Shown here one piece after another: positions 1 through 64,000 of a stretch of DNA of 64,000 nt. The stretch comes from Amoebophrya sp. A120 (Eukaryota > Protista > Dinoflagellata). The stretch lies in contig CAJINV010000005.1 of the NCBI GenBank assembly GCA_905178155.1, positions 3,292,833 to 3,356,832 on the forward strand, given 5' to 3'. Made by a program: the position numbers and the translations under genes. How positions within the stretch are numbered: the stretch's first letter is position 1; each line of letters starts with the position of its first letter. Below the pieces are notes generated by a model. The model was given only the letters and a program-made list of their open reading frames with translations, had not been told where the DNA came from and searched no databases.

Positions 1-194
1 TGCAAGAATAGCAACAGGAAAAGGCCGGATCTTGCAACTCTTGCATTACAAATTCGGCACAGATTCCCTTTCCCATGCTCTTTAGCGCTTCCAAAATTTG
101 TCATGCGAGGCAGCTTCACTGTGTGGACGTTGGTGCTCATTTTGCATGACAAATCATGTAACAGTATGAGAATGTAACAGTTGAGAACGCCATA
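1..194. mobile_element. Introner, right part only (family of 23841)
   Basis: Ends TGTAACAGTTGAGAACGCCATA, like the right IR at 24063-24099. Contains TTGTCATGC/GCATGACAA motifs, and coding sequence resumes at 200. Confidence 0.75.
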
Positions 195-199
195 GCGCA

Positions 200-3100
200 C
201 TGCAGCTCCAAGCCACGGTGGACAGCCGCGTGAAGCTCACGCTCGCTTTGGGCTACTGCCTCCTCTACGCGCCGTCAAGGCGACGCTTGCTAGACCACGC
301 GGGCCCGTTCGCACTCATGCCGCTGGCGCGGGATCTGCAGAAATTCTCGGAGCATTTGGCCACCGTGAACCAGAACACCGCTTTGGAGCAGATGGCTGGT
401 ACTAAGAGTTTTAGAATTTACTGACATCTGCTCAACACATTGATTGTCGTGAAGATGGATAACTTTGAAGATCAAGAAGATGTACTAGTCGTGATTCGCA
501 TTCGGAATGAAAAAATAAGTACGGATCTTGTAGTATTCGTGAGTGGAATTTCTGTGAAAAGCGCCGTCACCTACTCCAATCAAAAACCTAAACCCCACTT
601 CTTTCAGGCACTACGGAGGTGCTTCTGTCCCTTCTCGAGACCATCCGGCGGTGTGCGGAGAGCATCGCCTGCCCCGACCTGGAGCAGCACCCTTCCCGAG
701 ACCCCTTCTTTGACGAACAGCACGACGGCAGCCGCTTGTCTTTCGTGATCACCGACCGGGAGGAATTGCTCGGGCTCTCCGACCTGCGTCACCAGCTGAT
801 CGAGGGTTGTCTGGACCTCATGTCCCAGCGAAAGAAACTCCAGGACCGCTTAACCCAATACCGCCAAACGGTCCTCACGCCGCAGACCCCGGCCCCGCAA
901 ATCCAGCTCCTCGGCGGAGTTACGAGTAACGGGCAAAAGTTGCCGAGGGAAACGGTGAGCGCGATCGCGAGTCTGCTGGCTTTGTCGACCGACGTCCCGC
1001 CGAATCTGTACGTCAAAAGCCTGCAGTCCGCGTTGGAGTGGCTGGTGGAAGGCACAAAGGAAGATGGTAGTATTGTTCCACCAGGTAGTAGTACAACCAC
1101 TTCTAGAGGTGGAACTGGAACTGTCACAAGTCCAAGCAGTGCAGCTGCGAAAGTAAAAAATGCGTCAAAAACTACGACGCCGAAAATGATGGAGGATGAA
1201 ATGACGGACGCAGTGTGGGAAAAAGTCACTACCGTCGGCGAGCTCGTCCGGGTTCTGACGCTGCAGGGCCAATCCTGGCTGTCTGTCCGTGCGATTTCCA
1301 AAGCGATCGTCGAGGCTTTGCTGCCGTTCGCAGAGCGACTGCTCTACCGCTGGGTGATGACGCATTTGCTGCGGGTGGTGTGCGAGAACAGCCCGATTTT
1401 GGATCCAATCGGGATTCCGGACGAAGACACCGCCGAGGACAAGGCGGAGCAGCTGCTCGGCCGAGCAGGCGACTCCACGCAGAGTGGCGGGTATGAGGCC
1501 GTGGCGGCGAACGCGGTTGATTTATTTCTTGGAGATGAAGATGACAGAGGGCGACGAGAAAGTCAGAATGATAATCTCCTCCAAGGAGAAAGCGAGGAGG
1601 AGGACGGCTTGGATCTAGGCGCGGGAGCGACGAGAACAACCGCAACGGTCGCTACTTCGTCCGTCGCAATGACTACAACCGGAGGTCATGCGGCGTCGAC
1701 GAATCTTCAGACGCGGAGCCGGGACGTGAGTCCGACTTTTTCTTCGGTACAAACACCCCAAACGCAAGCGAACAATTTCGGTACAGATTTCGCAGCCCTC
1801 GATGAGCCGGACCTTCTTGGTGAGCTTGCAACTACCGCCTCGCCGAATTCGAGACGGGACGTGCGCGACGCAATCAAAGACAGGTTCGCGGCCGTGGAAC
1901 ATCAAGCACAAGAACGAGGACCACGACCCACGAGTCGTACGCCCGATAATCATATGGGGACGAACAGTCCCGCGGGCTCCTCCGTGGACAGCTTCGAGCA
2001 GCAGAAACCGCACAGGAGTCCTGCGGAAAACTTTGGCGATTGGTGCGAGGTGTTGGCCATGATCTACCCGAGGCTGGGGGACAGCGACCCTTCCGTGCAG
2101 GAGGTCGCGAAAAATGCCTTTCAGCACCTGTTCCGACGGCATCCCGAGACCGCGGAGGTGATGGCCGCGGAAGAACAAAAGGCCGCCAGTGCAGGCTCCA
2201 GACCGCAGAGCCCCAGGGGGGTGGGGGCGGAGCCACGAGCGGGTTTTATCACTGGCGGTTTGAAGACATCAGCCTCAGCGGGAACAACAGCAGCTGTGCC
2301 TCCAACGGGCGGTGGGAGCCATCAAGCCGGTCGGGCTTCCGGTGGCCGACCTCCGTTGAGGCCGAAGTTGATTCCAGCTGTGGTTCCTGCGTCTGGTCTA
2401 TTTCCTCTCACCGGGTCATCAGCGGCGAGCAGTAGCACAGCAAAGGATCCGTACAAGAAAACCAAGCCATCTGGTGCCGCCACGACCCCAAGGCGAGGAG
2501 GCCGCAATGATGATCCCTCTCAACAACTCTATCATCCCCCCCAGCAGGAGGTGTTCTACTTGACAAGCCAGCCGCCAAGTCCGAAAATCTCGAGTCCCTG
2601 GCAGGAGGTCGCGCGGACGCTGGCGCGGTGTGGGATCCTGGCAACGCCACTACTGCAGCACCTGGTGTTGGGCATGCACGACGTGGATGACCGCGCGGCG
2701 GAGTCCAGCATGGACGGGTTGTTGACGCTTCTGAGCTTCGTCTTCGAAACTTCCGCGACCACGCGAGTGTCCAGGGTGCTGACGCAAAATGATTCAGAAG
2801 ACCAGAGTCGCAAGTTCAACGCGCAATCGGCGGATAAGCCTCTCATAAACAAGACAACTCCAGGTGTACACCGACCAGCAAGACTCTCGTCCACTCGCGC
2901 GGAACTTCTGATCCAAGCGTTACTGCAGCACGCGGACGGGATTTTGCACCGACCGACGGTGAGGAAGAAAGTGTTCGATGTGTTGCTCCTCCTGGCCTTG
3001 AACCACTTCCGGATTTTCGCCCGGTCCTTCGTGCAGAAGTGGTCTGACGTGCGACACGAACTGATTAAGGAGATCCTCACCAAGGACGCGACTTTGACGG

Positions 3101-6015
3101 ATATGCTCCTCCGCTACCTGGCCGCGCGGTTGCGGGGCGAGGGCGGAGACAGCGAGTCGAGCAGTCTGGTCCTGGGGCACTTAGCTTCCGTCCCGGATTC
3201 ACAAGTCGCGGCGCTCTGCGACCGACATTTCATCCAGCTGTATGCGAGTTGTCTGGTGCAGTTGTCAAATTTCACGGACGTAGTGCTAGCAACCACTGCG
3301 ACCACCGGGAAAATGGCCTACAGTAGTACAATTTCTACCGCGTCCTTTGGAGGCGCCGGGGGTTCTGGCGGTGGTGTCAGTAGCCCGACCGCGTCGACAC
3401 GGAGTTCATTGGTCCTCAACGGTAGACTGCCGTCGGAAGAGCAGGGCTTGCTTGCAAGTGCGACGAGGGAAATAAATGATGGTGGCTCGCCGTCTTCACC
3501 TGCGAGCAAAAACCAACCGCAGAATCCAGGAACGACCAGGAACAACAAAAAGCACCGAACCAGGAGTACGAGCGATAATTTCAGTTTCCAGGAGCCAATG
3601 CTTTTTTCCGGCTCTTCGCAGAACAGCGGACTGGACTTGATAACTCCCGGGGTCGAACAGTTGCACGAGGTGGCGCGGAAACAGAACGAGCTGCTCTGGG
3701 CGCTGCAGAAAGTTTTAGAGGCAAGTGGAAATCCGTCTATGGCGTTTGCGATGGAAAGGCACTTCGGGCTTGTCGACAGAGCTGGAGCGCAAGAACAGCA
3801 AAACAACTTTGGAGGTGGTGGTCCTGCTCAAACGAATAAAAAAACATCTTATTCGACTTCGACTTCGCAGGAGCTCCTGCTACCGGACGACATGGTTGTG
3901 GAATCGTTGGTGGCTTTGTTCACCCAGTTTCACCCGAAAAAGATCCTGCAAATGGCCGACTTTTTCCGGACGGGCGTGAACGCAGAATCTCTGCACCGGC
4001 AGGGAATTGCGTTGGGAATTCTGGCACAGATGATTGCGTGCATCGACGTGCAGCAAGGTTCAGATCATGAAACACGGCATCAACCGTCGAATTATAGTAC
4101 ACAAGAGCAAGAAGCGGTGGATGCCAAAAATTTTCATTCCGGCGAGGGGCAGCTGTTGCTGGACTGTATTCGCAATTTCGTTCCCTTCGCGAAAACCAGT
4201 TTGGAGGAGAGCAACCGGAAGAAGCTACAGCAACATCGCGAGGTTCTTCTAGACAACGCGTTCCTGCAGCGACGATCGGTCAGGGCGTTGTCCTATCTGT
4301 TCGTCGCACTAGCGAATCCGCACAACGTCGCGTTTTTCGCCCATTTAGACGCCGACTTGACCACCCGGACGCTCAAAATCGCGTTGGAAAAACAGGACCA
4401 GGATACCGACACGGTTGCCGAGGCAGTTGAAGCGCTATCGAAGTGCGTCCTGGCGGTGGGGAGTATGCATTGCAAATACATAGAAATCTTCTGGGTCTGG
4501 AAGGGGGCAAACTTGTCGTGATGCTCTCTGCCAGTCTTCACACAAAATAAATCTGGCGTGCATGAATAGAAAAAGCTGTGCTCACGACTTTTGGCCACGC
4601 TGCGAGCAGATCTCTCATGCAGAATAGGCATCGTCGTGAAGCTCTTGCAGAAGCAGAACCTGTGACGTTGCGCCTTGCATGCCAAACCTTCCGTGCCTTG
4701 CAAAACCGGCATCACAGACATCTGCAAGCTTCCAGACCCAGCAGACCTGTATAATTTGCATTGGATAGGAGAGTTTTCCAAGTTTGCGGCGGAACAAGAA
4801 TCGACACTGTTTCAGAGAAAAGAACATCACAATGGTGCGATGAATGGCAACGGGCATAGTGCTTTTCACGGCAGCTACATGGAAGATCACGCGAGCAACG
4901 CCCTGGACCTACTGGATCACGTGTTTGATGCAGGGAATTATATCACGAACGCAGCGACTGCTGCGGATCTCATCGACATCTTCGCGCCAGACCCACGGGC
5001 TGCCGGAACCAGCCCCTTGAAGAACGGAACTACAGGACCACGATCAGGAGGAAAAGAACTAGAGACTTCTCATCAACCTTATACCACAACCGCAGCGAAG
5101 TGGAAGAAGTTGCTGCTCGATCGCTGCTTCGAGCGGCTTGGCGGTTTGTTGGAGCGCCCCGACGCGAGAATACGGGCCCGCGCCATGGACCTGATGGGAA
5201 GTATGTCCTCCGGTTTGTTTCTGGAACAGGTGTCCGGGGGGACCTCGTCCAGCCCTTCTACGAGGAACAAAAACCAAAACGTCCGCGCAGATGAAGATGA
5301 TTATATCCTGTCTCCGAGCAAAGCCGCCAGGCTGAACACCCCTGGCGAGGCGCTGCTCCGGCGCAACAGCATTCGCTGCTGCATCCACATTGCGGACGAG
5401 AACGTCGGCACGCGGGGCGCCGCCACCGCTTGTCTCGAGAACCTCTGCCGCAAGTTCGCCGAAGGCGGAACCACGCCCGCTGCCCGCTCGGTCATGCGCG
5501 CGCCGGATTGCTTTGTGCAAATGGTTACAACTACGACTGGTGCATCAGACTACGTGGATGAAGTAGATGCACAGAATGCGCAACAAGCGGCGACAATCAC
5601 AATTATGGACGTCTCCGAGCTTGGCCGCGTGCTTCGAACGTATGTGTCGCCTTTGCTGGAAGCGGTTCTTCTCGCCGACCACGAAAGCAAAAAATCCCCG
5701 TCTGCCCAGGTGGACGCCCTGTTCAGTCCGACGAGGTCGCGAACCGTGCAGCAGACGTTGTGGCGGGAGCATTTGGAGGTTTGTGAACAGTACCTGTTGG
5801 AGGAGTACGCGGAGCAACTGCACGTTTCCGCGGGGTTCTGCGCGGTCTTCGTGCTTCGGGCCGCAAAGGTGGCCTTGCGGGGCAAAACGGAAGATCCGGT
5901 GACGGAGGCGGACTTTGAAAATCTGAGTCGAAAATTGCTGCATCTCCTGTCCACGGAAGAAACCGAGTTGCTCCCGGTATTGGCCGAACTGGCGAGATGC
6001 CAGGCGAGTGGGTGA
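200..6015 (+). CDS. Large HEAT-repeat protein, possibly maestro/MROH1-like (5' end lies outside the window)
   Basis: Exons 200-398, 608-4463 and 4773-6015. GT-AG intron 399-607 and introner 4464-4767(+5) both join in frame. HEAT-like segments include IYPRLGDSDPSVQEVAKNAFQHLF, LLERPDARIRARAMDLMG and IHIADENVGTRGAATACLENL. Family assignment is from recalled resemblance only. Confidence 0.6.
4464..4767. mobile_element. Introner, family A
   Basis: IRs contain CTGGGTCTGGAAG/CTTCCAGACCCAG. Flanks GGGAG/GGAGA are degenerate. Removing 309 nt is in frame; a 306-nt GT-AG alternative (4463-4768) is too. Confidence 0.85.
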
Positions 6016-7169
6016 TATCATCGGATGTGGATGAAGGAGGAGATATGATCTACCTGCGATGATGTAGTTCACCATCGGAAAGAATCTTTGTTGACAGTGT
6101 GTATAGTAAAGTCGTTTTTCTCCTCGAAATATCGAAGAAATAAAGCTACCTCTTGGCATGGTGATGTCGGTTCAAGAAAAGTTGAAAATGGATTTCCAAG
6201 AAAAAGTTGCGATAGCTCCACGGTATGAATTGTTGTGAGGGAAGGTGGGTAGGATTCAAGACTGTGACAGACTACGGTCCGGCTCGAAGTCGCCTGTTGC
6301 CATGTGTCATATTAAACACCTCGAAGGACGACGACAAAAAAACGTAGATGGCTCAATACAGTTGCCACTTATTACAAAAAAAACTAAAATGAAAATCATG
6401 AAGAAAAAGAACTGGATTGCTTTGTTTTTTGGGAGTGTTAGATGAAAAAGTGCGCTTCCTAGTTGTGTATCTACTTTATTTACTTGAGAGTGAGAGAAAC
6501 AGAAATTTGGAGCGTGGGAACATCAAAGAATCGTCACTGCATCGGCCGCGAGAGGATCAAAACTGCGCCCTGAAGATTGGGCACTCGTCGCATAATTTCT
6601 CAACTGTGGGCTCGAGAGAGAGTGAGTACAAAGGTTCGAAGCGCTATACGAGTAGAAGCGCAAAAAACGGTTGCGATGGCGTGGTGTGTCATCCTAGGAA
6701 TTCGAGCATATGTTTTCGACGTTTGTCTCCGGGAAGAGCGAGCATCAAAAGTGGCACGTTTTATGCCTCATAGGAAGAGGGGCAGCTGCTCTCTACAATG
6801 ATAATGAATTAGGACGTCACTTACCAGTTTCGTCTACATCTAGAAGAGCTTGCAATTCAGTGGGAAAAGTCACCCACAAGCAGATGCACAAAGTGAAGCA
6901 GTTCTATTTTCAAAAAAAGTTCGGCACCAATTATCGAAAATCGATGTCGCAGTCTTCTTGCAGCTGAAGCGTAGGGGCGCCTGGAAGCTCATCTTGCGCG
7001 ATTTTTGCAGATTGTCCTTCAGACCACCGTCGTACCAGGAGCTGTTGTTTATTCCGCTGCGACAAAGAAGTCGAGGGGGACAGCAACACAATAACAAAGA
7101 AAGCAGCACCTCCTTACAGCGAGCCATTTATTGGTAAACCTAGACCCACTGTCCAGCACGACCACAAGC

Positions 7170-10100
7170 ATGACCACGCTGGAACACCAGGAGAACCTGG
7201 TGAAAACCGCCGCTGCGGCGCGTCGCCGCGGTCTCCGCGACATCTCCAACACGATCGCGTCGGATATGGAATTCTCAGGCGTTTTTACATCCTCGTTTGC
7301 TGTTACATGATTTGTCATACGAAATTCCCATCAGCATCGAACTCGATCCACACGATGATCAAGCTACTTTGCATGTTGACAAATTCTTCAGGCACTACGA
7401 TGGCATTGAAATCCTTGTTGCCAAACCTGTAATTCAGAGCGCGGAAGCTTCGTCCCTCTTCCGCTTTCGCTTTTGCTCTTGTTGCGTCCTCATGAATTTG
7501 CGTTGTACCAGCCGGCACTGTCCTAAGAACGTTTGAGCACTCCATAGTGGATGCAAACTGCCATGCTGGAGCAGCTTTAGTAGCTGGGCCTACTACTACA
7601 AAGCAGACCTCCACCGGGAAAATAAATTGTGTAGTTCCAATCAGTACTAACTTGAAGACTACAACGAGTACGACAACCATCAACCCAGCTGGTTCCACGA
7701 CGACGGTGTATGTGCCGGAGGGAGCTGTTGTGCCGCTGACCAAGCCCTTGGTCGTTCCGGGACGAGGAGCAGCTGGTGATGCTAGTCCAGTAGTGCAACA
7801 ACAACACGGGTGGTCCTCGGTGGCGGAAAGCAATAATGGCGGTGCCGGTGATGTGGGTGTGAAGACAACTACTTCTGATGTGGAAAATTATCAATCGAGT
7901 AATTCCAACATGAACATGTTCTTGGAGAATCAAAATCCGGTCGTGCACGACAACTACGTTGGAGGTCAACAGTGTCAGAATCAAAATCACCATCTGCACG
8001 ACGGTGGGCACGGTCAGGATAACGGAGTTGTCCACGTTAAGAACCAATTGCAGGCCGTTCCTGCTCCAGTTCATCATTACCTTGAACCGCAAGAACAACC
8101 CTTTGTCGAACAGCGGACGCACGAAATAAACACCGCTTCCAAAGCAAACATCTTTGCAAAAAACCAGTCGGAGCAGATGAACGAGCTCTGTCCCGAAGCG
8201 AAGTTTTTACTGGAGAAAGTGACTGCGGTGGCGCTGCAAAGGGAGCAGCAAGAAGTCGTGGAGCAACTCTACTCGCTCGACGATGAATTGGACGGCGCGG
8301 TGGGGGTAGTTTCAACAGCGGCAGATGAAGCTGTAGCTGGGGCGAAAACTACAAACTCGAAAACGAATTTTGGAAACAACAACAGCAGCAGCAGCAACCA
8401 AAACCAAGAAGGAGATGAAAATCTTTCCGACATCGCCCCACCGAGTTCCGCCAATCCGTTCGAGGGCTCGGATTGCGAAACGCACCTGACCCACACCAGC
8501 AAAATCTACTCGGAAACCGCGTACAATGAGCTGCTGATGGATCCCTACCGCTCCGATTTCATTCTACCCCGGGACAACGAGCACGTGCAGCCGGTGGACC
8601 GGTCGAATCCCTGGCATAGCGGTGAGGTCGTCGCGGCCGCGCCGGAGCATCAAGGTGGAGCCCCGCCCCGGCCTCCTCCTGCCCTAGGTGGAACAAGACG
8701 AACTACGCAGAGGGTCGTGTTGGACAACAACTACGGAGAAATAAATCAAAATGATATTACCGGTGGTCAGGAGGTCCGCGGCCAGACCCAGATGAACAAC
8801 AACGACGAAGATCTTGGTAGAGCCATTGGTCTCCCCAGAACCTCCAGGGCCGAACTGGTCGCGACACAAAGAACAACATCAAGTACAGAGAACTTGTCTT
8901 CCTCCGCTGGACGAGGACAAGCTGCTGTCAACGACCGGCACGAGGACCCCGCCGGCCGGGGACCGAAGAAGTCGTTTCTTGGAATGTACAGTAAGGAGGC
9001 TTTGGAAGAGGAGGGGGTTTCGAACCCGCAGTTCTGGGAGCTCGACAACAGTGAAGAAGACGAAGTTGCGAATTTGATGGACGTCGTGCAGATTGAACAT
9101 CAGCAGAAGATCAACATTTTTACCAACGGTGGTTGCAGGGAAGACCAGGTCAACTTTCACTTTGACACGGAATTTACACCGTCCTTGATGGGAACTACAG
9201 TTGTCACGACCGACACAACCTCCGGCGCTGCTTTCGCGATGGTGCAGAATACAACTGCAGCTCACAACTACCAAAATAACTTGCAGCACCAAGTACTAGA
9301 GCAGGACTTCGTTTTTCACCGCGAAAACTTTCACCGGCTGGAACAAAACTTCGAGAACTTAACCCGGTTCCGGAACCGAAATCATGCAGCACCTCCTGAT
9401 GCCTCGTCGAATGCTGTGCGAGGACCCAATATGCACAACAGCAGCTCGTCTGCAACTGCAGCTTCTGGTTCTGCCAGCAGCAGTTCTAGTAGCAGCATGA
9501 TCCACCAGAATGCCACAGCGAGCTACGCGGCCGCCAACTCCTTTGTGGCACAGCAGATGCAGATGCAAATAATGCAGCAGCAGAATCAACCTCAAGGATT
9601 TGGATTTCACCAAATGAACCAAATTAATCAGCACGACCACCAAGGTCCTCGTGGCTACCCGCAAGGTGTGCCGACCGCTTCTGCCACCGCAAGAACGTTC
9701 GGGTACGGCGATTCGGCTCTTTCCAGCACAGCGCGAACGGAAAGAACGGAACAGCAGCGGCTACAACAACAGACTGCCGGATTTGATTTTCATGACTTGG
9801 GTGGAACAAACAGCAACGTATTGTCTGCAAGAAACGCGGTGCAGCAACGCAATAGCCGTGGCCCGTTGGACATTCGGGACCTCGCAAGCGTCACAGCCGA
9901 CCAGCTGCAGCAACTGGTGCAACAGCGCGGAACTACATTAAACAGTAGTGCTGCCCAACATCAAAATCAAAATCATGCACCTGCGAACACTTATGTTCAG
10001 GACCACAACGGCATCGTCCAGCATGTGGCCGGCAGTTCTTTCCACCTCCCGCAGTTACCCATCCCGCCGCACGAACAGCGGTCACGTGACCCGTTCCCTA

Positions 10101-13100
10101 CGAGCGAGCTCGCCTTCCGGGGTCAAATGGTGGAACGCTTGCCACCCGTGGACGTGCGACAGTTGGGGAACTGGGATCGAGTCGCCGGCGGAGGTGGGAC
10201 GACGGGCCATGGACCACTTGGAGCACGTAGTTCCTCTGGTGGTCCTCTGCAACAGGAACAGCAGCAAGATCTCCATCTTCAAAACACGACGATGCATTTC
10301 AACTTTTTCCCTCAAAGAGGAACTGCTTCTACAACAGGAGCTGCAAGTTCATCTTGTACGGAGCATCGCTGGAAGGAGATCCACTACGCGTGCGGGGTGA
10401 ATCTGGAGGTCGTGGATTCGGTGGAGATCAACGGCAGTGGAGCTAGTTGTGAGAACAGCAAGAGCAGTGACGGGGAAAATCAAGGGATGAAAAATGGCAT
10501 TGATCTCGACGAGCTTGCCAGTAGGAGCAGTGACGAGGAAAATAATGGTAATCTGCATCACGACCGAGAAGTACAAGACCACACTGGGCGTGTTGAAAAG
10601 CCGAACACGACGACCGCGAAAGGGAAGGACAAGTCGCAGGTCGTGAATGAAACTGTGGAACGGGAACTCCAGCCCATCACGCTGAAGCGCGAGCTCCGGA
10701 AGAAGCGAGTGGACGGCACCTGGGTCGAGACCAGCTGTATTCTGACACTGCATATCAAATGTAAAAGTGTCTGGGTCTGGAAGAATCATGCTGCTTTTGC
10801 ATGACACAGAAGGTCTGGCATGGAAGCTCTAGCGTCACAGGTTTCGAGAAGCGTTCGCAATGCCGAATCCGCATGACAAGTCCCTGACTTTGGTGACAGA
10901 AAGTGGGCAACTTTTGCTGCCTATGCATGAGAGATTTTTCTGTGTTCTGAAATGCGCATGACAAGTTCCAACCTTCCAGACCCAGACATTTTTACATTTG
11001 ATAGTGCAGCTGAAAAGTTTTCTAGATGGAATTTTCGAACATAAAGAAGAAGACGAGTTTTATCCTGACGGCACTAAAGCGGATGGCGACGACGTGGTCG
11101 ACGAGCAAAACAAAAAGCACTTCTTCTCGTTTGCTGGTCCTGCGCAAGGGGAAGATGAACTACATGCACAAGGTCCACGAGACGCAGACTTTTCCGCTTT
11201 TGCGTTCCCTGCTCGTTCGCAGAGCAAAAGCTCCTGCTCCGCGAGCGAAGAGGAGGATCGCCACGAAGGAGGGGACGTCGGTCGTGCAGGCACTGCTGCG
11301 GGCTCTGTTGGTAATAAAGGAGACCACGTCCTCGTCGAGAAAAACCACGTCGCAAGAAACGGAGTTGACTCGAGTACGAAAACAGGAACAAAGGTCGTGT
11401 CCTCGTCGTGTAAAAAACCGCGGCAACTCACGACCAAAACTCACTCTACGGTGACTGCCTTAACGGATGAACAAAAGGAACAGAAACAGCCAGAGTATGA
11501 TGAAGAGCCCTGCTTCTACGTGACCACGACCGAGCTTTTCCGGACGGTACTCCACCCCCACGAAACCCGGGAAGAGGAAGATGAGAACGCGATTAATTTC
11601 ATCCGGAACGAGCTGAGCAGCCCCCGGAACTTCCCGCACAAGACCTTTCGCGGGAAGAAGTGGAACTGCATCACGACGCGGCAGCAGAAGAACCGCGAGC
11701 AGGTGGTTCCGCTGGCCTGTGAGCAGCGGAAAAAGTGGCGACAGATGCGAAGACGGCTGAAGAGCGACCTACGGCCGGACCTGTACGGACACCGGGTCGT
11801 GCACGAGTACCGCGACGGCCGGATAGAGGTGGTGCACCAGCGGACGCGGCTGCTGCCGCTGCGGGGTTTGGAGGAGATCTTTTTGAGTGGAACAAATGGA
11901 GGTTGCTGTGATAAAAGTGAAAATCAATCCGGCAAGAAGAACCTCACCGGCAGCACGCTTGCGGAGCAGATTTTGAAAACGTCAAGCAATAAAGTCGATG
12001 TGAAAAAGTTGACATCCATTCTCCTCAAGCAGCTCCCCGACCCCTTCGAGTTGTTTCTGGAGCTCTGCTATGCACTGTAAAAGCTTCCTCGTAGTCGTAA
12101 GTAAAAATTAAAATTTTTGCAAATCTTGCATGAAAGGCCACAACCCTCTCGGGTTGTGGCCTTTCCTCGGAGGTGGGGTTGGGCTTGGGGCGCCAGGCGA
12201 ATGGACGGCTTCGCAGCTACGTTGTGATCGACAAACTGAGATCGACGATAATAGTTGCGTTGCTGGTTCTGTGCCAGTCGCGGGGCATGTTCGGGCGTTC
12301 CGGGCTGTGCTTTGTGCACCCCTCGGACCCCGCACTCCCCCGGGCTCGGTAGCGCAGTCTGTTAAGCATGACAAATGAAATTAAGCTCCCATCATGCAGA
12401 TGAGCCAGAGTCAGCATGACTTTCCTGTTCAAAAAATTTGTCATGCGCTTTATACTGCGTACGGGTACGGCAGAGCTTTTGCAATGTATATCTGCAAGGT
12501 GAACGGTCTGTCCACGCCGGAGAAAAAGCAGTTAGACGACCTGGACGCCTGCACGGCTGCGAATGCGGACTCCTTTCCCGCGGTCTTGCGGTACGAGAAC
12601 GCGGTCTTGATGCAGGAAAACGACTGTTTGTTGACCAACTCGCAAAAGAAGAAATTGAAACTAGCCGCCCCGGAGGCGTTGTGGCAAAATGCGGTGGGAG
12701 TGTTGGTGGGGCAAATGCAGGCGTGTTGCACTAGTAGTGCGAGTGCGGTGCGTACTGATCGTACTTCTTCTACGATGCGCGGAGGTTTGAAGCAGAAGCT
12801 ACAAGGCCCACCGGGCGGTGGACCAGCGGTGGAGGGCGTGCTGCAACAAGGAGCAGGGAGCGAGAGGAGCCACTCCTCGGTACAGTGTCCTCGTAGTTCT
12901 TTACGAGAACCCTCCGAAGTAGGACGCATCAATACGAAGACCAGTCCGCACTTCGGCCTCGCCCCCGAGAAGACTTGTGGTAATGAACAAAGTGGTCTTC
13001 ATGTTGGAGATAATTTGGCTTCTAGTGCTGGTGGTGGTACCGAGGCTGCAGCTTCGGGCTCAGCATCAGCTGCACACGATAGTACTACCGTGGTCTCACC

Positions 13101-16032
13101 TTTGGAAATAAACCCGAACAGCAAGAACACAGTGCCCCATGAGGAAAGCAGTAAAATCATTGGTCCTTCAACAAGAACAACTACCGGTAGTTCTTGTAGT
13201 TCCAACTCAAAAAAGCAAAAACCTTCTTCCGCATCGAAATTATCGAAGAAACAGAAGCAAAACGTGGTCCTGACGAAGCAATCCGACCACTACACACAGC
13301 AAGAGCAATCCACCTTCGACGATAAACTGCAGCACTTGCTGGACATATGAGAGTTGTGCACAAATCCTCCTTTCCCTCCTGTGTCATGCAAGCTCGTCTA
13401 TGTTGATCCAGTTCCATGACAAATTTTTTCGGAATAAGCTCAAAGTAGAGTAAGTACTACTCTCGGCCGCGAACTATGGAGGAAGTGCCACACACAGGCT
13501 CCTCGTCCTCTACTTCTACGTGTGCTGCTGTCTGTATAATTGCTGTTCATCGACCCATACGAATGAATCTACGAGGGGAACAAGGGGGAGTTGCGCCTGT
13601 TCATAGGACAACGAAGTGCCGTCTCCTACCAGCGCCCAGGAGATGGAGCAGGTCCGGTACCAGCAGAAGCGGTCTTTGAAGCAGTTTTTCCACGAAAACA
13701 TCCAGTCCAAGCGACTGCAGTTGTCGAAGACGTTGCAGCAGCGGGCTTTGCAAACGCCGTCGTTTCTTCTCTACTCCAACGCGGATCTGGCGGGGATGTG
13801 CGAAACGATGAATTCCATGGATGTGCAGGGGAGCCACATCGATCCGGAATACTTTGCCGCGGAGTCGATGTAACTAATATAGGGCTGCTTGACAAGAACT
13901 TTTGATATTCATTGTGTCCATCACGATCGATGCATGAGCACGCCCAGGAAAGAACTACTCGCTGCATATGATACAACGTCAGTTCCGCTTCCGTCGAGAA
14001 CTTTTACTTGCAATACGTAGTTGCGATACGTAGAAGTGGAGGCGCTTTTCAGTTAATCGAATGGGGATGGTACTTCTATGTACTAAAGTAGGCGATTTCT
14101 ATCTACTCGAAAATAAATCGTTTATCGCAGGCTCGTCCAGCCCCAGCACCGGTTCACACTGGTCGACTGGCTCACCGAGGTGACGCGGGCATTCAATCAC
14201 GCGACCGTCACGCTTGAGCTCGCGGTCAACATTTTGGACAGCTACTGCACGAAGGAAGAAAAGCAGATCCAGTTGCGGTTCTACCAGTTGATTGGCGCGG
14301 TCTGCCTCTTCATCGCGACTAAGGCGACGGAGGTGGTGCCGTTGCAACTGGACGAACTGGTGAAACTGTGCGACGCGCAATACTATCCTGTGCAAAAATA
14401 ATGATATCGCACTCGTGCAAATAGTCGCAGTCGTCGTGCATGACAGATTAGTATTGCTTTCCCTAGTACAACCTCCTAAGTGGTCTGCATCTTTCTTAAT
14501 ATCTGAGTTGCGTTTTTTCTCCTTGAAAAAAATAATTTTTCAGCCAATTTCTAGTACAGGTACGACAGCGGTATCGTTCTTTTGCAATGCATAAATGTCA
14601 GGAGAAGGACTTTTTACAAAAAGAAGTGGATATCGTCAACTGCTTGGAGTTCGAGCTATTCCGCGAACCTTCGGTGACCGAGTACGGTGGTATGTGGATC
14701 GCACTGTGGGTGGGCAAGGTGCTGCGTGGGGAGGGGCACAGGAAGGAGCACGGGAATAGCAAATCGCTGGCGACGAGCAACAAGGATAACTGTTTATCGA
14801 CCAAAAAGCCGTCACGGGTGAGCCCGAATACGGATTGGAACAGATACAACACCCTGTCGACAAGAACGCCGACTTCGTCTAGAGCGGCCGCTGGATTCAA
14901 CTCCACCTCGGGAATCAAGGCGACGAACTCCGCTGCCAGGATTTGCGCAACGTCGTCTGCAGCCTCTGGTAGTAAGATGCCCAGTTGTCACCAGAGGGAC
15001 CAGATGAACAATCCGCATAATTTCTCCCACGAATCTTTGAAGCGGAAGGCGGCCAGCGGCTCGACGTACTCCGGTTCTTCGCCAACATCTTCATCATCTT
15101 CCAGTCATCCGTCGTCCAATAATTCATCTTCCGGGAAGAAAAATAAATGCTACTACTATACCGATCAAAACGGGAACAAAATTGACTACCTCGTGGCACC
15201 TCGTCCCTCTGAGGATCAAGAATTGTCAAATGTTTTGTTTCCGACGTTGTCGACGAAGACAATGCGGATGTTTGAGTGCGACAACTTGATCCTGGACCCC
15301 TGGTGGATGTTTCACGCGCGGGACCAGAAGGGCTTGCTCTTCACGTTCTTCTCCTTTTTTGTCGAGTTGCAGCTGCACAACACGGACTTTCTCGTCTTCA
15401 CTCCGAAGAAACGGGCCGCGTCGGCGCTGTACTGTGCGTTGTGCCTGCTGCTGCCCGCCGAGAAGGAACGACGAGAACTGATTGTGATGGAGTGTTGTAG
15501 GAATAGCGCCGTAGGTTCTAGTGGCCGGAACAAGAAGAAAAACCCGCCGCGGAAAAGTCCCCTGACGTCGTGGCAAGACGAGTCGTCGTGCAGGATTGGT
15601 ATCCGTAATATGATTGCATTAGATGGCATGAGTGCTTCAACAAAATCCGGGCGACGTCCGCGACTTAGCGGGGCTGACGCTCATGTCCGTTTCAGTACTT
15701 AGTCTTGAATAGAAAACTGCAAGCCATGGCGAATTCAGTACCTAAACCTATAGATTCGTGCAAAAACAAACAAAACCAAAATCCGATGAATTCCAGATCC
15801 GATCCGCCTGGAGAAACTGCGGCGGGAACAAATCGCGACCTTGGATTCGCTACCGAAGTGGCCGTTGGAATTGATCCAGATCTCGGGTTTCTGGGCCATC
15901 GAGCTGCGAGAAGAGGTCTTGCAGCTGCGGTTGGCGTTTGAGCGGCACTTCAGCCGGCTTCGGGGGCAGGGCCTGATGAAGCGGTGGGAACCCCGGTGTG
16001 GAAAGTATTTGAAAGCGACAAACATTTTCTGA
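7170..16032 (+). CDS. Giant mitotic-type (A/B-like) cyclin, about 2317 aa, with N-terminal destruction box
   Basis: Exons 7170-7264, 7552-10752, 11009-12068, 12496-13345, 13611-13869, 14131-14383, 14599-15598 and 15797-16032 (6954 nt, one frame). N-terminal RRGLRDISN fits the D-box. Cyclin box reads HRFTLVDWLTEV...TLELAVNILDSY...YQLIGAVCLFIATKATE...QKEVDIVNCLEFEL. Five introners and two GT-AG introns. Confidence 0.75.
7265..7546. mobile_element. Introner
   Basis: TATGGAATTCTCAGGCGTTTTTA...TAAGAACGTTTGAGCACTCCATA with flanks TCGGA/GTGGA. Removing 287 nt joins the D-box exon to the 7547 ORF. Confidence 0.85.
10753..11003. mobile_element. Introner, family A
   Basis: About 31-bp near-perfect IRs TATCAAATGTAAAAGTGTCTGGGTCTGGAAG with flanks CTGCA/GTGCA. 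Removing 256 nt restores the frame. Confidence 0.95.
12069..12490. mobile_element. Introner with probable nested insertion
   Basis: TATGCACTGTAAAAGCT...AGCTTTTGCAATGTATA with exact DR TCTGC. Removing 427 nt restores the frame. Confidence 0.9.
13346..13605. mobile_element. Introner (family of 53304)
   Basis: TATGAGAGTTGTGCAC...GTTCATA with exact DR GGACA. Removing 265 nt restores the frame. Confidence 0.9.
14384..14593. mobile_element. Introner, family E, inside the cyclin box
   Basis: TATCCTGTGCAAAA...TTTTGCAATGCATA with flanks AATAC/AATGT. Removal gives CDAQY-QEKDFLQKE. Confidence 0.85.
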
Positions 16033-16570
16033 AAATGTTGTACTACGGTAGAACTGGCTCCACTAAACTACTTAAAACTTTCACGACTTGTAAGATGGAG
16101 GAGATGAGTTGGAAAAGGAACACACAACTCGAATTCGGTTGCAGCCATGAAAGAAAATCTATTACTAATTCTAGATGATGATGATCTGTTGAGCTAGTAT
16201 TTATTGATCGGCTGCACTTTCAGTTTCTACTCAGCAATTTAAATTTTGGTTTGGAGCTGACGTCACATTCGTGGCGCGGGTCATGGCTTCCAAGTTTATT
16301 TGTTTCACAATTTTGGCCGAGAACTTTTTTCCCTTTCAAAAGTATATGTCAAACAGTTTCTACATTTTACCTCGCGTTTCAATGTTTTCTTCTACTAGAT
16401 TACACCCTGTTTACCGTTATTTGTCTTCGCAAGACGAAAAATGCGAATATAGACGGACCATGATCTAGGTTTCTTTCGGAACGGGACTGAAACCTAAATA
16501 CACCGGGCGGGAGGCTGAACACGGCGTCGCAACCCACCGCGAAATGCGAGCTAGGCCTTTCGCTTTACTA

Positions 16571-16632
16571 TTCGCACGTTCCTAGAACCAAGTCCTAGAA
16601 ATAGTTTTTCGCACGTTCCTAGAACCAAGTCC
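16571..16632. repeat. Short direct repeat, 2 x 25 bp
   Basis: TTCGCACGTTCCTAGAACCAAGTCC occurs twice, intergenic. Confidence 0.8.
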
Positions 16633-17925
16633 AACTTGTACTCGGCTGTCTTCAGCACCTATGTTTCTACTCTTTGTTGGTTCCTATGCGAGAATGGAAA
16701 CTTTCGTGTCTTTCTTGACCTCGAGAGCTGCTTTGTCCGTTTGCCACTTCTTCCTGTTCGAGGAAGTTCTCTGATAGAAGTAGAACTAAGTTTTGACATC
16801 AGTGATGAGCTATTAATTTACTTAGGCTTTTTCCACCGTTTTTGCTATGCTTTATGAAAATGAAAATGAATCTAGCATCACTTGTACTCCTTCTAGGGGA
16901 AGTCAAGACAGATGAAGTGCGACTGCGTTGTCAAAGTTAGTAGCCACGAGGCGAGTTTGTTTTTAGTACTACGCGTCGCTGCCGGTGTGGACGGTCATTT
17001 CTGAGAACTAGGAAGTCTTTCACCATAGTACTCTTCTCGCTTTTGCTGTGTGCAAAAATAGAACTTAAACTGTATGATTTTTCAGGGAACTCTGTTTGAT
17101 TTTCATCTATCTACCTAGAACTTTCTTCACACAGTCACTCGACTCGACAAGCTACTTGATGTGTCCAATGCAATTACACAATATTGTAGTCTATTATGTC
17201 ACAACTCTGTACGCCGATACCGATAGCGAATTGCTTTTAGTGACATCAATGAATTTGAATTTGATTTTGCTTTGAACTTTTTGCAACACTCTACCTCCGT
17301 CTGTGTCTTGATGAAGAACTTGATCGGGAGCGGTCCTTCCTTCCGATGAAGGATATCTCCAGGCTTTTCTACGACGACCTTTCAAATGACAACGAACTGA
17401 TATATGAAGGGTTTGAGCTTTTCTTTTTGTTATTTCGGACGAATGAGTTGCAAAAAAATATCTGAGGCGGTTTCTCCGTCTTGTGAGCATGACGCGAATA
17501 TGGTCGTGGGCCGCGTTCGTTCCAGTATCCTAATGAGACCTACTATTGCGGAATTTGTCCGCCGCGAGCAAGCTGCACCACTTTTAACGGAGAGATGGAG
17601 AAAAACTGTGAAGGTGTTGCTGTTGCCCAGCGATGATATGCAGCCATCTACTCAGAGCTGCTTCCTTGTTTCGTAAGATGAAAGTAGGGCGATACTTCTT
17701 TGGCGGTAGCACTAGACAGAGTGCATCTTTTTTTCAACCCAGATGAGACGAGATCTCCGGGGAGCGACAGAAGCAGAGCGACACGAGTAGAGAGTTTCAG
17801 GTTTTACTGCTATGAGACGAGTATGTAACTACTTATACTTAATGCCAAAGTTTACTTCGACATCGATTTTTTTCGCTCTGGTTGTAGCCAAGAAAAAAGC
17901 GACAATATCCAGAGACACCTCCAAG

Positions 17926-19364
17926 ATGCTGGGCCATTTTGCACGAAGAACTGGGGCAGCTGCCCGCACTACGACAAGCTCCGCTCTCCGGAATCCGGTA
18001 CAGGCAGTGGCCTGCAGAGGGTACAACTATGTTTGGATTAGGGACGGTGTTTCTATATGCATTTTTAGTTCCAAGGAAGAACAACGACAACTGAGGATGC
18101 GCAGTGTCATGCGAATGAACGAAAGCAAAGCAAATCCTTCGAGAGCGAGAGTGAATTTGCGTTCTTGCGGTTGCGTGTGTCCAAACAGGTTCGCCATGAG
18201 CAAGCCAGAGGTGACGAAAAAGCTGCAAAACTACCACGACCAGCTCCTCGGCACCAACTGGGGGGATTACCTGGAATTGGTGGCAATTGCATTTTTTTTG
18301 TCTGAATTATTACATGCGCTCTTGGCATGTCCATGTTGACAACGTCAGAGACAAACAAGATCCGAGATGCAGACTTTGCAAGACAAATCGCCGAGAGAAC
18401 TACAGCCTCCACAAATACTTCTACAGGTACACAACGAGCCTTTTCTGTCAGCGGAGCTGGAAAGCATAGCAGACGAGATGGGGCCCTATATGAAGGACAC
18501 AGAGCTGGGACCAAAATACCAGTATGCATTACAGGCTACGGACTGTATGTATGCGTATAGTTTACTTCAAATTTTTTTTTTGTTTTCTGATTTTTTCTTC
18601 CCCGTTTGCTTTACTTTGATGCTGAGTGGTTCTTGCTTCCAACAAAAGAACTTGTGATGTAGTGGTGCTGCATCGCAGCCGGCTCTCAAAAAGAAGTATG
18701 TAAAAGCAGATGACATTCTAGCGCTTCTAGTTCTACCTGATTTACTCACTACCAGCTGTGAAGACGTCCGCGATCACCTGAACGAAATTTTGGAACTGAT
18801 GACGCGAAAAACCGGGGTGCTGGGCATGGGTATCAACGCCGGGGAGCCGGTCGAGAACTTGACGGAGCAGGCCGAGATGCTGAATAACGAGTACGAAAAG
18901 CTCCTGAAGCAGTACCCGGACTTCAAGCCAAAGGTCGAGCAGTCGGTCGGGCATGGCCTTTATGCAGAGTGCAAAAGAAAGTGATAGTAAACCGGATTTT
19001 TAGGTTTTGGATTGTTTGTCTTCGCGTTCTTCCGCGTCCAAAACGTATCTTCGCATGTGTTTGTTGTATCTACTTTTGAAGCGCGCCGCGCGCGCCGCGT
19101 TGTCATTTGGCTTTTCTTGGAACATCATGTAGAGTTAAACCTGTAGACCTCAATGGAAAGTAAATAACTGTAGAAGAAGTGGACGTTGTCATGCGATAAA
19201 AATACATGCGATCGAGATCGACATCGATGTCGATGCTCACCTCCCGGGGGGCAAATCGAAGCAACGGTAAAAGATTTATTGCTACTTTTGCACGGCATAT
19301 CTTGGCGATTTTGCGCATGAAGCACAAATTCGCGTTCTCGAGCGGCCATCGGTTCTTCTACTGA
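17926..19364 (+). CDS. Probable mitochondrial protein of unknown function
   Basis: Arg/Ala/Thr-rich presequence-like start MLGHFARRTGAAARTTTSSALRN. GT-AG introns 18021-18188, 18280-18426 and 18555-18755 plus introner 18961-19299(+5) give a continuous frame ending KPKVEQSVGHGLAILRMKHKFAFSSGHRFFY*. Confidence 0.7.
18961..19299. mobile_element. Introner, degenerate
   Basis: TATGCAGAGTGCAAAAG...CTTTTGCACGGCATA with flanks GCCTT/TCTTG. The +5 removal gives GHGL-AILRMKHKF. Confidence 0.8.
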
Positions 19365-20128
19365 GCGCGGACTCGTCCGGTGGAAAACAGAAAAGGATCG
19401 TCGGACTTATCGCCCGGGAAGGATGCAAGACAAAGACTTTTTACAACCATCTCAACAGTTCACTGTAGTCCTAGTCCTAGTCGTAGTCTCTTTGTTTTCA
19501 CTTTTCTCAGCAAGGAGGTCCTCGCTACTTATACAGCTCAGTGAAGATGACATAGCCTCAGGAAGTAGTGACATGATCATTACTCGGGAACAAGGCAGCA
19601 AACCAGTAGACGCAGCTGGTTTATTGGCTGGTGACCCACGGATGCTTGCCAAGAAACCTCACGCACTGCAGCTCCGGAAACGAATGTCACAGCGACGCTT
19701 GTGGTCTAATAGTAATATCTCAACGAGGATTGAACTAGTGCCCTTTCTTGTGGGGGCGAAAGCAATGGCAGAAGTGCGAACAAGAGGAGATGAAACGCGA
19801 AGAAACACATTTTTGGTCACCAAACGAATGCCGTGGGGCGGTTTATTTTCGCCAGGCTGCTACTTGTACTTTCTTAGTTACATGATCTCGCTTATGCCGA
19901 ATGAAATGAACTAAAAAATTCTGTTTACAGTGGGGGGCTCAATGCAAAATTAGGGATAGACTAAGAAAAAGGTTGATACGCTCTTCAGTCGATTCGCTAG
20001 AGGTTCATTTTTCTGTGTCGGAAAGTCGGAGGCTGAAAGCGTTTTTCAGCTGATGCTTCATCTTCTACCACTCGTGCCATCGTCGCTCCTGCTGTCGCTC
20101 TTTCATTGTGTGCTGCTTTCGTTAATAG

Positions 20129-21387
20129 CGATGCTATGGTCGTCCTCGCTGGAGATCTCCAGATAACATTTCGTACAATCGTACGAAAATGCGCTGGCTC
20201 GTACAATCGACGACACTGGCAGGGCTGGACGTACCCCAGCCGGAAGGTGCGGGGCAGGTCCCCCAATCGCTTTTTGTACAATTGTACGAAAATAGGAGGT
20301 CGCACAGCCGCTTGCTTTGTACAAAAGGGCGCGCAAGTGTTTGTGCCAAATACGACGGCTCTGCTGCCTTGCTTCTCGGTGGTCGTTGTCGATTCCTTGT
20401 CGATTCCACTCGTTGCGCCCATGTTTCGGGGTGACCTCTGTCGAGTCCGTGTCGATTCCTTGTCGATTCCTTGTCGATTCTTTGTCGATTCTTTGTCGAT
20501 TTCGTACAATTTCGTACAATTGTACGAAATTCGCAGTTTCTTTTAGAAATAATGACTTCGTACAATTGTACGAAATTAGGAAAGTGGCATTTTCTTTCAG
20601 AGCTGCTGACTTCGTACAATTGTACGAAATGAGAAAAAATCGACAAGGAATCGGCAAGGAATCGACAAAGAATCGACAAGGAATCGACAAGGAATCGACA
20701 AGGAATCGACAGAGGCTCCGCGCCGCTGTTGTGGATGCACTTGGGCGCGCGCGGACACTGGGCGCGCGGGCAGCGCTGCCGCGGCCCGCAGAATGCAAGC
20801 ACGCCTGCGAAAGTGGCGGACAGTGTTGTCCCCCGTTTCGTACAATTGTACGAAAAGCGGCTTGCTCCTTTAGGTCGTCGCCTGCTGGCGCCGCCATCCC
20901 CCCGATGGTAATGTACGAAATCGCTACGCCGCAGGGTGGCGGCGTGACGCCACGTGCCACGCCGCTTTTCGTACAATTGTACAAAATCGCCACGCCGCAG
21001 GGTGAGCGGGGCCTCCATTTCGTACAAGTGTACAAAGCAAGGCTCGAACCGGATGGCGTACAGTGCAAAAGCCGCGCAGCCGGTTCGATACAGTAGAACC
21101 GCAGCGCGGCGCGCAATTGTTCGACACCGAAAGAGGACGCCAAAAACTGCCCAGCGACTTGGAGCAAAGCGCTGGCTTTGTGTGGTTTCAAGTCGCCGGC
21201 CTTCTCTCTGGCCGTGTGGCGCACGACAACAGTCGTGAGCGTAGACATTGGAGCACGTGCGCGCGATTTTCGTTTTGGATAAGGAATCGACAAAGAATCG
21301 ACTAGGGGTTTGGCAAAATTCGTTGGGAGTTCACTGTCGAGGTGTTTCCGTGTCAACGATGCTATGGTCGTCCTCGCTGGAGATCTC
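20129..21387. repeat. Palindrome-rich, probably mobile, segment bounded by a 31-bp direct repeat
   Basis: CGATGCTATGGTCGTCCTCGCTGGAGATCTC at 20129-20159 and 21357-21387. About 8 copies of TTCGTACAATTGTACGAA and inverted arrays of the 11-mer GTCGATTCCTT lie between them. Confidence 0.8.
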
Positions 21388-21715
21388 GTTCGTCGTTGCT
21401 CTCTTGCATCGCTCGCACAAGAATATTTGAATAAGTTTCGTAATCGCTCTGTCTACTTCGAATCAAATTGTTTGTGTATCACTTCTCATTTTGATTTTTT
21501 CCTCGTTCTTTCGGATAGATGATAGAAAGTCAATTCCTCTTTTGCTCTTAGAAGTCGCGACCGAAAGCGTTTTCTGGTGCTTAACTTGCTTGTTTTTCTA
21601 GTCAGATGTGGCCGCCGTTACTGTAGATGTAAGAACAAGTGATTGTGATCATAAACAGCATCAGCTACATACCGGTCTGCTCTGCTTTTTTCCCTTTCCT
21701 AAAGCACTTAAAAGG

Positions 21716-24700
21716 ATGATGGTTTCCTGTGTCGGGCAGCTCTTGCTGTTGTTTTCCGGCAGTTTTTCTACTACTATCGGCGTGTTGGGTCGCGAAAAAA
21801 CCACATCGAGAACCACACGACTACAAAAAGAAACGAAAAAGAAACCGTCTTCAAGAACATCTTCCGGGGCCCCGATGGCAACGTCGACGAGTTCATCTTC
21901 TTTCACGCAGGAGCAGAAGAAGAAGAACTCGCCCTTCCTGCCTGATGAGCGCGTGGACTCCGACACGATTTTTCCGGACGAGGAAGTGTTAAAGCACGTT
22001 TCGCACGGGCACAGACTGGTCCGCACTGCTGGGTCCTCGTCGTGGTCACCAGTGTCCACGACCAGCACAACTGCTTCATCCCAGGGCGGCCGCAACGTGC
22101 CGGGCGGTACCTCCTTGTTCCCAGCAGGGGAACAAGAAATAAAGCCCTCGTTAGCATCTTCTTCATCTGCAGTAGGAGGGAAATTTTCATCTTCCGAGAA
22201 GTTGTCTAGCAGGAACAATGGCAGCACGGGAGATGTTGAAATCACGACGACGTCGTCGCGCTCGAACAGAAAATTTGGAACAACTACAGCCCAAAATAAA
22301 GTGTCTCCTGATCATGAAATCAGCATGAGGAGGACCGGCAGGATGAGAAAAGCGTTGGCAGATGACGTGTATCAAATGCAAGAATGTCTGGGTCGTCTGG
22401 AAACTTGCGCTGACGCATGGCAGTGAATAAGAAGCACTAGCACAGTGTAAAGATACACCGCCAAGCATGGCAGATTTAGGCGTGGCTCTTTATTGCGTAT
22501 TCATCCGGATAAGAAACTGCGTTTTTGTATGACAGACAAGAGGTGCTCTTTGAGGCCACGCAATACAGGGCTCAGAGTCATGCCAAGCTAGCATGAGCAT
22601 GACAAATTCAAATCTCGAGGACATTTTGAAAATGTCCTCGGGTCTGGGTCTGGAAAATTTCCAGACCCAGACATAAGTTTGCATTTCATAACGTGAAAGT
22701 CCCCGCCGCGTCAGAAGAGGAAGATGACCAACCAGTGGAGGAAGCCGAACAAGCTTCTGCGTCGGAAGAGTACAACTTTATAAAACTACACTTGATTCTT
22801 GAGATCATTTGTTCTAATATGCGCTGTAGCTGCTGTAGTTTATAGCTCCTGTTCCTCGAGCTGCACCGCCCAAGCGGGCAAGAACTGTTAAATGCAAACT
22901 GAAGAAGTTGTAGTTGTATCGCTTGAAAGTATTGAATTTGATGTGTATAATTGGAAAATGCTTGCAGAATAAAGAGCGCATGCTTTGCAGGGATGAAGCA
23001 GGAGGTGTTTCTCGTCCGACAGTTCTAACCCTAGGAGCAACCGACTCGAATCACAATTTGATATTGATTTCCCTCCCATCTGCCTGTCTTGTACAGGCGC
23101 AAAGTCTGTCTTGTACAGGAAAAAATGAACTTTTTGTTCTCTTGATGTACAGGAAAATTCAACAACCGCCTGCATCCGTGGCAGCTGATGTTCCAGTTCA
23201 CCACAAGCACGCCGCTCGCGTGACCAAGTACAACTACAACCAGGAAAATGAATCGAACCTCCTAAGTAGTGGCGAACCAAATTACGGCTACGCTAGCGGT
23301 AGAAGTTATGGGAGTGCTGTCAGGACCTCGTGAAATCGACAAAGTGAAAGTACTATGAGGTATTTCGGCATGCATAAAATCGATACAAGAACCAGTAGGT
23401 TGCGCCCCGAATTTCAATTTGTAAGCAGCGAATGACAAATTTTGGCAGCGACGATCAAATTATGCAGCTTGTCATGCTGTTTGTGTTTGGTGCAATGATA
23501 ATGAAATAGGCTGTTTTTGCCGTGCTCCCTTGTAGCTGTATTCCGGGCCCGAAACACGCTTACAGTGATGTCCCTCGATTGCCTTCTCTGCAAGACGGGT
23601 CCTCCGTGCCTCACATTTTATGCATCACAAATCTTTGCCGTTTCAAGCTCGTCGATTTCAAGCCTGTCACCCCCAGCTGCATAGAAGTACCAACAGCGCC
23701 ACGACGGCGACACCGCCCTCTGCCGATCTGACCGAGCCGCAAGACGCGTCCGCCCTTGTCTGCCGGTTTTGCAAAGCGGTGCTGCTTTTCCTGGTTTTCC
23801 TCGTGCTGGGGGCGACTTACCCGAAAGTGGTGAAAGTGTGTATAACCCGCTCAGGTGTTACAACAATCTCAAACGTTACAATAGAATCCAGAATTTGTGT
23901 TGCATGAAGAGCATGAGGAACGTGCAGAGTATTGCGCTTTTCGCAATACAAATTTCGGCAGATTCTAGTGCGCTTTGGCACTCCAGAACTTGTCATGCGC
24001 ACACCTATGCGAGTTGGGTAGATGGATCATGCACTTCTTGCATGACAAAACCCAGATTCTATTGTAACAGTTGAGATTGTAACGTCTGAGCGGGTCATAG
24101 TGTGGGACCGGTGGTTTGGCGGCGGACGGAAGATTATGCTCCGTGGAAACATGATGGCGGACACGACGGACTACAGCTGCGCTGGTGTATCAAAAAATCC
24201 AGACACGAGTATAAAATCTCGATCTGGACGATAAAGTAAGAGCGAGTGTTTTTGGTAAACCACACGAAATTTTTGACTTCGACAAGTTGAACTTCTATCT
24301 TGCATGGCAGATTGGATTCAGTGTTATAGAAACTGACAACTTCCCTTCCAAGAGCATGAGAAGAAACGACACAACAACTCCTCGACGTCATTGGCATTTT
24401 CCTATCTCGCAACACGAATATAATCCAGACCCAGATAATTAAACATGTTTGCAGTGTACGATACGCGCGTTCATTATCTTGGGAACTGCACCCGAAAATG
24501 GAGTTTCACGACTGGTCTTATCGCACGGAAAAAATGAATCATACTCATACTCGCCCGAGTTCGACCCTGAAAAGTCATCACTTTTTTGAAAAAAAGCCGG
24601 CACTCTTGCCGAAAAAGTCAAGTATTTCATCAGCGATTTTTTTTTTTCCGGCGGAGAGTTTGCGTCTCGTGGAGGTAAGGCCTGGAGTATTTTTTTGGAT

Positions 24701-26794
24701 GAAGATCTTGCTAAGTTATGTAGTGGCGGCTTGTAGTAGTTTAACGGACTAAGACGAGGCGGCTGGCACGGATACGCCCGCGGCTCCTGTCGTGACCTTA
24801 GCCTTCTGTCCTGCTGAAGATGCTCCTCGGCGGCCCCACTCATAACACAAAACGCCGTTTTTCATCTAGGTCCTCCTCGAGATGTCGGCAGCGTCGCTTT
24901 CCTTCGGGATTGGAAGGCGGCAGCTTCGAGGTGTTGCTGGAGAAGGTCGGCGACCGTGGGAGGTGGTGCTTGTGGATGGGGTGGCTGCTCTGGGAGGCGG
25001 TGCTTGTGAATTTCGACAGCAGAATTTGACAAGAATTCTGCGTGTTGTCGAATTTCGAAAAGGTGCCAGTTTTGGACATGATTCATCGGGGTCAAAAATC
25101 GGCCATAGCATCGGCGTAAAAAAAATGAATCATACGCCTTGGCGAGTATGATTCTTGCCATTTTTCCGCTTTTTTCTAATTTTCTAAAAGAAAATGAGCG
25201 ATTTGGGCGTATGATTCATTTTTTTGGGCCGATGCTATGGCAAAAAATTTGCAAAAATGCAGTTTTTAAAAAAACGCCAATCACGATGCTATGGCGCAGG
25301 TCGCCAAATATGATTCATCACGGATACAGGTCGTGCTAAAAAAAATGAATCATACCGCAAAAAGTGGTCTTTTTGGCAGATTTTGCCACGTTTTTTCATC
25401 CATTTTCACGCGTTTCGCGCACTAAAAATTGCAGTTCGGGGCGACATTTTTTGCCCTCGTCTGTGGGCGATCGCTGTGGTGGCGATCCTTTGGAGGCAAG
25501 CCAGGGGAGGCAGCCAGAGGCCTACCCAAGGGGCCCGAGACGGCCCAAAATAAAGGGCCCAGTCCTTGGGCATTTGCGCGGCCGCAAGATCGGGCTGGCC
25601 GCCGCCCCCTTATTCTCGGCGGTGGGCTGGCCCCCGACGGAGCCGAGGGGGCCAACAGCGTTCCCAGATATGCGGCACCTAGCCGCCTCCCCATAGCTAG
25701 TTAAACTACTACAAGCAGCCAAAATAGATAGATGCAGCATTCATGCCATTCGAACATAAAAAGCAAACAGGTTACCCGACTTTGCCGAACGTCGCGAAGA
25801 TTTTTTGAAAAAGAAAAATTGAAAAAATTGCAATTTTTTGACTTTTTTCGGTCCGGTATGAGTATGATTCATTTTTTTTGTGGGATAGGTCTGCTTCGTC
25901 GTTACTGCACCCGAATAAAATGGAGTTTCACGACTGGTCTGCTTCGTCGTACAAAGGAGAGGTGCGGTATCCACTTAAAAAACCTACATTTTTGCTATTG
26001 ACTTGCAAGAGACGAGGATTTAGTTGTGCTGTTTATTGATTAACATGAAGGTAAAAGATTTGTTTCCGCATTACAAGTTGGCACGTAAAAAGCAAGAAGG
26101 TAAGGATTTTGTATAGGATACTGGAGCACTGGAGGACATGTTGGATGACGAAGACTTGGGGAATATCCTGACTGAAAACGTACCCACACCAGAGTTGTAA
26201 TGCAAATCTGCATGCTGAAAATGTTTCTCATGCGGAGCCCCATGAGAAGCATTTTCTAGTCGTGTTTTGCAATTTTTCATGCTCAAATCAGCATGAGAGA
26301 CTAGATCTGTACTGCTTCTGAACTAGCTTAAACAGCACTACACTACGCGTCCAAATTTGTCATGCGAAACAGCCAAAGCTTGTGGATTTGTCTAGCCGAT
26401 TCCCCATCTTGACTATGGGGTGGGTACGTTTTTACATAGGATAGGGAATATCCTGAGTGAAAACGTACCAACCCTCCATGTAGTCAAAAGGGGACGATAT
26501 CAATATCGGCTAGACAGGAAGTCCAGAAGCTCTCCGCATGACAATAAACCTGGACAGGCAGTGAAGTGTGCCAGTCCTCCTCGTGCCTGGTGGATATAAA
26601 AGCCGTATCAGCAATTGATGTTAGAGCATGCCAAGTTCCAACTACGGGGCTACGCCTCTGATCATGGGGCTGCGCAAGAGATAAATCTTATCTAGGGCAT
26701 CGCGCCGATTTGCATGACAAATTAATACAGGGACGTCGTCGTGGTGGGTAAGTTTTTACTCAGGATGGGCATGGACGAGCTCAGGCTTGTGTAG
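21716..26794 (+). CDS. Hypothetical single-pass membrane protein interrupted by seven introners
   Basis: Exons about 21716-22369, 22696-22769, 23153-23306, 23689-23840, 24105-24187, 24469-24518, 25893-25961, 26117-26163 and 26773-26794 join in one frame. Hydrophobic N-terminus, TM-like AVLLFLVFLVLGATY, and a tandem LHP(N)KMEFHDWSASS repeat. Confidence 0.6.
22370..22690. mobile_element. Introner, family A, with an extra internal IR copy
   Basis: Family A IRs with exact DR ACGTG. Confidence 0.9.
23307..23683. mobile_element. Introner, family B
   Basis: TATGGGAGTG..TCAGG..GAAATCGAC / GTCGATTTCAAGCCTG..CATA with exact DR GAAGT. Confidence 0.9.
23841..24099. mobile_element. Introner
   Basis: TATAACCCGCTCAGGTGTTACAA...TTGTAACGTCTGAGCGGGTCATA with exact DR GTGTG. 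Confidence 0.92.
24188..24463. mobile_element. Highly degenerate introner, family A-like
   Basis: TATC...ATCTCGATCTGGA pairs imperfectly with TCCAGACCCAGAT...GATA. The DR is lost, but +5 removal is in frame (AGG-SLSWELHP). Confidence 0.6.
24519..25887. mobile_element. Large (1369 bp) introner with multiple internal IR copies
   Basis: TATCGCACGGAAAAAATGAATCATACTCATAC...GTATGAGTATGATTCATTTTTTTTGTGGGATA with exact DR GGTCT. An empty site is present in the tandem exon repeat at about 25904-25950. Confidence 0.9.
26164..26443. mobile_element. Introner, family D (first of a stacked pair)
   Basis: TATCCTGACTGAAAACGTACCCA...TGGGTACGTTTTTACATAGGATA with exact DR GGGAA. The interior is homologous to 33904 and 39997. 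Confidence 0.92.
26449..26767. mobile_element. Introner, family D ends (second of a stacked pair)
   Basis: TATCCTGAGTGAAAACGTACC...GGTAAGTTTTTACTCAGGATG with flanks GGGAA/GGCAT. Confidence 0.85.
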
Positions 26795-28008
26795 TAGAGG
26801 TGGGACGTCAGAAGTGAATTTGAAAAAAGTTAATTTCTTGTTTGTCTCTGACCGTCAAAATTGGATGGGAAAGCAAAGCAGGATGTTGTTGATGCGCTGA
26901 CCATAGCGACAGTTGTTGTCGTCTTGTACTAGTTTCCGTTGTATCAATAGAAGTATATGTATAGAACTGTACAAAAAATGTGAAAATAACATGACTATAC
27001 TGCCCTGTTTCACACTCCTATGTCGCTCCGAGAATGCCTGCCGTAAAAATAAAAAATTGTATCTTCATGAAATAAAGCTAATCGATCTAAGCCCAAGAGG
27101 CCAACCCTGATTGTTGTGACAGAAAAGATGCACTGTGAAAGCCAAAATCCAGGATTGATCCTATGAAAAAAGTGCGAAAATGTATCTACTAGCACGACGA
27201 GCTAGCAGGCTCAAACAGAATGAAACACGACACGCCATGTTGCATGGAGCAACTTCTCCTGCGCTAAGTTCTGAAAATTCTGAAGAAAATTGTAATATTG
27301 CTCAACAAGAATAAGAAAATTGAAATTACTAGATCGATCAGCAGAAATCGATAGGTCACCAGGATCTTTGTGTACCAGATGATCTAGTTGTCTGTGATCC
27401 TGCGTTCGGCGCACGGTCTATAATTGTAGAAGTTCAAGTTTCCTCTTCTTGTTCGCCAATTGTATCGCAAGAAACAACGACTTCACGGTTCTTTAACAAA
27501 TCGAGTTTGCCCATAAATTGATGCAGTGACCATCTGACAACATTAGTACGTAAAGGATTTGATTGCTTCTATTCGCGATTTTTGCTTCATCTCTTCGCGA
27601 TTTTTGTGTGCACCTTAAGTCTTACCTTGCTCGTGTATAATCTGAATCTGTATGCTTATTTGCATGGACCTTTCATAGAACAAACTAGAAGCTTGAAGTA
27701 AAAACCAAAACGATAAGAATTAACACAACTATAGTGGTTTTGATCAGAAGAAGTAGAAGTTGAAGCCGATATCTTCATCAAGATTGTATCTCTATTAGCG
27801 ACCCCAGGATCGAGGTTCGTTGGTGGGTGCACTCAAGTGTATTATTAGTGCCCGACGAGTACGAGTTTTGCAGTCGCTCTACAACTACCAAGTAGTTGTA
27901 GAGAGTAGATTTGGTTAAAACCGTTTTGCAAAATAAAGCGTTCGAAACTTTAACGCAGAATAGCAATAGCGCCTGGTCTAATTTTGATTTTAATTTTTCA
28001 CATCTATC

Positions 28009-30055
28009 ATGATGGCGATGGCGCGGTTAATGAAGATGTTGCTGCTTTCCTCCAGCGGTGGACGCTTCGTCACTGCTGTGACGGTTGCGGCCACGGGGTT
28101 GGGTAGTAAAAGTGCACCGACCCCGACGGCACTGATCCCCCGTGGTCGGCAACTGCACCAACGTGAAGAAGATGCGCTCCGTCCTCGTCGTGCGCGAAGC
28201 GCCAACTACAACTCCGGAGGCCGCCAGTCGATGTTGCCCCGCAAGAAGAATGAAAATAAACTACGAGGCACGGGTGCTCATCAACCTCGTTCGGCCTCAT
28301 CCTCGCCCACGACACCTGGTGCAGCGACCCGGTCCCCTTCCGCACCACCTCGGGTCTCGTCGCCGTCGGGTGAGGCGTCGTCGCCGTCGGGGGAAGAAGC
28401 GTCGTCCTCGCCAGGAAGCTCTGCGACGTCGAAAACTAGATCTACTTCCAGTCGTCCCAACCGCGGAGAAGTTCTTGCACTCCCGGAAAGTGGCTCTCGT
28501 GGGGATCTTCAGCAAGTAGAGGACCACGACGAGCGCCCAGCTTTGATGACATCTTCGCGATTGCTGAACGCGACCGAAAATCCGTTGCTTGGCGCGAAAT
28601 TGCCCGACAACGCCGAGAAAGTGCGGGAGAAGTTCGCAGAATTTTTGGACCAGGAACTCATGAAGTGGTGGAGCATAAGACACCATCAGGAGTTCCTTCT
28701 GCTCAAGCGCAAGTACTTGGCCTTTTACAAGAGTTACTACGCAGCCACTCGACGCAACGATCCAGAACAAGCGGAGCGAATGTTCCGTCCAGAACACGTG
28801 GAGAGCGAGTTCGAAATAAAGATCGCTTCGGAAAAAGAGATGGTCCAGTGGAAGTCACCAGTCAAACCGTTGGACTATATCTCCGCCGACGACGCTCTTC
28901 ATGATATTGTCCTTTTCGCCGACCACGAGGTTGCCTTCGACGAAGGCAGTTCCAAGGAACAGGTCTTGACTGGATGGTTCGGGCTGCAGACTTTCACCGG
29001 AGCTGCTCCTGCAGCTGTTGAGAGTAATTTTTTCTCGAACATTTACACCAAGCTGCTCTTCGAATACGCGACGACTCGTTCCAAAGCAAGCCATGCTGAT
29101 GAAAAACTTGGCGTGAGAGTTGTGAACCCGACCCTGCACGCCTTGCTGAGCGAGAAAAAGTTTCTGACAACGATTGAGCTGTTCATGAAGAAGGGGAACG
29201 AGACTTGGCAGGTGCAAGTTCTTAGGCACTCACAGGAAGAGCACCACATGCGTGACCGTTACGAAAATGACAAACGTGTGCCGGTAACAAAAGTCCTTCC
29301 ATTTAAGGCAGCGTACGACAAAGCGATCGGCGCAGAGCCGCTCGACAAACGATCGAACTATGGCTCTGAGAGCAGCGACTTCGATACCGGATTGGCTAAA
29401 GAAGTGATTAGCCAAATGGTCGATGGCAGTTTGTTCGAGCCGAATGAAGAAAAATTGCCCGAGGTAGAGCTCAGAAAAGGCGCGCCCAACTGCATCGGTG
29501 AGCTTGTCGTGCGCGTACCGGCGGTGCGTTCGGCAGTAGATAAGCTGAAGACAGGAGAATATGTTCTGCGGTTCAACATGAAGACGCTGCGCCTCCTCTC
29601 GCTGCAAGTGAAAATTGCAGACCACAGTCGGGAGGTAGCTACGCATCGCAAAGATGTAGTCAACATCTGGGTTTCGAACATGAAAAATCTATAATCATGC
29701 AGGGTTTACATTTACTTTATTTTCATGCTTGGCTGGCTTGGCTCTCAGTCTCAAGCCCTCTGGCACGCATGTTGCTACGCTATAAAAGCGGCCCCACTCT
29801 GGTGCTGTAAAAATGCAGCAATGCAGTTTTGCATGCGAAAATAAAAAGAGAACACGTACCAGCTGAAACTCAAAAACTTGCGAAGATGATTCTTCGCCGT
29901 TTATTGAGGCGTCCTGGAGGTGATGATTCTCCAACCAGCATCACAGTTTGTAGAGTTTCCAGACCCAGATGACGATGACACGTTTGCAATGCATAGCAGC
30001 TCTCCAGTGGAACTTTCGCGACCCTTTGGGATATACCTTGGGCTCCTGGGACTAG
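28009..30055 (+). CDS. Hypothetical protein, possibly secreted
   Basis: Long ORF from 28009. Removing introner 29640-29995(+5) gives the C-terminus EVALQWNFRDPLGYTLGSWD*. Hydrophobic N-terminus and S/P-rich linker; no domain recognised. Confidence 0.65.
29640..29995. mobile_element. Degenerate introner, family A-like
   Basis: TACGCATCGCAAA..CATCTGGGT / ACCCAGATG..TTTGCAATGCATA with flanks GTAGC/GCAGC. Confidence 0.8.
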
Positions 30056-30718
30056 TCCGCCTTCAACAGTAGTCATTGGCGAAATCGGAAAGCAGCAGCT
30101 ACCCCTACCGTAATTGCAACAAGATCGAGATCGAGGTGTATTCTGAGTTTTGGAGAAACTAAACATAAGATGCAAGTCGAGCAAGCAGTTCACAAGTGTA
30201 CTAACGCCTGCAGCTCATCAACAAATGTATTGTAGAAGTCGAAGGGGGTACTACCTAGTAGTTCTATGGACATCGACATGCGCATATAAGATGAAAGTCC
30301 GCGCATTTTTAGTACTTTAGCAACGAGCAGCCCGCGCTTTCACGAGTGATCAACTTTGTGTTGATGGAACTCACTTGTTGCGAAGTAATCTCAAAGTTTG
30401 AGTTTAAGTGACAAGTTCAAGTTGTGAGCGATGTGTAACAAGATGAAGAAGTACTTTAGAGACGGCATCGCTTTTCAACTACTTTCGACCAACAGTTTAG
30501 CGTCCTTGCAATGATCAGTATGTAAAATGAAAACAAGTGCACCAGCTCGACCAGCATCAGAAAATCGAGAAGCTTCTTGTGTAAACTGAAGACAGAACGA
30601 GAATTGGTCGTGACCAGGTCAAATAAAGTACTACCCTCCACAGGATGTGCTTGCACCTATTTGTTCAGTTCGCTATGCTACTGTGCTTCTTTCAAACTTC
30701 CCTTTGGGATTTTTGTTT

Positions 30719-31881
30719 GAGCGGGGTAACAATTGACTCAACTAACTAGCATCGGCGAGTTAGTCGTCCGTCCGGCCGCACGGACGACTAACTCGCCACT
30801 TGTCGTGGGAAGCTTTCTCCTTCAGGGTTGGAGGGGTGCGGGACTTCGAAGTCCGGGATGTGTCGTGGAACCGCCCGGAAACCATATGGAAATCGCGCAC
30901 TTTTGCAAACGATTTTCGTGCTTTCGTTGTGTTTTTCTTCGGTCGAATATCCCAACAAAAAAAAAACCTTCGTGGCATGTAAATTGTAATCTGCATAAAC
31001 ATAAACATGCAAAAGAAAAATCAGCAGCTCCGAGCTTTGCAAAAAAACCCCCCGAGGAAACGCTATACATTTGCAAAAGTGCTAACTTGCTCAGGGAATT
31101 TGTGGCAATCTCCCAGCACAGGGCGCGAAGTTGGAAGTAGTACGTGGTGGCTCGGTGGGTCATCCCATCCCAAGTTGCATCAGCATCATCGTCGTGTAGT
31201 ATTCCAAAATCCAGCAATTCTCCCGGCTTTGGTGGGTTGCGCGTTCATCATATCCAGCAATTCTCCCGGCTTTGGTGGGTTGCGCGTTGCCAAACGCGCA
31301 ACCCACCAAAGCCGGGAGAATTGCTGGATTTTGGACTACTACACGATGATATGATGCTGATGCAACTTGGGATGGGATGATGCGACCCTCGAGCGCGACT
31401 AGTGCCCACTCCACCGAGCCACCACGTACTACTTCCAACTTCGGGCCCTGTGCTGGAAACTAACTGGAAACGGAGATTGCCACAAATTCCCTGAGCAAGT
31501 TAGCACTTTTGCAAATGTATAGCGTTTCTTCGGTGGGTTTTTTTGCAAAGCTCGGAGCTGAGCTGCTGACTTTTCTTTTGCATGTTTATGCTTATGAACC
31601 CGAGCTGCAGATTACAATTTACATGCCGCGAAGGTTTTTTTTTGTTGGGATATTCGACCGAAGAAAAACACAACGAAAGCACGAAAATCGTTTGCAAAAG
31701 TGCGCGACTTCCGTATGGTTTCCGGTCGGTTCCGCGAGACATCCCGGAGCTCGAAGTCCCGCACCCTCCAACCCCTGAAGGAGAAAGTTTCCCGCGACAG
31801 ATGGCGAGTTAGTCGTCCGTGCGGCCGGACGGACGACTAACTCGCCGATGCTAGTTAGTTGAGTCAATTGTTACCCCGCTC
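30719..31881. mobile_element. 1163-bp almost fully palindromic (foldback/MITE-like) element with 3-bp TTT target duplication
   Basis: Ends GAGCGGGGTAACAATTGACTC.../...GAGTCAATTGTTACCCCGCTC, with arms complementary to a centre near 31290. The empty site GGGATTTTAGTTTTCAATATA is at 38817-38837. Confidence 0.92.
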
Positions 31882-33485
31882 TTTTCAATATATCAGGTAG
31901 ACCACCGCGAGGACCACATATTAGTGCAGAAGAAGCAAAAAAGCATTTATGTATGATGAAGAACTAGTAGACGTAGAGGATCTACGTGATGTATGATGAA
32001 GGCACGCATCAGCATCTGCTAGAGGGCGAGATGCGAGATGTGCGGCGCAGTGAGCTTGCGGCTGAAGCGCCCACACATCTAAAGACCGTGGCATAATCCA
32101 TCTACAAGTCGCTTGCAGCGAGAACCGCATTGATGCAGCCATCAGGAACAAGGAATTGAGATTGCCGGAGCGAAAGCAAACGCCCGCCCCCCGCGGGGAA
32201 GCACAGGCTCCTCCAGGATCCGATGTTCACCTCTTGCGATGATCCACAGGTCTCGTCAGACCAGTAGAGTTCACAGAGGGTTGTCGTACACTCTTGCTCG
32301 TCCGAAGAAATCGTTTGAGTGGATCGCTTTCCAGGTGTCACGATCAAATACAGAGCGTCATGTACCCCAAGCGACCAAGCAAGCAAGCAAGCAAAGTGAA
32401 TAATGTATGTATGTATGTGATGTATGATGAAGAACTAGAAATAGAAGGCAAAACCTCCGCCACTATTTCCAAAGCAAACGTGTATGATGAACAAGAAAAA
32501 CGTGAACTAGATGCCCTTTGTCCCACAAAATTGAAGATGAAAAATGTTTAAAAAATTGCCAAGTCGCATCAAAAAGATGAAGTACAGCGAGCTATGTTGC
32601 CTTGTTCCACCTGGCTTCCTACGACCAGACATGGAAAGCCTTGACCGGCTTCGGTCGCGGTGCCATATAATCTCCTAGAAGTTCGGAAACGGAACAAAGT
32701 AACACAACGATGAAGATATTGTGAAAGAAAAGAACTTCCGGGAGATCACTTCGACAACATCAAGGTCTGCTATAATGTCAAGGTCTACGTCAAAAAAATA
32801 AATCAAGAGCAACATCATGATCTCCAGAAGGAATGAGCGGGGGTAAAATAAAAGCGGGTCATGTCGATGTCCGGCCATGAGATGGAGCAAGGAGCCTACC
32901 AGTGCCAGGATCGATGAGACCGCGCATCCAAAATCATACATAATTATGACGTTCTATATTCATCAACTTGCTTATGCTATCGCGGCGTTCCTCTCGTGAC
33001 TTCTGTATCGATCATCTCCAGACAGACCGTTCGTCCCATTATTTTCAGTTGGAGCCACTGAGTCATGACGATCTTTACAAAGATTACAAAGATTACGTCA
33101 ATATCTGAAAGATCGCATCAAAGTATCCCTGTCATGGATCAACTCTAGTTGAAGATGATATAAAATGATGCTCTGACGCCTGTCTATTCAAGGCACGGTC
33201 GCTCCTATGGGGGGTCTTCTAGCAATCATCTGCGTTCCACTTTCCCTCAACTTTTTCAGTTGATTTGAGGAGACAGAGCACGTGCAACCTTTTTTATAAT
33301 TATGTTCGTAGTCCAAAAACAAAAGTGCTTCGCCCTGTAAGATAGAGAAGAAAAAAACGGCGAAAATAAAAAAATTGGGAAACATATGATTTTTGTATCA
33401 GCCTGCTCGACGTGTATGATAAGTTAAAGAATTAAAATCAATCACATTGTTCTATTGTTCATTTTTCCGTGGAAGATTTCCTTTT

Positions 33486-36330
33486 ATGATTTTGGACCGA
33501 TACAACGAGCCAAGCCGTAGCAAAATGAGCATCTCTGAGGTGGAGGAGGAGTGCCCCCTCGTCGGGCACACTAGTAACGGGAACGAAGTACGAGTGGAAG
33601 TGGAAAAATCGGTCATGGCAGAAGATGTCGCGGGACCGTCGGAACTAGATAATGCCGGAGCTGCAACAGGGTCGTCGGGCTCGGAGGCGTCAGCAACAGC
33701 AACGGCATCAACTTCATCTGCAGCTTCATGCCTCCTGAGGTGGAGCCCCTCGCTGATTATCACTATCCTGTCGATCCTGGTTGGCGTTCTTGCGGTGCTG
33801 TTGGTGTCTTTTGCGGTAATGTGGGGCCAAGAGCGAACCGAAGTCGAGACTTTGCATGCAGAAAAAGCCGAGCTCTTGGAGTGGATAAGCAAGAACCCGG
33901 TAGTACCCTGTGTAAAAACGTTCCCACCCTAGATTTGTCATGCAGACCTGCATGCTTGAAATGTTTTCCATGCGGAGACCCATGAGAAGCTTTTTCTAGT
34001 TGTGTTTTGAGATTTGTGACGCTCAAATCTGCACGATAAACTAGATCTGTGATGCTGCTGCACTAGCTAAACACGACTACATCACGGGCCCAAATTTGTC
34101 ATGTACAACGGCCAAAGCTTGGTGATTTTTGTACTTCTTAGCAGATTTCCCATCTTGACTATGGGGTGGGGACGTTTTTACATAGGATAGGTAAATGTTA
34201 CTCCGCGCGACCACGACGACCCTACGGCTTCTTCTAGTCCTCGTCACGATAATCGTATGCAACGAAAAAAGTGTGACTGTTAAATTTATATTCAATACAC
34301 ATTGTCGTGTTGCAAGGCCAAGCAAGAAGACAGACAGCTCCGCGGTCGTCAACATGCCGGAAGATTATATTACGCTCAGGAGTGGAGCCTAGCTTCATAT
34401 GGGTTTATTTCCCTATATCATCTCGGCATTGCAAGTTTTCTCTGTTGCTAAACTCGCAACAAATGTGTAACTACTGTATTGTAACACTTTTTTCTTGGGA
34501 TAGATTCTGTTCCTGCGCCGTCGAACGGACTTATTCCGTTTTTTGGACCAGGTCGAAGTGCAGGTGGTCCCCCTGCGCCTGCTCCGGCGACCGTGGCTAA
34601 TATGAATCTGCAGAACCTAGGCCCGCGAGCGCGACACCAGCAGCCACCCGCTGGGCGCGTCCCGAACAACAGCGTGCATTGTCTAAACCCAAACTTTCAC
34701 AACTCAGCCTCCGGCGACGATGGCAGTGGCGGGAGCGGGTCAGGCGATGGAAGTGGTGGCGGCTCTGGCGACAGTAGTGACGCAGCATCCGTGGCCCCGC
34801 AACCAAAGACCGTGCCTTGGCCTTGGCCGCCGTCTGTACAGGCCGGCACGAACATGCAAGGCCCGGCTTGGGGCGAAACTTTTGGTGGGGTTCCCTTCTC
34901 CGGCCACATTCCCTACGACGTACCGAAGCACATGGTAGAGCCCTTCAAAGCCGACGAGGGCCCGATGAACAAGAAGCGGGTTGCCATCTGTCTTACGGGC
35001 GGGCTGCGGTCCTTCATCTTGCCGAATGTGTACAAGAGTCTTGGGGATAACCTGATTCAAAGTCTGACAGAAGCGCGGATTGCGGCCGGCGATGCGGATG
35101 CGAAGGTCGACGTTTTCTTCATCGGGTCGCTCACCCCCGCCGCCGGAAACGGGAACTCCCAGGTCCTCCTCTCCCAAGCCGACGCTCCGTCGACAGAGGA
35201 CGACCCCCGCGTGCAGGCAGGCTTGGACTATTTGAAGTCCAAGCTGCGACCCCAGGAGTTCGCGAAGAAGCGAGTTGTGCGGGATAGCACCTGTGCGGAG
35301 CTGGCGAAAGTACTGCACGACCAGGGCCGGCTTCCGCGAAACGCGGATGGTTCGCTTCCCGAGCTACCGGACACACTCTGCAACGGTCGGTCCTACATTG
35401 GCGGACCGGCGGGCAACGGGGCATTTTTCATGCAGGTAATGTGGATCGACGCATGTTTTGAGGATGTGAAGCAGTACGCGGCGAGCCACAACCTCACCTA
35501 CGACCTGGTGGTGCGCGCGCGACCGGATCTTGGGTTCCTAGAGCCGTTAGACTGGCAGGTATGCGGAGAAAAAAATGATACACCAGCAGTTGCGCGTTTG
35601 ATTTTGTAAGAACCTCAGCGACAGCACCACAACCATAATATTCTCTGCGTGAGGACAGAGAAAAACTTGCAATTCAGAGATGATGCTAACAAGTACTTCT
35701 CACGGGAAATAAAAAAAACGGAAAAGACGTATGAGACGAGGCACCTGCTGCTGACGCTTAGCATATCACGCATGTCGACGAAGCTTGTCTGTATTCTTGC
35801 TTGATCTGCAACACATTTTTAATGTCGTGTAAGTGCAACGCTTTTTTTTCTTTGCATAGCAAGGCACCGGAACCGACTACCCGCTCGCCCGGGATTACTT
35901 GACCCACCCGGCCCGCTCTCCGCGCCACACTCATGCGATGCGGGGGTGGGACTATTTTTGGACCATGCCCTTCAACCTGCTGCAGCAATATCAGGCCGGC
36001 GTAACGGGTTGGTATACGAAAAGAGACCCCGCGACCGGTTTGTCTTTGTGGTCGGATAACCAGAACGGGAAGCTTCCACATCCGGACGCCAATATGTTTA
36101 TCTACTTTGCCACCGTGTCGGTGAAGCGGCAGCTTCCGATGGTGCTCGTCCGGAGTGCGAGTGTCTGGCACAGGGACAGCCTCACTGGGTACCAAGACAA
36201 TCACTATCGCGGACCTGTCTTCGCGCGCCTCCTACAAAAAGCAGAGCAAGCAGCGGCGGCAGCTTGGTGGGGCAGTAGCACGAACGCGCTGCCACCCTGG
36301 CAGCTTATGGGACAAGGACAATCTGCATAG
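33486..36330 (+). CDS. Type II membrane putative glycosyltransferase-like protein, copy 1
   Basis: Exons 33486-33903, 34195-34254, 34504-35558 and 35860-36330. TM helix LIITILSILVGVLAVLLVSFAVMW and a stem region. Motifs KRVAICLTGGLRSF, DVFF and YDLVVRARPD resemble an algal/viral putative glycosyltransferase family (function inferred). Confidence 0.65.
33904..34189. mobile_element. Introner, family D
   Basis: TACCCTGTGTAAAAACGT...ACGTTTTTACATAGGATA with flanks GGTAG/GGTAA. Removing 291 nt is in frame. Confidence 0.9.
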
Positions 36331-36594
36331 AGGATATGGGCGACAATATGGATATGGTGGCGAGACACCATGACCGTAATTAAGGTTGTGGTCTGCTTTC
36401 TCGGTCGAAGTACAATTTGCAACGTTTTTTTGAGTCCATTTTTTTTTAGTTCGCTAGAAGAGCAGTGGCTCGTCGGTCCGGCGAGCGATGGTTTGTTGTT
36501 TCGACTCGCATTCTTGGACCCAATCTGCGAATAAAAAAAGCAAACTGGGGCCACGCATCTCTATCATGAGTGCTAATTTTTTTTTTTCCATGTT

Positions 36595-37284
36595 TTCGAA
36601 AATCACGTCTCCAAGTGCGGTAGCACAAGCAGCGCAAAACCGAAAGCGAAATCGGCAGCGAGATCAAAAATGAATACCGCCATCGGTCGTGTGAAAAAAT
36701 CGACGATCCGGGAGAAGTGTGGAGAAGCATCGAAGAAGACCGAATAGTGTGTAGATCAAGATGTGAAAGTAGAGCGAGCACTACCCAAGTTTTGAACTTT
36801 TCTCCCCAGTGGCTCAGCGGAGGTTGATCGAAGCACTGCGGAGGCGGTAGTAGTGCATCGTTCTGAAGCCAGAGGTGATTGGGGGTCTCGGCTCACTTTC
36901 CCTCAGGCAACTCCCCAGGTCGGCTGGTTCACCACTAAAACGGGCGGTGTTTCTTCAGACCTAGGTGGTGACTGGTTGAGACACCGATCGCCAGCTACTT
37001 ACAAGCAGGAATATAGATAGTACGCTAGACAGTCACTCGCTCGCCTAAAGAAGCGAGCACACGATTGAATTTTTCTCCCCACTGCGAAACGAACACTTCA
37101 GCGGAGCCCGCGCGTGCAAAGAACATAAGCCTAGCCGCACTGGCGGCAAGCCTCACGTGCACCATCAGAAGTGCAGTATTGGCCGTTCTTTGCGGTGTCT
37201 CACCATCAGAAGTGCGAACTGCGAGGAGCGGGGCGCACCGCCTAAAGTTCTAAAAAGCAAACACGCACTATAGATAGATAGATA
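36595..37284 (+). mobile_element. 690-bp insertion with GTT at both flanks and a (GATA)n end
   Basis: Absent from the paralogous site CCATGTTGGCATTTACG at about 42652-42668. Confidence 0.85.
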
Positions 37285-38631
37285 GTTGGCATTTACGCAA
37301 ATTTTTTTTCCATGCACAAAAGGTAGAGCATTCGCCAAGTGATTTTTTTCTACGGGTTTTGGTTTTTTGCAGCATCTGTGTAATTGGCAAAGTGATAAGT
37401 AAGCTCTTTGCTTTTTTTTTTTGGTGTGGCCCGGGTCCATCCTCGCCGAGGACAAGGTGTCAACCAGGTAGAGGTGGAGCCCTCGCTTCTGCGCGCGCCT
37501 CCAGGTGGAGGCGTGCACCTGAGTAGTCCTCGCTTCCTTTTTGTAAACCCACATGTTGGGCCTTCTTCTTTATTCTCAACCCATTTTCATATACTTTTAG
37601 CAGTGAGAACTCTCTTTGTGCCACCAGACCAGCAGCTATTTCAACAAGGGAGCAGCACGACAGCGACTATGTACGATTCAAATATATCATGAATTCTAAA
37701 TGATCCATGAACTCCGACAAAGCGAGTAGTCAAGAGATGGGAAGTTCCTCTCATTCTACCCCGCTGCTTTTTATATATGGAGCGTACGAATCGCATCGTG
37801 CGTTCCGTATATAAGTAAGCGGTACAGTAGTTTTTCTTTTTTTTGTATGAAGGAACAAGAGAAGGTAAAGCACTCGCACTGTGTGTGCGTTGCTACAACA
37901 CCTTACGTATGATAAAAGACCGTGTGTGTTGCTAATGTATGATAGAACACGCGTCTTCTTTATCTTATTTCACTTTGTAGCTTCAACTTTTTTGCCAAGG
38001 AAACGCATGCTATTGATTTAGTACTGCTGAAGATATGCGCCTTGATCAACATCTAAAAGTTTTAGTAAGAAGTAGGATTAGAAGACCATGAACACTAAAA
38101 CTGATCGTGCTGGCCGTGAGAGGAAAGACGCGACAGGATAGTGGTGAACTATCAGACATCGAGCTCTTTCCTTGTTCTTCGTCGTCGTTCTTCGTCGTTG
38201 ATGAGAACGGACACTACTTGAAAATCAACCAAAAACCGTGGGGGCAAGGGGCCTCGAGAGGGTCCCTGGATGCTGCAGGGGGCCCAGCGAGCCTCGTCCC
38301 TTTAGGAACAATCGACGTCGGTCCAGAGTACAGACAAAGTAGTGACGTCGTCCCCCTCACGCTCAACATTGACAGCGCCGCCGCAGCTCTCATCGTGTTG
38401 AGACGTTCCGTGAATTTGAAGAAAGTGAGTTTCCTGTTTGTTTCTGATCGTCAAAATTGGATGTTCATTTTCTGTTTTTGAACAAAAGAAAAAGGGATCA
38501 GTCCTCACGCGATCTCGTGGTGGTGGGAAAGCAAAGCAGGATGTTGTTTATGCGCTGACCACAGCGACAGTTGTTGTCTTCTACCATAGAAGTATGTATA
38601 CAACAAAATGTGAAAATTACATGACTATACT

Positions 38632-38833
38632 ACTTTCCAGCTTCCGCCATGTGGGTCCCCGTGGGCAGAAGTATCCACACACGCGCCGCGCCCATTTCTA
38701 GCTAGGGACACAAGTAGTCGCTCCTTCTTCATTATCAGCAAACTCTCCACAGACCGTGCTTTCAAATCCATACTCAGTTCGCTATGCTACAGTGCTTTTT
38801 TTTCAAACTTCCCTTTGGGATTTTAGTTTTCAA
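38632..38833 (+). mobile_element. 202-bp SINE-like insertion with TATACT duplication
   Basis: Absent at the paralogous site ATGACTATACTGCCCTG (26991-27007). A 3' fragment of it recurs at 30665-30718 plus 31882-31888. Confidence 0.75.
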
Positions 38834-39581
38834 TATACTGCCCTGCTTCACACTCCTATGTCGCTCCGAGAATGCCTCCTGCCGTAAAAATTGCATCTTC
38901 TTGAAATAAAGCTAAGCCAAGCCCAAGAAGCCAACCCTGATTGTTGTAACAGAAAAAATGCATTGTTAAAGCCAAAAACAAAATCCAGGATTGATCCTAT
39001 GAAAAAAGTGCAAAAATATATATACCAGCACGACGATCTAGCAGGCTCAAACAGAATGAAGCACGACGCGCCATGTTGCGTGGAGCAACTCACTCCTGCG
39101 CAAAGTTCTGAAAATTCTGAAGAAAGTTGTAATGTTGCTCAACAAGAAACAAATTGAAATTACTAGATCGATCAGCAGAAATCGATAGGTCACCAGGATC
39201 TTTGTGTACCAGATGATCTAGTTGTCTGTTCTCCTGCTTTCGGCGCACGGTCTATAATTTTAGAAGTTCAAGTTTCCTGTTCTTATTCGCACATTGTATC
39301 GCAAGAAACAACGACTTCGCGGTTCTTTCACAAATCGAATTTGCCCATAAATTGATGCAGTGACCACCTGACAACATTAGTACGCAAAGGATTTGATCGC
39401 TTCTATTTTTCGCGATTTTTGCTTCATCTCTTCGCGATTTCTGCGTGCGCCTTAAGTCTTACCTTGCTCCTGTGTAATTTGTATGCTTATTTTCGTCATT
39501 TTTTTTGGATGTGTATGATAAGTTAAAGAAGAATCAATCACATTCTTCTATTGTTCATTTTTCCGTGGGAGATTTCCTTTT

Positions 39582-42390
39582 ATGATTTTGGATCGATACA
39601 CCGAGCCAACCCGTAGCAAAATGAGCATCTCTGAGGTGGAGGAGGAGTGCCTCCTCGTCGGGCACACTAGTAACGGGAAAGAAGTACGAGCGGAAGTGGA
39701 AAAAACGGCACTGGCAGAAGATGTCGCGGGACCATCGGAAGTAGATAATGCCGGAGCTGCAACAGGGTCGTCGGGCTCGGAGGCGTCAGCAACAGCAACG
39801 GCATCAACTTCATCTGCTTCATGCCTCCTGAGGTGGAGCCCCTCGCTGATTATCACTATCCTGTCGATCCTGGTCGGCATTTTTGCGGTCCTGGTTGTGT
39901 CTTTTGCGGTAATGTGGGGCCAAGAGCGAACCGAAGTCGAGACTTTGCATGCAGAAAAAGCCGAGCTCTTGGAGAGGATAAGCAAGAGCCCGGTAGTATC
40001 CTGTGTAAAAACTTTCCCACCCCAAATTTGTCATGCAGACCTGCATGCTTGAAATGTTTTCCATGCGGAGACCCATGAGAAGCTTTTTCTAGTTGTGTTT
40101 TGAGATTTGTGATGCTCAAATCAGCACGACAAACTGGATCTGTGCTGCTGCTGCACTAGCTAAACACGACTACATCACGGGCCCAAATTTGTCATGTACA
40201 ACGGCCAAAGCTTGGTGATTTGTGTACTTAGCAGATTTCCCATCTTGGCTATGGGCGGGTGGGGACGTTTTTACATAGGATAGGTACGCGTTACTCCGCG
40301 CGACCACGACGACCCTATGGCTTCTTCTAGTCCTCGTCACGATAATCGTATGCAAAGAAAAAAGTAAAGTGTTACTGTTACATTTATATTTGAATACACA
40401 TTGTGTTGCGCAAGGCCAAGCAAGCAGACAGCTCCGTGGTCATGCCGGAAGATTATATTACGCTCAGGAGTGGAGCCTAGCTTCATATGGGTTTATTTCC
40501 CAATATCATCTCGTCATTCTTTTTCTTGCAAGTTTTCTATTGTTGCTGAACTTGTTGCAAGAACAAATGTGTATGTAACTGTACATATAACACCTTTTTC
40601 TTGGGATAGATTCTGTTCCTGCGCCGTCTGATGGACTTCCTCCGGTTGTTGGACCAGATCGAAGTGCAGGTGGTCCCCCTGCGGCTGCGCTTGCTCCGGC
40701 GACCGTGGCCAATATGAATCAGCAGAACCTAGGCCCGCGAGCGCAACACCAACAGCCACCCGACAACGCGCATTGTCTAAACCCAAACTTTCATTCAGCC
40801 TCCGGCAACGATGGCAGTGGCGGGGGCGGCTCCGTGGCTCCGCAACCAAAGACCGTGCCTTGGCCTTGGCCGCCGTCTGTACAGGCCGGCACGAACATGC
40901 AAGGCCCGGCTTGGGGCGAAACATTTGGTGGGGTTCCCTTCTCCGGCCACATTCCCTACGACGTACCGAAACACATGGTAGAGCCCTTCAAAGCCGACGA
41001 GGGCCCGATGAACAAGAAGCGGGTTGCCACCTGTCTTACGGGCGGGCTGCGGTCCTTCATCTTGCCGAATGTGTACAAGAGTCTTGGGGATAAGCTGATT
41101 GGCAGTCTGACGGAAGCGCGGATTGCGGCCGGCGATGCGGATGCGAAGGTTGACGTTTTTTTCATCGGGTCGCTCACTCCCGCGGCCGGAAACCATCTCT
41201 CCCAGGTCCTCCTCTCCCAAGCCGACGCTCCGTCGACAGAGGACGACCCCCGCGTGCAGGCAGGCTTGGACTACTTGAAGTCCAAGCTGCGACCCAAGGA
41301 GTTCGCGAAGCAGCGATTTGTGCGGGATAGCAACTGTGCGGAGCTAGCGAAAGTACTGCACGACCAGGGCCGGCTCCCGAGAAACGCGGACGGTTCGCTT
41401 CCCGAGCTACCGGACACACTCTGCAATGGTCGGTCCTGGATTGGCCAACCTGCGGGCAACGGGGCGTTTTTCATGCAGGCAATGTGGATCGACGCATGTT
41501 TTGAGGATGTGAAGCAGTACGCGGCGAGCCACAACCTCACCTACGACCTGGTGGTGCGCGCGCGACCGGATCTTGGGTTCCTGGAGCCGTTAGACTGGCA
41601 GGTATGCTGAGAAGAAACTGACACGCCAGCAGTTGCGCGTTTTTTGTAAGTAAAGAACTTCAGCGACCACACAATTATAATAGCTATGGACTCTCTGCGT
41701 CTGCGTGACAGAGAAAGCCAAATCCTGCAATTCAGAGATGATACGTAAGAAGTGCTTACGGATATATAGAAAACCGAAAACATAAACATGAACATCACGT
41801 ATGAAGCGAGTCCCCTGCTGCTGAGCATATCACGCATGTCGACGGAGCTTGTCTGTAGTCTAGCTTGATCTGCAACACGTGATATATCGCGTGTCAGTGC
41901 AACGTTTTTTTTCTTTGCATAGCAGGGCACAGGAACCGACTACCCGCTCGCCCGGGATTACTTGACCCACCCGGCCCGCTCTCCCGACCCCAATTCGGTG
42001 CGGGGGTGGGACTATTTTTGGACCATGCCCTTCAGCCTGCTGCAGCAATATCAGGCCGGCGTAACGGGGTGGTATACGAAAAGGGAACCCGCGACTGGTT
42101 TGTCTTTGTGGTCGGATAACCAGAACGGGAAGCTTCCACATCCGGACAGGAATATGTTTCTCTACTTCGCCACCGTGTCGGTAAAGCGGCAGCTTCCAAT
42201 GGTGCTCGTCCGGAGTGCGAGTGTCTGGCACAGGGCCTGCCTCACTAGGTACCAACATAACCACTTTTTCGGACCGGTCTCCGCGCGCCTCCTACAAAAA
42301 GCAGAGCAAGCAGCGGCGGCAGCTTGGTGGGGCAGTAGTACGACCGCGCTGCCACCCTGGCAGGTTGTGGGACAAGGACAATCTGCATAA
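39582..42390 (+). CDS. Type II membrane putative glycosyltransferase-like protein, copy 2
   Basis: Near-identical paralogue of 33486-36330 with the same intron positions and the same introner (39997-40282). Confidence 0.65.
39997..40282. mobile_element. Introner, family D (paralogous to 33904)
   Basis: Same site in the duplicated gene, with flanks GGTAG/GGTAC. Confidence 0.9.
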
Positions 42391-44539
42391 AGGCTATGGG
42401 CGGCAATATGGATAAGTACGGTGGCGAGCGCGAGACACCATGACCGTGTTAAGGTTGTGGTCTGCCTTCTCGGTCGAAGTTCAATTATTTGCGACGTTTT
42501 TTTGAATCCATTAGTTCGCTAGAAGAGCAGTGGCTCGTCGGTCCGGCGAGCGATGGCCTCTTGTTTCGACTCGCATTCTTGGACCCAATCTGCGAATAAA
42601 GAAAGCAAACTGGGGCCACGCATCTCTATCATAAGTGCTAATTTTTTTTTTCCATGTTGGCATTTACGCAAGTTTTTTATTCCATGCACAAAAGGTAGAG
42701 GATTCGCCAAGTGAATTTTTTCTACCGGTTTTGGTTTTTCGCAGCATCTGTATAATTCGGCAAAGTGATAAGTCAGCTCTTTGCTTTTTTTTTGGTGTGG
42801 CCCGGGTCCATCCTCGGGGAAGCTCGGACAAGGCGTCAACCAGGTAGAGGTGGAGCCCTAGCTTCTGCGCGCGCCTCCAGGTGGAGGCGTGCACCTGAGT
42901 AGTTCTCGTTTCCTTATTGTAAAAGCCACATGTTGGGCCTTTTTGTTTATTCTGAACCCATTTTGCATTTTCATATACTTTTAGCAGTGAGAACTCTCTT
43001 TGTGCCACCAGACCAGCAGTTATTTCAACAAGGGACGACGAGTAGCACGACAGCGACATATATCATGAACTCCAATGATCCATACTCTTACTTTTAGCTT
43101 GCAACGTAAATTAAGTATTTTTCTTTGCAGGAGGCACGACAGCGACTGTGTACGATTCACATATATCATTATCTTCTGAACTCTAGTGCGCAACACCATA
43201 TATCGTTTTTCTTTTTTCTTTTAGTTTTGCACAGAACAAAAGGGTTTTCGTTACTCTTACTTTTTTACCTTGACGCTTCCTGCTCAAGTCCGGAGCAGAA
43301 AGAAGGGGACAAGACTCTGGAAGGGGACCACGAGAGATTCCTATCAAAATGAACTATATCACTTGCACTCGTAGTCTACGCAGATGATGAACATCATCTA
43401 GAGCAACAGCAAATTCAGCATCGACGTGTCGGGTCTATTACTTCAGACAGTGAGCAAATTGTAATGGGATGGCGCGTTAGAAATATTGACGTGCTGTTCT
43501 CACACGACTGCTGGGAAGCAGTAAAGTGAAAGGATCTACTACGCTTTTTTCTTGTTCCAATCGATCATCGTGTTGAGACGTTACGTAATACAACAGCATG
43601 ATCTTCTGCTGGACCCTGAAGTAGATCATGAACAGAAACAGGCCAGAACAGCAGTTGGACAAAGACTATAGATACGAAGGATTTCATCATTTTCAGCATG
43701 TCAAATGACGCCAGGCACCAAAAATTCAGAGCTTGTTGATGTCGGTGGAGGAGGTGGAATTATAGATACGAGTTTCAATTTATTTAAATACTAGACGAGC
43801 TGAGGAGTCGTGGTCGCAGCGCGACCCCAATGAAAGTTTTTAAAACATTTTTTAACATTTGACGATCAACAAAAATCCACCAAATCGCTTCCGGATCAAC
43901 ATATCCCAAGATGAAAATACCACGGAAACTACACGAACGAAGACCAGATCCGGATCGGATCGAAAAAATGCACCTTGAGTTGGATCTCGAGCCATTCCCC
44001 CTCTGCCACAGTGTTGAGGTAATATTGTGCTCCGGAAAAATGGACAAGGTCACGATCACGATCTCACTTTTGAAATCGACTTATAAGTACGAAGGTGTAA
44101 GTACGGATTGTTGGTGCAGATTCTCCAGTATAAGTACCTACAAATAAGAATTCCTCCATTTGAAGATCCAGCGACAAAGAAATAGAAATAGGATACATTC
44201 TGCTCAAGAACGAGATTGATGTTGCATTTGGACACACGACCTAGACACGACAAGTTCTACTTCATCGCTCGTACCTTGCAGCTCTGGGGGAAGTAGTGGC
44301 AGTCTAAAGCATTGCTCAACATTGTTGAGCGACGTAAAGAACTACAAAGGAAAAATAGCTACAGACCTAATATTTGTAAGTGCATGTGAAGTGTAGTCTC
44401 TGCTGCCGGGTCGGTGATAGAAATAAGGTTGTTCCAAGAAAGTGAAAGACGACAATCTGGAATGCAGCAACGGCCGTAAATAATTATAATTATAGCTCGG
44501 ACCACCACTACTACAACAAAATCAAAAATCCTCACGACC

Positions 44540-47500
44540 ATGGCTCCGCGCGATCTGTTCGCCCAGTTGCCGGAGGATGATATGCTGCTCGGCGGGGCCG
44601 ACTCCGACGCAGAGGGCTTTGATGCCGAAGACGAAGAAGACGACTTTTTAGAATTCAATGGCGCCGGCGGCGGTGAAGATCTTCATGACGGCTTAGGCTT
44701 TGCGGGGTTGTTCAACAACAACGCAAAGAGGAAGAAACCTAGTAGCGATGGTGTCGCATCAAGCACGAGAACTGGTACGAAGAAGATGAACACCAATTCC
44801 TTCTCATCTTCTTCGAAAAGAAAAAGGGACGAGGAGCAAGACGATGATCATGATTTATTCTCCGAAGAGTCGCAGCAGTCCTGTTTATCTTCGAGCGAGG
44901 AGGAAGGACTAGGACACGACGACGATGATGTCGCTCTTGCTAGAACTACGAGTGGTCCTCGTCGCAAAAGTACTAGACAACTGGGCAACTGGGACTACAT
45001 TTCTGGCGGCGTTCTGAAGGAGCAGCAAGACGCCGGCGACTCGCTGGCCGTGAAGATTAAAAGGCGGTTGGAGATGAAAGCAGCGGAAGAGTTGGAGGAG
45101 TTGATGCCGGCCGAGGAAAATGAAGAAGATGAAGAACCTGTACTAGATGATAAAACTCCTCGTGCGGAAACCGAAACAAGCTGCGACCACGCAGTCGAAG
45201 ATGACGGCCAGCCAGGAGAAGAACACGACAGCGGCGGCAAAACGTCTCGCGCACCTGCCACGAAGAAGAAGAGCACGACGGGCGGCGGCGCGGCAAAGGA
45301 GGCGTCAATAAATTGTCGTTCTTCATCGCAAGAGACAAAAGCAAAAAATGCACCTAGTACAACAACTGCGAGAAGAACTTCAGCTACGTGGTTGTCAACG
45401 CAAGACCAACAGCAGGCTCCAACGTCGACCTTGTTCGGCGACCTGGATCTGTCTCGCCCCTTTTTGAAGGCGCTGCAGGAAATGAAGTTCTACGAGGCAA
45501 CGGCCATCCAGCGGGACTGCATCCCGGCGGCGATCAAGGGGCACGACTTGCTCGCGACGGCAGAGACGGGGAGTGGGAAGACGGCGGCCTTTCTGCTGCC
45601 CACGCTGGAACGAATCTCAAGGTCGCCGCACGTGGCCTCAAGAAAGCGGGTTTTTGTGTCGAAGGAAAAGGGATACAAGGTATAGAATACATAGTACGAG
45701 ATTGCTGATTGCGATCATCATCATCATGAGAAATAAATGAGCTTATCATTTACACTATTAAAACAGTCGCTACAGCAGCCTTCATGCGACGTGGCACATA
45801 TCCCAATGAAGAAAGCTCCTCTACTGCGGGCTGTTGGCGCGCTCAAGTAGTAAATAAAAAAGCACGTACATACAATATTTCGGAACCGCGTTTATTTCAC
45901 CGAAAAATAAGATGAAAACAAGGTACGGAATAAAATGAATGAAACTAAATCAGATACAAACCGGTCGCGTTGCCACCAAGGCGTTGATTCTGTTGCCCAC
46001 CCGCGAATTGGCGACCCAGTGCTACAGCATGTTGCAAGGTATCGCGAAGTACTCGCTCGTGACCTCGTCCCTGATCGCCGGCGGCTTTTCGCAGCAGGAG
46101 CAGGCGACGAATTTGAAGCACCAGCCGGACATTCTGATCTGCACGCCGGGCATATCAAATGTAAAAATGTCTGGGTCTGGAAGATTCCGATATTTGTTAT
46201 GCAGTTTCTCCAAGCTCGACCAAGTCTGGAATGCAGGGCCTAGCATCACAGGATCTGCAGCCCCTTTGTGATGCCTGTTCTGCATGAGAAATGCCCCCTC
46301 AGCATGGAACTGCGTTTCTGCATGTGTTGCGTGTTCCTGTTCCGACCATGTGTCCTAGATCCTCTCCTCATGCGTCCTTCTCGATCTGCGCGCGCTCCAC
46401 ACACACTTCAATGATCACAGTAGTTAGACCTTAGTAGGGGCGAGAGATCCTTACATAATGTTTACTAACGTGAGGAGAAAACCTCCAAAAAAAACCTTCA
46501 CCTTTTTTTTTGTTAGCGCTAGCTTTACTACCCTTGTAGAATTTAGACGCCGCCCCATACATACCGCGTCGCCTTTGTCGCCCTTTGCTGGTTTTCCTTT
46601 TTTTTGTACGGCAGCTGCTTTTTTATTTTTTTGTGGCGGGCCGGAGATCCTTTTGCGTAGGGCCCCTAAAGTGGGCAAATGGATCATGAAGAAATACACT
46701 CATGAAATGGCGCGACCGGAAAGTGGAAAAGAAGACATAGGGGGGAAAAGTAGACGCATGAAAGAGAAGACGCGGGGGGCACAGAAGAAAAGGGGTGCGG
46801 GGCACAAAGAAAAAAAACAGAAGAGATGGGCGGGGGCATGGGCTAAAGAACAAAAAGACAAAAACTGCAAAGGTCTGGGAGTTTGCATGTCGCTAGGCCT
46901 AGGTTTATTGGCAAAGTGGTGACTGGGTTGCTAATTTAAAGACTGCGCTAAAGCAGCACCCCCCTTCCCCAAGGGGTCCCCCCAGGGCGGGCGCGATGGC
47001 GGCTCCGAGTAGGCGGAGCCCTGGGGCCCGATTCTTCGGAAACGCATGAAAAAGGTGCGCGGAGTAAGGTCGGCTAAAGTGCCTGAAAGGGGTACGCCTC
47101 GGGGTTGTCCGTCATCGTGATAGGATCATCGGGTATGATCAGTAGACCCCCTGTATATTTTTTTAGCGCGCAACCGGCCACAAGTGTAAGACTCTGATCA
47201 AGTTTGTAAGACTAACCCTTCAAGGCCACACCGAAGCTCCACCTTGCTCGCGGGCTTGGATGGTAAGGGGGTTCTGCCACACGTAGCGCCCACTGGTCGT
47301 AGTTACGCGTAAGCAATCGATAGCGGTTTTGCGGCTGCGGTCGGGTGGTAGTTAGGAAGTGGATCGGGTATCCACCTAGGGGTATCGGCAGAGGCTAAAT
47401 CTGTCCTAACGCCCAGGTATTGGCAGAGGCTAAATCTGTTCTAACGCCAACCCGCCAGGAGTTAAATGGTTACTACTACTACTAGCATGTCCAGAAATGA

Positions 47501-50034
47501 GCACCTTTTGCAAGTCACGCAACACAGATTTTTGTATGATGCGCAACATGCATCACAAGTTGCATCGTTCCAGACCCAGACATTTTTGCATTTGATAGGG
47601 CAGAATCTTGGACCACTTACTGAACACCCAATCCGTATGGAAGCGTCAGGTTTGAAATCCTCAAAGTTGAATAAATAATTTGTAATGCATAAAATGCGAA
47701 GATACAAAAAGTGACTCTATTGCAGAGGACCCAAGGGAGGCAGATTATAGTCCTGGCAAGGGTCAAAAGTTGGACTACTATCTAGCATGACAGAAGGCAG
47801 CTCTTTTGCCCTAAACCGCATGACAGACTCGCTTCCAGGACCGGGAAAATTTGCCATGCACCGACTACAAACTGCAGGCCTAACTGGCATCCATTTTATG
47901 CATGGCAAATTATTTTTTCAACTTTGTCGATTTCAAACCTGACACTCCCATAATCCGTGCACTTGGAAATGCTTGAAATCGTGGTTTTCGACGAGGCAGA
48001 TCGGCTGTTAGAGATGGGATTTCGGGACGAGTACAATTTCAACTTCATCGCAATCATGCTTTGTTTTTTCAGCATAGAAGTCGCGCGCGTGCCAGACTTT
48101 CACTGATTCGATTCGCACCTTCAAGCTAGTACAAAGTTACTGTTAAAGTTAGATAAAGTTAACGAAGGACGCCTTAGAAGTTGCACAGCGCTTCGTCGTG
48201 CATCATGATGAGAAAAGAAACACTACCAAGATGATACGACTTTTACGTGCGTCAGGAAGAAACATTGCCTACAATAACAATACCGATACCCCACAACTAA
48301 AAACTCGTCCAGGTGCAAGGAAGTGCTGCGTCGGTGTTCGCACGGGCGCCAGACGCTTCTTTTTTCCGCCACCTGGAACACATATGGATGTGTCAGGATT
48401 GAAACCGACAAAGCTGAAATAACTTGCAATGCATAAAATGGATGAAAGTTGTGACCTAGTTTCCCAGTGGCGCATGACAAATTTGGGTAGAGCCGAAATC
48501 CAGTGCGTCATGCTGTTTGGGTAAGGAAGACGCCTGCTGTCTTGCTATTTTAGTAGCTCAGTCTCTACCCCTCAACAGGCTTACAATCTGCCTCACTTGC
48601 CTACTCTGCAAGACAGCCACTTTGTGGGCTGCATTTGTCTTGGTATTTTAGGTGCATTTTATGCATGACAAACTATTTCAACTTTGACGATTTCAAACCT
48701 GGCGCTTCCATAACACAGACGTCCAGGATCTCGCCTCCGTGGCGCTGAACAAGCCGCTTCGCATCGAGGCGAGCCAGACCAACAAGGTCGCCCGCACGCT
48801 GCAGCAGGAGTTTGTCGCGGTGCCGGAGGAGTCGAAGCGGGAGGCGACGTTGCTGCACCTGTGTAAAAACACGTATAAGAACAAGGGCGTGATCATTTTT
48901 TTCCAGACGAAGAAGCAGTGCCACCGCATGGCGATTTTGTTCGGGTTGATGAAGCTCAACTTCGCGGAACTCCACGGGAATCTGTCGCAGACGGAACGGT
49001 GTGAGAACGTGTCGAGGTTTCAAAACAACGAAATCTCCTATTTACTCGCGACCGACCTCGCGGCTCGGGGTTTGGATTTGCGGAACGTCGAGTGCGTGAT
49101 AAATTTCGAGGTGCCCAACGAGGACGCGAAGTACATACACCGGTGCGGACGAACCGCGCGCATGGGCCGGACCGGGCAGTTATGCAAGAAAAAAACTGTG
49201 TAAGTGTAACTCTGTAATGCGGAACATGCAAGAGAGTTATGCCTGTCATGCCAGACAGCCACGAAGTCCTCTTTCCAGGTGTGTATTCCCTTACAAGCCA
49301 CGCATGACAGGTTTGTCATGTAGAGCAAATCTGTGATGCTGTCAGCCAAACAAAGAAAGTTACACTAACACAGTTTTTTTCTTGGATAGCAGTCCGTCAC
49401 GTTGCACTGCGGTCAGGAGGAGTACAGACGAGTGAAGAAGTTGGCGAAATTGTGCGCGAAAAAGGTCAACAGCAGTTCATCCACTGGGGAGGGAGTGGAC
49501 GACAAGAATTGTGACGCTTCATCTTCTCCTGCGTCGGTTGTAACCAAGCGCAGCATCGACGAGTCCGCTTTGGACAAATTGGAATGGCAGATCAACCGGT
49601 TTCAACAGGACGTCGTCGAGGTGCTCGAAGAAGAGAAAACGGAGCGGGAGTTGCGACTCGCCTCCGTGGAGTTGAGCAAGGCCGAGAACCTCGAGAAACA
49701 CAAAGACGAGATCGCGGCCCGGCCGAAAAAGGTGTGGCGGCTGACCAACAACGAGAAGCAGAAGCAGCGGGAGAACGAGAAGGAGATAAGAATGGCCCTG
49801 GAAAAGGACTCGAAGAAGGAATCGCGAAAGCAAAAGCGGATGCGGATGGACAAGGAAATGATGCAGAAGCAGAACGTCGCGAAACAAAAAATCGCGAAAC
49901 GAAAAACGACCAGAGCAGCTGCTGCGAATGGAGGTTCTGGTGCCACCTCTGGTGGTGCCTCGGGGATGATAGGAGGAAACAAGAAGAAACCCGTTGCGAA
50001 GGGGAAAGGAGGAAAGAAAAATTCGCGGAAGTGA
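44540..50034 (+). CDS. DDX27: DEAD-box RNA helicase DDX27/Drs1 (60S ribosome biogenesis)
   Basis: Exons 44540-45679, 45954-46152, 47603-47635, 47958-48030, 48313-48382, 48718-49180 and 49394-50034. Motifs: Q motif (ATAIQ), AETGSGKT, PTRELA, GG, TPGR, DEAD, SAT, LHG, TDLAARGLD and HRCGRTAR. The acidic N-terminus and RPKKVW coiled-coil tail fit Drs1. Confidence 0.88.
46153..47597. mobile_element. Introner, family A, expanded by a 1.18-kb nested insertion
   Basis: Family A IRs with exact DR GGGCA. Removal rebuilds DEAD-box motif Ib, TPGR. Confidence 0.95.
46307..47483 (+). mobile_element. Retroposon-like insertion nested in an introner
   Basis: Flanked by AGCATG on both sides and ends in a (TAC)4 tail. 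The host sequence is uninterrupted in the related element at 61375 (reverse strand). Confidence 0.75.
47636..47952. mobile_element. Introner, family B
   Basis: TATGGAAGCGTCAGGTTTGAAATC...GATTTCAAACCTGACACTCCCATA with exact DR ATCCG. Removal leads in frame into VVFDEAD. Confidence 0.95.
48383..48712. mobile_element. Introner, family B
   Basis: Family B IRs with exact DR ACACA. Joins FSATWNT-DVQDLA. Confidence 0.95.
49181..49388. mobile_element. Introner, family C
   Basis: TATGCAAGAAAAAAACTGTGT...ACACAGTTTTTTTCTTGGATA with exact DR GCAGT. Joins GRTGQ-SVTL. Confidence 0.95.
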
Positions 50035-50683
50035 TTTTTAGGCGGGACCCCGGGGAATTATAGATCGTGCTCGTGTGCAGCTTGGTTGTTGCATTTGCGG
50101 ACAAACAAGCTTCAACTTGTAGCTCTAGGAGCAGAACAAGCACAATGCGCTTCGGCAAGAAAAAGCGGAAACTTAGAGCTCGCGCCTGCGTTTTATTGTG
50201 TGCTGATGTGCATCAACTATCACTATGTAAAGGAAATCATGAGTGGTCTGCTTTCGACACATACAAAAGTGTTCGGCATCGAGGCTCGCCTTCGACGTAT
50301 CTACGTACGAGGTGATGTTCATCTTTATGGTCTTATTTTGCCGTGTGACAATAATGTCCCAAAGGTCCACGTTCATCTGTCTGTTGCTGTATTCGAGAGA
50401 TGGAGCGTCAACAAGAGTGTGTGGCCACAGAATCCGTAGTAGTTCTTCAGTGCTGTCACGGACAAGTATATGTATAACGGTGGGAGTACGCGCTTCGGAC
50501 GCGGCCCGTCCCGTTGTGCGGCATAATTTGATTTGCACCAACATTTGATGACAAGAAAACTGTCTTGGAACTGAGAAAAACAGTAAGTAACAACTACTTT
50601 CGTGGTCTCTTCGAGTACTAATTTCTTCACACAAGAACAACGCTTCCTCACCGGAAAGAACAAAGCTACCAGACCACATCAAG

Positions 50684-53600
50684 ATGGGCCGCGTTTCGAC
50701 GTTTTTTCCATCAAACCGTTCTCTCGCGTTGGCGACAGCCGTGGGTGCGGTCTCCCATCTGGTGGACCTTGTCCACTCGGTGGACGCAGCCTCCCCCCTG
50801 CGGACCCACGAGAACCAGAAGTTTTGGGACAAGCTGAGAGAGGGCACAGAAAACACCAGCAATGGAGGTGGTGCAACCGAACAAGAGGAGAAAATGGCGC
50901 AGCGGGAGAGGTTGTTTGACCGGGCGCTAGAGCTAGCGACGGCGCGCTCGTCGGGAAGTAGCTCCTCTTCTGCAGCTGGCAGTGGGAAAATTTTACCAGC
51001 AGAAGACGAAGAACGTGAATACGCAGCGGTGGTGGAAATAAAGTCAGCGAAAGATCAGGTTGAGAGCAGTCAAAGAACGTCGTCTCCAAGCACGACTACG
51101 GCCAACGAGAAAGACCAGGACAAGGACAGCGAGAACGGCACTATGAACCTGCAGACCACCGACCCCGAGATTGCGAAGTTGCTTCTGCAGGCCTCGTGTC
51201 AAATGTAAAAATGTCTAGGACTGGAAGAGTCATGCTGTTTTTGCATGACACAGAAGGTCTGGCATGGAAGCTCTAGCATCACAGGTTCCGAGAAGCTTCC
51301 GCAATGCCGAATCCGCATGACAAATCCCCCTTTTTGGTGACAGAAAGCGGGCAGCTTTTGCTACCTATGCATGAGAGATCTTTCTGTGTTCTGAAATGCG
51401 CATCACAAGTTTGTACTCTTCCAGACCCAGACATATTTGCAATGCATACCTCGGAACAGCTGCGCACCGCGTCCCACATCGTGTACCAACACGTGAATCA
51501 CGTGGCACTCGCGGCGAAAAAGCAGAAAAACAACCTCCCCGTCCACGAGGAGTTGAGGCTCCGGATCATGAGGGCCAAATGTCGGAAAAAAGACTACAAA
51601 AATTTGCAAACTTCTTTTTTTCCCATGGCGAGGAACGCCACACACCGTGGCGCGTTGTGCTCCCTGGCTTCAAGTCATGCGTGGGCTATTTTTCCAGTTT
51701 GCTTCGCGATTCACTTCATATTTTAAGCGCTTTGCTGAAGTTCGCGGGCTTCCTCTCATCCCGATTGGAGGTTGTGTGGTGGGCGCAGTTAGTTTTCTAT
51801 TCCGTTTGCCGGATCGACAACACCATCGACCCTGTGATCATATACAAGGCGCTTTCCGGTTTTTCCGGTTTGCCTTGTTGCTCCTTTTAAATTTACCAAA
51901 AAAAGTTCCCAACTTCATACCCTTTCAAAAAGTTTCCGTAAACACGAGCGGAGTCGGAAAGATTTTGCGAATGTTTCCGAGAGTTTTCGTTCTCTTTTTT
52001 TTCTCTTTTCATTTTTTTTCGCGAAAATCGATTTTTGTCATTTTTTGAATTTGGGTCTTTTTGCTCCATCGAACGCGTCATAGCATGCGTGTTCGAAGTA
52101 GGCGGCTTCAAAACCGCGTGGGCTTCTCGTTTCTTTCTCGCCTAGTAAAGTTTTCTTGTGGGTTTTTGCAATGTTTCTGCAATGACACAAGACCACACCT
52201 GGGCGGGACGTTTCCTTTTCGCTTTGCCATGCGCTTTCTTCCAAGTTGTTTTTTTGGCCGCTCTCCTATTGGGTGGCGGCCTTGTAAATATTTCGGTCTT
52301 TTTTCCAAGGCAGTCATAATCAGGCCTCGGCGCTTCAAGAGGAGTCCGATTGGATTTTGGATTCCAAAGCATACCATCCGGCCCCCTGGCGTTAACTGAA
52401 AGCAAGAAAACCAGAACGACCCACCTTGTTCGCATCTCAACACCACGGCCAAACGGCTCGCCTTGTCCCCACCTAGATTCGCCGTTCGCTGAAAGCGAGA
52501 AAACCAGAACGACCCGCCTGGTTCGCATCTCAGTCCATCGGCATCATTGCGAAAGCGGTCGGGGCATGCCTGGTATGCTGGGGAAAAATAAAAACAAAGA
52601 GAAAGAAAGCCAAACGGCCCGCCTCTTCCCCCTCTAAAACCACCGGCGTGCCGCCGCGGCCTCGTTGCCATGCTGCTGCCTCACGCGTTTGCGCGTTGGG
52701 CGCCTACGTAATCCGCCCGGGGCTGGCGCGTGTACACGCAGCCCCGATGGTGTGGGGCGCACGCCTTTTGTGGTGTGCATGCCCAGCATCACAGCCATAC
52801 GGCTCGCCTTTTCCCCACCTAAGTCCCCCGCTCGCTGAAAGCGAGAAAACCAGAACGACCCGCCTGCTCTCGTCTATCTGCGCCCAGTCCCTTCCTGTTT
52901 CTATCTCGGTCGTGCCGGTTGCTTTTCTTGATAGTTTACGACTTGCGTCCTCTCTGTTTCTTAAGTTACAGCAGCGCCTTTGTTTCTAAAGTTATGATCG
53001 TGCTAGACTGTTACTAAAGTTATGGTCTACGACCATGGCAGCGACTTGCTCTCTGCGATCTACTTGCTCGTCGACCGCGATGGCAAAGGCGGCAGAGTCC
53101 AACGCGATCGCTTTCCAGGCAGTCATAATCAGATCGATTTCGGTCTTTTTTCCACGCGATCGATTTCGGTCTTTTTTCCAAGGCAGTCATAATCAGGCCT
53201 CGGCGCTTCAAGAGGAGTCCGACTGGATATTGGATTCCAAAGCAAAACTGCTGGATTACGAGGACGAAGTCACCCTGAAGAAGGACAAAACGGCCCGGAT
53301 CCATATGAGAGTGGTGTACAACTCGAACTCTCCCTCTACCTCATTTGTGTTATGCAAAATAAAAATATAAATACTATTACTAAGTTATTCTATTCACCCG
53401 ACAGCGACACCTTGTTCGTCAGCACTCCTTGCATCGACAAATTTTGGAACCTCGAATTATAGGACTACAATCCGCATGCGCATGCAGATTTGTCATGTGG
53501 AAGCCCCTTATTTATATTTCCTGCTGTTGCTTCTGCTTGTGTTGCTGCTCAGGCCCTTCAAATGAGGGGCAGCAGGGGGAGGTCTGCACACTCATAACCC

Positions 53601-54781
53601 ACCAACTGGAACCATTAATGGAACCCGAAGTGGCCACCATGGGAGACGTTCTGACAAACTGCAGGAAGGGACGGGAAGCAGCGGGGGATGTGATTAAGTA
53701 ATAGTTTTTGTTGATGATGTGTTGTTGTCATGCGTAGGGAATTTTAATGAATCGTTATCGTACTTGATTCGTCCTCCGCCTTCCTGATGAAAGTATCTTC
53801 TTCATGCTGCCTGTCAGGGTAGTGGCAGGAGGAGCATCCATGCGATTCTATTTCTAGCAAGAAACTGTAAGACCGATCTAAATCATACAGCCCCAAGTAG
53901 ATACAAAAATAAACCCACCAGGCGCGACCTGTACCACCCGCGGGCCGACAAGGTCCGCGTGAGTAAGGAGGTGAAGGAGGTGGCGAGAGAGCTGCAGGAC
54001 GTCGCTGGGGAGATCCGCATATCCTGTGCAAAAGTATCGTAGTCGTACTCGTATAAATGCATTACAAATTTCCTCAGCATGAGAGATAAAATTTGTAATG
54101 CTGATTTACCTTGAGAGAAAGATTTGTAATGCATGATTGCAATACCAATAGAATACGAGTGCGATGCTTTTGGACAGGATACCGCAGCGAATACATGAAG
54201 ATGATCATGGGCTTTGCTAACGCGATATCAAATGCAAAAGTGTCTGGGTCAGGAAGAATGCAAGATCTGTCATGCATATTTCTCATGACCCATGATGCCT
54301 GTAATGCATGGCCTAGCATCGCAGACTTTTAGAGGGCTTCCAGATGCACCTTCCGCATGAGAAAACCCTGTCCGTGTAGCGCAAATTGTGCCCCTCTTGC
54401 TGGTCATGCAATACAAATTTTTGTCGAGTCCAAAAACAGCATGACAAGTTGCAATCTTCCAGACCCAGATATTTTTGCAGTTGATACGCGATCGTGGAAA
54501 ATTTTTCGGAGAACAAACCGGCGCATCATTCCGCGGGCGGGATGAAAAACAATCTGGTAGAGCTACAGGTGAAGGAGAAGGAAAAAAGTTTGGCGAAAAC
54601 GGATCCGGGTATTAACATTAAGGCGGGTGATCAAACGATCTCAACATCATCCGCAACCACGTCGAGTAGTAGTACACGGATCATTTCAAGGAAGACAAAC
54701 AGCAGGGCCGCGGCGGGCTCAAGAACAAGGTCGTCGGAGACTTCGGAGGAGAAAACTTTGCCAGATGTGTATGCTTTTTGA
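50684..54781 (+). CDS. Hypothetical protein with four introners and a 1.6-kb GT-AG intron
   Basis: Exons 50684-51196, 51454-51580, 53183-53303, 53602-53697, 53922-54019, 54187-54225 and 54492-54781 stay in one frame. The 3' end is uncertain. Confidence 0.6.
51197..51448. mobile_element. Introner, family A (TGT start variant)
   Basis: Interior closely similar to 10753, with exact DR CCTCG. Confidence 0.92.
52291..53244 (+). repeat. 80-bp direct repeat of a splice acceptor plus exon start, flanking a repeat-rich spacer
   Basis: 52291-52370 vs about 53164-53244. Internal GCTGAAAGCGAGAAAACCAGAACGACC repeats near 52396, 52488 and 52835. Confidence 0.8.
53304..53596. mobile_element. Introner (family of 13346)
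   Basis: TATGAGAGTGGTGTACA...TGCACACTCATA with flanks ATCCA/ACCCA. Confidence 0.85.
54020..54181. mobile_element. Introner, family E
   Basis: TATCCTGTGCAAAAGTATCG...CGATGCTTTTGGACAGGATA with exact DR CCGCA. Confidence 0.93.
54226..54486. mobile_element. Introner, family A
   Basis: Family A IRs with exact DR CGCGA. Confidence 0.93.
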
Positions 54782-55743
54782 GATCGATCGAGTCTCCTCG
54801 ACCATGTGGTTTTTATATTGATCGGTGATTCTTATTTCGCGTTCACACAACAACGTACGACTACGATTAACAATTCCCTTACAAAAACATCAACCTCGAG
54901 AATACAGAAAGTTACTTGCACAGATATCTAAAGGGTGTTGAGAGCTCTTTCTTGCTCACTTCACCACACGATCTACATCAAACACAATTTCACGACCAAT
55001 GAGCTCCATGCACTCGAAAGAGGCTGCTGCATGGGCAGCTCCATATCAACATAGAGATAGACGAGGACGAACTGAAGATGGAGCGAAAAATAACGTCAAA
55101 ACGACCATCAAAACGCGTAGCAGGATGGATGCTGCTCCTGTTAGAAGTGATGATAACACAGTTTGTGGTCAACGTTCCGCGCTCCGTGTTGGGTACAACT
55201 GCTTTTCGAGGCCAGTACCACTGTTGCGACGACCACAACCAGTGGCATTTTTGAGTGCTTGTTCGTTGTTTCATCTCGGGATAAACTTGAAGCCGTCGGC
55301 GCGTTAATTGGTTTATTCCAGGTCAGCATCAGAAAAAGAACTGGAAAAGCATATAGCATTAGCATATTGCAAGAAATAGCAAGATGGATCTTCACCTTTA
55401 CTGAGAAGCTTCTCAAATAGGTATAGGACTAAGTAGTATCACAATTTCACTGTGTTTTTCCAACTCACTTCGCATCTTCGGTGCAGTGACATGTTCATCT
55501 TGATCGGCTCTCAAACAAAAAAAACGTGTGACTATACTGAAAAAAATACTAGAAGTTCTCACTTTTGGTTTTGCCGCTGTGAAATTCGCATGAATCCCCA
55601 TGCATATATAAAGATGAATAAAATTCGCCACTGAGCCACCGTCGTATTATTTATTTTCCCACTCAGATATTAGTCTGTCATATGTGATAAGGAGTTGTTT
55701 TTTCCAGCACTTGTATGCACAAATCCGATACAAAATTTTCAAG

Positions 55744-58700
55744 ATGGTTTTCCTGCTGTCTGAAGAGGATTTCCACCGGCTTTCGAAGCCGATGGAAAAA
55801 CGGGTGCGGTACCTGGAAGAGCAGGTCACACTCCTGACCAAGGCGCTCCACGACGCAAACCTGGTCGAGATTGGCTCGCCGAACGCGTGCGGAGTGGACT
55901 TGGAATTCATGGAGGAAAATGGATCATGTGCTGGGCTGCAGGACACCGACATGATATTAAGCGGCCATCAAGAGATGAACCACGAGCACAAAAAGATGCG
56001 GGCTACGGGTCGTGAAGTAGATGATATAGAAGTTTCCTCTTCTTCTTGTCGGAATATTACTTCTTTTACCGGAAAAATACAGAGGTGTGACACGACGACA
56101 ACGCACACGACAGATATCAAGAACACCAAGAAAGCGGTCAAAGAGCAAGATGTAGTCAAAAACCCATTTGAAGAGGACATTGCGAATTTCAAACTCGACG
56201 ACCTCGAAATAGAAATCGACGACGACGCAGAGGACGGGTTGGCGCTCAAGCCGCATCCCGCAACCGAGCTTCCCCTGGGAGGTGGAGACGCGATGAACAA
56301 AAATAACGATAAAAAACAAAAACCTGCGAACACTTCTAGAAATGCGGCGCTTCATCTGCCGGATCAGCAGAAACAAAACGAGGCCGAGGCGAAGCGCGAG
56401 CAAATATATAACCCTGACTCACCGGGGTTCACTCTCAACGAGCTAGACGGGATAGAGGACCTCAACACACGCCTGCAGCAGGAAGTGGAATATCCAGTGC
56501 AACAAATATGATGTCTGGGAGGTCCGCCTCTGGAACATAATTCCAACTTGTGATGCGGAGTTGTCAGGAGACGAGGAGGAGGACAAAAAAGATGTCCATG
56601 TTCGATTCAGACTAGGCATGGAAATAAAGCCTCCGCGGAATATGCAATGCTTTGTGTGCATTGCAATGCTGGGTTTTTTATAGGGTGCAAAAAGGGCGTG
56701 ACAAATATGTTTTCTTCGGGAGGACCCAGACATGTTTGATATGGAATCAGGAGGAAGCAAATTGGGGGCGGAAGAACTCGCGAGTGGGGCAGCAGGGGTA
56801 CAGTCTTTTACTTTAATGTATCAGTCTGGTTCTTCTTCTTTCTTCTTCTTGATAGTCGATGTTGGAGTAGCTGTCAGACTTTCTGTGCCGCTGCTTGAAA
56901 AAATTTATTTGTTCTATGCCACACACAGCCTGCCCGTCGGCGAGACGAGCATGGTGGGGGCAGCTCTTTGAGCACTTCTAAACAGGAAACAAACAAAACG
57001 GACGAGGGAAGCAATAAGTTGTCCTTCTTACCGTTTTTGAGCAAGACGTCCACAACAAGTGGTATGCTCCCTGGTACCGGCGTGTCCTCGTCCTCTTCCT
57101 CTTCTTCTTCATCCCGCGCGGGCCTCGTCAATAAAGGTGAAAATAAAGTCGACCTTCAGACCAGATCCTTCCAAAACAAAACCGCCAATATTAGAGAGAA
57201 CATCAAAACGAGCAGTGCCAGCCGCCGGGATGTTGAGCAAGATCGTGGTCCTAGCGCTATCAAAAGTACGAGGGGGCGTCAGGAAGAAAAGGAAGCAACT
57301 GCTTTGAAGGTGGAGCGAAGTTCTGGTGGTGGCGCTGCTGTAATTTCCATGCGGGAAGGCGGTTTACCGAGCCAAAGAGTGCTGCTGCCCAATTCATCAT
57401 CATCATCCCGAGGCTTAGCTGCTCGGCGGTCCCGGTCTGCGAGACGGCCTCTGCGGTCCCGTGAACGGACGGGCGGGACGAATTACCCGCCAGAGAGCAG
57501 TTCTAGTAGAACGACCAGGAGCAGAAGACCGGCGGCCCCACCAGTGGGTGTGAGCAGGTACGCAGATCACCTGTCCGAGCCGCGCAACAAACACAGAAGT
57601 CGGGAGGACCGCGAGCGGCGAAGACATTCGCCGATCTCCTCCCGGCTCCTGGCGGCGGAAGAAAGAAACAAACTGGTCGAGCTGCCCCACATGCGGACCC
57701 AGCGACCCATCTCCGAACGGGTTTTGGAAGCCGAGGAAAAAAACAATCGGAAAAACGTACGACCTGCTCAGAATTAAATGATACAATCCCAAACGGCATA
57801 GTTATAGACTCTTCCTTGATTTGAAGATTATTGTTTTTCATGAACTTGCGCTTTACTATACAAAGTTCGTGAGGCGGGTATTTATTTTGGCCGCTCCAGA
57901 ACTTGATGTCCTGCGTATACTTCCTGTCGTGATAAGAGGAACGAGAGGCTGCCAGATCGTGCCTTTTGCTTTTTGCATAGATTTAGATAGGCTTGCGTTT
58001 TATTTGTCGTCACCTTTGAGGTTGTATTTGTCACTACACCTGAGCAGGTCATAAAACGTGGTGAGCTCTATTTCGGCGAGAATTCAGCTGGAGGAGGGAC
58101 ATCAACCACGGACTTCTACTATGAACTGCAAAAGTAGCGCACTAGTATAAATTGCATTACAAATCGGCTCAGCATTACAAATTAAATTTGTAATGCTGAT
58201 TTCCCTGAACACCTAGATTTGTAATGCATAACTGCAATTAGTACGAGTACGATACTTTTGCACAGGATATCTACTTCTCGTGTCGACCGCAGGAGGTCGA
58301 GAAGTGCTTTGCGTTCTACTACACGAACACGAGCAGCTTCTGCTGCGGAAAGGAACGAACACGAAGCACAACGCTCTGCGTTGTTCAACACCAAAAATCC
58401 GCGGCGGTTTTCCCTCGAGAGCAGGAAAGACAAAGAGACACCCAAAACTCCTTCGAAGTCGAACAGTGAACAAGTTTTACAGGTGGTGGAGGCCACAGGC
58501 AACATAGGCATCATATGAACTGCAAAAATGTCTGGGTCTGGAAGAGTTGGAACTTGTCATGCGAATTCATTCTGGAATAGGCAAAAATTTATATTGCATA
58601 AGCACCAAGAGCTTCCCATTTATTGCCACGCAAATAGGGAATTTCTCATGCGGGATAGACATCAGGAGGCCTGCGCAAAACCTGTAATGCTTTTGCGTGC

Positions 58701-58966
58701 ATTAGAGACCAGTGAGTTGCGTGATCGAGAAGATGCATGACAAACTCCTGCAATCTTCCAGACCCAGACATTTTTGCATTTGATACATCAAGTTTGAAGG
58801 CGAAAAAAAGCAGGACAAGAAGGAGGATACCAGACCACCGTACTCGATCTTCAGTAGCGGACACAACAAGGGCGGGCCCACTAACAAGGGGAATTATAAA
58901 CCACCTGCCAAAGTCGTAACGGTGCTACCACCACCGTTTATCCCGACGAAAAACAAGGAAAGGTAG
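55744..58966 (+). CDS. Hypothetical low-complexity (S/R-rich) protein
   Basis: Exons 55744-56490, 56747-56796, 56986-57756, 58088-58119, 58275-58513 and 58791-58966 are in frame after removing three introners and two GT-AG introns. Confidence 0.55.
56491..56741. mobile_element. Introner, family A-like, degenerate
   Basis: TATC..ATGTCTGGG / CCCAGACATGTTTGATA with exact DR TGGAA. Confidence 0.88.
58120..58269. mobile_element. Introner, family E (150 bp, smallest complete copy here)
   Basis: Interior homologous to 54020, with exact DR TCTAC. Confidence 0.92.
58514..58785. mobile_element. Introner, family A
   Basis: Family A IRs with exact DR CATCA. Confidence 0.93.
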
Positions 58967-59725
58967 GAGCGAGTGGTTGTATGCATATGCCACCGCATCA
59001 TGCGCTCATTTCTCTTTAGTAGTCTACTTCGAGCAATGAGAATGACATCAAACAACAATAATTCGGAGGTAGCACATTTCTTTATTACTTCTGCACCCAG
59101 ATGATAGAGTTAGAGTTAGAGATAGAAGCTAGCTCTGTAAAAAGCAGCCTCACTCTGGTGGAGATGGTCCTCAACATGGACGCCGGTCGTCCTCGCGCAC
59201 CATTTCTCCAGCTAGTTCTTGGGTTCCACTCCTTAGAAAAAACTCAACGCGTCAAAAATAAAGCCAATGAGTCAGAGTCGAGCGTGTGAAAGTTTGTGCG
59301 TTAATGACTGCGCTTCGCTTTTATCATGCGGTAGCGTAGTTTGAGGTTGTGGATAAGTTCTTGAGAGAAGCTTGGAGATTTGAAAATCGGGCCTTAGAAG
59401 CTTCTTGTTTCGCTCTTCTCGTGTCGGAAAGTTTAATATTTCTCGTAGAAGATGATACAGTCTGTCTCTGTCCCTCGTGCATCTCAATCATCAAGAAATT
59501 AAGCGTCGGCATTTTCACTTTGATCCTAGTATAGATGGAATTTGTTCCTTGCTTGTCAACATCTAGTGTTTTTTCTACCCCAGCGTCCTTGTTGTTTTTC
59601 TCTTGTCCAACATCGTCGTGAGGACAAGAGGTTCGCGTTCAAAAAAAGACATCATACATAAGTAGATTTTCAGCAGCAAGGAAAAATTCATCGAAATCTA
59701 AGATCGTGAAAGAACTTTAACAGCC

Positions 59726-62700
59726 ATGCCTACGGCAGCCTCAAGTTCTTCCACTAAATTTCTTCTGTCGACTACCAGCGGCGTGCAAAGCAGCAGTGCT
59801 AAAAACATGCCAGCTGCGGGTAAGATGAACAAGACTTCATCCTCCAAGGCCGCACCTCCAGCGGGGAACAAGAATATCAAGACGAAGAGCAGTAAAAAGC
59901 CCATGCTGTCTGTGAAGGAAATGCGGGAGATGAAGAAAAAGAAGATGGTGGTGCGGAAAACCACCGCAGCGGCAGCTATGAAGAAAAAACCCGCCGCCTC
60001 TGGTGCAACTGCTTGGTATTGCGGACGACGGAACAAGAACACCCAGACAAAACAAGGGGAAGCGAAATCGAACAAATCGTCGAAAGGAAAGACGAAAACA
60101 CATGCCAAAAAAGAAGCAACCGAGGAGGAAGAAGACGAAGAGGACGATTCTTCAGAAGACGACACAGACTCAGACGAAGACCCGCGGTTGAAGTGGCCCG
60201 CGCTGGAGTCGAACCCCGAGGCGTTCACGAGTTTCATGCACCGCGTGGGCGTCGCAAAGCAGTTATCGACTGCAAAAATGTCTGGGTCTGGAAGGATGTA
60301 ACATGTGATGCGCATTTCGGAACACACAAAAATTTCTCATGCAGAGGTAGCAAAAGCTGCTCACTTTCTGTCACCAAAGTGGGGGATTTGTCATGCGGGT
60401 TCGGCATTGCGGAAGCTTCTCGAAACCTGTGATGCTAGAGCTTCCATGCCAGAGCTTCTGCGTCATGCAGAAACAGCACGACTCTTCCAGACCCAGACAT
60501 TTCTACATTTGATAGCAGTGGCAGTTCCACGACGTTTTCGACTTGGACATGCTGGACCAGATTCCGGACGTCACCGCCCTGGTTTTGCTCTACCCGATCG
60601 TGGACGAAGAGGGCGAAGCACTCATGCCCACGGCGAACCGGAAACGTACTTTCTGTTTCTATAATTTCCGACAGAATAAAGAACTTTGTCATGCATGCCT
60701 GAGTCTAAGTAACCTGTGCCTGCTGTCTGTGCATGTTTAATAAGTAAGTAACTTGTGCGAATCCAAGTGATTCTATGACGCAATTTTTGACAGCATGAAT
60801 TTTTACACGTGCTGACGAGTGAGACAAGTGATTAAAAATAAACTAACAGCAACATGCCTATGCACAAATGCTCTTACTTTACAAACAGGAGTGAAATTGT
60901 CCGATGACGCCCCCTTCTTCATCTGGCAGGGCGAAGACCTCGGGAACGCGTGTGGTACCATTTCCATTATCCATGCGGTTGCGAATATGGGAGTGTCAGG
61001 ATCGAAATCGACAAAATCGAAAAGTTTGTAATGCGTAAAACGTAGGGCACATAAGGCCTGTGTTGGAGAGGAGGCAAATGAGACCGATTGCAAGCCTGTC
61101 TAGCCCCAAACATGTATTGCCAGAGTAGCATGACAGGCGCAGTCTTCTTTGCCCAAACAGCATGACAGGCTGGATTTTGATGCTCCCAAAATTTGTCATG
61201 CGGCGGTTGGAAACTGAGGCTCCAACTGGTATCGACTTTATGCGTCGCAAATTATTTCGATTTTGTTGATTTCGATCCTGACGCTTCCATAGCGAACTGC
61301 GAGCAAGTGGCGAAAACCGTCAAGAAAAAATCCGCGCTGAGCGAGTTCTTGGCGAAATGTAAAAAGATGACGCCTATCAAGTGCAAAAATGTCTGGGTCT
61401 GGAAGAATGCGAACCTGTTATGCGTGTTGCGGATCATACAAAAATCTGTGTTGCATGACTTGCAAAAGGTCTCCACTTCTGGCCATGCTGAGAGGGCATT
61501 CCTCATGCAGAATAGGCATCACCAAGGGACTGCAGAACGTGTGATGCTACTCCCTGCATTCCAGACTTGGCGGAGCTTGGAGAAACTGCATGACAAATCT
61601 CGGAATCTTCCAGACCCAGACATATTTGCAATCCATAACGCCCGAGGAACGCGGGAGTTTGCTCGACCAAGACGAAGCAATCATGGAGCACGTACTTTTT
61701 CGTGGTAGTTGTGGTCGTGAAGATCATTGTGATATCGATATGTTGTAGTTCCATGTTGTATGCAATACAACTGTCTACTTCGGCCTAGCTAAGAAGGTCT
61801 TGACGCACGAGACCGATTTGTATCGCAGCATTGCATCTTCAGCTGGCTTTTTTCTGATGCAGAAATAATACGGGAATCATGATACATGACCAAAAATACA
61901 TCTTCAGGTTGCCGAAGTCGCTTGCGATGCGGAGTTGAACCAGACCGATTGGTACAAGTTGGTTGAGGACGATGATGACGACGACGATGACGATGAGGAG
62001 GATATTCTGTTGAAAAACGTCCCCGCCCCTCAGACTCCAGATGTTGCTGTTGGGAACTCTGCAACCCAAATCCAGGTTTTTTAAGACTCAACACGCATGA
62101 CAATTCAAAGTCTCTGCTCGTACTATCTGTAGAGTAGTGCATCGCGCAACAAGTTCTCAGCAAGGGCAGCCGCAATTATACCTTGACATTAGAGCCATCT
62201 TCTTATTGTGTTTCCAGCATATCAAGTTCCAAAACGCGACTAGGGCGGATGTATCATGTTGCAAATGTTTCAGTAGATGCAAATCTGCCTGACACCAGCG
62301 CTAGTAGGGAGGTGGAGACGTTTTTACTTGGGATAGATGAAGACGAGGATGAAGATCCGGAGGTTGATTTAGACACCGACCACCACTTCATCACCTTCAT
62401 ATGCATCACAAAATTTGAATTTCGTGCTAGAAGTAATTGCCTAATTCGAATGATCCAATGATTTTTTGCTTAACCACACTAGCATGGAAAAGAAAAACTG
62501 AATAAATGAAAAAGAAAATTGCATGTGCTGTTTGATACCCCCTCCAATGATCGACATTTTCCATTTTGCACGAAGTACTATATTGCAATTGCCGCGAGTT
62601 GTGCGAAGATGTTTTTGCGCAGCATATCTCATCGAGAAAAACAACGTGATCTATGAATTGGACGGCCTCCGCAACATGCCACTTAAGGTCGGCACGACCA

Positions 62701-63149
62701 GCAGTAGTTGCAGCACTACCTCCTCTATCAAATGCAAAAATGTCTGGGTCTGGAAGATTGGAACTTGTGATGCTAACTTTGGACTCTAGAAAAATCTGTA
62801 TTGCATGACCAGCAAGAGGAGTCTAGTTCGTGCTACGCGGGGAGGGCGTTTGTCATGCGGAGTAGGCATCAGGAAGCCCTCTCAAAATCTGTGACGCACG
62901 GCCGTGCATTGCAGAAATACTGGCTCATGCAAAACATGCATGAGAAATCTCAGAATCTTCCAGACCCAGACACTTTTACACTTCATATCCTCCTCATCTT
63001 CCAGCGCTCGTAGTACAACCACGTCGGCGAAGAACAAGTCGAATTTTCTCCCGGAGGTTGCGAAGATCATCAAAACCAAGTTCCTCAACCGTGCGCCGGA
63101 AAACATGCAGTTTGCAACCCTGGCGCTGGGCGGCAAGGAGAAATCATAA
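59726..63149 (+). CDS. UCHL3: Ubiquitin C-terminal hydrolase, peptidase C12 (UCHL3/UCHL1-like)
   Basis: WPALESNPE, WQFHDVF, ALVLLYP, catalytic Cys in QGEDLGNACGTISIIHAVAN, His in HHFITF, Asp in YELDG, and C-terminal QFATLAL. Five introners plus GT-AG introns (60646-60888, 61692-61907, and one unresolved near 62050-62270). Confidence 0.85.
60264..60514. mobile_element. Introner, family A, opposite orientation to 10753 and 51197
   Basis: Exact DR GCAGT. Joins KQ-WQFHDVF of the UCH. Confidence 0.95.
60986..61291. mobile_element. Introner, family B
   Basis: Family B IRs with exact DR GCGAA. Joins HAVAN-CEQ. Confidence 0.95.
61375..61637. mobile_element. Introner, family A
   Basis: Exact DR ACGCC. 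Joins MTP-EERG, a typical UCH segment. Confidence 0.95.
62400..62626. mobile_element. Degenerate introner between the catalytic His and Asp codons
   Basis: TATGCATCACAAAA...TTTTGCGCAGCATA with flanks CTTCA/TCTCA. Joins HHFITF-IEKNNVIYELDG. Confidence 0.88.
62726..62987. mobile_element. Introner, family A
   Basis: Family A IRs with exact DR TCCTC. Confidence 0.93.
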
Positions 63150-64000
63150 GAATTAGAAAACAAAATTCCGAAGATAGAATAAGGAATAAAAGCTGTATAC
63201 TCAGTTATAATTCACGGTGCTTGCAGCTCACCATCTCGTCTCTGTCGCAGTTGCTGTGCCACTGCGCTACAATCTTTTCAAAGATGAAGATTGTTGGCGG
63301 GGGCCGCGCAGGTTTATTTTGGAAAAAAGGACGACCCACTCCAGAATCGACATCGAGTCGGAAAAATACATGAACAAACGAACAATCAGAATTACAATCA
63401 GTTTAAAAAGTACTCAATTATGCCTCCTAATCGTGAACGAACAAACAAAGGACGCATCATCAACCGCATAATGCAGATACTTGATTTAGATTTTGCTAAT
63501 TGGCTTGCTAGTACTCCATCTACATGTGTAAAAAATATGGTCGTGCTCCATTCGTGCAATTATACCTCAGGCCCGAAAATCAAAATTCAAAACGATGAGC
63601 GCACAATTATTGTTTTGGGTAATGAAAGCCAAACTGTAGCTGCTGGGCGTATGGTCTGTTTTAGCAAGATTGTAAGGACCTCCATTACGCCCGTTTTGTA
63701 GTCCCACTTTTCTTGTGCCCCCTCTTGTACCATGCTACAAAAAAGGTCTAGTCTACTTCTACGCACCCGAGTCCAAGAACTACACAAAACGAATGAGCAT
63801 TTCATGGAAGCAGGACTAAGTTTAGGTTTAGTTTGTTTTATGATCTCGCACTCGTTCCTAATAAATAGTGACAAATTCGTCCTGAAGTACTTACAATGAT
63901 TAGACGGGCGTCTGGGCCTCATTTCCTTCTTCTAATATTGATGTGCTAATCGTGGATAAATGTGTCACTCGTGTTTTTCTTGCACCAGAACGAGGTGAAA

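Follow-up and report, generated by a model that had tools for sequence, protein, structure and literature searches.

TAT...ATA introner elements in a 64-kb region of Amoebophrya A120 very probably leave transcripts in a fixed register relative to their terminal stem

The elements and their host genes

The window, the whole stretch of 64,000 nucleotides of the algal parasite Amoebophrya sp. A120 analysed here (contig CAJINV010000005.1), contains 39 complete elements with inverted TAT...ATA ends, a hand-curated total, and a partial one at its start (Table 1). An earlier note, made from the letters of the DNA alone, had described 34 such elements; their existence is upheld, while their number was too low. 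As it stated, every modelled gene is interrupted, at least one element being found in each of the 11 genes, and ordinary GT-AG introns occur in the same genes (14 listed, six of them seen as transcript joints). Its identification of the elements with Amoebophrya introners is supported by deposited A120 proteins, which match the window genes (100% identity for two queries, 83% for the sister gene copy). Homologue searches returned same-organism proteins only, among which an element-free orthologue was not seen. The last gene carries motifs of what we take to be a ubiquitin C-terminal hydrolase-like protein; its single exons match no Pfam family.

The inverted ends stand out from chance: a detector blind to direct repeats flagged 20 candidate sites in the window, of which 18 proved true, whereas 10 shuffled versions gave 2.2 on average. 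Identity between the two flanks is maximal only at 5 nt, where it reaches 83% (19-30% at other lengths between 1 and 10). In 80 loci outside the window, 179 of 255 candidates chosen regardless of repeats are flanked by a perfect 5-bp repeat, and none by a repeat that is perfect at 4 or 6. The earlier claim that each element has a 5-bp direct repeat is too strong, the repeat being perfect in just 23 of the 39 window elements, 4/5 in seven and 3/5 or less in nine. The first three positions are T (39 of 39), A (38) and T (36), and positions 11-15 are A in 27 to 34 elements; this A-run is absent from one family. The 39 elements form five clusters with multiple members, and the core common to the families is restricted to the ends and a short inner motif. 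In the main family the 5' and 3' ends are conserved to an equal degree. Insertion and removal are both seen in either orientation. The only non-element sequence common to the window and the outside loci is one 140-nt stretch.

The elements are copies of transposons, non-coding and bounded by TAT...ATA inverted ends and a target-site duplication of 5 bp. Their class is already published, as the TAT-type introners of strain A120 (Farhat 2021). Inverted ends, a fixed duplication, both orientations and the lack of coding sequence are traits of MITE-like (non-autonomous TIR DNA transposon) copies. Seven open frames in the three long elements match no Pfam family, no transposase sharing the element ends lies within the window, no Rfam match was obtained in it, and the main-family end has no match in viral contigs.

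Table 1. Elements and host genes in the window. "+5", "+6" and "+11" give the nucleotides lost in addition to the element; "1+4" and "2+3" give their split before and after it; "repeat n/5" is the number of matching bases in the direct repeat.
Position	Strand	Feature	Evidence
1-194	+	Partial element, right arm only, truncated by the window start	Sequence; open frame resumes behind it
4464-4767	+	TAT element, repeat 2/5; 4463-4771 removed, 1+4 unambiguous; removed piece ends GT..AG, a nearer in-frame AG being skipped	Joint 4462>4772 in 4/4 runs
7170-16032	+	Host gene, 2317-residue cyclin-box protein; five elements, two GT-AG introns	Model identical to P0006 at 2317/2317 residues; Pfam
7265-7546	+	TAT element, repeat 3/5; +5	P0006 equals the 1+4 model; no transcript joint displayed, contig cover thin
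10753-11003	+	Main-family TAT element, repeat 4/5; +5	Joint skips 256 in 3/4 runs; P0006
12069-12490	+	TAT element, perfect repeat; +5	Joint skips 427
13346-13605	+	TAT element, perfect repeat; +5	Joint skips 265
14384-14593	+	TAT element within the cyclin box, repeat 3/5; 14383-14597 removed, 1+4 unambiguous, ends CT..TG	Joint 14382>14598 in 4/4 runs; Cyclin_N domain spans the site
18961-19299	+	TAT element, repeat 2/5; +5, cut 1+4 or 2+3	Joint 18958>19303 in 4/4 runs
22370-22690	+	TAT element, perfect repeat; +5	P0005
23307-23683	+	TAT element, both arms carrying insertions, terminal pairs intact; +5	P0005; arm comparison
23841-24099	+	TAT element; +5 despite an in-frame G-TAT..ATA-G option	P0005
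24519-25887	+	Long TAT element (1369 nt), nested inverted repeats; +5	
25968-26120	+	TAT element, repeat 1/5; +5, cut 1+4 or 2+3	P0005
26164-26767	+	Tandem pair (26164-26443, 26449-26767) with a gap of 5 nt; both removed without leaving an exon base in between; outer cut 1+4 or 2+3	P0005
29640-29995	+	TAC-start element, repeat 4/5; +5	Gene model only
33904-34189	+	TAC-start element, gene copy 1	Gene model only
34256-34502	+	TAT element, gene copy 1, repeat 2/5	Gene model only
35560-35858	+	TAT element, gene copy 1, repeat 4/5	Gene model only
39997-40282	+	TAT element, gene copy 2; +5	Protein length; residue behind the joint differs from P0002
40349-40608	+	TAT element, gene copy 2, repeat 2/5; 1+4 only, ends GT..TT, in-frame GT-AG option unused	P0002
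41603-41921	+	TAT element, gene copy 2; +5	P0002
44540-50034	+	Host gene, DEAD-box helicase; four elements, two GT-AG introns	Summed length of all six fits the contig (847 = 847); Pfam
46153-47597	+	Long TAT element (1445 nt), DEAD-box gene, at TPGR	Summed-length test
47636-47952	+	TAT element, DEAD-box gene	Summed-length test
48383-48712	+	TAT element, family of 47636, opposite orientation	Summed-length test
49181-49388	+	TAT element, DEAD-box gene	Summed-length test
51197-51448	+	TGT-start element, perfect repeat; +5; 91% like 60264, opposite orientation	Joint skips 257
51553-53211	+	TTG..CAA element of a second type, inverted ends gapped, repeat of 6 bp; +6	Joint skips 1665
53304-53596	+	TAT element, repeat 4/5; +5	Joint skips 298
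54020-54181	+	TAT element; +5	Joint skips 167
54226-54486	+	TAT element; +5	Joint skips 266
56491-56741	+	Natural mutant, right arm 6 nt short; 56490-56751 removed (+11)	Contig coordinates; P0001; alignment
57758-58053	+	TAC-start element; +5	P0001
58120-58269	+	TAT element; +5	P0001
58514-58785	+	TAT element; +5	P0001
60264-60514, 60986-61291, 61375-61637	+	Last gene, TAT elements 1-3 of six; model is an open 430-residue frame	Gene model only
62003-62335, 62400-62626, 62726-62987	+	Last gene, TAT elements 4-6 of six	Gene model only

Removal from transcripts

Evidence from transcript contigs and deposited proteins is available for 29 of the 39 elements. The earlier note expected the missing length to equal the element plus 5 nt, and this holds for 28 of the 29, the exception being 56491-56741, which loses 11 nt. 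Element plus 5 nt is removed at all ten TAT-element joints among the matches listed; in the region 44001-64000, four of 18 TAT elements have a joint among the 15 of 855 rows listed. These ten joints and four deposited proteins also confirm that elements disappear from transcripts without GT-AG. The note had further pointed to restoration of the reading frame by the 5-nt rule, an argument that cannot fix the length, since losses of 5 and of 11 nt are both in frame at 56491-56741.

The contigs all derive from one sample, which may share its origin with the deposited proteins, and the four runs (X1-X4) are treated as spliced RNA because GT-AG introns are missing from them, their RNA status being a guess; a GT-AG intron is also dropped within the same contig as element joints. 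Conversely, the DNA-like run X5 has no contig at the five element joints displayed, and its contigs run from exon into the element ends. In the raw RNA runs X7 and X8, 141 and 4 reads fall on element ends only, with flanks unlike those of the window. Removal is assigned with high confidence to splicing at the RNA level, measured from the terminal stem.

Register of the cut

Where the direct repeat has decayed, the place of the cut is revealed: one nucleotide before TAT and four past ATA. This 1+4 split is unambiguous in the contig joints at 4464 and 14384 and the sole solution from the deposited protein at 40349, while 1+4 or 2+3 fits the joint at 18961 and the proteins at 25968 and at the tandem pair. 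A cut one nucleotide before TAT is the only register common to all ten joints. GT-AG by itself fits one of the three unambiguous sites. A split of 0+5, which follows from the earlier claim that the extra nucleotides all lie on the 3' side, was set down beforehand as a prediction and failed against the observed joints: it is incompatible with 4464, 14384, 18961, 40349, 25968 and the tandem pair. Of the idea that 5 nt are measured from the hairpin base, mirroring the staggered cut of a transposase, only the sum survives, 1+4 being equal to the target-site duplication.

Published motifs agree with this register. In Table S4 of PMC7789003, the nine predominant non-canonical A120 motifs all begin with GT, CT, AT or TT and none with TA, the start that 0+5 would give; all nine listed for strain A25 begin with TT, which places T at intron base 2 in both strains. 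That the junction rule is 1+4 is, taken by itself, very probably correct. Our literature search found no paper stating this register; the elements themselves being described already, what is new here is the fixed register and the natural mutant.

The stem as a ruler

At 56491-56741 the right arm has lost 6 nt and the 3' cut has moved by 6 nt. ATA is intact there, the repeat is perfect and a CAG lies one base away, yet the cut uses none of these, so in this mutant neither ATA nor the repeat sets the 3' cut. According to the alignment, the +11 cut lies as far from the inner arm as is usual in the family, and the two-arm duplex pairs in a shifted register, although the fold of the whole element favours neither register (pair probabilities of 0.006 and 0). 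In whole-element folds generally, the terminal pairs close in 26 of 37 cases and do not close in 11. The +11 reading comes from this one element. Together with the splicing of both orientations and the in-frame GT-AG options left unused at five of five testable sites, it supports the structure-guided measure proposed in the note, the cut following the stem and not the repeat.

A ruler anchored on the T-run alone was rejected, as one family lacks a T-run and as the loss at element 23307 remains 5 nt despite a longer right arm. The TTG..CAA element at 51553-53211, whose joint is ambiguous over 7 nt, loses 6 nt, and the measure is therefore not one fixed number. A strict search through the window and the 80 outside loci found no further TTG/TTA element losing 6 nt; it also missed 51553 itself because of its gapped arms.

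Intron ends and host donors

In the 1+4 register 38 of the 39 elements give N-T-A-Y, and 11 of the 14 host GT-AG introns of the window start with G-T-A-Y. Intron base 2 is T in all elements; bases 4-6 are T, C/G and any. Base 1 is G in 13 of 39 window elements and in 44 of 144 oriented outside elements (exon background 29%, p 0.71); a drift of this base towards G, hinted at by the decayed repeats of the window, is unsupported in the 144. The polarity of single mismatches offers too little signal for the copies to be oriented by it. AG closes 6 of 39 and 14 of 144, only 4 of the 144 are GT-AG, every one of the 16 end dinucleotides is represented, and the first and last bases are independent (p 0.14). 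The next exon begins with a purine in 86 of 144 and 25 of 39 cases (background 55%, p about 0.27-0.28). The elements do not follow canonical U2-type ends (GT, GC or GA at the 5' end, AG at the 3' end). Even where an in-frame G-TAT..ATA-G option is available it is left unused, at five of five testable sites; 23 of the 39 elements have some GT-AG pair that is in frame and lies no more than 15 nt from their ends, and 16 have none. An A at -7 relative to the 3' cut is invariant, partly because it is built into the choice of ATA ends.

Mechanism of removal

We give about an even chance to removal from pre-mRNA by a modified U2-type spliceosome that takes both cuts from the terminal hairpin. A cut-and-paste transposase with a 5-bp stagger would insert the element, and its ends would pair in the pre-mRNA, taking the place of U1 in bringing the two ends close to each other. 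At the 5' cut the donor would be N-U-A-Y, its first base free and its register that of the host G-U-A-Y, and the 3' cut would be set four bases beyond the stem base, AG not being needed. Speculatively, the branch point would be the A at -7, which is kept even in the +11 mutant. As 1+4 equals the duplication, the protein would be unaltered by any exonic insertion, whichever way round it lies, and families would thereby be able to spread.

PMC7789003 reports U2, U4 and U6, U5 in A120, and 83 of 89 spliceosome proteins, while U1 was not found in Amoebophrya A120; a relative with predominantly GT-AG introns is reported to have U1. The most specific form of the hypothesis is put forward tentatively: a spliceosome without U1 would take the hairpin as the full intron definition, with a cut at N then U-A-Y, a branch at A-7 and ligation four bases past the stem, the ruler being matched to the 5-bp duplication. 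Against any spliceosome stand the 144 outside elements, in which there is no trace of spliceosomal end preferences, and the non-Watson-Crick pairing of terminal bases that the spliceosome is described as normally needing. Since the main-family ends are equally conserved, as transposon ends are, their TAY likeness to donors may be a coincidence; alternatively, host donors may have descended from old elements.

The strongest competitor, which we consider possible but less likely, keeps the 1+4 rule and changes the machinery: a structure-reading nuclease, RNase III-like or tRNA-endonuclease-like, would cleave both strands immediately outside the stem and an RNA ligase would join the exons, a route put forward for the nonconventional introns of euglenids and diplonemids. 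The absence of GT, AG or terminal-pair preference, the use of both orientations and the neglect of canonical options all suit it. So does the geometry, which parallels the Euglena code in its short fixed 5' spacer, its stem and its longer, slightly flexible 3' spacer, the last accommodating the +6 element; euglenid introns are, moreover, described in a review as leaving as circles and not lariats. It leaves unaccounted for a 5' cut exactly in register with the host donor motif, the T at base 2 common to A120, A25 and ordinary donors, and a spliceosome near-complete except for U1, and a tunicate lineage is reported to splice mostly non-GT-AG introns with an adapted major spliceosome. Because of the shared donor register, a second, separate pathway is no more likely than the modified spliceosome.

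A stable hairpin between short repeats is a textbook template-switching substrate, and 23 of 39 repeats are perfect; nevertheless, a repeat-guided deletion, be it a reverse transcriptase jump across the hairpin or real microhomology-guided removal, is very unlikely. The joints at 4464 and 14384 share no base and that at 18961 shares one, the perfect repeat at 56491 is ignored, and the joints repair conserved reading frames that the elements interrupt. Precise DNA excision in some cells or at some life stage, like that of ciliate internal eliminated sequences, draws on the perfect transposon ends, on runs that are only guessed to be RNA and on an X5 zero that holds only among the matches listed. 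It is most improbable: contigs with element joints lack GT-AG introns and are thus spliced RNA, X5 contigs run from exon into the element ends and none lies at the five element joints displayed, and a transposase cutting at the element ends would presumably not yield a 1+4 split. Hardly more credible are conventional GT-AG splicing at sites close by and self-splicing of the element RNA: nearby pairs are available to 23 elements and two 1+4 joints are GT-AG, but 16 elements have no such pair and the joints include CT..TG, while self-splicing sits badly with families that have only their ends and a short inner motif in common, with function in both orientations and with the lack of an Rfam match. 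Finally, the 0+5 cut of the earlier note, at the 5' edge and 5 nt past ATA as a copy of the transposase stagger, is almost certainly wrong, for although its total holds in 28 of 29 supported elements and it is compatible wherever the repeat is intact, it is excluded at the six sites named above, lacks TA- starts among the predominant Table S4 motifs and misses the 11 nt lost at 56491.

Implications

About two thirds of A120 introns are non-canonical, and the paper describing them (PMC7789003) left their borders undetermined. The fixed register (N before TAY, stem, four free bases) allows sharp tests of the removal mechanism, as it predicts the branch base, the ends of the excised circle or lariat and the splicing of arm-indel mutants, and it supplies a correction rule for tens of thousands of intron borders. 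If removal is spliceosomal, the terminal intron bases, thought nearly indispensable, would be replaceable by RNA geometry, and the loss of U1 would be explained; if it is due to a nuclease and a ligase, a dinoflagellate relative and the euglenids would have converged independently. Either machinery would offer the host a route to render exonic transposon insertions harmless. Should the U1-less reading of the hairpin be true, tens of thousands of exonic insertions would be invisible to the proteome, a third splicing code with a geometry convergent with that of Euglena would exist, and this would be the first spliceosome without constraint on either terminal base.

Comparison with known systems

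The published A120 introners (PMC7789003) resemble the window elements in their TAT start followed by about seven loose bases and an A-run, in inverted repeats of 8-20 nt and direct repeats of 3-5 nt distributed over many families, and in RNA-supported removal mixed with GT-AG introns. They differ in that the splice sites are described there as variable relative to the hairpin, with the border unknown, whereas here the register is fixed at 1+4. That paper reports no transposase found in A120; a later one describes an integrase-like TIR family. Introners of Micromonas, Aureococcus, Symbiodinium and Polarella (PMC9860276, PMC12130899, PMC11282704, bioRxiv 10.1101/2020.10.14.339549) are likewise described with inverted ends, target-site duplication, scar-free removal and, in some families, either orientation, but they carry or co-opt GT, GC or GA together with AG, neither of which the A120 elements need.

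In the tunicate Fritillaria borealis (PMC13326754), introns of transposon origin with varied ends are also reported beside a retained major spliceosome; there, unlike in A120, U1 is kept and modified and U2AF is duplicated, and at least 55% of introns have isosteric terminal pairs, whereas A120 shows no coupling of first and last bases. Hemistasiid diplonemids (PMC12621601) share base-paired intron ends and a non-canonical majority, for which RNase III with a ligase, a tRNA-type pathway or an adapted spliceosome has been proposed; their ends are G/C-rich, and the available account describes no fixed TAT register.

The nonconventional introns of Euglena follow the code N3-CDG / CH'G-N5-6, then R (Nomura 2025, PMC12501133). 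The lineages are unrelated, the euglenid CDG/CH'G pairing at bases 4-6 is not found in A120 elements, and the purine with which the following exon begins in Euglena corresponds to no clear preference in A120. Both systems nevertheless combine pairing transposon-like ends, a strict short 5' spacer and a longer 3' spacer, without GT-AG and as a second code beside ordinary introns. Euglena uses CAG/CTG with spacers of 3 and 5-6, and A120 TAT/ATA with spacers of 1 and 4; the partner of intron base 4, counted from the end, is the sixth or seventh base in Euglena and the seventh in A120.

Introner elements of the window

The window is eukaryotic DNA with its genes on the forward strand. Three query proteins returned one match each, all from Amoebophrya sp. 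A120: two are identical and the third is the sister gene copy. Inverted repeats with TAT...ATA ends were scanned for and curated by hand (the end of 18961 was adjusted; elements are named by start coordinate), which yielded 39 complete elements (150-1445 nt) and a partial one at the window start, with at least one in each of the 11 modelled genes. Element ends read T-A-T-(C/G), about six loose bases and an A-run, mirrored at the opposite end. Flank identity is 83% at 5 nt, as compared to 19-30% at other lengths from 1 to 10 (39 elements); this 5-bp repeat is perfect in 23/39, matches at 4/5 in seven and at 3/5 or worse in nine. A repeat-blind detector returned 20 candidates in the window, 18 of them true, versus 2.2 per shuffle. 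Using the end of the main family to scan metagenome contigs produced 132 outside loci, 80 with flanks; among the 255 repeat-blind candidates of these 80, a number of them false inner pairs, the 5-bp repeat is perfect in 179, and a perfect repeat at 4 or 6 nt occurs in none.

The elements form five multi-member clusters plus singletons, and the same family is found in both orientations. The first base after ATA is G in 21/39 elements and in 56 of 144 oriented outside elements, against 29% (p = 0.001 and 0.013), while the mirror position shows no corresponding C; the cause may be a splicing preference or codon-phase bias. An inner motif, GCATGAC or its complement, is present in 24/39 elements, from families not otherwise related, and seldom occurs in exons. 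It is a candidate binding site for a transposase or a splicing factor.

Removal from transcripts

Contigs of runs X1-X4, which stem from one sample and are guessed to be RNA, were aligned to 44001-64000 (X1 only) and 4201-19800. Among the joints listed, those of TAT elements cover at least four of 18 elements in the former interval and 6/7 in the latter, and all ten skip the element plus 5 nt. In the DEAD-box gene, equal model and contig distances (847) jointly determine the length removed at another four elements. GT-AG introns are missing from the same contigs that drop the elements, and the DNA-like run X5 has no contig at the displayed element joints among the matches listed. Four deposited proteins cover further elements; according to the accessible methods of PMC7789003 such A120 proteins were built from transcript alignments, and contigs and proteins, possibly of common origin, are not independent of each other. 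One of them, P0006, is identical to the model at 2317/2317 residues. Transcript-derived support extends to 29/39 elements: the total loss of element plus 5 nt claimed in the earlier note holds for 28 and fails at 56491, which loses 11 nt. For the remaining ten, removal is modelled from the open frame alone.

Register of the cut

The earlier note placed the cut at TAT and the resumption five bases past ATA (0+5); written down as a prediction beforehand, this failed at six sites. Contig joints at two elements with decayed repeats place the cut precisely one base ahead of TAT and four bases beyond ATA (1+4): 4464, with ends GT..AG, and 14384, with ends CT..TG. The contig joint at 18961 allows 1+4 or 2+3. 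Deposited proteins are fitted by 1+4 alone at 40349; for 25968 and the tandem pair 26164/26449 they fit 1+4 or 2+3. Joints and proteins thus exclude 0+5 at these six decayed-repeat sites. One base before TAT is the sole register common to all placed sites, with a hand-estimated chance of agreement among six registers of ~0.001. Table S4 of PMC7789003, as far as it is accessible, agrees with 1+4 at genome scale: all nine predominant A120 motifs begin GT, CT, AT or TT, where TA would come first under 0+5. Some of these entries may stem from a bias of the aligner towards GT, CT-AC and AT-AC, which does not readily explain AT-AT or TT-AG.

Deposited protein P0002 and the model of gene copy 2 agree at 641/642 residues, the sole mismatch being residue 139, directly after element 39997. 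No cut within 15 nt yields this residue, while the sister copy at 33904 does so under 1+4; the simplest account is a third gene copy.

Position of the 3' cut

Although element 56491 retains its ATA and a perfect repeat, removal takes 6 nt more (1677 vs 1683, contig coordinates), and the shorter joint is also found in deposited protein P0001. Between inner motif and ATA its right arm lacks 6 nt relative to the family, which means that the cut as observed preserves the spacing typical of the family; a CAG at a distance of one base is unused. In a two-arm duplex the left arm pairs with the repeat copy at an offset of six, whereas the whole-element fold supports neither register. From this single case we infer that structure may set the 3' cut. 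Element 23307, with a longer right arm and intact terminal pairs, loses the normal 5 nt; this points to the base of the stem, and not a fixed distance from the inner motif, as the measure. An in-frame, fully canonical G-TAT..ATA-G intron is offered by eight elements and is unused in 5/5 testable cases. With the register corrected and 56491 at hand as a natural mutant, the mechanistic question becomes directly testable.

Excision machinery

Removal by a U1-less spliceosome has about an even chance of being correct. It is favoured because the 1-nt offset makes introns start N-T-A-Y in 38/39 elements, in register with the G-T-A-Y of 11/14 host donors. In the accessible part of PMC7789003, predominant motifs of strain A25 all begin TT, and T at base 2 is therefore common to both strains; the A120 spliceosome is described there as nearly complete, with U1 not found. 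U1 is present in a relative with GT-AG introns, as far as the source is accessible. The spliceosome is disfavoured by the 144 outside elements (selected from the 255 candidates for a clear strand, a coding-looking joint and a repeat matching at 4 or 5 bases): base 1 is a G in 44 of them, 14 terminate in AG, each of the 16 possible end dinucleotides is represented, and the first and last base vary independently.

A nuclease-ligase route is possible, if less probable. Elements work in both orientations, and the Euglena code (PMC12501133, accessible part) has a closely similar geometry; Euglena introns reportedly leave as circles, according to the part of a review available. That the joints are template-switch artefacts, that elements are excised from DNA, or that they leave by ordinary or self-splicing are each very improbable.

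Associated features

Coordinates and observations for individual features of the window and one outside locus
Position	Feature	Observation
7170-16032	Gene	Single 2317-residue protein; cyclin box near C-terminus
9943-17458	Transcript contig	One contig spans the interval
20100-21400	Intergenic block	Short tandem and palindromic repeats; long minus-strand open frames, no Pfam match
24209-24454	GT-AG intron	Starts G-TAT; main-family right-arm remnant near 3' end; perhaps an old element that became canonical
24519-25887; 46153-47597	Long elements	Ordinary ends; >1 kb inner cargo; usual +5 removal; no Pfam match in open frames
25888-25945	Short exon duplication	Copy of 24480-24518 plus flank; adjoins 1369-nt element; retained in deposited protein
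26164-26767	Tandem pair	Same-family elements 5 nt apart; both absent from deposited protein
2305-2965 (outside locus L063)	Close element pair	Similar to 26164-26767
26800-27700; 38400-39600	Upstream stretches (approximate)	Also alike
30719-31881	Intergenic nested palindrome	Large; outer arms 247 nt, 94% complementary; not TAT type
33400-36600; 39500-42700	Tandem gene duplication	Three element insertions common to both copies
47515; 62726-62776	Run X7 (raw RNA, another study)	Main-family ends with different flanks
51553-53211	TTG..CAA element	6-bp repeat; loses 6 nt beyond the element
52290-52371	82-nt copy	Own 3' end of 51553-53211 plus next exon's start; not used as joint

The insertions common to both gene copies are older than the duplication. 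Given the 5-nt spacing, the 1+4 rule leaves a zero-length exon within the tandem pair, which would fit removal in steps (recursively) or the formation of a single large hairpin. The X7 reads indicate that the main family also exists in a related strain or organism, where it is left unspliced at one locus or more.

Comparison with known systems

The class named in the earlier note, Amoebophrya introners, is borne out: the elements fit the accessible description of A120 introner elements in PMC7789003, and the class is therefore already published. The system is real, pervasive and already described; elements, hairpins and 5-bp repeats are in print. The accessible part of that paper gives >60% of introns as non-canonical, and calls splice sites 'variable' relative to the hairpin and the border 'unknown'; the legend of its Figure S23 states 1-5 nt (A120) and 1-6 nt (A25). 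The pictures of Figures 3, 4 and S19-S25, known by their legends, may already show the offset. In a literature search outside subscription journals, no paper was found stating the 1+4 register, the host-donor match or the shifted cut in an arm mutant. Comparisons also drew on accessible parts of PMC12130899 (text, not datasets), PMC12005148, PMC11282704, PMC12621601, PMC9860276, bioRxiv 10.1101/2020.10.14.339549, PMC12501133 and PMC13326754.

The joint of the TTG..CAA element is ambiguous over 7 nt, with readings including GA..AG and TT..AG, and the element is similar to the TTA-type ends reported from strain A25. For the spliceosome, the accessible part of PMC13326754 offers a tunicate precedent in Fritillaria borealis.

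Follow-up and report, generated by a model that had tools for sequence, protein, structure and literature searches.

A conserved subterminal motif common to a superfamily of hairpin-ended, transposon-like introns in Amoebophrya sp. A120

The window analysed here, a 64,000-nt stretch of Amoebophrya sp. A120 (contig CAJINV010000005.1), contains 34 inverted-repeat elements that cover 16% of its length (10.5 kb). These elements, and two canonical introns that share an internal motif with them, are given below. Signs in brackets are the strand of each match to the motif, TTGTVATGC (GCATBACAA on the opposite strand), duplications are target duplications, and strand is assigned to the canonical introns only.

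1..194, family C element, truncated by the window start; motif 43(-), 98(+), 144(-); right tip TATGGCG...
4464..4767, degenerate A-like element; no exact motif, 4 matches at <=1 mismatch; without RNA coverage
10753..11003, family A element; motif 10871(-), 10956(-); RNA joint 10748>11005 skips 256
12069..12490, family D element, duplication TCTGC; motif 12366(-), 12438(+); RNA joint 12063>12491
13346..13605, family H element, duplication GGACA; 2 near-motifs, none exact; RNA joint 13340>13606
14384..14593, family J element, decayed duplication; near-motif GCATGACAG; RNA joint 14382>14598
18961..19299, family K element, old (duplication 2/5); motif 19186(+); RNA joint 18958>19303
22370..22690, A-like element (A2), duplication ACGTG; motif 22597(-); RNA joint 22364>22691
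23307..23683, family B element, duplication GAAGT; motif 23469(+), 23622(-)
23841..24099, family C element, duplication GTGTG; motif 23990(+), 24040(-)
25968..26120, family L element, old; motif 26068(-); RNA joint 25965>26124
26164..26443, family E element, duplication GGGAA, first of a tandem pair; motif 26195(+), 26357(+)
26449..26767, E-like element (E2), second of the tandem pair; motif 26536(-), 26712(-)
33904..34189, family E element, inside a segmental duplication; motif 33935(+)
39997..40282, family E element, post-insertion duplicate of 33904-34189; motif 40028(+), 40107(+)
41603..41921, element M, duplication GCAGG; motif absent, also when one mismatch is allowed
46153..47597, family A element, long (1445 nt), duplication GGGCA; motif 46266(+), 47550(-); TTGTTATGC at 46193
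47636..47952, family B element, duplication ATCCG; motif 47680(+)
48383..48712, family B element, duplication ACACA; motif 48472(-), 48663(-)
49181..49388, family F element, duplication GCAGT; 5 near-motifs but no exact one, with CTGTAATGC 31 nt in
51197..51448, family A element, duplication CCTCG; motif 51315(-), 51400(-); RNA joint 51191>51449
53304..53596, family H element; no exact motif, 3 near-motifs; RNA joint 53300>53599
53698..53921, + strand, canonical GT-AG intron; motif 53725(+), 27 nt past the 5' splice site; RNA joint 53697>53922
54020..54181, family G element, duplication CCGCA; motif 54059(-), 54093(+), 54124(+), outer copies outward; RNA joint 54014>54182
54226..54486, family A element, duplication CGCGA; motif 54439(-); RNA joint 54219>54486
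56491..56741, A-like element (A3), duplication TGGAA; motif 56548(+)
57758..58053, C-like element (C2), duplication AAACG; motif absent
58120..58269, family G element, duplication TCTAC; motif 58154(-), 58172(-), 58188(+), 58219(+)
58514..58785, family A element, duplication CATCA; one motif per arm, 58554(+), 58735(-)
60264..60514, family A element, orientation opposite to 10753 and 51197; motif 60388(+); RNA joint 60257>60514
60646..60888, + strand, canonical GT-AG intron; motif 60686(+), 40 nt past the 5' splice site; RNA joint 60645>60889
60986..61291, family B element, duplication GCGAA; motif 61026(+), 61193(+); RNA joint 60980>61292
61375..61637, family A element, duplication ACGCC; motif 61588(-); RNA joint 61369>61638
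62003..62335, E-like element (E3); motif 62095(-)
62400..62626, family I element; motif GCATCACAA at 62403 is part of the tip (TAT-GCATCACAA-AA); RNA joint 62396>62629
62726..62987, family A element, duplication TCCTC; motif 62765(+), 62850(+); RNA joint 62720>62988

The arms of these elements begin with TAT in 63 of 67 cases, and in 44 of the 67 the TAT is followed by 5-9 bases and then AAA; families B, C and H are without the AAA. A perfect 5-base target duplication is present in 22 of 33 elements, and in 5 more four of the five bases match. Together they make up a single superfamily, marked by TAT tips and target duplications of 5 bases. An earlier note on this DNA had treated the families as unrelated, a premise that fails because tips and duplication length are held in common. 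Copies occur at many unrelated sites, 34 in the window and, for family A, in 31 other loci. The third family E copy is a separate insertion, as its duplication differs from that of the duplicate pair.

RNA contigs skip the elements exactly: in 17 of 17 joints the element plus 5 bases is removed, without GT-AG ends, and for most joints no permitted shift yields GT..AG on the + strand, on which the GT-AG introns here lie. The sole unambiguous cut, at the family J element (14384..14593), falls 1 nt before TAT and 4 nt after ATA. The degenerate element at 4464..4767 can read GT..AG because it is flanked by G...G. The tandem pair at 26164..26443 and 26449..26767 is removed together as one 609-nt unit (RNA joint 26161>26771), and one family A subfamily is spliced out in both orientations (joints at 10748, 51191 and 60257). 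Raw RNA runs X8-X10 on 44001-64000 gave 122, 2 and 0 reads, mostly from another family A copy, and are uninformative on splicing. The inverted-repeat ends can form a hairpin (folds z = -6.4 to -9.1), and predicted folds place the motif within an extended stem.

Judged against the published description, these elements match the non-canonical introners of Amoebophrya A120. A protein search with an exon of 1102 aa from the window returned no relatives. Farhat et al. 2021 (PMC7789003), in the available text, described A120 introns with non-canonical borders in many introner families, with a typical length of ~240 nt, intron-end inverted repeats composed of TAT, ~7 bases and AAA, and short direct repeats spanning the borders. 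No transposase was found in A120 and no splicing signature was reported there, and transposase-driven spread was argued against. In introners of this type the direct repeats measure 3-5 nt. The elements of the window resemble those introners in their non-GT-AG borders, TAT inverted repeats, border direct repeats, one-strand genes, multiplicity of families, and in that no transposase was found. They differ from that text in the internal common motif: the text of PMC7789003 covers end repeats and direct repeats only, and neither it nor the supplement legends mention such a motif, the sequence logos being figures and outside a text search. CATGC/GCATG is also absent from the supplement legends. 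We found no published description of a TTGT-N-ATGC motif in the literature.

The motif has 49 matches on both strands of the window, compared to a mean of 1.87 (maximum 8) in 100 dinucleotide shuffles, which upholds the original observation that it recurs inside introner families. The most enriched 8-mer in the window is TGTCATGC, with 41 occurrences observed and 3.4 expected under an order-3 Markov model. Forty-seven of the 49 matches lie within the 34 elements and the remaining 2 within GT-AG introns; for TTGTNATGC, the elements (10.5 kb) contain 48 of 50 matches and the GT-AG introns (2.0 kb) the other 2. The exact motif does not occur in 30.4 kb of RNA-supported exon and + strand ORF, where it had been described as rare by eye, nor in 21.1 kb of other window sequence that is neither intron nor exon. 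The suggested comparison of introners with GT-AG introns and exons finds enriched elements and empty exons, and departs from a clean division at the two matches in canonical introns. Both orientations are represented, as had been claimed, with 25 matches on the + strand and 24 on the - strand. Eleven of the 12 coordinates first given correspond to matches to within 1-2 bases; the twelfth, near 54103, falls between two matches at 54093 and 54124. Besides the bases originally assigned to position 5 (C, A and G), T is seen there as well, at 46193. Outside the window, 106 motif matches were found in 26.8 kb from 31 related loci and none in 69.2 kb from 97 chance loci. TGTCATGC is present in 12 of 18 family interiors (maximum 5 in 200 shuffles), and the remaining top words common to family interiors all overlap TTGT-N-ATGC.

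Exact matches that read inward lie 31-57 nt from the element end in 20 of 28 cases, which agrees with their initial placement just inside the inverted repeats. When one mismatch or fewer is allowed, 34 of 52 inward matches lie at 30-59 nt and none at 0-29 nt (67 arms). The motif is often found in both arms, with extra copies ~31 nt and ~110-125 nt further inward, and in 4 arms a copy sits at offset 3 inside the tip. In families D and G the outer copies point outward. Relative to transcription, TTGTNATGC within elements is divided into 24 sense and 24 antisense matches, with no strand bias. A local hairpin of the form GTCATGC-loop-GCATGAC was considered and is not general, as an inverted partner lies within 60 nt downstream of 12 of 50 matches and upstream of 14 of 50. 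The motif is a conserved subterminal site common to one superfamily of hairpin-ended, transposon-like introns.

Strand symmetry and repetition at ~31-32 nt, about three DNA turns, are also what might be seen at the site of a host DNA-binding factor or in a structural DNA feature that acts apart from movement and splicing, for example in chromatin marking or silencing. The CATGC core, which we take to resemble the sites of AP2-type factors in related parasites, would fit such a role. We regard this explanation as quite improbable, given the lack of matches in the 21 kb of non-intron, non-exon sequence and the tie between motif position and element ends; no data point towards a host factor.

Conservation of the motif was examined in 59 family A arms drawn from the window and from other contigs. 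The exact motif is present in 45 of these arms and a version with one mismatch in 7, positioned 8-10 nt past the 31-nt inverted repeat. Information content is 1.86 bits at the 8 fixed sites, compared to 0.57 in the spacer and 0.61 at position 5. Within clusters, divergence in the motif (13/320, 4.1%) is lower than in the interior (322/2276, 14.1%; p=2e-8) or in the spacer (65/352). In the spacer, sequence varies and so does length (8-10 nt), with the 8 fixed motif positions constant. Position 5 is free, and G versus C at this position differs systematically by arm type in the family A alignments; judged by eye, the alignments show no co-variation between the two arms. The mismatches at position 5 between arms imply that pairing is not what selection keeps, and an explanation by pairing alone was rejected on the systematic G versus C difference.

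Descent from one ancestral element, with the motif simply undecayed, is plausible insofar as tips and duplication length are common to the families, but we consider it very improbable as an account of the motif. Families cannot be aligned over the 20-45 nt that separate tip from motif (BLAST clusters), and yet they agree at the 8 fixed positions; in family A, spacer and position 5 vary around 8 constant positions; and the motif diverges by 4.1% where the sequence alongside diverges by 14-18%. The neutral decay that had been named as an alternative is therefore disfavoured. Since the motif forms an island of identity between unalignable arms, at a fixed position, with a free middle base and 3.5x less divergence than its flanks, the alignments support its reading as a sequence-specific site that has probably been kept by selection and is not a neutral leftover. 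The earlier proposal of a common protein-binding site is partly supported: the site is probably a selected one, its binding by a protein is putative, and the families that carry it are not unrelated.

Two comparisons bear on whether the motif is maintained after insertion. In the one post-insertion duplicate pair (33904-34189 and 39997-40282), 3 of 48 motif-column positions differ, compared to 8 of 235 elsewhere, an underpowered contrast from a single pair. Old elements with decayed duplications still carry about one exact motif each; retention in old elements had been put forward as a check, and it is seen.

Between a mobilising enzyme that works on DNA and a factor that marks introns in RNA, the layout of the motif, its even distribution over the strands and the one post-insertion duplicate pair tilt towards the enzyme. 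We give about an even chance to TTGT-N-ATGC being the subterminal binding site of one such enzyme. The sequence-specific DNA-binding part of a transposase or integrase-like enzyme would bind the motif sites, and the bound enzyme would pair both element ends and then cut at the TAT tips. Only copies retaining the motif would be copied, which would explain its presence throughout families whose arm sequences differ. The elements have the terminal inverted repeats, fixed-length duplication, many copies and conserved subterminal motif of inverted-repeat DNA transposons or MITEs. In plant transposons of the Ac/Ds and En/Spm types, and in their MITEs, short motifs recur in both orientations in the first 100-250 bp of both ends; the Ac/Ds and En/Spm subterminal motifs are bound by the transposase and are common to non-autonomous relatives. 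Ac/Ds and En/Spm belong to other superfamilies, with other duplication lengths than the elements here. The Drosophila P element, as described in the available text of a review by Ghanim, Rio and Teixeira 2020 (PMC7776569), combines terminal inverted repeats of 31 bp with internal 10-bp transposase sites, 9 and 21 bp in, and has more subterminal repeats ~100 bp in. The likeness is one of layout only, consisting of a 31-nt repeat, a short spacer, a ~10-bp site inside each end and more repeats ~100 bp in, with spacing that differs between the two P element ends as a further likeness. The P element differs in its 8-bp duplications, THAP transposase and ends that do not bring about its removal from RNA (PMC7776569), compared to 5-bp duplications and TAT tips here.

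Of the 251 window ORFs of at least 90 aa, 108 (14 + 94) were scanned and showed no transposase or integrase Pfam domain, and the ORF at 46428-46919 inside the long family A element has no Pfam match. Duplications of 4-6 bp are common with integrases of LTR elements. Gozashti et al. 2025 (PMC12130899), in the part of the paper available, reported A120 inverted-repeat introners with LTR-integrase-like ORFs. These have inverted-repeat ends like the elements here and are a candidate source of the mobilising enzyme; they differ from the window, where none of the 108 ORFs scanned is integrase-like. Dataset S2 of that paper contains no match to the family A repeat, the motif or the organism name. Counting against a mobilising enzyme are the outward-pointing outer copies in families D and G, the persistence of about one exact motif per old element, which could mean that the motif is kept in place, and the motif-enriched canonical introns, which have no BLAST likeness to the elements.

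Canonical introns hold 2 exact matches, and 9 at one mismatch or fewer in 2.0 kb where ~1.6 would be expected by chance. Both exact matches are sense and begin at intron bases 28 and 41, within the range seen in elements. Comparison of 9 canonical introns by BLAST with all elements and related loci returned one 17-nt chance match, and an origin of these introns as decayed elements was set aside for lack of likeness; with so tiny a database this is weak evidence. If the motif serves a mobilising enzyme, the copies in GT-AG introns would come from unsampled introner families, or from introners that acquired GT-AG ends.

A factor of the non-canonical excision machinery, or a general intron-recognition factor, could instead bind the motif in the transcript, either as single strand or as stem. 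This would account for all 49 matches falling in introns, for the enrichment of canonical introns with sense copies at element-like distance, and for old, still-spliced elements holding a motif; excision must recognise introns without GT-AG ends, as the 17 joints show, and the folded stem includes the motif. We nonetheless judge an RNA-level mark unlikely. The even sense and antisense split shows no bias for the transcribed strand, and copies whose exact motifs are solely antisense (10753, 51197) are spliced like the sense copy at 60264. Position 5 is mismatched between arms, few matches have an inverted partner nearby, the distance from motif to cut site varies from 31 to 57 nt, and the duplicate pair, a small sample, is without in-place constraint. 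In the non-conventional introns of Euglena (Nomura et al. 2025, PMC12501133, available text), the code consists of CAG/CTG close to the base of the stem and of fixed spacers, and the signals sufficient for splicing lie at the stem base. Euglena introns are like the elements here in lacking GT-AG, in having ends that pair, and in exact removal by machinery not yet known; they differ in having no reported internal motif 30-60 nt in and a code without transposon-type duplication (PMC12501133). A CAG/CTG pairing motif near the stem base was not seen in the 67 arms here, where the tips are TAT...ATA. It is doubtful that the motif is a recognition element for removing non-GT-AG introns, a second intron code carried by mobile elements and also present in ordinary introns.

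The motif bears on the spread of hairpin introners and on their removal from RNA in the absence of splice signals. Being short, strongly conserved and pan-family, the site provides a concrete bait for DNA or RNA pull-downs of the protein involved, and a simple marker for diverged or converted introners, some GT-AG introns included. Should the site act on RNA, it would belong to a new intron-recognition code, and if it is a second intron code, each new insertion would come pre-marked for removal.

The recurring motif pointed out in the earlier note, TTGTVATGC (GCATBACAA on the opposite strand), is real: counting both strands, the window holds 49 matches, compared with a mean of 1.87 and a maximum of 8 in 100 dinucleotide-preserving shuffles. 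In an unbiased word count TGTCATGC was the top-ranked of all window 8-mers (41 occurrences versus 3.4 expected under an order-3 model), and the 8-mers ranking after it all derive from the inverted repeat of a single family. Base preferences were found by fixing eight motif positions and varying one. The site is bipartite, with TTGT and ATGC nearly invariant and position 5 occupied by C (29), A (12), G (8) or T (1); with its flanks it reads RA(T/C)-TTGTNATGC-R. Eleven of the twelve places originally listed for it are matches, while 54103 falls between matches at 54093 and 54124.

Searching the window for repeats, and for TA-started inverted ends bordered by duplications, yielded 34 hairpin-ended introners totaling 10,459 nt (16.3% of the window), 150-420 nt long except for one of 1445 nt. 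TAT begins 63 of 67 arms, and TAT followed by 5-9 bases and AAA is found in 44 of 67; the flanking 5-base duplication is perfect in 22 of 33 elements, with 4 of 5 bases matching in 5 more. An exact motif copy is present in 27/34 elements and a copy with ≤1 mismatch in 32/34. The longest element (46153-47597) belongs to family A and has normal ends and the duplication GGGCA; in its ~1.2 kb of extra interior, ORF 46428-46919 has no Pfam match, and the bin 46669-47335 has no RNA contig cover. Introners themselves are already known. In the sections of PMC7789003 covered here, introner elements of Amoebophrya sp. A120 are described as non-canonical introns of ~240 nt with end repeats of TAT, seven bases and AAA and direct repeats of 3-5 nt, with genes all on one strand and no transposase found; the window elements match these in non-canonical borders, length, TAT tips, direct repeats and the single coding strand of the genes around them.

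Matches to TTGTVATGC fall within elements in 47 of 49 cases and within canonical introns in the other two. Densities by sequence class are given below; by our own arithmetic the chance level at ≤1 mismatch is ~0.76 matches per kb.

Motif copies by sequence class in the window (exact TTGTNATGC; matches with ≤1 mismatch)
Elements, 10.5 kb: 48 exact; 10.6 per kb
Canonical GT-AG introns, 2.0 kb: 2 exact; 4.4 per kb (9 matches)
RNA-covered exon and + strand ORF, 30.4 kb: 0 exact; 0.7-0.9 per kb
Other sequence, 21.1 kb: 0 exact; 1.1 per kb

The motif had been described as rare in exons, present in both orientations and often just inside the inverted repeats, and all three descriptions hold: no exact copy occurs in exon or + strand ORF, copies in elements divide 24 / 24 relative to the + strand genes, and 20 of 28 inward-reading exact matches lie 31-57 nt from the element end. 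At ≤1 mismatch, 34 of 52 inward matches lie at 30-59 nt and none at 0-29 nt, with a second group at 110-119 nt. Outer copies point outward in families D and G, and in four arms the tip itself contains a copy at offset 3, which is exact in element 62400.

Element-versus-element BLAST links only families A (9 elements), B (4), E (3) and G (2), the others being single, and the stretches from tip to motif cannot be aligned between arms of different families. After the outer 20 nt were trimmed, 12 of 18 family labels still contained TGTCATGC, a number that never rose above 5 across 200 shuffles; families genuinely share the word, and copy number does not account for it. Every other top shared word overlaps the same extended motif. 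The sharing claimed in the earlier note is thus upheld, but its description of the families as unrelated is not, since the common TAT tip and 5-base duplication mark them as one superfamily.

A search of metagenome contigs with a 15-base word taken from the family-A repeat gave 128 loci, 31 of which hold family-A ends and none of these overlapping the window. These 31 loci (26.8 kb) contain 106 motif matches (3.96 per kb), compared to 0 in the 97 chance loci (69.2 kb). The motif is placed alike in non-A elements of these loci, namely relatives of F and C and one further family, both of whose arms have it 31 nt in. Family-A ends from the window and these loci show two tip types, TATCAAATGYAAAAAT and TATGSATTGCAAATAT, plus distinct arm types.

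Fifty-nine family-A arms were compared, 12 of them in the window and 47 in other loci: the motif is exact in 45 and has one mismatch in 7, beginning 8-10 nt past the 31-nt repeat; 4 of 6 motif-less arms retain GTCATGC directly abutting the repeat. A second, looser site, AAATCTGTNWTGCA, lies ~31-32 nt further in. The eight fixed positions have an information content of 1.86 bits, a figure somewhat inflated because arms were aligned on the motif; the values are 0.57 for the spacer, 0.61 for position 5 and 0.60 for the sequence downstream. At position 5 some arm types have G and others C, which allows left and right ends to be told apart; this systematic difference would place a mismatch in the RNA stem, so the conserved property is not pairing. 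Arm clusters were built on sequence beyond the motif, and divergence from cluster consensus was 13/320 (4.1%) in the motif versus 322/2276 (14.1%) in the interior (p=2e-8), with 65/352 in the spacer, 81/640 in the outer 16 tip bases and 10/40 at position 5. That the motif is a neutral leftover of common ancestry, the counter-explanation raised in the earlier note, is disfavored by this conservation island.

Selection in place and selection during spread are poorly separated by this sample. The only clear post-insertion duplicates (33904 / 39997; same duplication, same flanks), a single small pair, show no sign of constraint in place (motif-site columns 3/48 versus 8/235 elsewhere), while seven old elements with decayed duplications, also a small sample, keep about one exact motif each. 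A segmental duplication of ~3 kb (33436-36586 and 39532-42651, 90-97% identity) carried an introner along, and a further paralogous piece pairs 27138-27573 with 38974-39407.

Host genes recognized by Pfam are interrupted by both intron types:
14117-15699, + strand, cyclin (N- and C-terminal domains)
17791-19911, + strand, DUF6827 protein
44480-50031, + strand, DEAD-box helicase

Pfam matches neither of two large exons (1309 and 1102 aa), and a protein search with the 1102-aa exon gave no relative. Contigs from four RNA runs (X1-X4) skip ordinary GT..AG introns, all on the + strand, and so represent spliced RNA; they skip the elements too, in either orientation. At most element joints no permitted shift yields GT..AG on the + strand. 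The skipped length at 17/17 joints is the element (or two tandem elements with a 5-base gap) plus exactly 5 bases, even with a decayed duplication (e.g., 14382>14598, 18958>19303 and 25965>26124). At the sole unambiguous joint (14383-14597), the RNA loses 1 base ahead of TAT and 4 beyond ATA, an option possible at all 17. Given this constancy, the hairpin base rather than the duplicated sequence appears to be the point from which the cut is measured. Two tandem E-type elements (26162-26770), the second inserted directly after the GGGAA duplication of the first, leave the RNA as a single 609-nt unit. Where G precedes the TAT tip, the element starts with GTAT, a usable 5' splice site (4463-4768, 15598-15796, 25966), and 4464-4767 is readable as a 306-nt GT..AG intron; these tips suggest how a hairpin introner might become a canonical intron. 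There may also be a resemblance between the TATCCT tip and the U12-type 5' splice site.

The skipped stretch 51547-53211 (1665 nt) has neither GT-AG nor TAT tips and is bounded by the 7-base repeat GAGGAGT; ~50 nt of its 3' end together with the start of the exon recur within it, which may make it a different kind of intron that arose by duplication. A near-perfect foldback of 1.16 kb (30719-31881) has 247-nt arms that are 94% complementary, nested palindromes, TATCCCAAC-poly(A) tips at 30948 and 31652, and ORFs without Pfam match. At 20285-20973, inverted arrays of the 11-base unit GAATCGACAAG, flanked by repeated CAATTG-TACGAAA words, look like another repeat kind in an intergenic gap; RNA contig depth is zero across 20341-21007.

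The elements are built from a long end repeat followed, after a short spacer of variable sequence, by a sequence-specific site of 9-10 bases; both arms have this site, and more copies lie deeper. Transposons with an enzyme that docks internal to the end repeat are laid out in the same way, and we hold with middling confidence that the motif is a DNA-level docking site for a mobilizing enzyme. The clearest layout parallel is the P element, which has, in the sections of PMC7776569 covered, 31-bp repeats, sites of 10 bp that lie 9 and 21 bp in, and repeats of 11 bp ~100 bp in. A less probable reading is that the motif is an RNA-level mark on introns. Two points speak for it: the enrichment extends to canonical introns, whose two exact copies are sense and start at the 28th and 41st intron base, and the removal machinery has to recognize the elements without GT-AG. 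The lack of strand bias, splicing in either orientation and the distance of 31-57 nt from the cut sites favor a site in DNA rather than a signal in single-stranded RNA.

A motif shared inside introners was not found described in Farhat et al. (main text, legends of the supplement), in dataset S2 of Gozashti et al. 2025, or in the freely accessible literature on Amoebophrya. Integrase-like enzymes commonly produce 4-6 base duplications. Inverted-repeat introners with integrase-like ORFs are on record for A120 in the sections of PMC12130899 covered, and these are a candidate source of the mobilizing enzyme.

Follow-up and report, generated by a model that had tools for sequence, protein, structure and literature searches.

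Introner elements of one family occur in both orientations within same-strand genes of Amoebophrya sp. A120 and are missing from RNA-like contigs either way

The window analyzed here, i.e., the whole 64,000-nucleotide stretch of an Amoebophrya sp. A120 contig, contains genes that are interrupted by short elements with inverted-repeat ends. The host genes to which reference is made are the following.

44530..50034 (start approximate), plus strand: DEAD-box RNA helicase gene, from Pfam matches and an exon model
50582..55170, plus strand: host transcript of element copies F and G, with no protein family match, spanned by one RNA-like contig
59702..63149, plus strand: ubiquitin C-terminal hydrolase gene (Peptidase_C12), its start being that of the open frame and not a mapped start codon

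The helicase gene has six introns, i.e., copy E of family 1, copies a and b of family 2, the element at 49181 (all listed below) and two GT-AG introns at 45680-45953 and 48031-48312. The transcript at 50582..55170 includes a GT-AG intron at 53698-53921, while the hydrolase gene has eight introns, six of the hairpin type (copies I, J and K among them) and two GT-AG (60646-60888 and 61692-61907). When joined at the RNA joints described below, the hydrolase exons yield one open reading frame (ORF) along which the Peptidase_C12 pieces, each alone below the Pfam cut-off, are colinear on the plus strand. Pfam matches (E <=0.001) were obtained for five of the 98 ORFs of at least 130 amino acids on both strands; all five are on the plus strand, and DEAD and Helicase_C are the only matches above Pfam's own cut-off. 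Together with the colinear Peptidase_C12 pieces and three GT..AG joints, which also all read on the plus strand, these matches bear out the original prediction that every host gene is on that strand. The elements interrupt conserved coding motifs: copy E splits the DEAD-box motif TPGR between TPG and R, and copy I sits between Peptidase_C12 profile positions 20 and 24.

Elements of family 1 are ~250 nt long, with inverted-repeat ends (TIRs) of ~31 nt, or up to ~50 nt when a subterminal motif is counted, and a 5-bp target duplication. The window holds at least ten copies, for which the strand denotes the orientation of the interior relative to copy B.

4464..4767, minus: copy A, an older copy whose ends are longer and variant and whose duplication is imperfect; same orientation as J (score 60 vs 21)
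10753..11003, plus: copy B, which sets the reference orientation; duplication CTGCA/GTGCA
22371..22689 (approximate to within a few bases), no strand: copy with a diverged interior, orientation not callable; duplication ACGTG/ACGTG
46153..47597, plus: copy E, 1445 nt; duplication GGGCA
51197..51448, plus: copy F, which starts with TGT; duplication CCTCG
54226..54486, plus: copy G; duplication CGCGA
58514..58785, minus: copy H, as judged from sequence alignments; duplication CATCA
60264..60514, minus: copy I, reverse-complementary to B and F; duplication GCAGT
61375..61637, minus: copy J; duplication ACGCC
62726..62987, minus: copy K; duplication TCCTC

The core (16 nt) of the terminal repeat was found at 24 places with at most three mismatches, as compared to 0.58 expected and a maximum of four in shuffled sequences (n=100). 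A scan that required TAT...ATA termini, with the end triplet preset (ATA or ACA), together with inverted ends and a duplication of 5 bp, found 19 elements in the window and 0, 0 and 0 in three block shuffles. The duplication is perfect in 16 of these 19 elements, the TIR arms of which match at 20-30 of 30 positions; a different public assembly yielded 114 further copies, 99 of them with a perfect duplication. Neither a transposase nor an integrase domain was found among the 98 window ORFs of at least 130 amino acids (Pfam, both strands), and no autonomous partner was seen. The elements are thus short and multicopy, with TIRs, a target duplication of fixed length and no transposase ORF, as are MITEs; family 1 is a group of transposon-like introner elements, miniature in size, with TIRs of ~31 nt and a duplication of 5 bp.

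That one family lies in both orientations was claimed from the sequence at the outset and holds exactly as stated, both in repeat pairs and in alignments of the interiors alone. Complementarity is 88% over 251 nt between positions 10753-11003 and 60264-60514, and 91% over 213 nt between 51199-51411 and 60300-60512, while 10755-10967 and 51199-51411 form a direct repeat (91%). Between the segments 46153-46307 and 61483-61637 the complementarity is 88% over 155 nt, and 54224-54486 is inverted against 62726-62989 in two alignments (77% and 83%). The interior-only alignments place copies B (10753), E (46153), F (51197) and G (54226) in one class and A (4464), H (58514), I (60264), J (61375) and K (62726) in the other, i.e., four copies in one orientation and five in the opposite one, all in hosts on the plus strand. 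Copy E is a J-type element with an unrelated insert of 1183 nt at 46308-47490. Removal of copy B together with 5 nt opens a 199-amino-acid frame on the plus strand across the junction.

No register within the duplication gives a GT-AG reading of family 1, and GY..AG was found in none of the six registers of any copy checked; the description of these elements as introns with spliceosomal consensus ends is corrected on this point. Given these non-canonical ends, it is itself doubtful that the signals of the spliceosome are the ones involved. The introners of Micromonas pusilla and Aureococcus anophagefferens, reportedly identified by Huff, Zilberman and Roy in 2016 as non-autonomous DNA transposons that have TIRs and duplicate their target, are said to become introns upon insertion and to be removed exactly, as are the elements discussed here, but to have one canonical site of their own and to co-opt the other from the duplication, which yields GT/GC-AG ends. 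A canonical introner of that type was rejected for family 1 on the GY..AG result.

Elements of other families are found in the same genes.

47636..47952, plus: family 2 copy a, with ends that begin TATGGGAGTGTCAGG, unlike those of family 1; duplication ATCCG
48383..48712, minus: family 2 copy b, which lies opposite to a and c (scores 86-96 inverted, 14-26 direct); duplication ACACA
60986..61291, plus: family 2 copy c; duplication GCGAA
49181..49388, no strand: the one copy of a further family, its inverted ends 31 nt long; duplication GCAGT
62003..62335, no strand: fourth-family element whose duplication is imperfect (GAGGA/GATGA) and thereby informs on the cut register

A non-canonical intron of 1665 nt at 51547-53211 has a 7-nt direct repeat and no clear inverted ends; its joint is found in three of the four RNA-like runs, which tells against inverted ends as the guide to removal.

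The RNA-like contigs stem from four runs (X1-X4) of two samples in one study, and are presumed to be RNA, a status supported solely by their skipping of GT..AG introns. Three such introns are missing from them, with joints that read GT..AG on the plus strand, and the contigs therefore behave as spliced cDNA. Among the 15 joints listed, out of 27, 12 are non-canonical and occur in up to four of the four runs. All four runs skip copy F at joint 51191>51449 (257 nt, i.e., 252+5), copy G at 54219>54486 (266 nt, 261+5), copy I at 60257>60514 (256 nt, 251+5), copy J at 61369>61638 (268 nt, 263+5), copy K at 62720>62988 (267 nt, 262+5) and family 2 copy c at 60980>61292 (311 nt, 306+5). The element at 49181 is skipped at joint 49175>49389 (213 nt), and a piece of an RNA-like contig begins at 48712, the end of family 2 copy b. 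An exon model of the helicase gene from which 1450 nt are taken out at copy E reproduces a 2960-nt RNA-like contig and its anchor points exactly, with one ORF; the same model removes the inverted family 2 pair a and b and gives a complete DEAD-box ORF. For both orientations and in two families, the RNA-like contigs thus miss exactly the element and one copy of the duplication. Neither orientation is left unspliced, as F and G on the one hand and I, J and K on the other are all skipped; such a one-sided outcome had been named beforehand as speaking against the original prediction. Where the duplication is imperfect, the upstream variant is the one retained in the RNA (three of three cases); at the 62003..62335 element, for example, the upstream G is kept and not the downstream T. 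Among raw RNA reads that carry the same species label, 122 and 2 were mapped, to repeats only.

Retention of one duplication copy would also follow from precise, transposase-mediated excision of the elements from DNA, i.e., a somatic process like that acting on ciliate internal eliminated sequences, with transcription of the emptied copies. This explanation is very improbable. In the DNA-like contigs (X5), every exon-element junction listed, with 15 of 608 joints listed, is retained, the exon running into the element ends at a depth of 41-45x, as for unique DNA; furthermore, ordinary GT..AG introns are missing from the same RNA-like contigs, and the 98 window ORFs lack a transposase domain.

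The balance of orientations, for which the original prediction called, was determined for the 114 further copies, of which 73 are borne in exons and have a callable orientation. Relative to the host coding strand the split is 34:39 (p=0.64), and there is therefore no orientation bias. When applied to 22 window elements, the strand caller returned 15 plus, 7 uncalled and no minus, and pairs on the same contig agreed in 25 of 26 cases. The flanking exon displays no base preference or consensus at 67 sense-oriented empty sites.

The removal of both orientations is likely to be directed by the inverted-repeat ends, which would be the same on the RNA either way and are predicted to form a stem of ~30 bp; the explanation as a whole, with the steps that follow, we regard as probable. 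Cut-and-paste insertion would be blind to orientation, hence both would arise, and selection would spare both because the ends are symmetric. At the RNA level, machinery that locates the foot of the hairpin would cut 0-2 nt ahead of the element's first base and 3-5 nt past its last base, the polarity of the cuts being set by the 5'-to-3' direction of the RNA and not by the element. This machinery may be a much-relaxed spliceosome, as proposed by Farhat et al. 2021. Stems of 24-35 terminal pairs are predicted in 14 of 14 hairpin introns, as compared to 0-9 in three GT-AG introns. The end-to-end duplex energy ranked 0 of 100 shuffles for three elements with strong TIRs, 5 of 100 for the 62003-62335 element and 3-7 of 100 for three weak-ended non-canonical introns; for five GT-AG introns the ranks were 5, 27, 54, 69 and 90 of 100. 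Conservation of the TIRs is in itself uninformative on splicing, because transposition needs inverted ends anyway. On the sense strand, G.U exceeded A.C mismatches in the window (38:20, one element out of register included), while selection for a wobble-tolerant stem was not found in 75 further copies (G.U 56, A.C 68), which therefore give no sign of RNA-level selection on pairing.

The same count is in line with another reading, in which a divergent spliceosome recognizes the ends by their linear sequence, i.e., 5'-terminal UAU... and 3'-terminal ...AUA, in many cases accompanied by an A-run and a U-run, and the stem is incidental, a side effect of the TIRs of the transposon. Because inverted ends yield the same RNA ends both ways, this reading explains orientation independence equally well. 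It is consistent with the removal of weak-ended introns, with the resemblance of the U-rich 3' arm to a pyrimidine tract, and with a TAT start in 18 of the 19 scan elements (the exception being copy F, with TGT), in which the preset end triplet does not count as independent evidence. The terminal motif of A120, i.e., TAT, 7 nt and AAA, is conserved over A120 families according to Farhat 2021 (PMC7789003). In the window, family 1 ends (TAT, CAAATGC, AAAAA) fit this motif of TAT, seven variable bases and at least three A, and it is also found in the families at 54020, 26164 and 49181. However, the A-run and U-run are missing from family 2 and from the element at 23841, and family 2 is removed nonetheless; the families have nothing in common past three terminal bases, and GT-AG introns in the same genes lack such ends. 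On balance, recognition of linear ends appears rather unlikely. Recognition by the ends or the stem fits with the identical removal of families with unrelated ends and interiors, and with copy E, where the unrelated 1183-nt cargo does not prevent removal.

A different candidate for recognition is an interior motif (TTGTCATGC / GCATGACAA) with a palindromic CATG core, which is found on both strands of the interior in most copies and, being alike on both, could serve as a required site that is blind to orientation. The 7-mer occurs 27 + 28 times in the window, as compared to 3.6 expected per strand, a count inflated by the common descent of the copies, and it is conserved in eight of eight aligned family 1 copies. 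Between 44 and 64 kb, all 28 motifs lie inside introns, 26 in non-canonical introns of several families and 2 in GT-AG introns. Within a single intron, however, the motif stands in either orientation and at shifting places, the two copies closest to the ends merely extend the inverted repeat, and subterminal repeats are usually transposase-binding sites. A requirement for the motif is accordingly improbable, although its presence on both strands leaves a small probability of an orientation-blind interior signal; no distinct pair of branch-point signals was found on the two strands. The original proposal that the ends or stem, and not the interior, are recognized is thus largely supported by the removal of both orientations, the tolerance of an insert, the like behavior of unrelated families and the lack of a base preference in the flanking exon, with the qualifications that stem and linear end motif are inseparable here and that the CATG-core motif lies on both interior strands.

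In Farhat 2021 (PMC7789003), more than 60% of Amoebophrya introns are described as non-canonical, and introner elements with 8-20-nt inverted repeats and 3-5-nt direct repeats are reported, with TAT, 7 nt and AAA as the A120 repeat motif. That study presents a hairpin model, in which the hairpin permits "the joining of exon boundaries", and proposes a relaxed spliceosome for Amoebophrya, where U1 snRNA was not found. Similarly, the A120 "TIR DNA" families in the supplement of Gozashti et al. 2025 (PMC12130899) are 256-261 bp long, with mostly non-canonical splice sites. The elements in the window share with those of Farhat 2021 the RNA-confirmed non-canonical ends, hairpin-capable inverted repeats, direct repeats at the boundaries, many strain-specific families and ends of TAT, 7 nt and an A-run; the genes, too, are alike, in one-directional blocks with canonical and non-canonical introns in one gene. 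Because of this match the kind is already known, and the window elements are most likely the very introner elements described for A120. They differ in nothing essential. The additions to the published picture are that the inverted ends are longer (~31 vs 8-20 nt), that the duplication is constant at 5 bp in this group, that both orientations are removed and equally frequent, and that the upstream duplication copy is kept. In the text and supplement of Farhat 2021 (PMC7789003), as far as available, the word "orientation" is applied to genes only, and it has 0 occurrences in 12 of the 14 supplement files of Gozashti et al. 2025 (PMC12130899). Within these sources, orientation indifference is an unreported yet expected corollary of the published elements, i.e., a small new detail.

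MITE-derived introns of Fritillaria borealis likewise have non-canonical ends and are removed efficiently by the host (PMC11282704), but their dominant ends are AG-A(N) (per Farhat 2021), while here neither end has a fixed dinucleotide. The nonconventional introns of euglenids (Milanowski et al. 2014, 2016; Guminska et al. 2018, 2021), as covered in a review (PMC11282704), resemble the present elements in their non-canonical junctions, inverted ends that unite the intron ends, duplication-like junction repeats, suspected MITE origin and coexistence with conventional introns. Euglenids are a lineage unrelated to Amoebophrya; their stem is short (CAG at +4..+6 and CTG at -8..-6), and their introns leave as full-length circles after the conventional introns. 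The CAG/CTG pairing was rejected for family 1, which, with numbering from the ends of the element, has CAA at +4..+6 and ATT at -8..-6.

A route free of the spliceosome is possible, albeit doubtful. In it, a structure-reading endonuclease-ligase would locate the foot of any long hairpin in a pre-mRNA, cleave there on the 5' side and some five bases farther out on the 3' side, and join the exons. If it were true, every transposon of the superfamily would be an intron from the outset, whatever its orientation or cargo, and nuclear mRNA splicing in an alveolate would include a second, independent system that is convergent with the nonconventional introns of euglenids. The offset 3' cut would then mirror the 5-bp stagger of the transposase.

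The window harbors at least ten copies of family 1, a family of introner-like elements with inverted-repeat ends; nine of these copies are about 250-300 nt long and one, copy E, spans 1445 nt.

Copies of family 1 in the window (letters are handles)
Copy A: 4464-4767
Copy B: 10753-11003
Diverged copy: near 22371-22689
Copy E: 46153-47597, 1445 nt
Copy F: 51197-51448
Copy G: 54226-54486
Copy H: 58514-58785
Copy I: 60264-60514
Copy J: 61375-61637
Copy K: 62726-62987

The elements terminate in inverted repeats of ~31 nt, where the first bases are TAT and the last bases ATA, and they are flanked by a 5-bp direct repeat, referred to here as the duplication, which is perfect in seven of the eight copies with clear ends (4/5 positions in B). 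A 16-nt core of the termini is found 24 times in the window at up to 3 mismatches (0.58 expected). A scan for elements that combine inverted TAT..ATA ends with a 5-bp duplication identified 19 elements from at least six families in the window, and none in each of three block shuffles. Within the window no transposase was found, and neither Rfam nor a tRNA search yielded a match. The large size of E is due to an insert of 1183 nt (46308-47490), which is bounded by AGCATGG and AGCATGT, has no inverted ends and contains a tandem repeat of ~35 nt near its 3' end. In DNA-like contigs from elsewhere position 46307 is joined directly to 47491, i.e., a short form of the E-type element is present at other sites.

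According to the available text of Farhat et al. 2021 (PMC7789003), more than 60% of the introns in Amoebophrya sp. A25 and A120 are non-canonical, and introner elements constitute a subset of these, with inverted repeats of 8-20 nt, direct repeats of 3-5 nt at the boundaries and strain-specific families. The A120 repeat motif is composed of TAT, seven variable bases and at least three A; in both A25 and A120, U1 snRNA is undetectable and the genes are arranged in co-oriented blocks (PMC7789003). Family 1 matches every testable feature of the introner elements described in that text, which makes A120 or a near relative the most likely origin of the window. The accessible parts of Gozashti et al. 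2025 (PMC12130899) list 58 introner families in A120, including "TIR DNA" families of 256-261 bp, mostly with non-canonical splice sites. Both the kind of element and the idea of a hairpin are already published.

The original prediction held that the same family is found in both orientations inside genes that are all located on the + strand. Alignment of repeat pairs in the window showed that all pairs on which this claim was based are real. For B and I the complementarity is 88% across 251 nt, for F and I 91% across 213 nt, and B and F form a direct repeat at 91%. J is 88% complementary to the left part of E, and both K and H run opposite to G. With the ends trimmed, the interiors define two orientation classes, B/E/F/G and A/H/I/J/K, and eight copies turned one way align as a single family with 97 invariant columns. 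Family 2, a second element family with ends that begin TATGGGAGTGTCAGG, is also found both ways, with copies 47636-47952 and 60986-61291 in one orientation and 48383-48712 in the opposite one.

The + strand assignment was borne out for every host gene for which there is evidence. A DEAD-box helicase gene (DEAD and Helicase_C above the Pfam cut-offs) is interrupted by E, two family 2 copies and one further element, where E splits the TPGR motif into TPG and R. Copies I, J and K interrupt a gene for a ubiquitin C-terminal hydrolase (UCH); copy I resides between positions 20 and 24 of the Peptidase_C12 profile (exon pieces colinear, each below the cut-off). Joined at the joints observed in RNA-like contigs, this gene yields one open reading frame with the catalytic Cys and His motifs, and its eight introns are composed of six of the hairpin type, i.e., element-derived and non-canonical, and two with GT-AG ends. 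Removal of the element together with one copy of the duplication restores the + strand frame at B, E, F, G, H, I, J and K; for copy A no removal length was found that keeps an obvious frame. One RNA-like contig ends at 59106 with eight A in a loose run, which may mark the poly(A) site of the + strand gene hosting H.

Removal from RNA was examined using contigs of four RNA-like runs (X1-X4; two samples from one study), in which about half of the window's words are present and whose RNA nature is a guess of the tool; in two DNA-like runs (X5 and X6) 86% of the words are present. Because the X1-X4 contigs skip three GT..AG introns, they behave as spliced cDNA. Mapping at 99% likeness gave 27 joints, 15 of which were listed, those of H and E not being among them.

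Segments skipped in the RNA-like contigs, i.e., element + 5 nt (each in 4/4 runs)
51192-51448: copy F, 257 nt
54220-54485: copy G, 266 nt
60258-60513: copy I, 256 nt
61370-61637: copy J, 268 nt
62721-62987: copy K, 267 nt

At each of these joints 5-7 letters could belong to either flank, and these letters correspond to the duplication. Because F and G as well as the oppositely oriented I, J and K are absent from the RNA-like contigs, both orientation classes are removed to the base, and one of the outcomes by which the prediction could have failed, that one orientation is left unspliced, was not seen. Among the 15 listed joints, another six non-canonical ones mark different elements that have either inverted ends or short direct repeats. 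An exon model of the DEAD-box gene, from which E, both family 2 copies and the element at 49181 were taken out as element + 5 nt and two GT-AG introns as usual, is exactly 2960 nt, the length of one X1 contig (record 1). The model matches the anchor points of this contig and reads as one complete DEAD-box helicase frame, which indicates that E is removed despite its unrelated 1183-nt interior insert, and that two oppositely oriented family 2 copies are removed within one transcript. In X5, DNA-like contigs run from exon into element ends at every junction listed, at a depth of 41-45x that resembles unique sequence, i.e., the elements reside in bulk DNA. The elements are real, and they are absent from RNA in both orientations.

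Among the raw RNA runs of the same species label (X9-X11), X9 and X10 gave only 122 and 2 mapped reads, located on repeats or repeat ends, and these reads are presumably from another strain. Their near-absence except at repeat ends implies that the label spans strains or species whose sequences are more than 5% apart but whose element ends are shared.

The ends used in removal are non-canonical. A start with GT or GC combined with an AG end is found in none of six registers of any family 1 copy; the three GT..AG introns observed in these transcripts lack inverted ends and show the plain pattern G|GTA... and ...CAG|G. A canonical reading, with GT inside the left end and AG made with the first flanking base, works only in three of eight copies (B, E and I) and contradicts the observed joints. 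In a separate element, 49181-49388, the left arm contains GTAAGT and the right arm CTAAC, i.e., a textbook 5' splice site and branch point, which owe their existence to the one mismatch between the arms. Neither is used in the RNA, where the joint is located at the element ends. A non-canonical intron of 1665 nt (51547-53211), with a 7-nt direct repeat, GAGGAGT, no clear inverted ends and further repeats in its interior, has its joint in three of the four RNA-like runs (absent in X3).

Three non-canonical introns have imperfect duplications (GAGGA/GATGA, ATCCA/ACCCA and CTTCA/TCTCA), and in all three the RNA retains the variant bases of the upstream copy. The cut is thus polar, which suggests that the direction of the reaction is set by the RNA rather than by the element. 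If one rule applied to all introns, the 5' cut would precede the element by 0-2 nt and the 3' cut would follow it at a distance of 3-5 nt. We infer that removal is catalyzed by a relaxed spliceosome or another enzyme, and that either the stem or an end motif is used.

The count of orientation relative to transcription that the prediction had called for was done for family 1 in a public contig collection, which was scanned with a 19-nt end pattern. At least 146 loci were found, 145 from one assembly; one locus, L112, was a chance match. The matches listed include none of the window copies and 114 complete family 1 copies, in which the 5-bp duplication is perfect in 99, 4/5 in 10 and lower in 5. 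The host strand was called from a codon log-odds score trained on + strand reading frames of the window; applied to 22 window elements, several with flanks that overlap the training frames, it gave 15 + calls, 7 uncalled and no - call. Pairs of called copies on the same contig, among the matches listed, agree in strand in 25 of 26 cases, as expected for a genome with one-directional gene blocks. Relative to the host strand, the two orientations are represented by 34 and 39 copies (p=0.64; 73 callable of the 114 listed, 41 uncalled), and single contigs carry both orientations side by side. If one orientation were not removed, a strong bias would be expected among exon-borne copies, and no such bias is seen.

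The element ends read identically on RNA in either orientation. Fold predictions, with rough z-values from 8 mononucleotide shuffles, gave 24-35 terminal pairs in 14/14 hairpin introns and 0-9 in three GT-AG introns. The end-to-end duplex energy of three elements with strong terminal inverted repeats is better than that of 100/100 shuffles; in ranks among 100 shuffles, a fourth-family element (62003-62335) is at 5, three weak-ended non-canonical introns are at 3-7, and five GT-AG introns are at 5, 27, 54, 69 and 90. In 67 reconstructed empty sites read on the sense strand, the flanking exon has no preferred base at any position, and no target preference was seen. The interior tolerates inversion as well as enlargement by 1.2 kb, and families with unrelated interiors are removed alike. 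Together with the polar cut, these observations favor the symmetric ends or their stem as the signal over an interior branch point.

Whether the stem itself is read was addressed by comparing G.U and A.C mismatches on the sense strand; their ratio was 38:20 in the window, where one element was out of register. The excess was not replicated in 75 further copies (56:68), and the larger sample gives no support for RNA-level selection on the stem. Transposition itself requires inverted ends. Because of this requirement, the null result of the wobble test and the 1665-nt intron that has no clear inverted ends, a stem and a linear end motif are inseparable here.

The interior is not featureless. The motif TTGTCATGC and its complement are found 27 and 28 times in the window (3.6 expected per strand), and single elements hold it in both orientations. 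In the part from 44 to 64 kb, TTGTCATGC(R) or its complement is found 28 times, always in an intron and never in an exon, as judged by comparing positions by hand with joints and elements; 26 reside in non-canonical introns of several families and two in GT-AG introns (53727 and 60688). The pair closest to the ends lengthens the inverted repeat to ~50 nt. This motif could be a subterminal transposase site common to many families, or an intron mark. The original proposal that the termini or stem, and not the interior, are recognized therefore stands in part: inversion and the 1.2-kb insert are tolerated, but TTGTCATGC is found on both strands of the interior, and stem and end motif are not separated.

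The text compared of Farhat et al. 2021 and Gozashti et al. 2025 does not address how the elements are oriented with respect to the gene. In the main text and supplement of the former, to the extent available, "orientation" is applied to genes only (PMC7789003). The main text of the latter uses the word once, for a filter that demands 5'-to-5' end alignment, and it is absent from the supplement as covered, 12 of 14 files (PMC12130899). The method of Gozashti 2022, in the part seen, allows "opposite-orientation insertion". Indifference to orientation is an expected corollary, not found stated in the texts compared, and the cut polarity and tolerance of a large insert are small additions to what is known. 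How most introns of Amoebophrya are removed in the absence of canonical splice sites has been a question since 2021, and the window sharpens the constraints: the signal survives inversion of the element and a 1.2-kb foreign insert, needs no particular exon bases and leads to a polar cut. In practice, pipelines that demand 5'-to-5' alignment of copies, as does the 2025 survey in its available text (PMC12130899), will fragment such a family or miss half of it, and GT-AG-based gene finders will predict these genes incorrectly.

Other repeats are also found in the window. A tandem duplication of ~6.09 kb has units at 33436-36586 and 39532-42651 (90-97% identity), each with its own fourth-family element (33904-34189 and 39997-40282), where the flanking duplications are identical except for the final base (GGTAG/GGTAA and GGTAG/GGTAC, respectively). 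At 20435-20724, two arrays of the 11-nt tandem repeat GAATCGACAAG are mutually inverted and 86-94% complementary. Nested long inverted repeats at 30719-31881, with outer arms of 247 nt at 94% and inner arms of 89 nt at 98% and 58 nt at 97%, form a palindrome of ~1.16 kb in a region without Pfam matches.

Follow-up and report, generated by a model that had tools for sequence, protein, structure and literature searches.

Introner elements in a 64,000-nt window of Amoebophrya sp. A120 (the window being the whole stretch of DNA analysed here) are removed from messages as the element plus 5 nt, and the cut probably falls between positions 4 and 5 of the flanking 5-nt direct repeat (DR), 1 nt before the first TA and 4 nt after the last TA. 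At DRs with unlike copies, the messages have the upstream letters at positions 1-4, and in both cases that are informative at position 5 (2/2) they have the downstream letter there. The elements are the published non-canonical introner introns of this organism, an intron class that is already known, and the evidence presented here, five informative introns of which one is clean at the decisive position, is a lead and not a result. It supports in part a sequence-only reading of the same DNA, in which the upstream DR copy was held to be exonic and the downstream copy intronic, and it refines a known system from few cases.

Architecture of the introner elements

The curated set of the window comprises 31 elements with TA...TA ends, 29 of them 150-422 nt long. 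Their termini are inverted ends of the form TAT+7 nt+AAA, flanked by a 5-nt duplication. Termini such as TATCCTGTGCAAAAA and TATCAAATGCAAAAA are found at both ends of elements, and some families of the window diverge after TAT (e.g. ...GTCAGG and ...GCTCAGG). The DR is perfect in 21 of the 31 elements and mismatched in the other 10. When TA..TA pairs with at least 12 of 16 complementary end positions were scanned, a perfect 5-nt DR was present in 19 of 214 pairs, against 0 of 385 in the reversed sequence used as control. A looser scan of the terminal inverted repeats (TIRs), allowing up to two DR mismatches, gave 81 hits against 115 in the control, and mismatched-DR elements were therefore admitted only if their termini matched those of perfect-DR families. 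In minimum free energy (MFE) folds, the ends were brought together in 25 of the 29 elements folded. The elements combine TIRs, a 5-nt target site duplication (TSD) and many copies with no transposase ORF, which are the features of MITEs, and the summed depth of DNA contigs is 10^4-10^5 in bins containing elements versus about 30 in their flanks.

The elements are inserted in coding exons, on the sense strand. Once the element plus 5 nt is taken out, 50 or more codons stay open on either side in 15 of the 31 cases on the + strand, versus 6 of 31 on the - strand. They carry stop codons and interrupt conserved cyclin and UCH domains, which only removal restores, and the annotated proteins P0002 and P0004 (both 'unnamed protein product [Amoebophrya sp. 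A120]') are 100% identical to exons of the window. The DR itself would be only a scar of transposition, and any pair of cuts spaced by the element plus 5 nt would restore the original frame.

Removal from the RNA

All introners named below lie on the + strand; outer coordinates, given after each element, include both DR copies. RNA contigs of run X1 contain five non-canonical joints, each skipping exactly the element plus 5 nt, and two GT-AG joints; the depths of the spliced contigs are 237-464. Two of the five introners have perfect DRs, namely 12069-12490 (12064..12495, TCTGC), joined from 12063 to 12491 with 427 nt skipped (422+5), and 13346-13605 (13341..13610, GGACA), joined from 13340 to 13606 with 265 nt skipped (260+5); five letters are shared at each of these joints. 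The other three have mismatched DRs. Introner 7265-7546 (7260..7551, TCGGA/GTGGA) is joined from 7261 to 7549 with 287 nt skipped (282+5), and introner 10753-11003 (10748..11008, CTGCA/GTGCA) from 10748 to 11005 with 256 nt skipped (251+5), each with four shared letters. The cyclin introner 14384-14593 (14379..14598), with AATAC (14379-14383) upstream and AATGT (14594-14598) downstream, is joined from 14382 to 14598 with 215 nt skipped (210+5) and no shared letter. A GT start is present in 0 of these 5 introns (7265, 10753, 12069, 13346 and 14384) in all registers that the joints allow.

Three further introners with perfect DRs (57758-58053, 58120-58269 and 58514-58785, within 57753..58790) are lost jointly as 301+155+277 nt, as calculated from one X1 contig. 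It carries 56928-57751 at record positions 75-898 and 58786-59115 at record positions 1200-1529, so that 1034 genome letters minus 301 record letters give 733 skipped, the sum of the three lengths each plus 5. Canonical introns with a GTA start occur in the same window at 13870 and 15598 (contigs), at 60646 and 61692 (mapping of P0002) and probably at 56798. Two raw RNA runs under the same species label are uninformative on expression: X8 gave 113 reads, all of them partial and placed at the repeat 10956-11003, and X9 gave one read.

Position of the cut within the direct repeat

The DR pairs quoted in the sequence-only reading for the cyclin, UCH, 33904 and 39997 introners are all present as it gave them. 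At mismatched DRs the message shows which copy is kept. The 7265 contig has the upstream TC at DR positions 1-2 and not GT, which allows a 5' cut behind any of positions 2-5 or one base inside the element. The 10753 contig has the upstream C at position 1 and not G, and a cut after any of positions 1-5 is allowed. At the cyclin intron, a cut after position 4 only is allowed. The spliced-out stretch is 14383-14597, with ends CT..TG, and the joint combines the upstream letter of position 4 with the downstream letter of position 5 in a TAT codon (Tyr), not TAC. The two flanking contig pieces have 0 other letters, and the row of the joint is marked 'between: not known'; it is this one clean case, from one RNA study, that fixes position 5. 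The Tyr is conserved, being aligned with a Tyr of cyclin A2; the expectation that the upstream copy would encode the expected residue is thus borne out for the amino acid, but the codon mixes both copies. Such a joint could also be mimicked by C-to-U conversion of the final exon base; no such change was seen in the exons of the contigs.

Two annotated proteins add to these contigs. P0004 maps to 1954-4461, one Lys, and 4774-6012, across introner 4464-4767 (4459..4772), whose DR copies are GGGAG (4459-4463) and GGAGA (4768-4772). The annotated junction joins 4462 to 4772, leaving 4463-4771 as the intron, and the Lys codon AAG is made of A4462, A4772 and G4773; the message keeps upstream positions 3-4, and again a cut after position 4 only is allowed. 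At the UCH introner 62400-62626 (62395..62631), with CTTCA (62395-62399) upstream and TCTCA (62627-62631) downstream, P0002 reads ...HHFITF/IEKNN across the joint (slash), and the Phe requires the upstream T of position 2, so that a cut after position 2 or later is allowed. This Phe had also been taken as the expected residue, a claim that did not hold: UCH-L3, the closest solved homologue, has Leu there ('hfialv' versus 'hfitfi'), and homology expresses no preference, though the annotated protein has Phe. The RNA joints of this intron and of 62003 are deduced from the ends of contig pieces, the list of joints being dominated by repeat-driven joints of the DNA run. In X1, X2 and X4, all RNA contigs over 62988-63999 begin 92 nt before the joint with that stretch, at 62629, the first letter that the unspliced form has in common with the form spliced with the upstream allele, and one unspliced X2 contig spans 62371-62658.

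A cut after position 4 is compatible with all five informative introns, which points to a single register, N-TA...TA-NNNN. The upstream copy is therefore exonic at positions 1-4, by contigs at 7265, 10753 and cyclin and by annotated proteins at 4464 and UCH, but at position 5 the exonic letter is the downstream one (cyclin and 4464). On the RNA contigs taken separately, the upstream allele appears in the message at 7265, 10753 and cyclin position 4, and the downstream allele at cyclin position 5. Since DRs with two or three mismatches in five are still removed as exactly the element plus 5 nt, identity of the repeat is dispensable, as the earlier reading proposed in arguing for spacing.

Other mismatched repeats and other ends

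Paralogous introners at 33904-34189 (33899..34194, GGTAG/GGTAA) and 39997-40282 (39992..40287, GGTAG/GGTAC), for which the genomic sequence is the evidence, had been cited for an intronic right copy. Their left copies are indeed identical and their right copies differ, but this difference opens an uninterrupted 3-nt change (AAT versus CGC) that runs into undisputed exon, and it is therefore no proof that the right copy is intronic. At 33904, 160 codons before the junction and 29 after it stay open when the element plus 5 nt is removed. The only match of the 33904 gene in a protein search was the annotated P0001, of 113 aa, which ends before the intron, and a search of protein representatives returned 0 matches to the exon of the second paralogue. 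Introner 35560-35858 (35555..35863), likewise known from its sequence, has GCAGG/GCAAG; since both DR copies of its paralogue at 41603-41921 read GCAGG, the letter that changed in 35560 is position 4 of the downstream copy.

Two introners in the 56-64 kb region suggest other 3' ends. At 56491-56741 (56486..56752, perfect DR TGGAA), one piece of an X4 contig runs to 56489, and 45 contig letters separate it from the next listed piece, which begins at 56928; the 5' cut would thus lie after DR position 4 (or 5) and the 3' cut about 10 nt after ATA. The ends of this element are unpaired in its MFE fold (0/16). At 62003-62335 (61998..62340, GAGGA/GATGA), the annotated intron (61971-62344) is 36 nt longer than the element plus 5 nt and lies within GA-rich repeats.

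These two ends belong to the case for an absence of any single register, in which the cut would wander within the repeat or vary by family, elements flanked by GT and AG being handled by the ordinary spliceosome. The 4464 intron reads GT..AG at its annotated junction, so the ordinary spliceosome could yield the same junction, which in any case is drawn from an annotated coding sequence and not from reads. Sites for such splicing are also offered by 33904 and 39997 (G/GTAG...ATAG/G) and by 35560 and 41603 (GCAG/GTATG), and DR/IR architecture is reported for 15% of A120 canonical introns in the available text of Farhat et al. (2021, PMC7789003). Contigs drop rare variants, moreover, and this could mask mixed registers. 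However, one position fits 5/5 informative introns from five different terminal-repeat families, the earlier in-frame AG at 4767-4768 is not the annotated acceptor at 4464, and none of the five contig-supported non-canonical joints can be placed on a GT start. We therefore regard a wandering or family-specific cut as unlikely, although it retains an appreciable chance.

The register proposed in the sequence-only reading, with the intron starting at TA and ending 5 nt after ATA, would make the intron the element plus the whole downstream DR, with all five upstream letters exonic. For 7265, 10753 and UCH it is as good a fit as a cut between positions 4 and 5, it gives Tyr in the cyclin, and upstream position 5 is G in both paralogues 33904 and 39997. 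It is contradicted by the cyclin contig, in which the joint from 14382 to 14598 has no shared letter and the message has T, not C, and by P0004, whose Lys would be an Arg in this register, and it is accordingly improbable.

An artefact of reverse transcriptase (RT) template switching or of assembly slippage, between short repeats joined by a hairpin, deserves mention since the RNA evidence consists of cDNA-based contigs from one study. Hairpins with flanking direct repeats are a classic setting for RT jumps. The cyclin joint, however, has no microhomology, mismatched repeats are still exactly removed, and the stops within the elements, the restoration of the cyclin and UCH domains and the depth of the spliced contigs all speak against it, in agreement with the earlier reading; this explanation is very improbable. 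Excision at the DNA level, which the TA...TA ends and precise removal would liken to the TA-bounded internal eliminated sequences of ciliates, is scarcely credible, because the contigs of DNA run X5 are unbroken through the elements (4400-10779 and 12349-20158) and contain none of the RNA joints.

Possible basis of the register

A cut between positions 4 and 5 would be set by the element termini, either a terminal hairpin or the TAT/ATA motifs, and not by the identity of the repeat. In MFE folds, 7/16 end positions are paired in the cyclin intron and 0/16 in the UCH intron, a poor pairing which weakens a reading in which the hairpin alone acts as ruler. In this register the introns would begin N-T-A, the same frame as the canonical GTA start of the organism. 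This shared frame, together with the lack of a U1 snRNA among those found in the A120 genome (Farhat et al. 2021, PMC7789003, in the text available), makes a spliceosome with no demand on the first base and no need of AG a plausible executor. A separate pathway of endonuclease plus ligase would be the alternative.

Relation to known systems

The available text of Farhat et al. (2021, BMC Biol, PMC7789003) describes the inverted repeats (IRs) of A120 introners as TAT followed by about 7 less conserved nt and then 3 or more A, and gives them DRs of 3-5 nt that overlap the exon/intron boundaries. It sets the IRs '1-5 nt' from the splice sites and finds no clear signature at the termini. The elements of the window resemble these introners in the IR motif, the 5-nt DRs, a length of about 240 nt, their mixture with canonical introns and a MITE-like structure without internal transposase. 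That text, in contrast, of which figures S19-S23 are represented by their legends, does not state N-TA...TA-NNNN as a constant register deduced from repeat mismatches, and a literature search yielded no paper in which the Amoebophrya cut register is stated.

Nonconventional introns of Euglena (Nomura et al. 2025, PNAS, PMC12501133; Milanowski et al. 2014/2016), as far as the accessible parts of these papers describe them, likewise have no GT-AG, complementary ends and TSD-like repeats. Their cuts lie 3 nt (5') and 5 (to 6) nt (3') from the paired motif (PMC12501133), whereas the offsets here are 1 and 4. The CAG...CTG that defines them at +4..+6 and -8..-6 is absent here, where the termini are TAT.../...ATA; with the cut between positions 4 and 5, the introns start N-TAT-(C/G)... 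and end ...ATA-NNNN, and the euglenid CDG/CHG pair is missing at the expected positions. Euglenid nonconventional introns are further characterised by excision as circular RNA without the spliceosome. The two lineages are unrelated, Amoebophrya being an alveolate and Euglena a euglenozoan, and because the N3-CDG signature is absent, Euglena and diplonemids were dismissed as sources of the DNA.

The introners of Micromonas, Aureococcus and Polarella (Huff 2016; Gozashti 2022/2025; Roy 2023) are also DNA transposons with TIR and TSD turned introns, and A120 is counted among introner-rich genomes (Gozashti et al. 2025). According to the portions of these sources available, their splice sites are GT/GC-AG and come in part from the TSD, whereas GT (or GC)...AG ends were not found at the five contig-supported introns of the window, the annotated 4464 junction being the exception. 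In the accessible text on Fritillaria borealis and hemistasiid diplonemids (Henriet 2019; Thakur et al. 2025, PMC12621601), abundant non-GT-AG introns of suspected MITE origin are also described, and in diplonemids base-pairing intron ends as well (PMC12621601). Diplonema papillatum is without such introns. The terminal motifs differ, being of the AG-AC type in Fritillaria and GC-rich in diplonemids, and that text (PMC12621601) describes no register relative to a 5-nt repeat.

Implications

More than 60% of Amoebophrya introns are removed without GT-AG ends. Repeat ambiguity can conceal a terminal signature, and mismatched repeats lift that ambiguity. A wider reading, which we put forward tentatively and with more doubt than confidence, extends one rule, N/TA...TA-NNNN/, to the tens of thousands of such introns in A120, and adds a U1-less spliceosome and convergence with Euglena. 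The cue would lie in the termini or hairpin of the element itself, whatever the terminal dinucleotides and the flanking repeat happen to be; the GTA-like 5' frame would indicate a spliceosome without U1 that inspects +2/+3 and nothing else; and the 1/4 offsets would echo the 3/5 ruler of Euglena, suggesting convergent, structure-measured splicing of MITE insertions. If this were true, the published 'unprecedented diversity of splice motifs' would largely be alignment ambiguity.

A fixed register, if confirmed genome-wide, would provide a concrete cis rule for mutagenesis and would correct gene models, where every mismatched intron otherwise leads to one wrong residue. The apparent RNA editing might be accounted for as well, namely that at 2-4% of intron boundaries, which the available text of PMC7789003 ascribes to possibly inaccurate boundaries. 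The frame shared with canonical GTA sites would bear on whether the mechanism is spliceosomal or non-spliceosomal, and the register would allow a direct comparison with the 3/5 spacer code of Euglena.

Terminal-TA elements in the window

Short elements that start and end with TA, each bordered by a 5-nt direct repeat (DR), are scattered through the window, in which nearly all genes lie on the + strand. Their complementary ends consist of TAT, about 7 variable nt and an A-run. In a scan for TA..TA pairs spaced by 60-1600 nt with at least 12 of 16 terminal bases complementary, a perfect 5-nt flanking repeat was found in 19 of 214 pairs, versus 0 of 385 in the reversed-sequence control. The DR is perfect in 21 and mismatched in 10 of the 31 curated elements, and 29 of the 31 measure 150-422 nt. 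Target preference is mild, the first DR base being G in 15-17 and the fifth A in 13-15 of the 31. A 5-nt duplication is characteristic of few transposon superfamilies, e.g. Transib. Two long elements (24519-25887, 1369 nt, and 46153-47597, 1445 nt) share these termini and each have a perfect 5-nt DR; neither contains a long open frame, and each may be a composite or nested copy. In run X8, which carries the same species label, raw RNA reads match only the element end 10956-11003 (95-99% identity) before continuing into unrelated sequence, and apparently come from a related introner family transcribed in another strain or sample.

Removal of the elements from RNA

Contigs of public runs were aligned to positions 4400-24399, the RNA evidence coming from contigs of one study and two samples; coverage of the locus was absent in two raw RNA runs. 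Run X1 is RNA-like: unexpressed stretches have no coverage, and the GT-AG introns 13869>14131 and 15597>15796 are skipped. It also skips five TA..TA elements, each by exactly the element length plus 5: 7261>7549 (287 nt), 10748>11005 (256 nt), 12063>12491 (427 nt), 13340>13606 (265 nt) and 14382>14598 (215 nt). None of the registers allowed by these five joints gives an intron start GT. The DNA-like run X5, with an even depth of about 30 and contigs continuous across 4400-10779 and 12349-20158, shows none of the five joints in the same region; removal therefore takes place at the RNA level. Further downstream, an X1 contig containing 57751 (piece 56928-57751) and 58786 (piece 58786-59115) has 301 letters for the intervening 1034 genome letters, and the 733 skipped letters equal the summed (length + 5) of the three elements located there. 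After removal of element + 5, at least 50 open codons are present on each side in 15 of 31 cases on the + strand, versus 6 of 31 on the - strand. Contigs are blind to minor splice forms. An X2 contig (62371-62658) is unspliced across the introner of the UCH gene (intron 62400), whose ends are unpaired in the minimum free energy (MFE) fold (0/16), and its removal may be inefficient.

Position of the cut within the direct repeat

The sequence-only reading had assigned the upstream DR copy to the exon and the downstream copy to the intron, which would run from TA to 5 nt past ATA. The pairs on which it drew were all found as written: AATAC/AATGT (14384-14593), CTTCA/TCTCA (62400-62626), GGTAG/GGTAA (33904-34189) and GGTAG/GGTAC (39997-40282). 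Mismatched repeats break the alignment ambiguity of a joint. At element 7265 (DR TCGGA/GTGGA), where the joint is possible after 7261 to 7265, the X1 contig keeps the upstream TC at positions 1-2, and at 10753 (CTGCA/GTGCA) it keeps the upstream C at position 1. The joint of the cyclin intron, 14382>14598, has no letter common to both sides and zero other letters in the flanking contig pieces; the 'between' entry of its table row reads 'not known', though frame and length are consistent. Since this joint is unambiguous, the message takes AATA from the upstream copy (positions 1-4) and then T from the downstream copy (position 5), which gives the codon TAT. The Tyr expected there is indeed conserved (cyclin A2 aligns Y with Y), but it is encoded by TAT and not by the upstream TAC.

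Two annotated A120 proteins, P0002 (UCH gene) and P0004, both named 'unnamed protein product [Amoebophrya sp. A120]' and 100% identical to window exons, provide further cases. P0004 maps to 1954-4461, one Lys and 4774-6012, across element 4464 with its three DR mismatches (GGGAG/GGAGA). This Lys (AAG) can be obtained only from A4462 + A4772 + G4773, i.e. upstream positions 1-4 and downstream position 5; an intron ending 5 nt past ATA would give Arg, and use of the closer acceptor AG (4767-4768) would result in Arg-Glu. At the UCH intron, the Phe of P0002 has the upstream T as position 2. All RNA contigs covering 62988-63999 in X1, X2 and X4 carry 92 letters before the joint to this piece and start at 62629, where the unspliced form and the upstream-allele spliced form begin to agree. 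With the downstream allele, this agreement would extend back to 62627, so that, judging from how such contigs break, the start at 62629 points to the upstream allele. Homology shows no preference for this allele, contrary to the idea of Phe as the expected residue, because the closest solved homologue has Leu ('hfialv').

A cut after DR position 4 fits all five informative introns, which come from five different terminal-repeat families. The intron thus likely starts 1 base before TA and ends 4 bases after ATA. For position 5, the evidence consists of one clean contig case (cyclin) and one annotated CDS (4464), and both contradict an end 5 nt past ATA. The earlier observation was real and its interpretation partly right, two of the three supports given for it being weaker than claimed: the upstream copy is retained at positions 1-4, but at position 5 the downstream letter is in the message.

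A tandem segmental duplication (33400-45700) has about 94-96% identity over its aligned part. At least two introners are present in both copies (33904/39997 and 35560/41603), so these insertions are older than the duplication, and the direction of repeat mutations can be read from such pairs; in 35560, downstream position 4 has changed relative to the perfect GCAGG of its paralogue. Between 34194-34196 and 40287-40289, AAT versus CGC is the sole contiguous 3-nt difference. It starts at downstream DR position 5 and extends into undisputed exon, the other differences in 439 aligned columns being isolated or indels. If position 5 is exonic, it would be exactly one codon (Asn versus Arg), which fits the cut after position 4 without proving it.

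Two boundaries depart from this pattern. Element 56491-56741 has a perfect DR (TGGAA) and a composite left end, and the MFE fold leaves its ends unpaired. One X4 contig piece stops at 56489 (after DR position 4); 45 contig letters separate it from the next listed piece, which begins at 56928. The best fit would be a cut on the 3' side about 10 nt past ATA, not 4, followed by a 45-nt exon and a GT-AG intron 56797-56927. The annotated intron at element 62003 (61971-62344) extends 36 nt (12 Asp/Glu codons) beyond element + 5 within GA-rich repeats, which may reflect slippage, use of an alternative site or a choice made in annotation.

Relation to known introns and possible mechanism

In Farhat et al. 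2021 (PMC7789003), A120 introner elements are described with inverted repeats (IRs) of TAT, seven less conserved nt and at least 3 A, with DRs of 3-5 nt; non-canonical introns measure about 240 nt, and 29,850 introns are repeated. The window elements belong to these, since all four tested defining features were found, and the system is therefore already known. They are neither standard GT-AG introners nor DNA-eliminated sequences. They resemble Euglena nonconventional introns in how they work without being members of that class: the defining CAG/CTG pair is missing, but fixed unequal spacers are used in a similar way (3 nt/5 nt there, PMC12501133, versus 1 nt/4 nt here). PMC7789003 places the IRs '1-5 nt' from splice sites and reports apparent editing (2-4%) at boundaries, which 'may not be accurately defined'; mis-assigned mismatched repeats would yield exactly such apparent editing. 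The cut register was not found in the accessible parts of the published sources, including PMC7789003, PMC12130899, PMC11282704 and PMC12005148, although figures S19-S23 of PMC7789003 might bear on it. The cut between positions 4 and 5 thus refines a known system, on thin evidence.

Element + 5 is removed from RNA, and the register stays the same across the informative cases whatever the repeat identity. The earlier proposal that spacing matters is supported, because DRs with 2/5 and 3/5 mismatches are still lost as exact element + 5. The lack of microhomology at the cyclin joint and the restored reading frames speak against homology slippage or reverse-transcriptase template switching. The register would be read from the element termini. 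In MFE folds of elements with 10 nt on each side, the two over 1.3 kb being excluded, 25 of 29 elements have 8 or more of their 16 initial nt base-paired to the mirrored 3' end, and TAT pairs exactly with ATA in 17. The cyclin and UCH introns pair poorly (7/16 and 0/16), and recognition of the TAT/ATA ends by sequence is therefore no less possible than a hairpin ruler.

With the cut after position 4, every introner intron begins N-T-A. The canonical introns seen in the window begin GTA: contigs show this for 13870 and 15598, mapping of P0002 shows it for 60646 and 61692, and it is inferred for 56798. The transposon terminal TA would thus correspond in position to +2/+3 at a normal 5' splice site. 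The preferred executor is a spliceosome that is relaxed at the first base and finds the 3' site by position, because of the frame common with GTA introns and because no U1 snRNA was found in A120 by Farhat et al. (PMC7789003). An endonuclease and a ligase, a route discussed for Euglena and diplonemids, may act instead.

A possible route from non-canonical to canonical introns

At its annotated junction the 4464 intron reads GT..AG, and an ordinary spliceosome could make the same product. With a cut after position 4, all three mismatches lie in the intronic copy and jointly create the GT and AG there, which would fit a non-canonical intron turned canonical in place. In this register, NNAG^G targets (caret, cut) yield GT..AG automatically, as in 35560/41603. 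Where the DR is NNAGG, originally or by drift (35555-35863, 41598-41926 and 4459-4772), the intron reads AG^GTATG...AG^G and looks canonical. This would turn non-canonical introns into canonical ones with the boundary unmoved. The DR/IR architecture is reported for 15% of A120 canonical introns (PMC7789003), and insertion at NNAG^G may explain this shared build.
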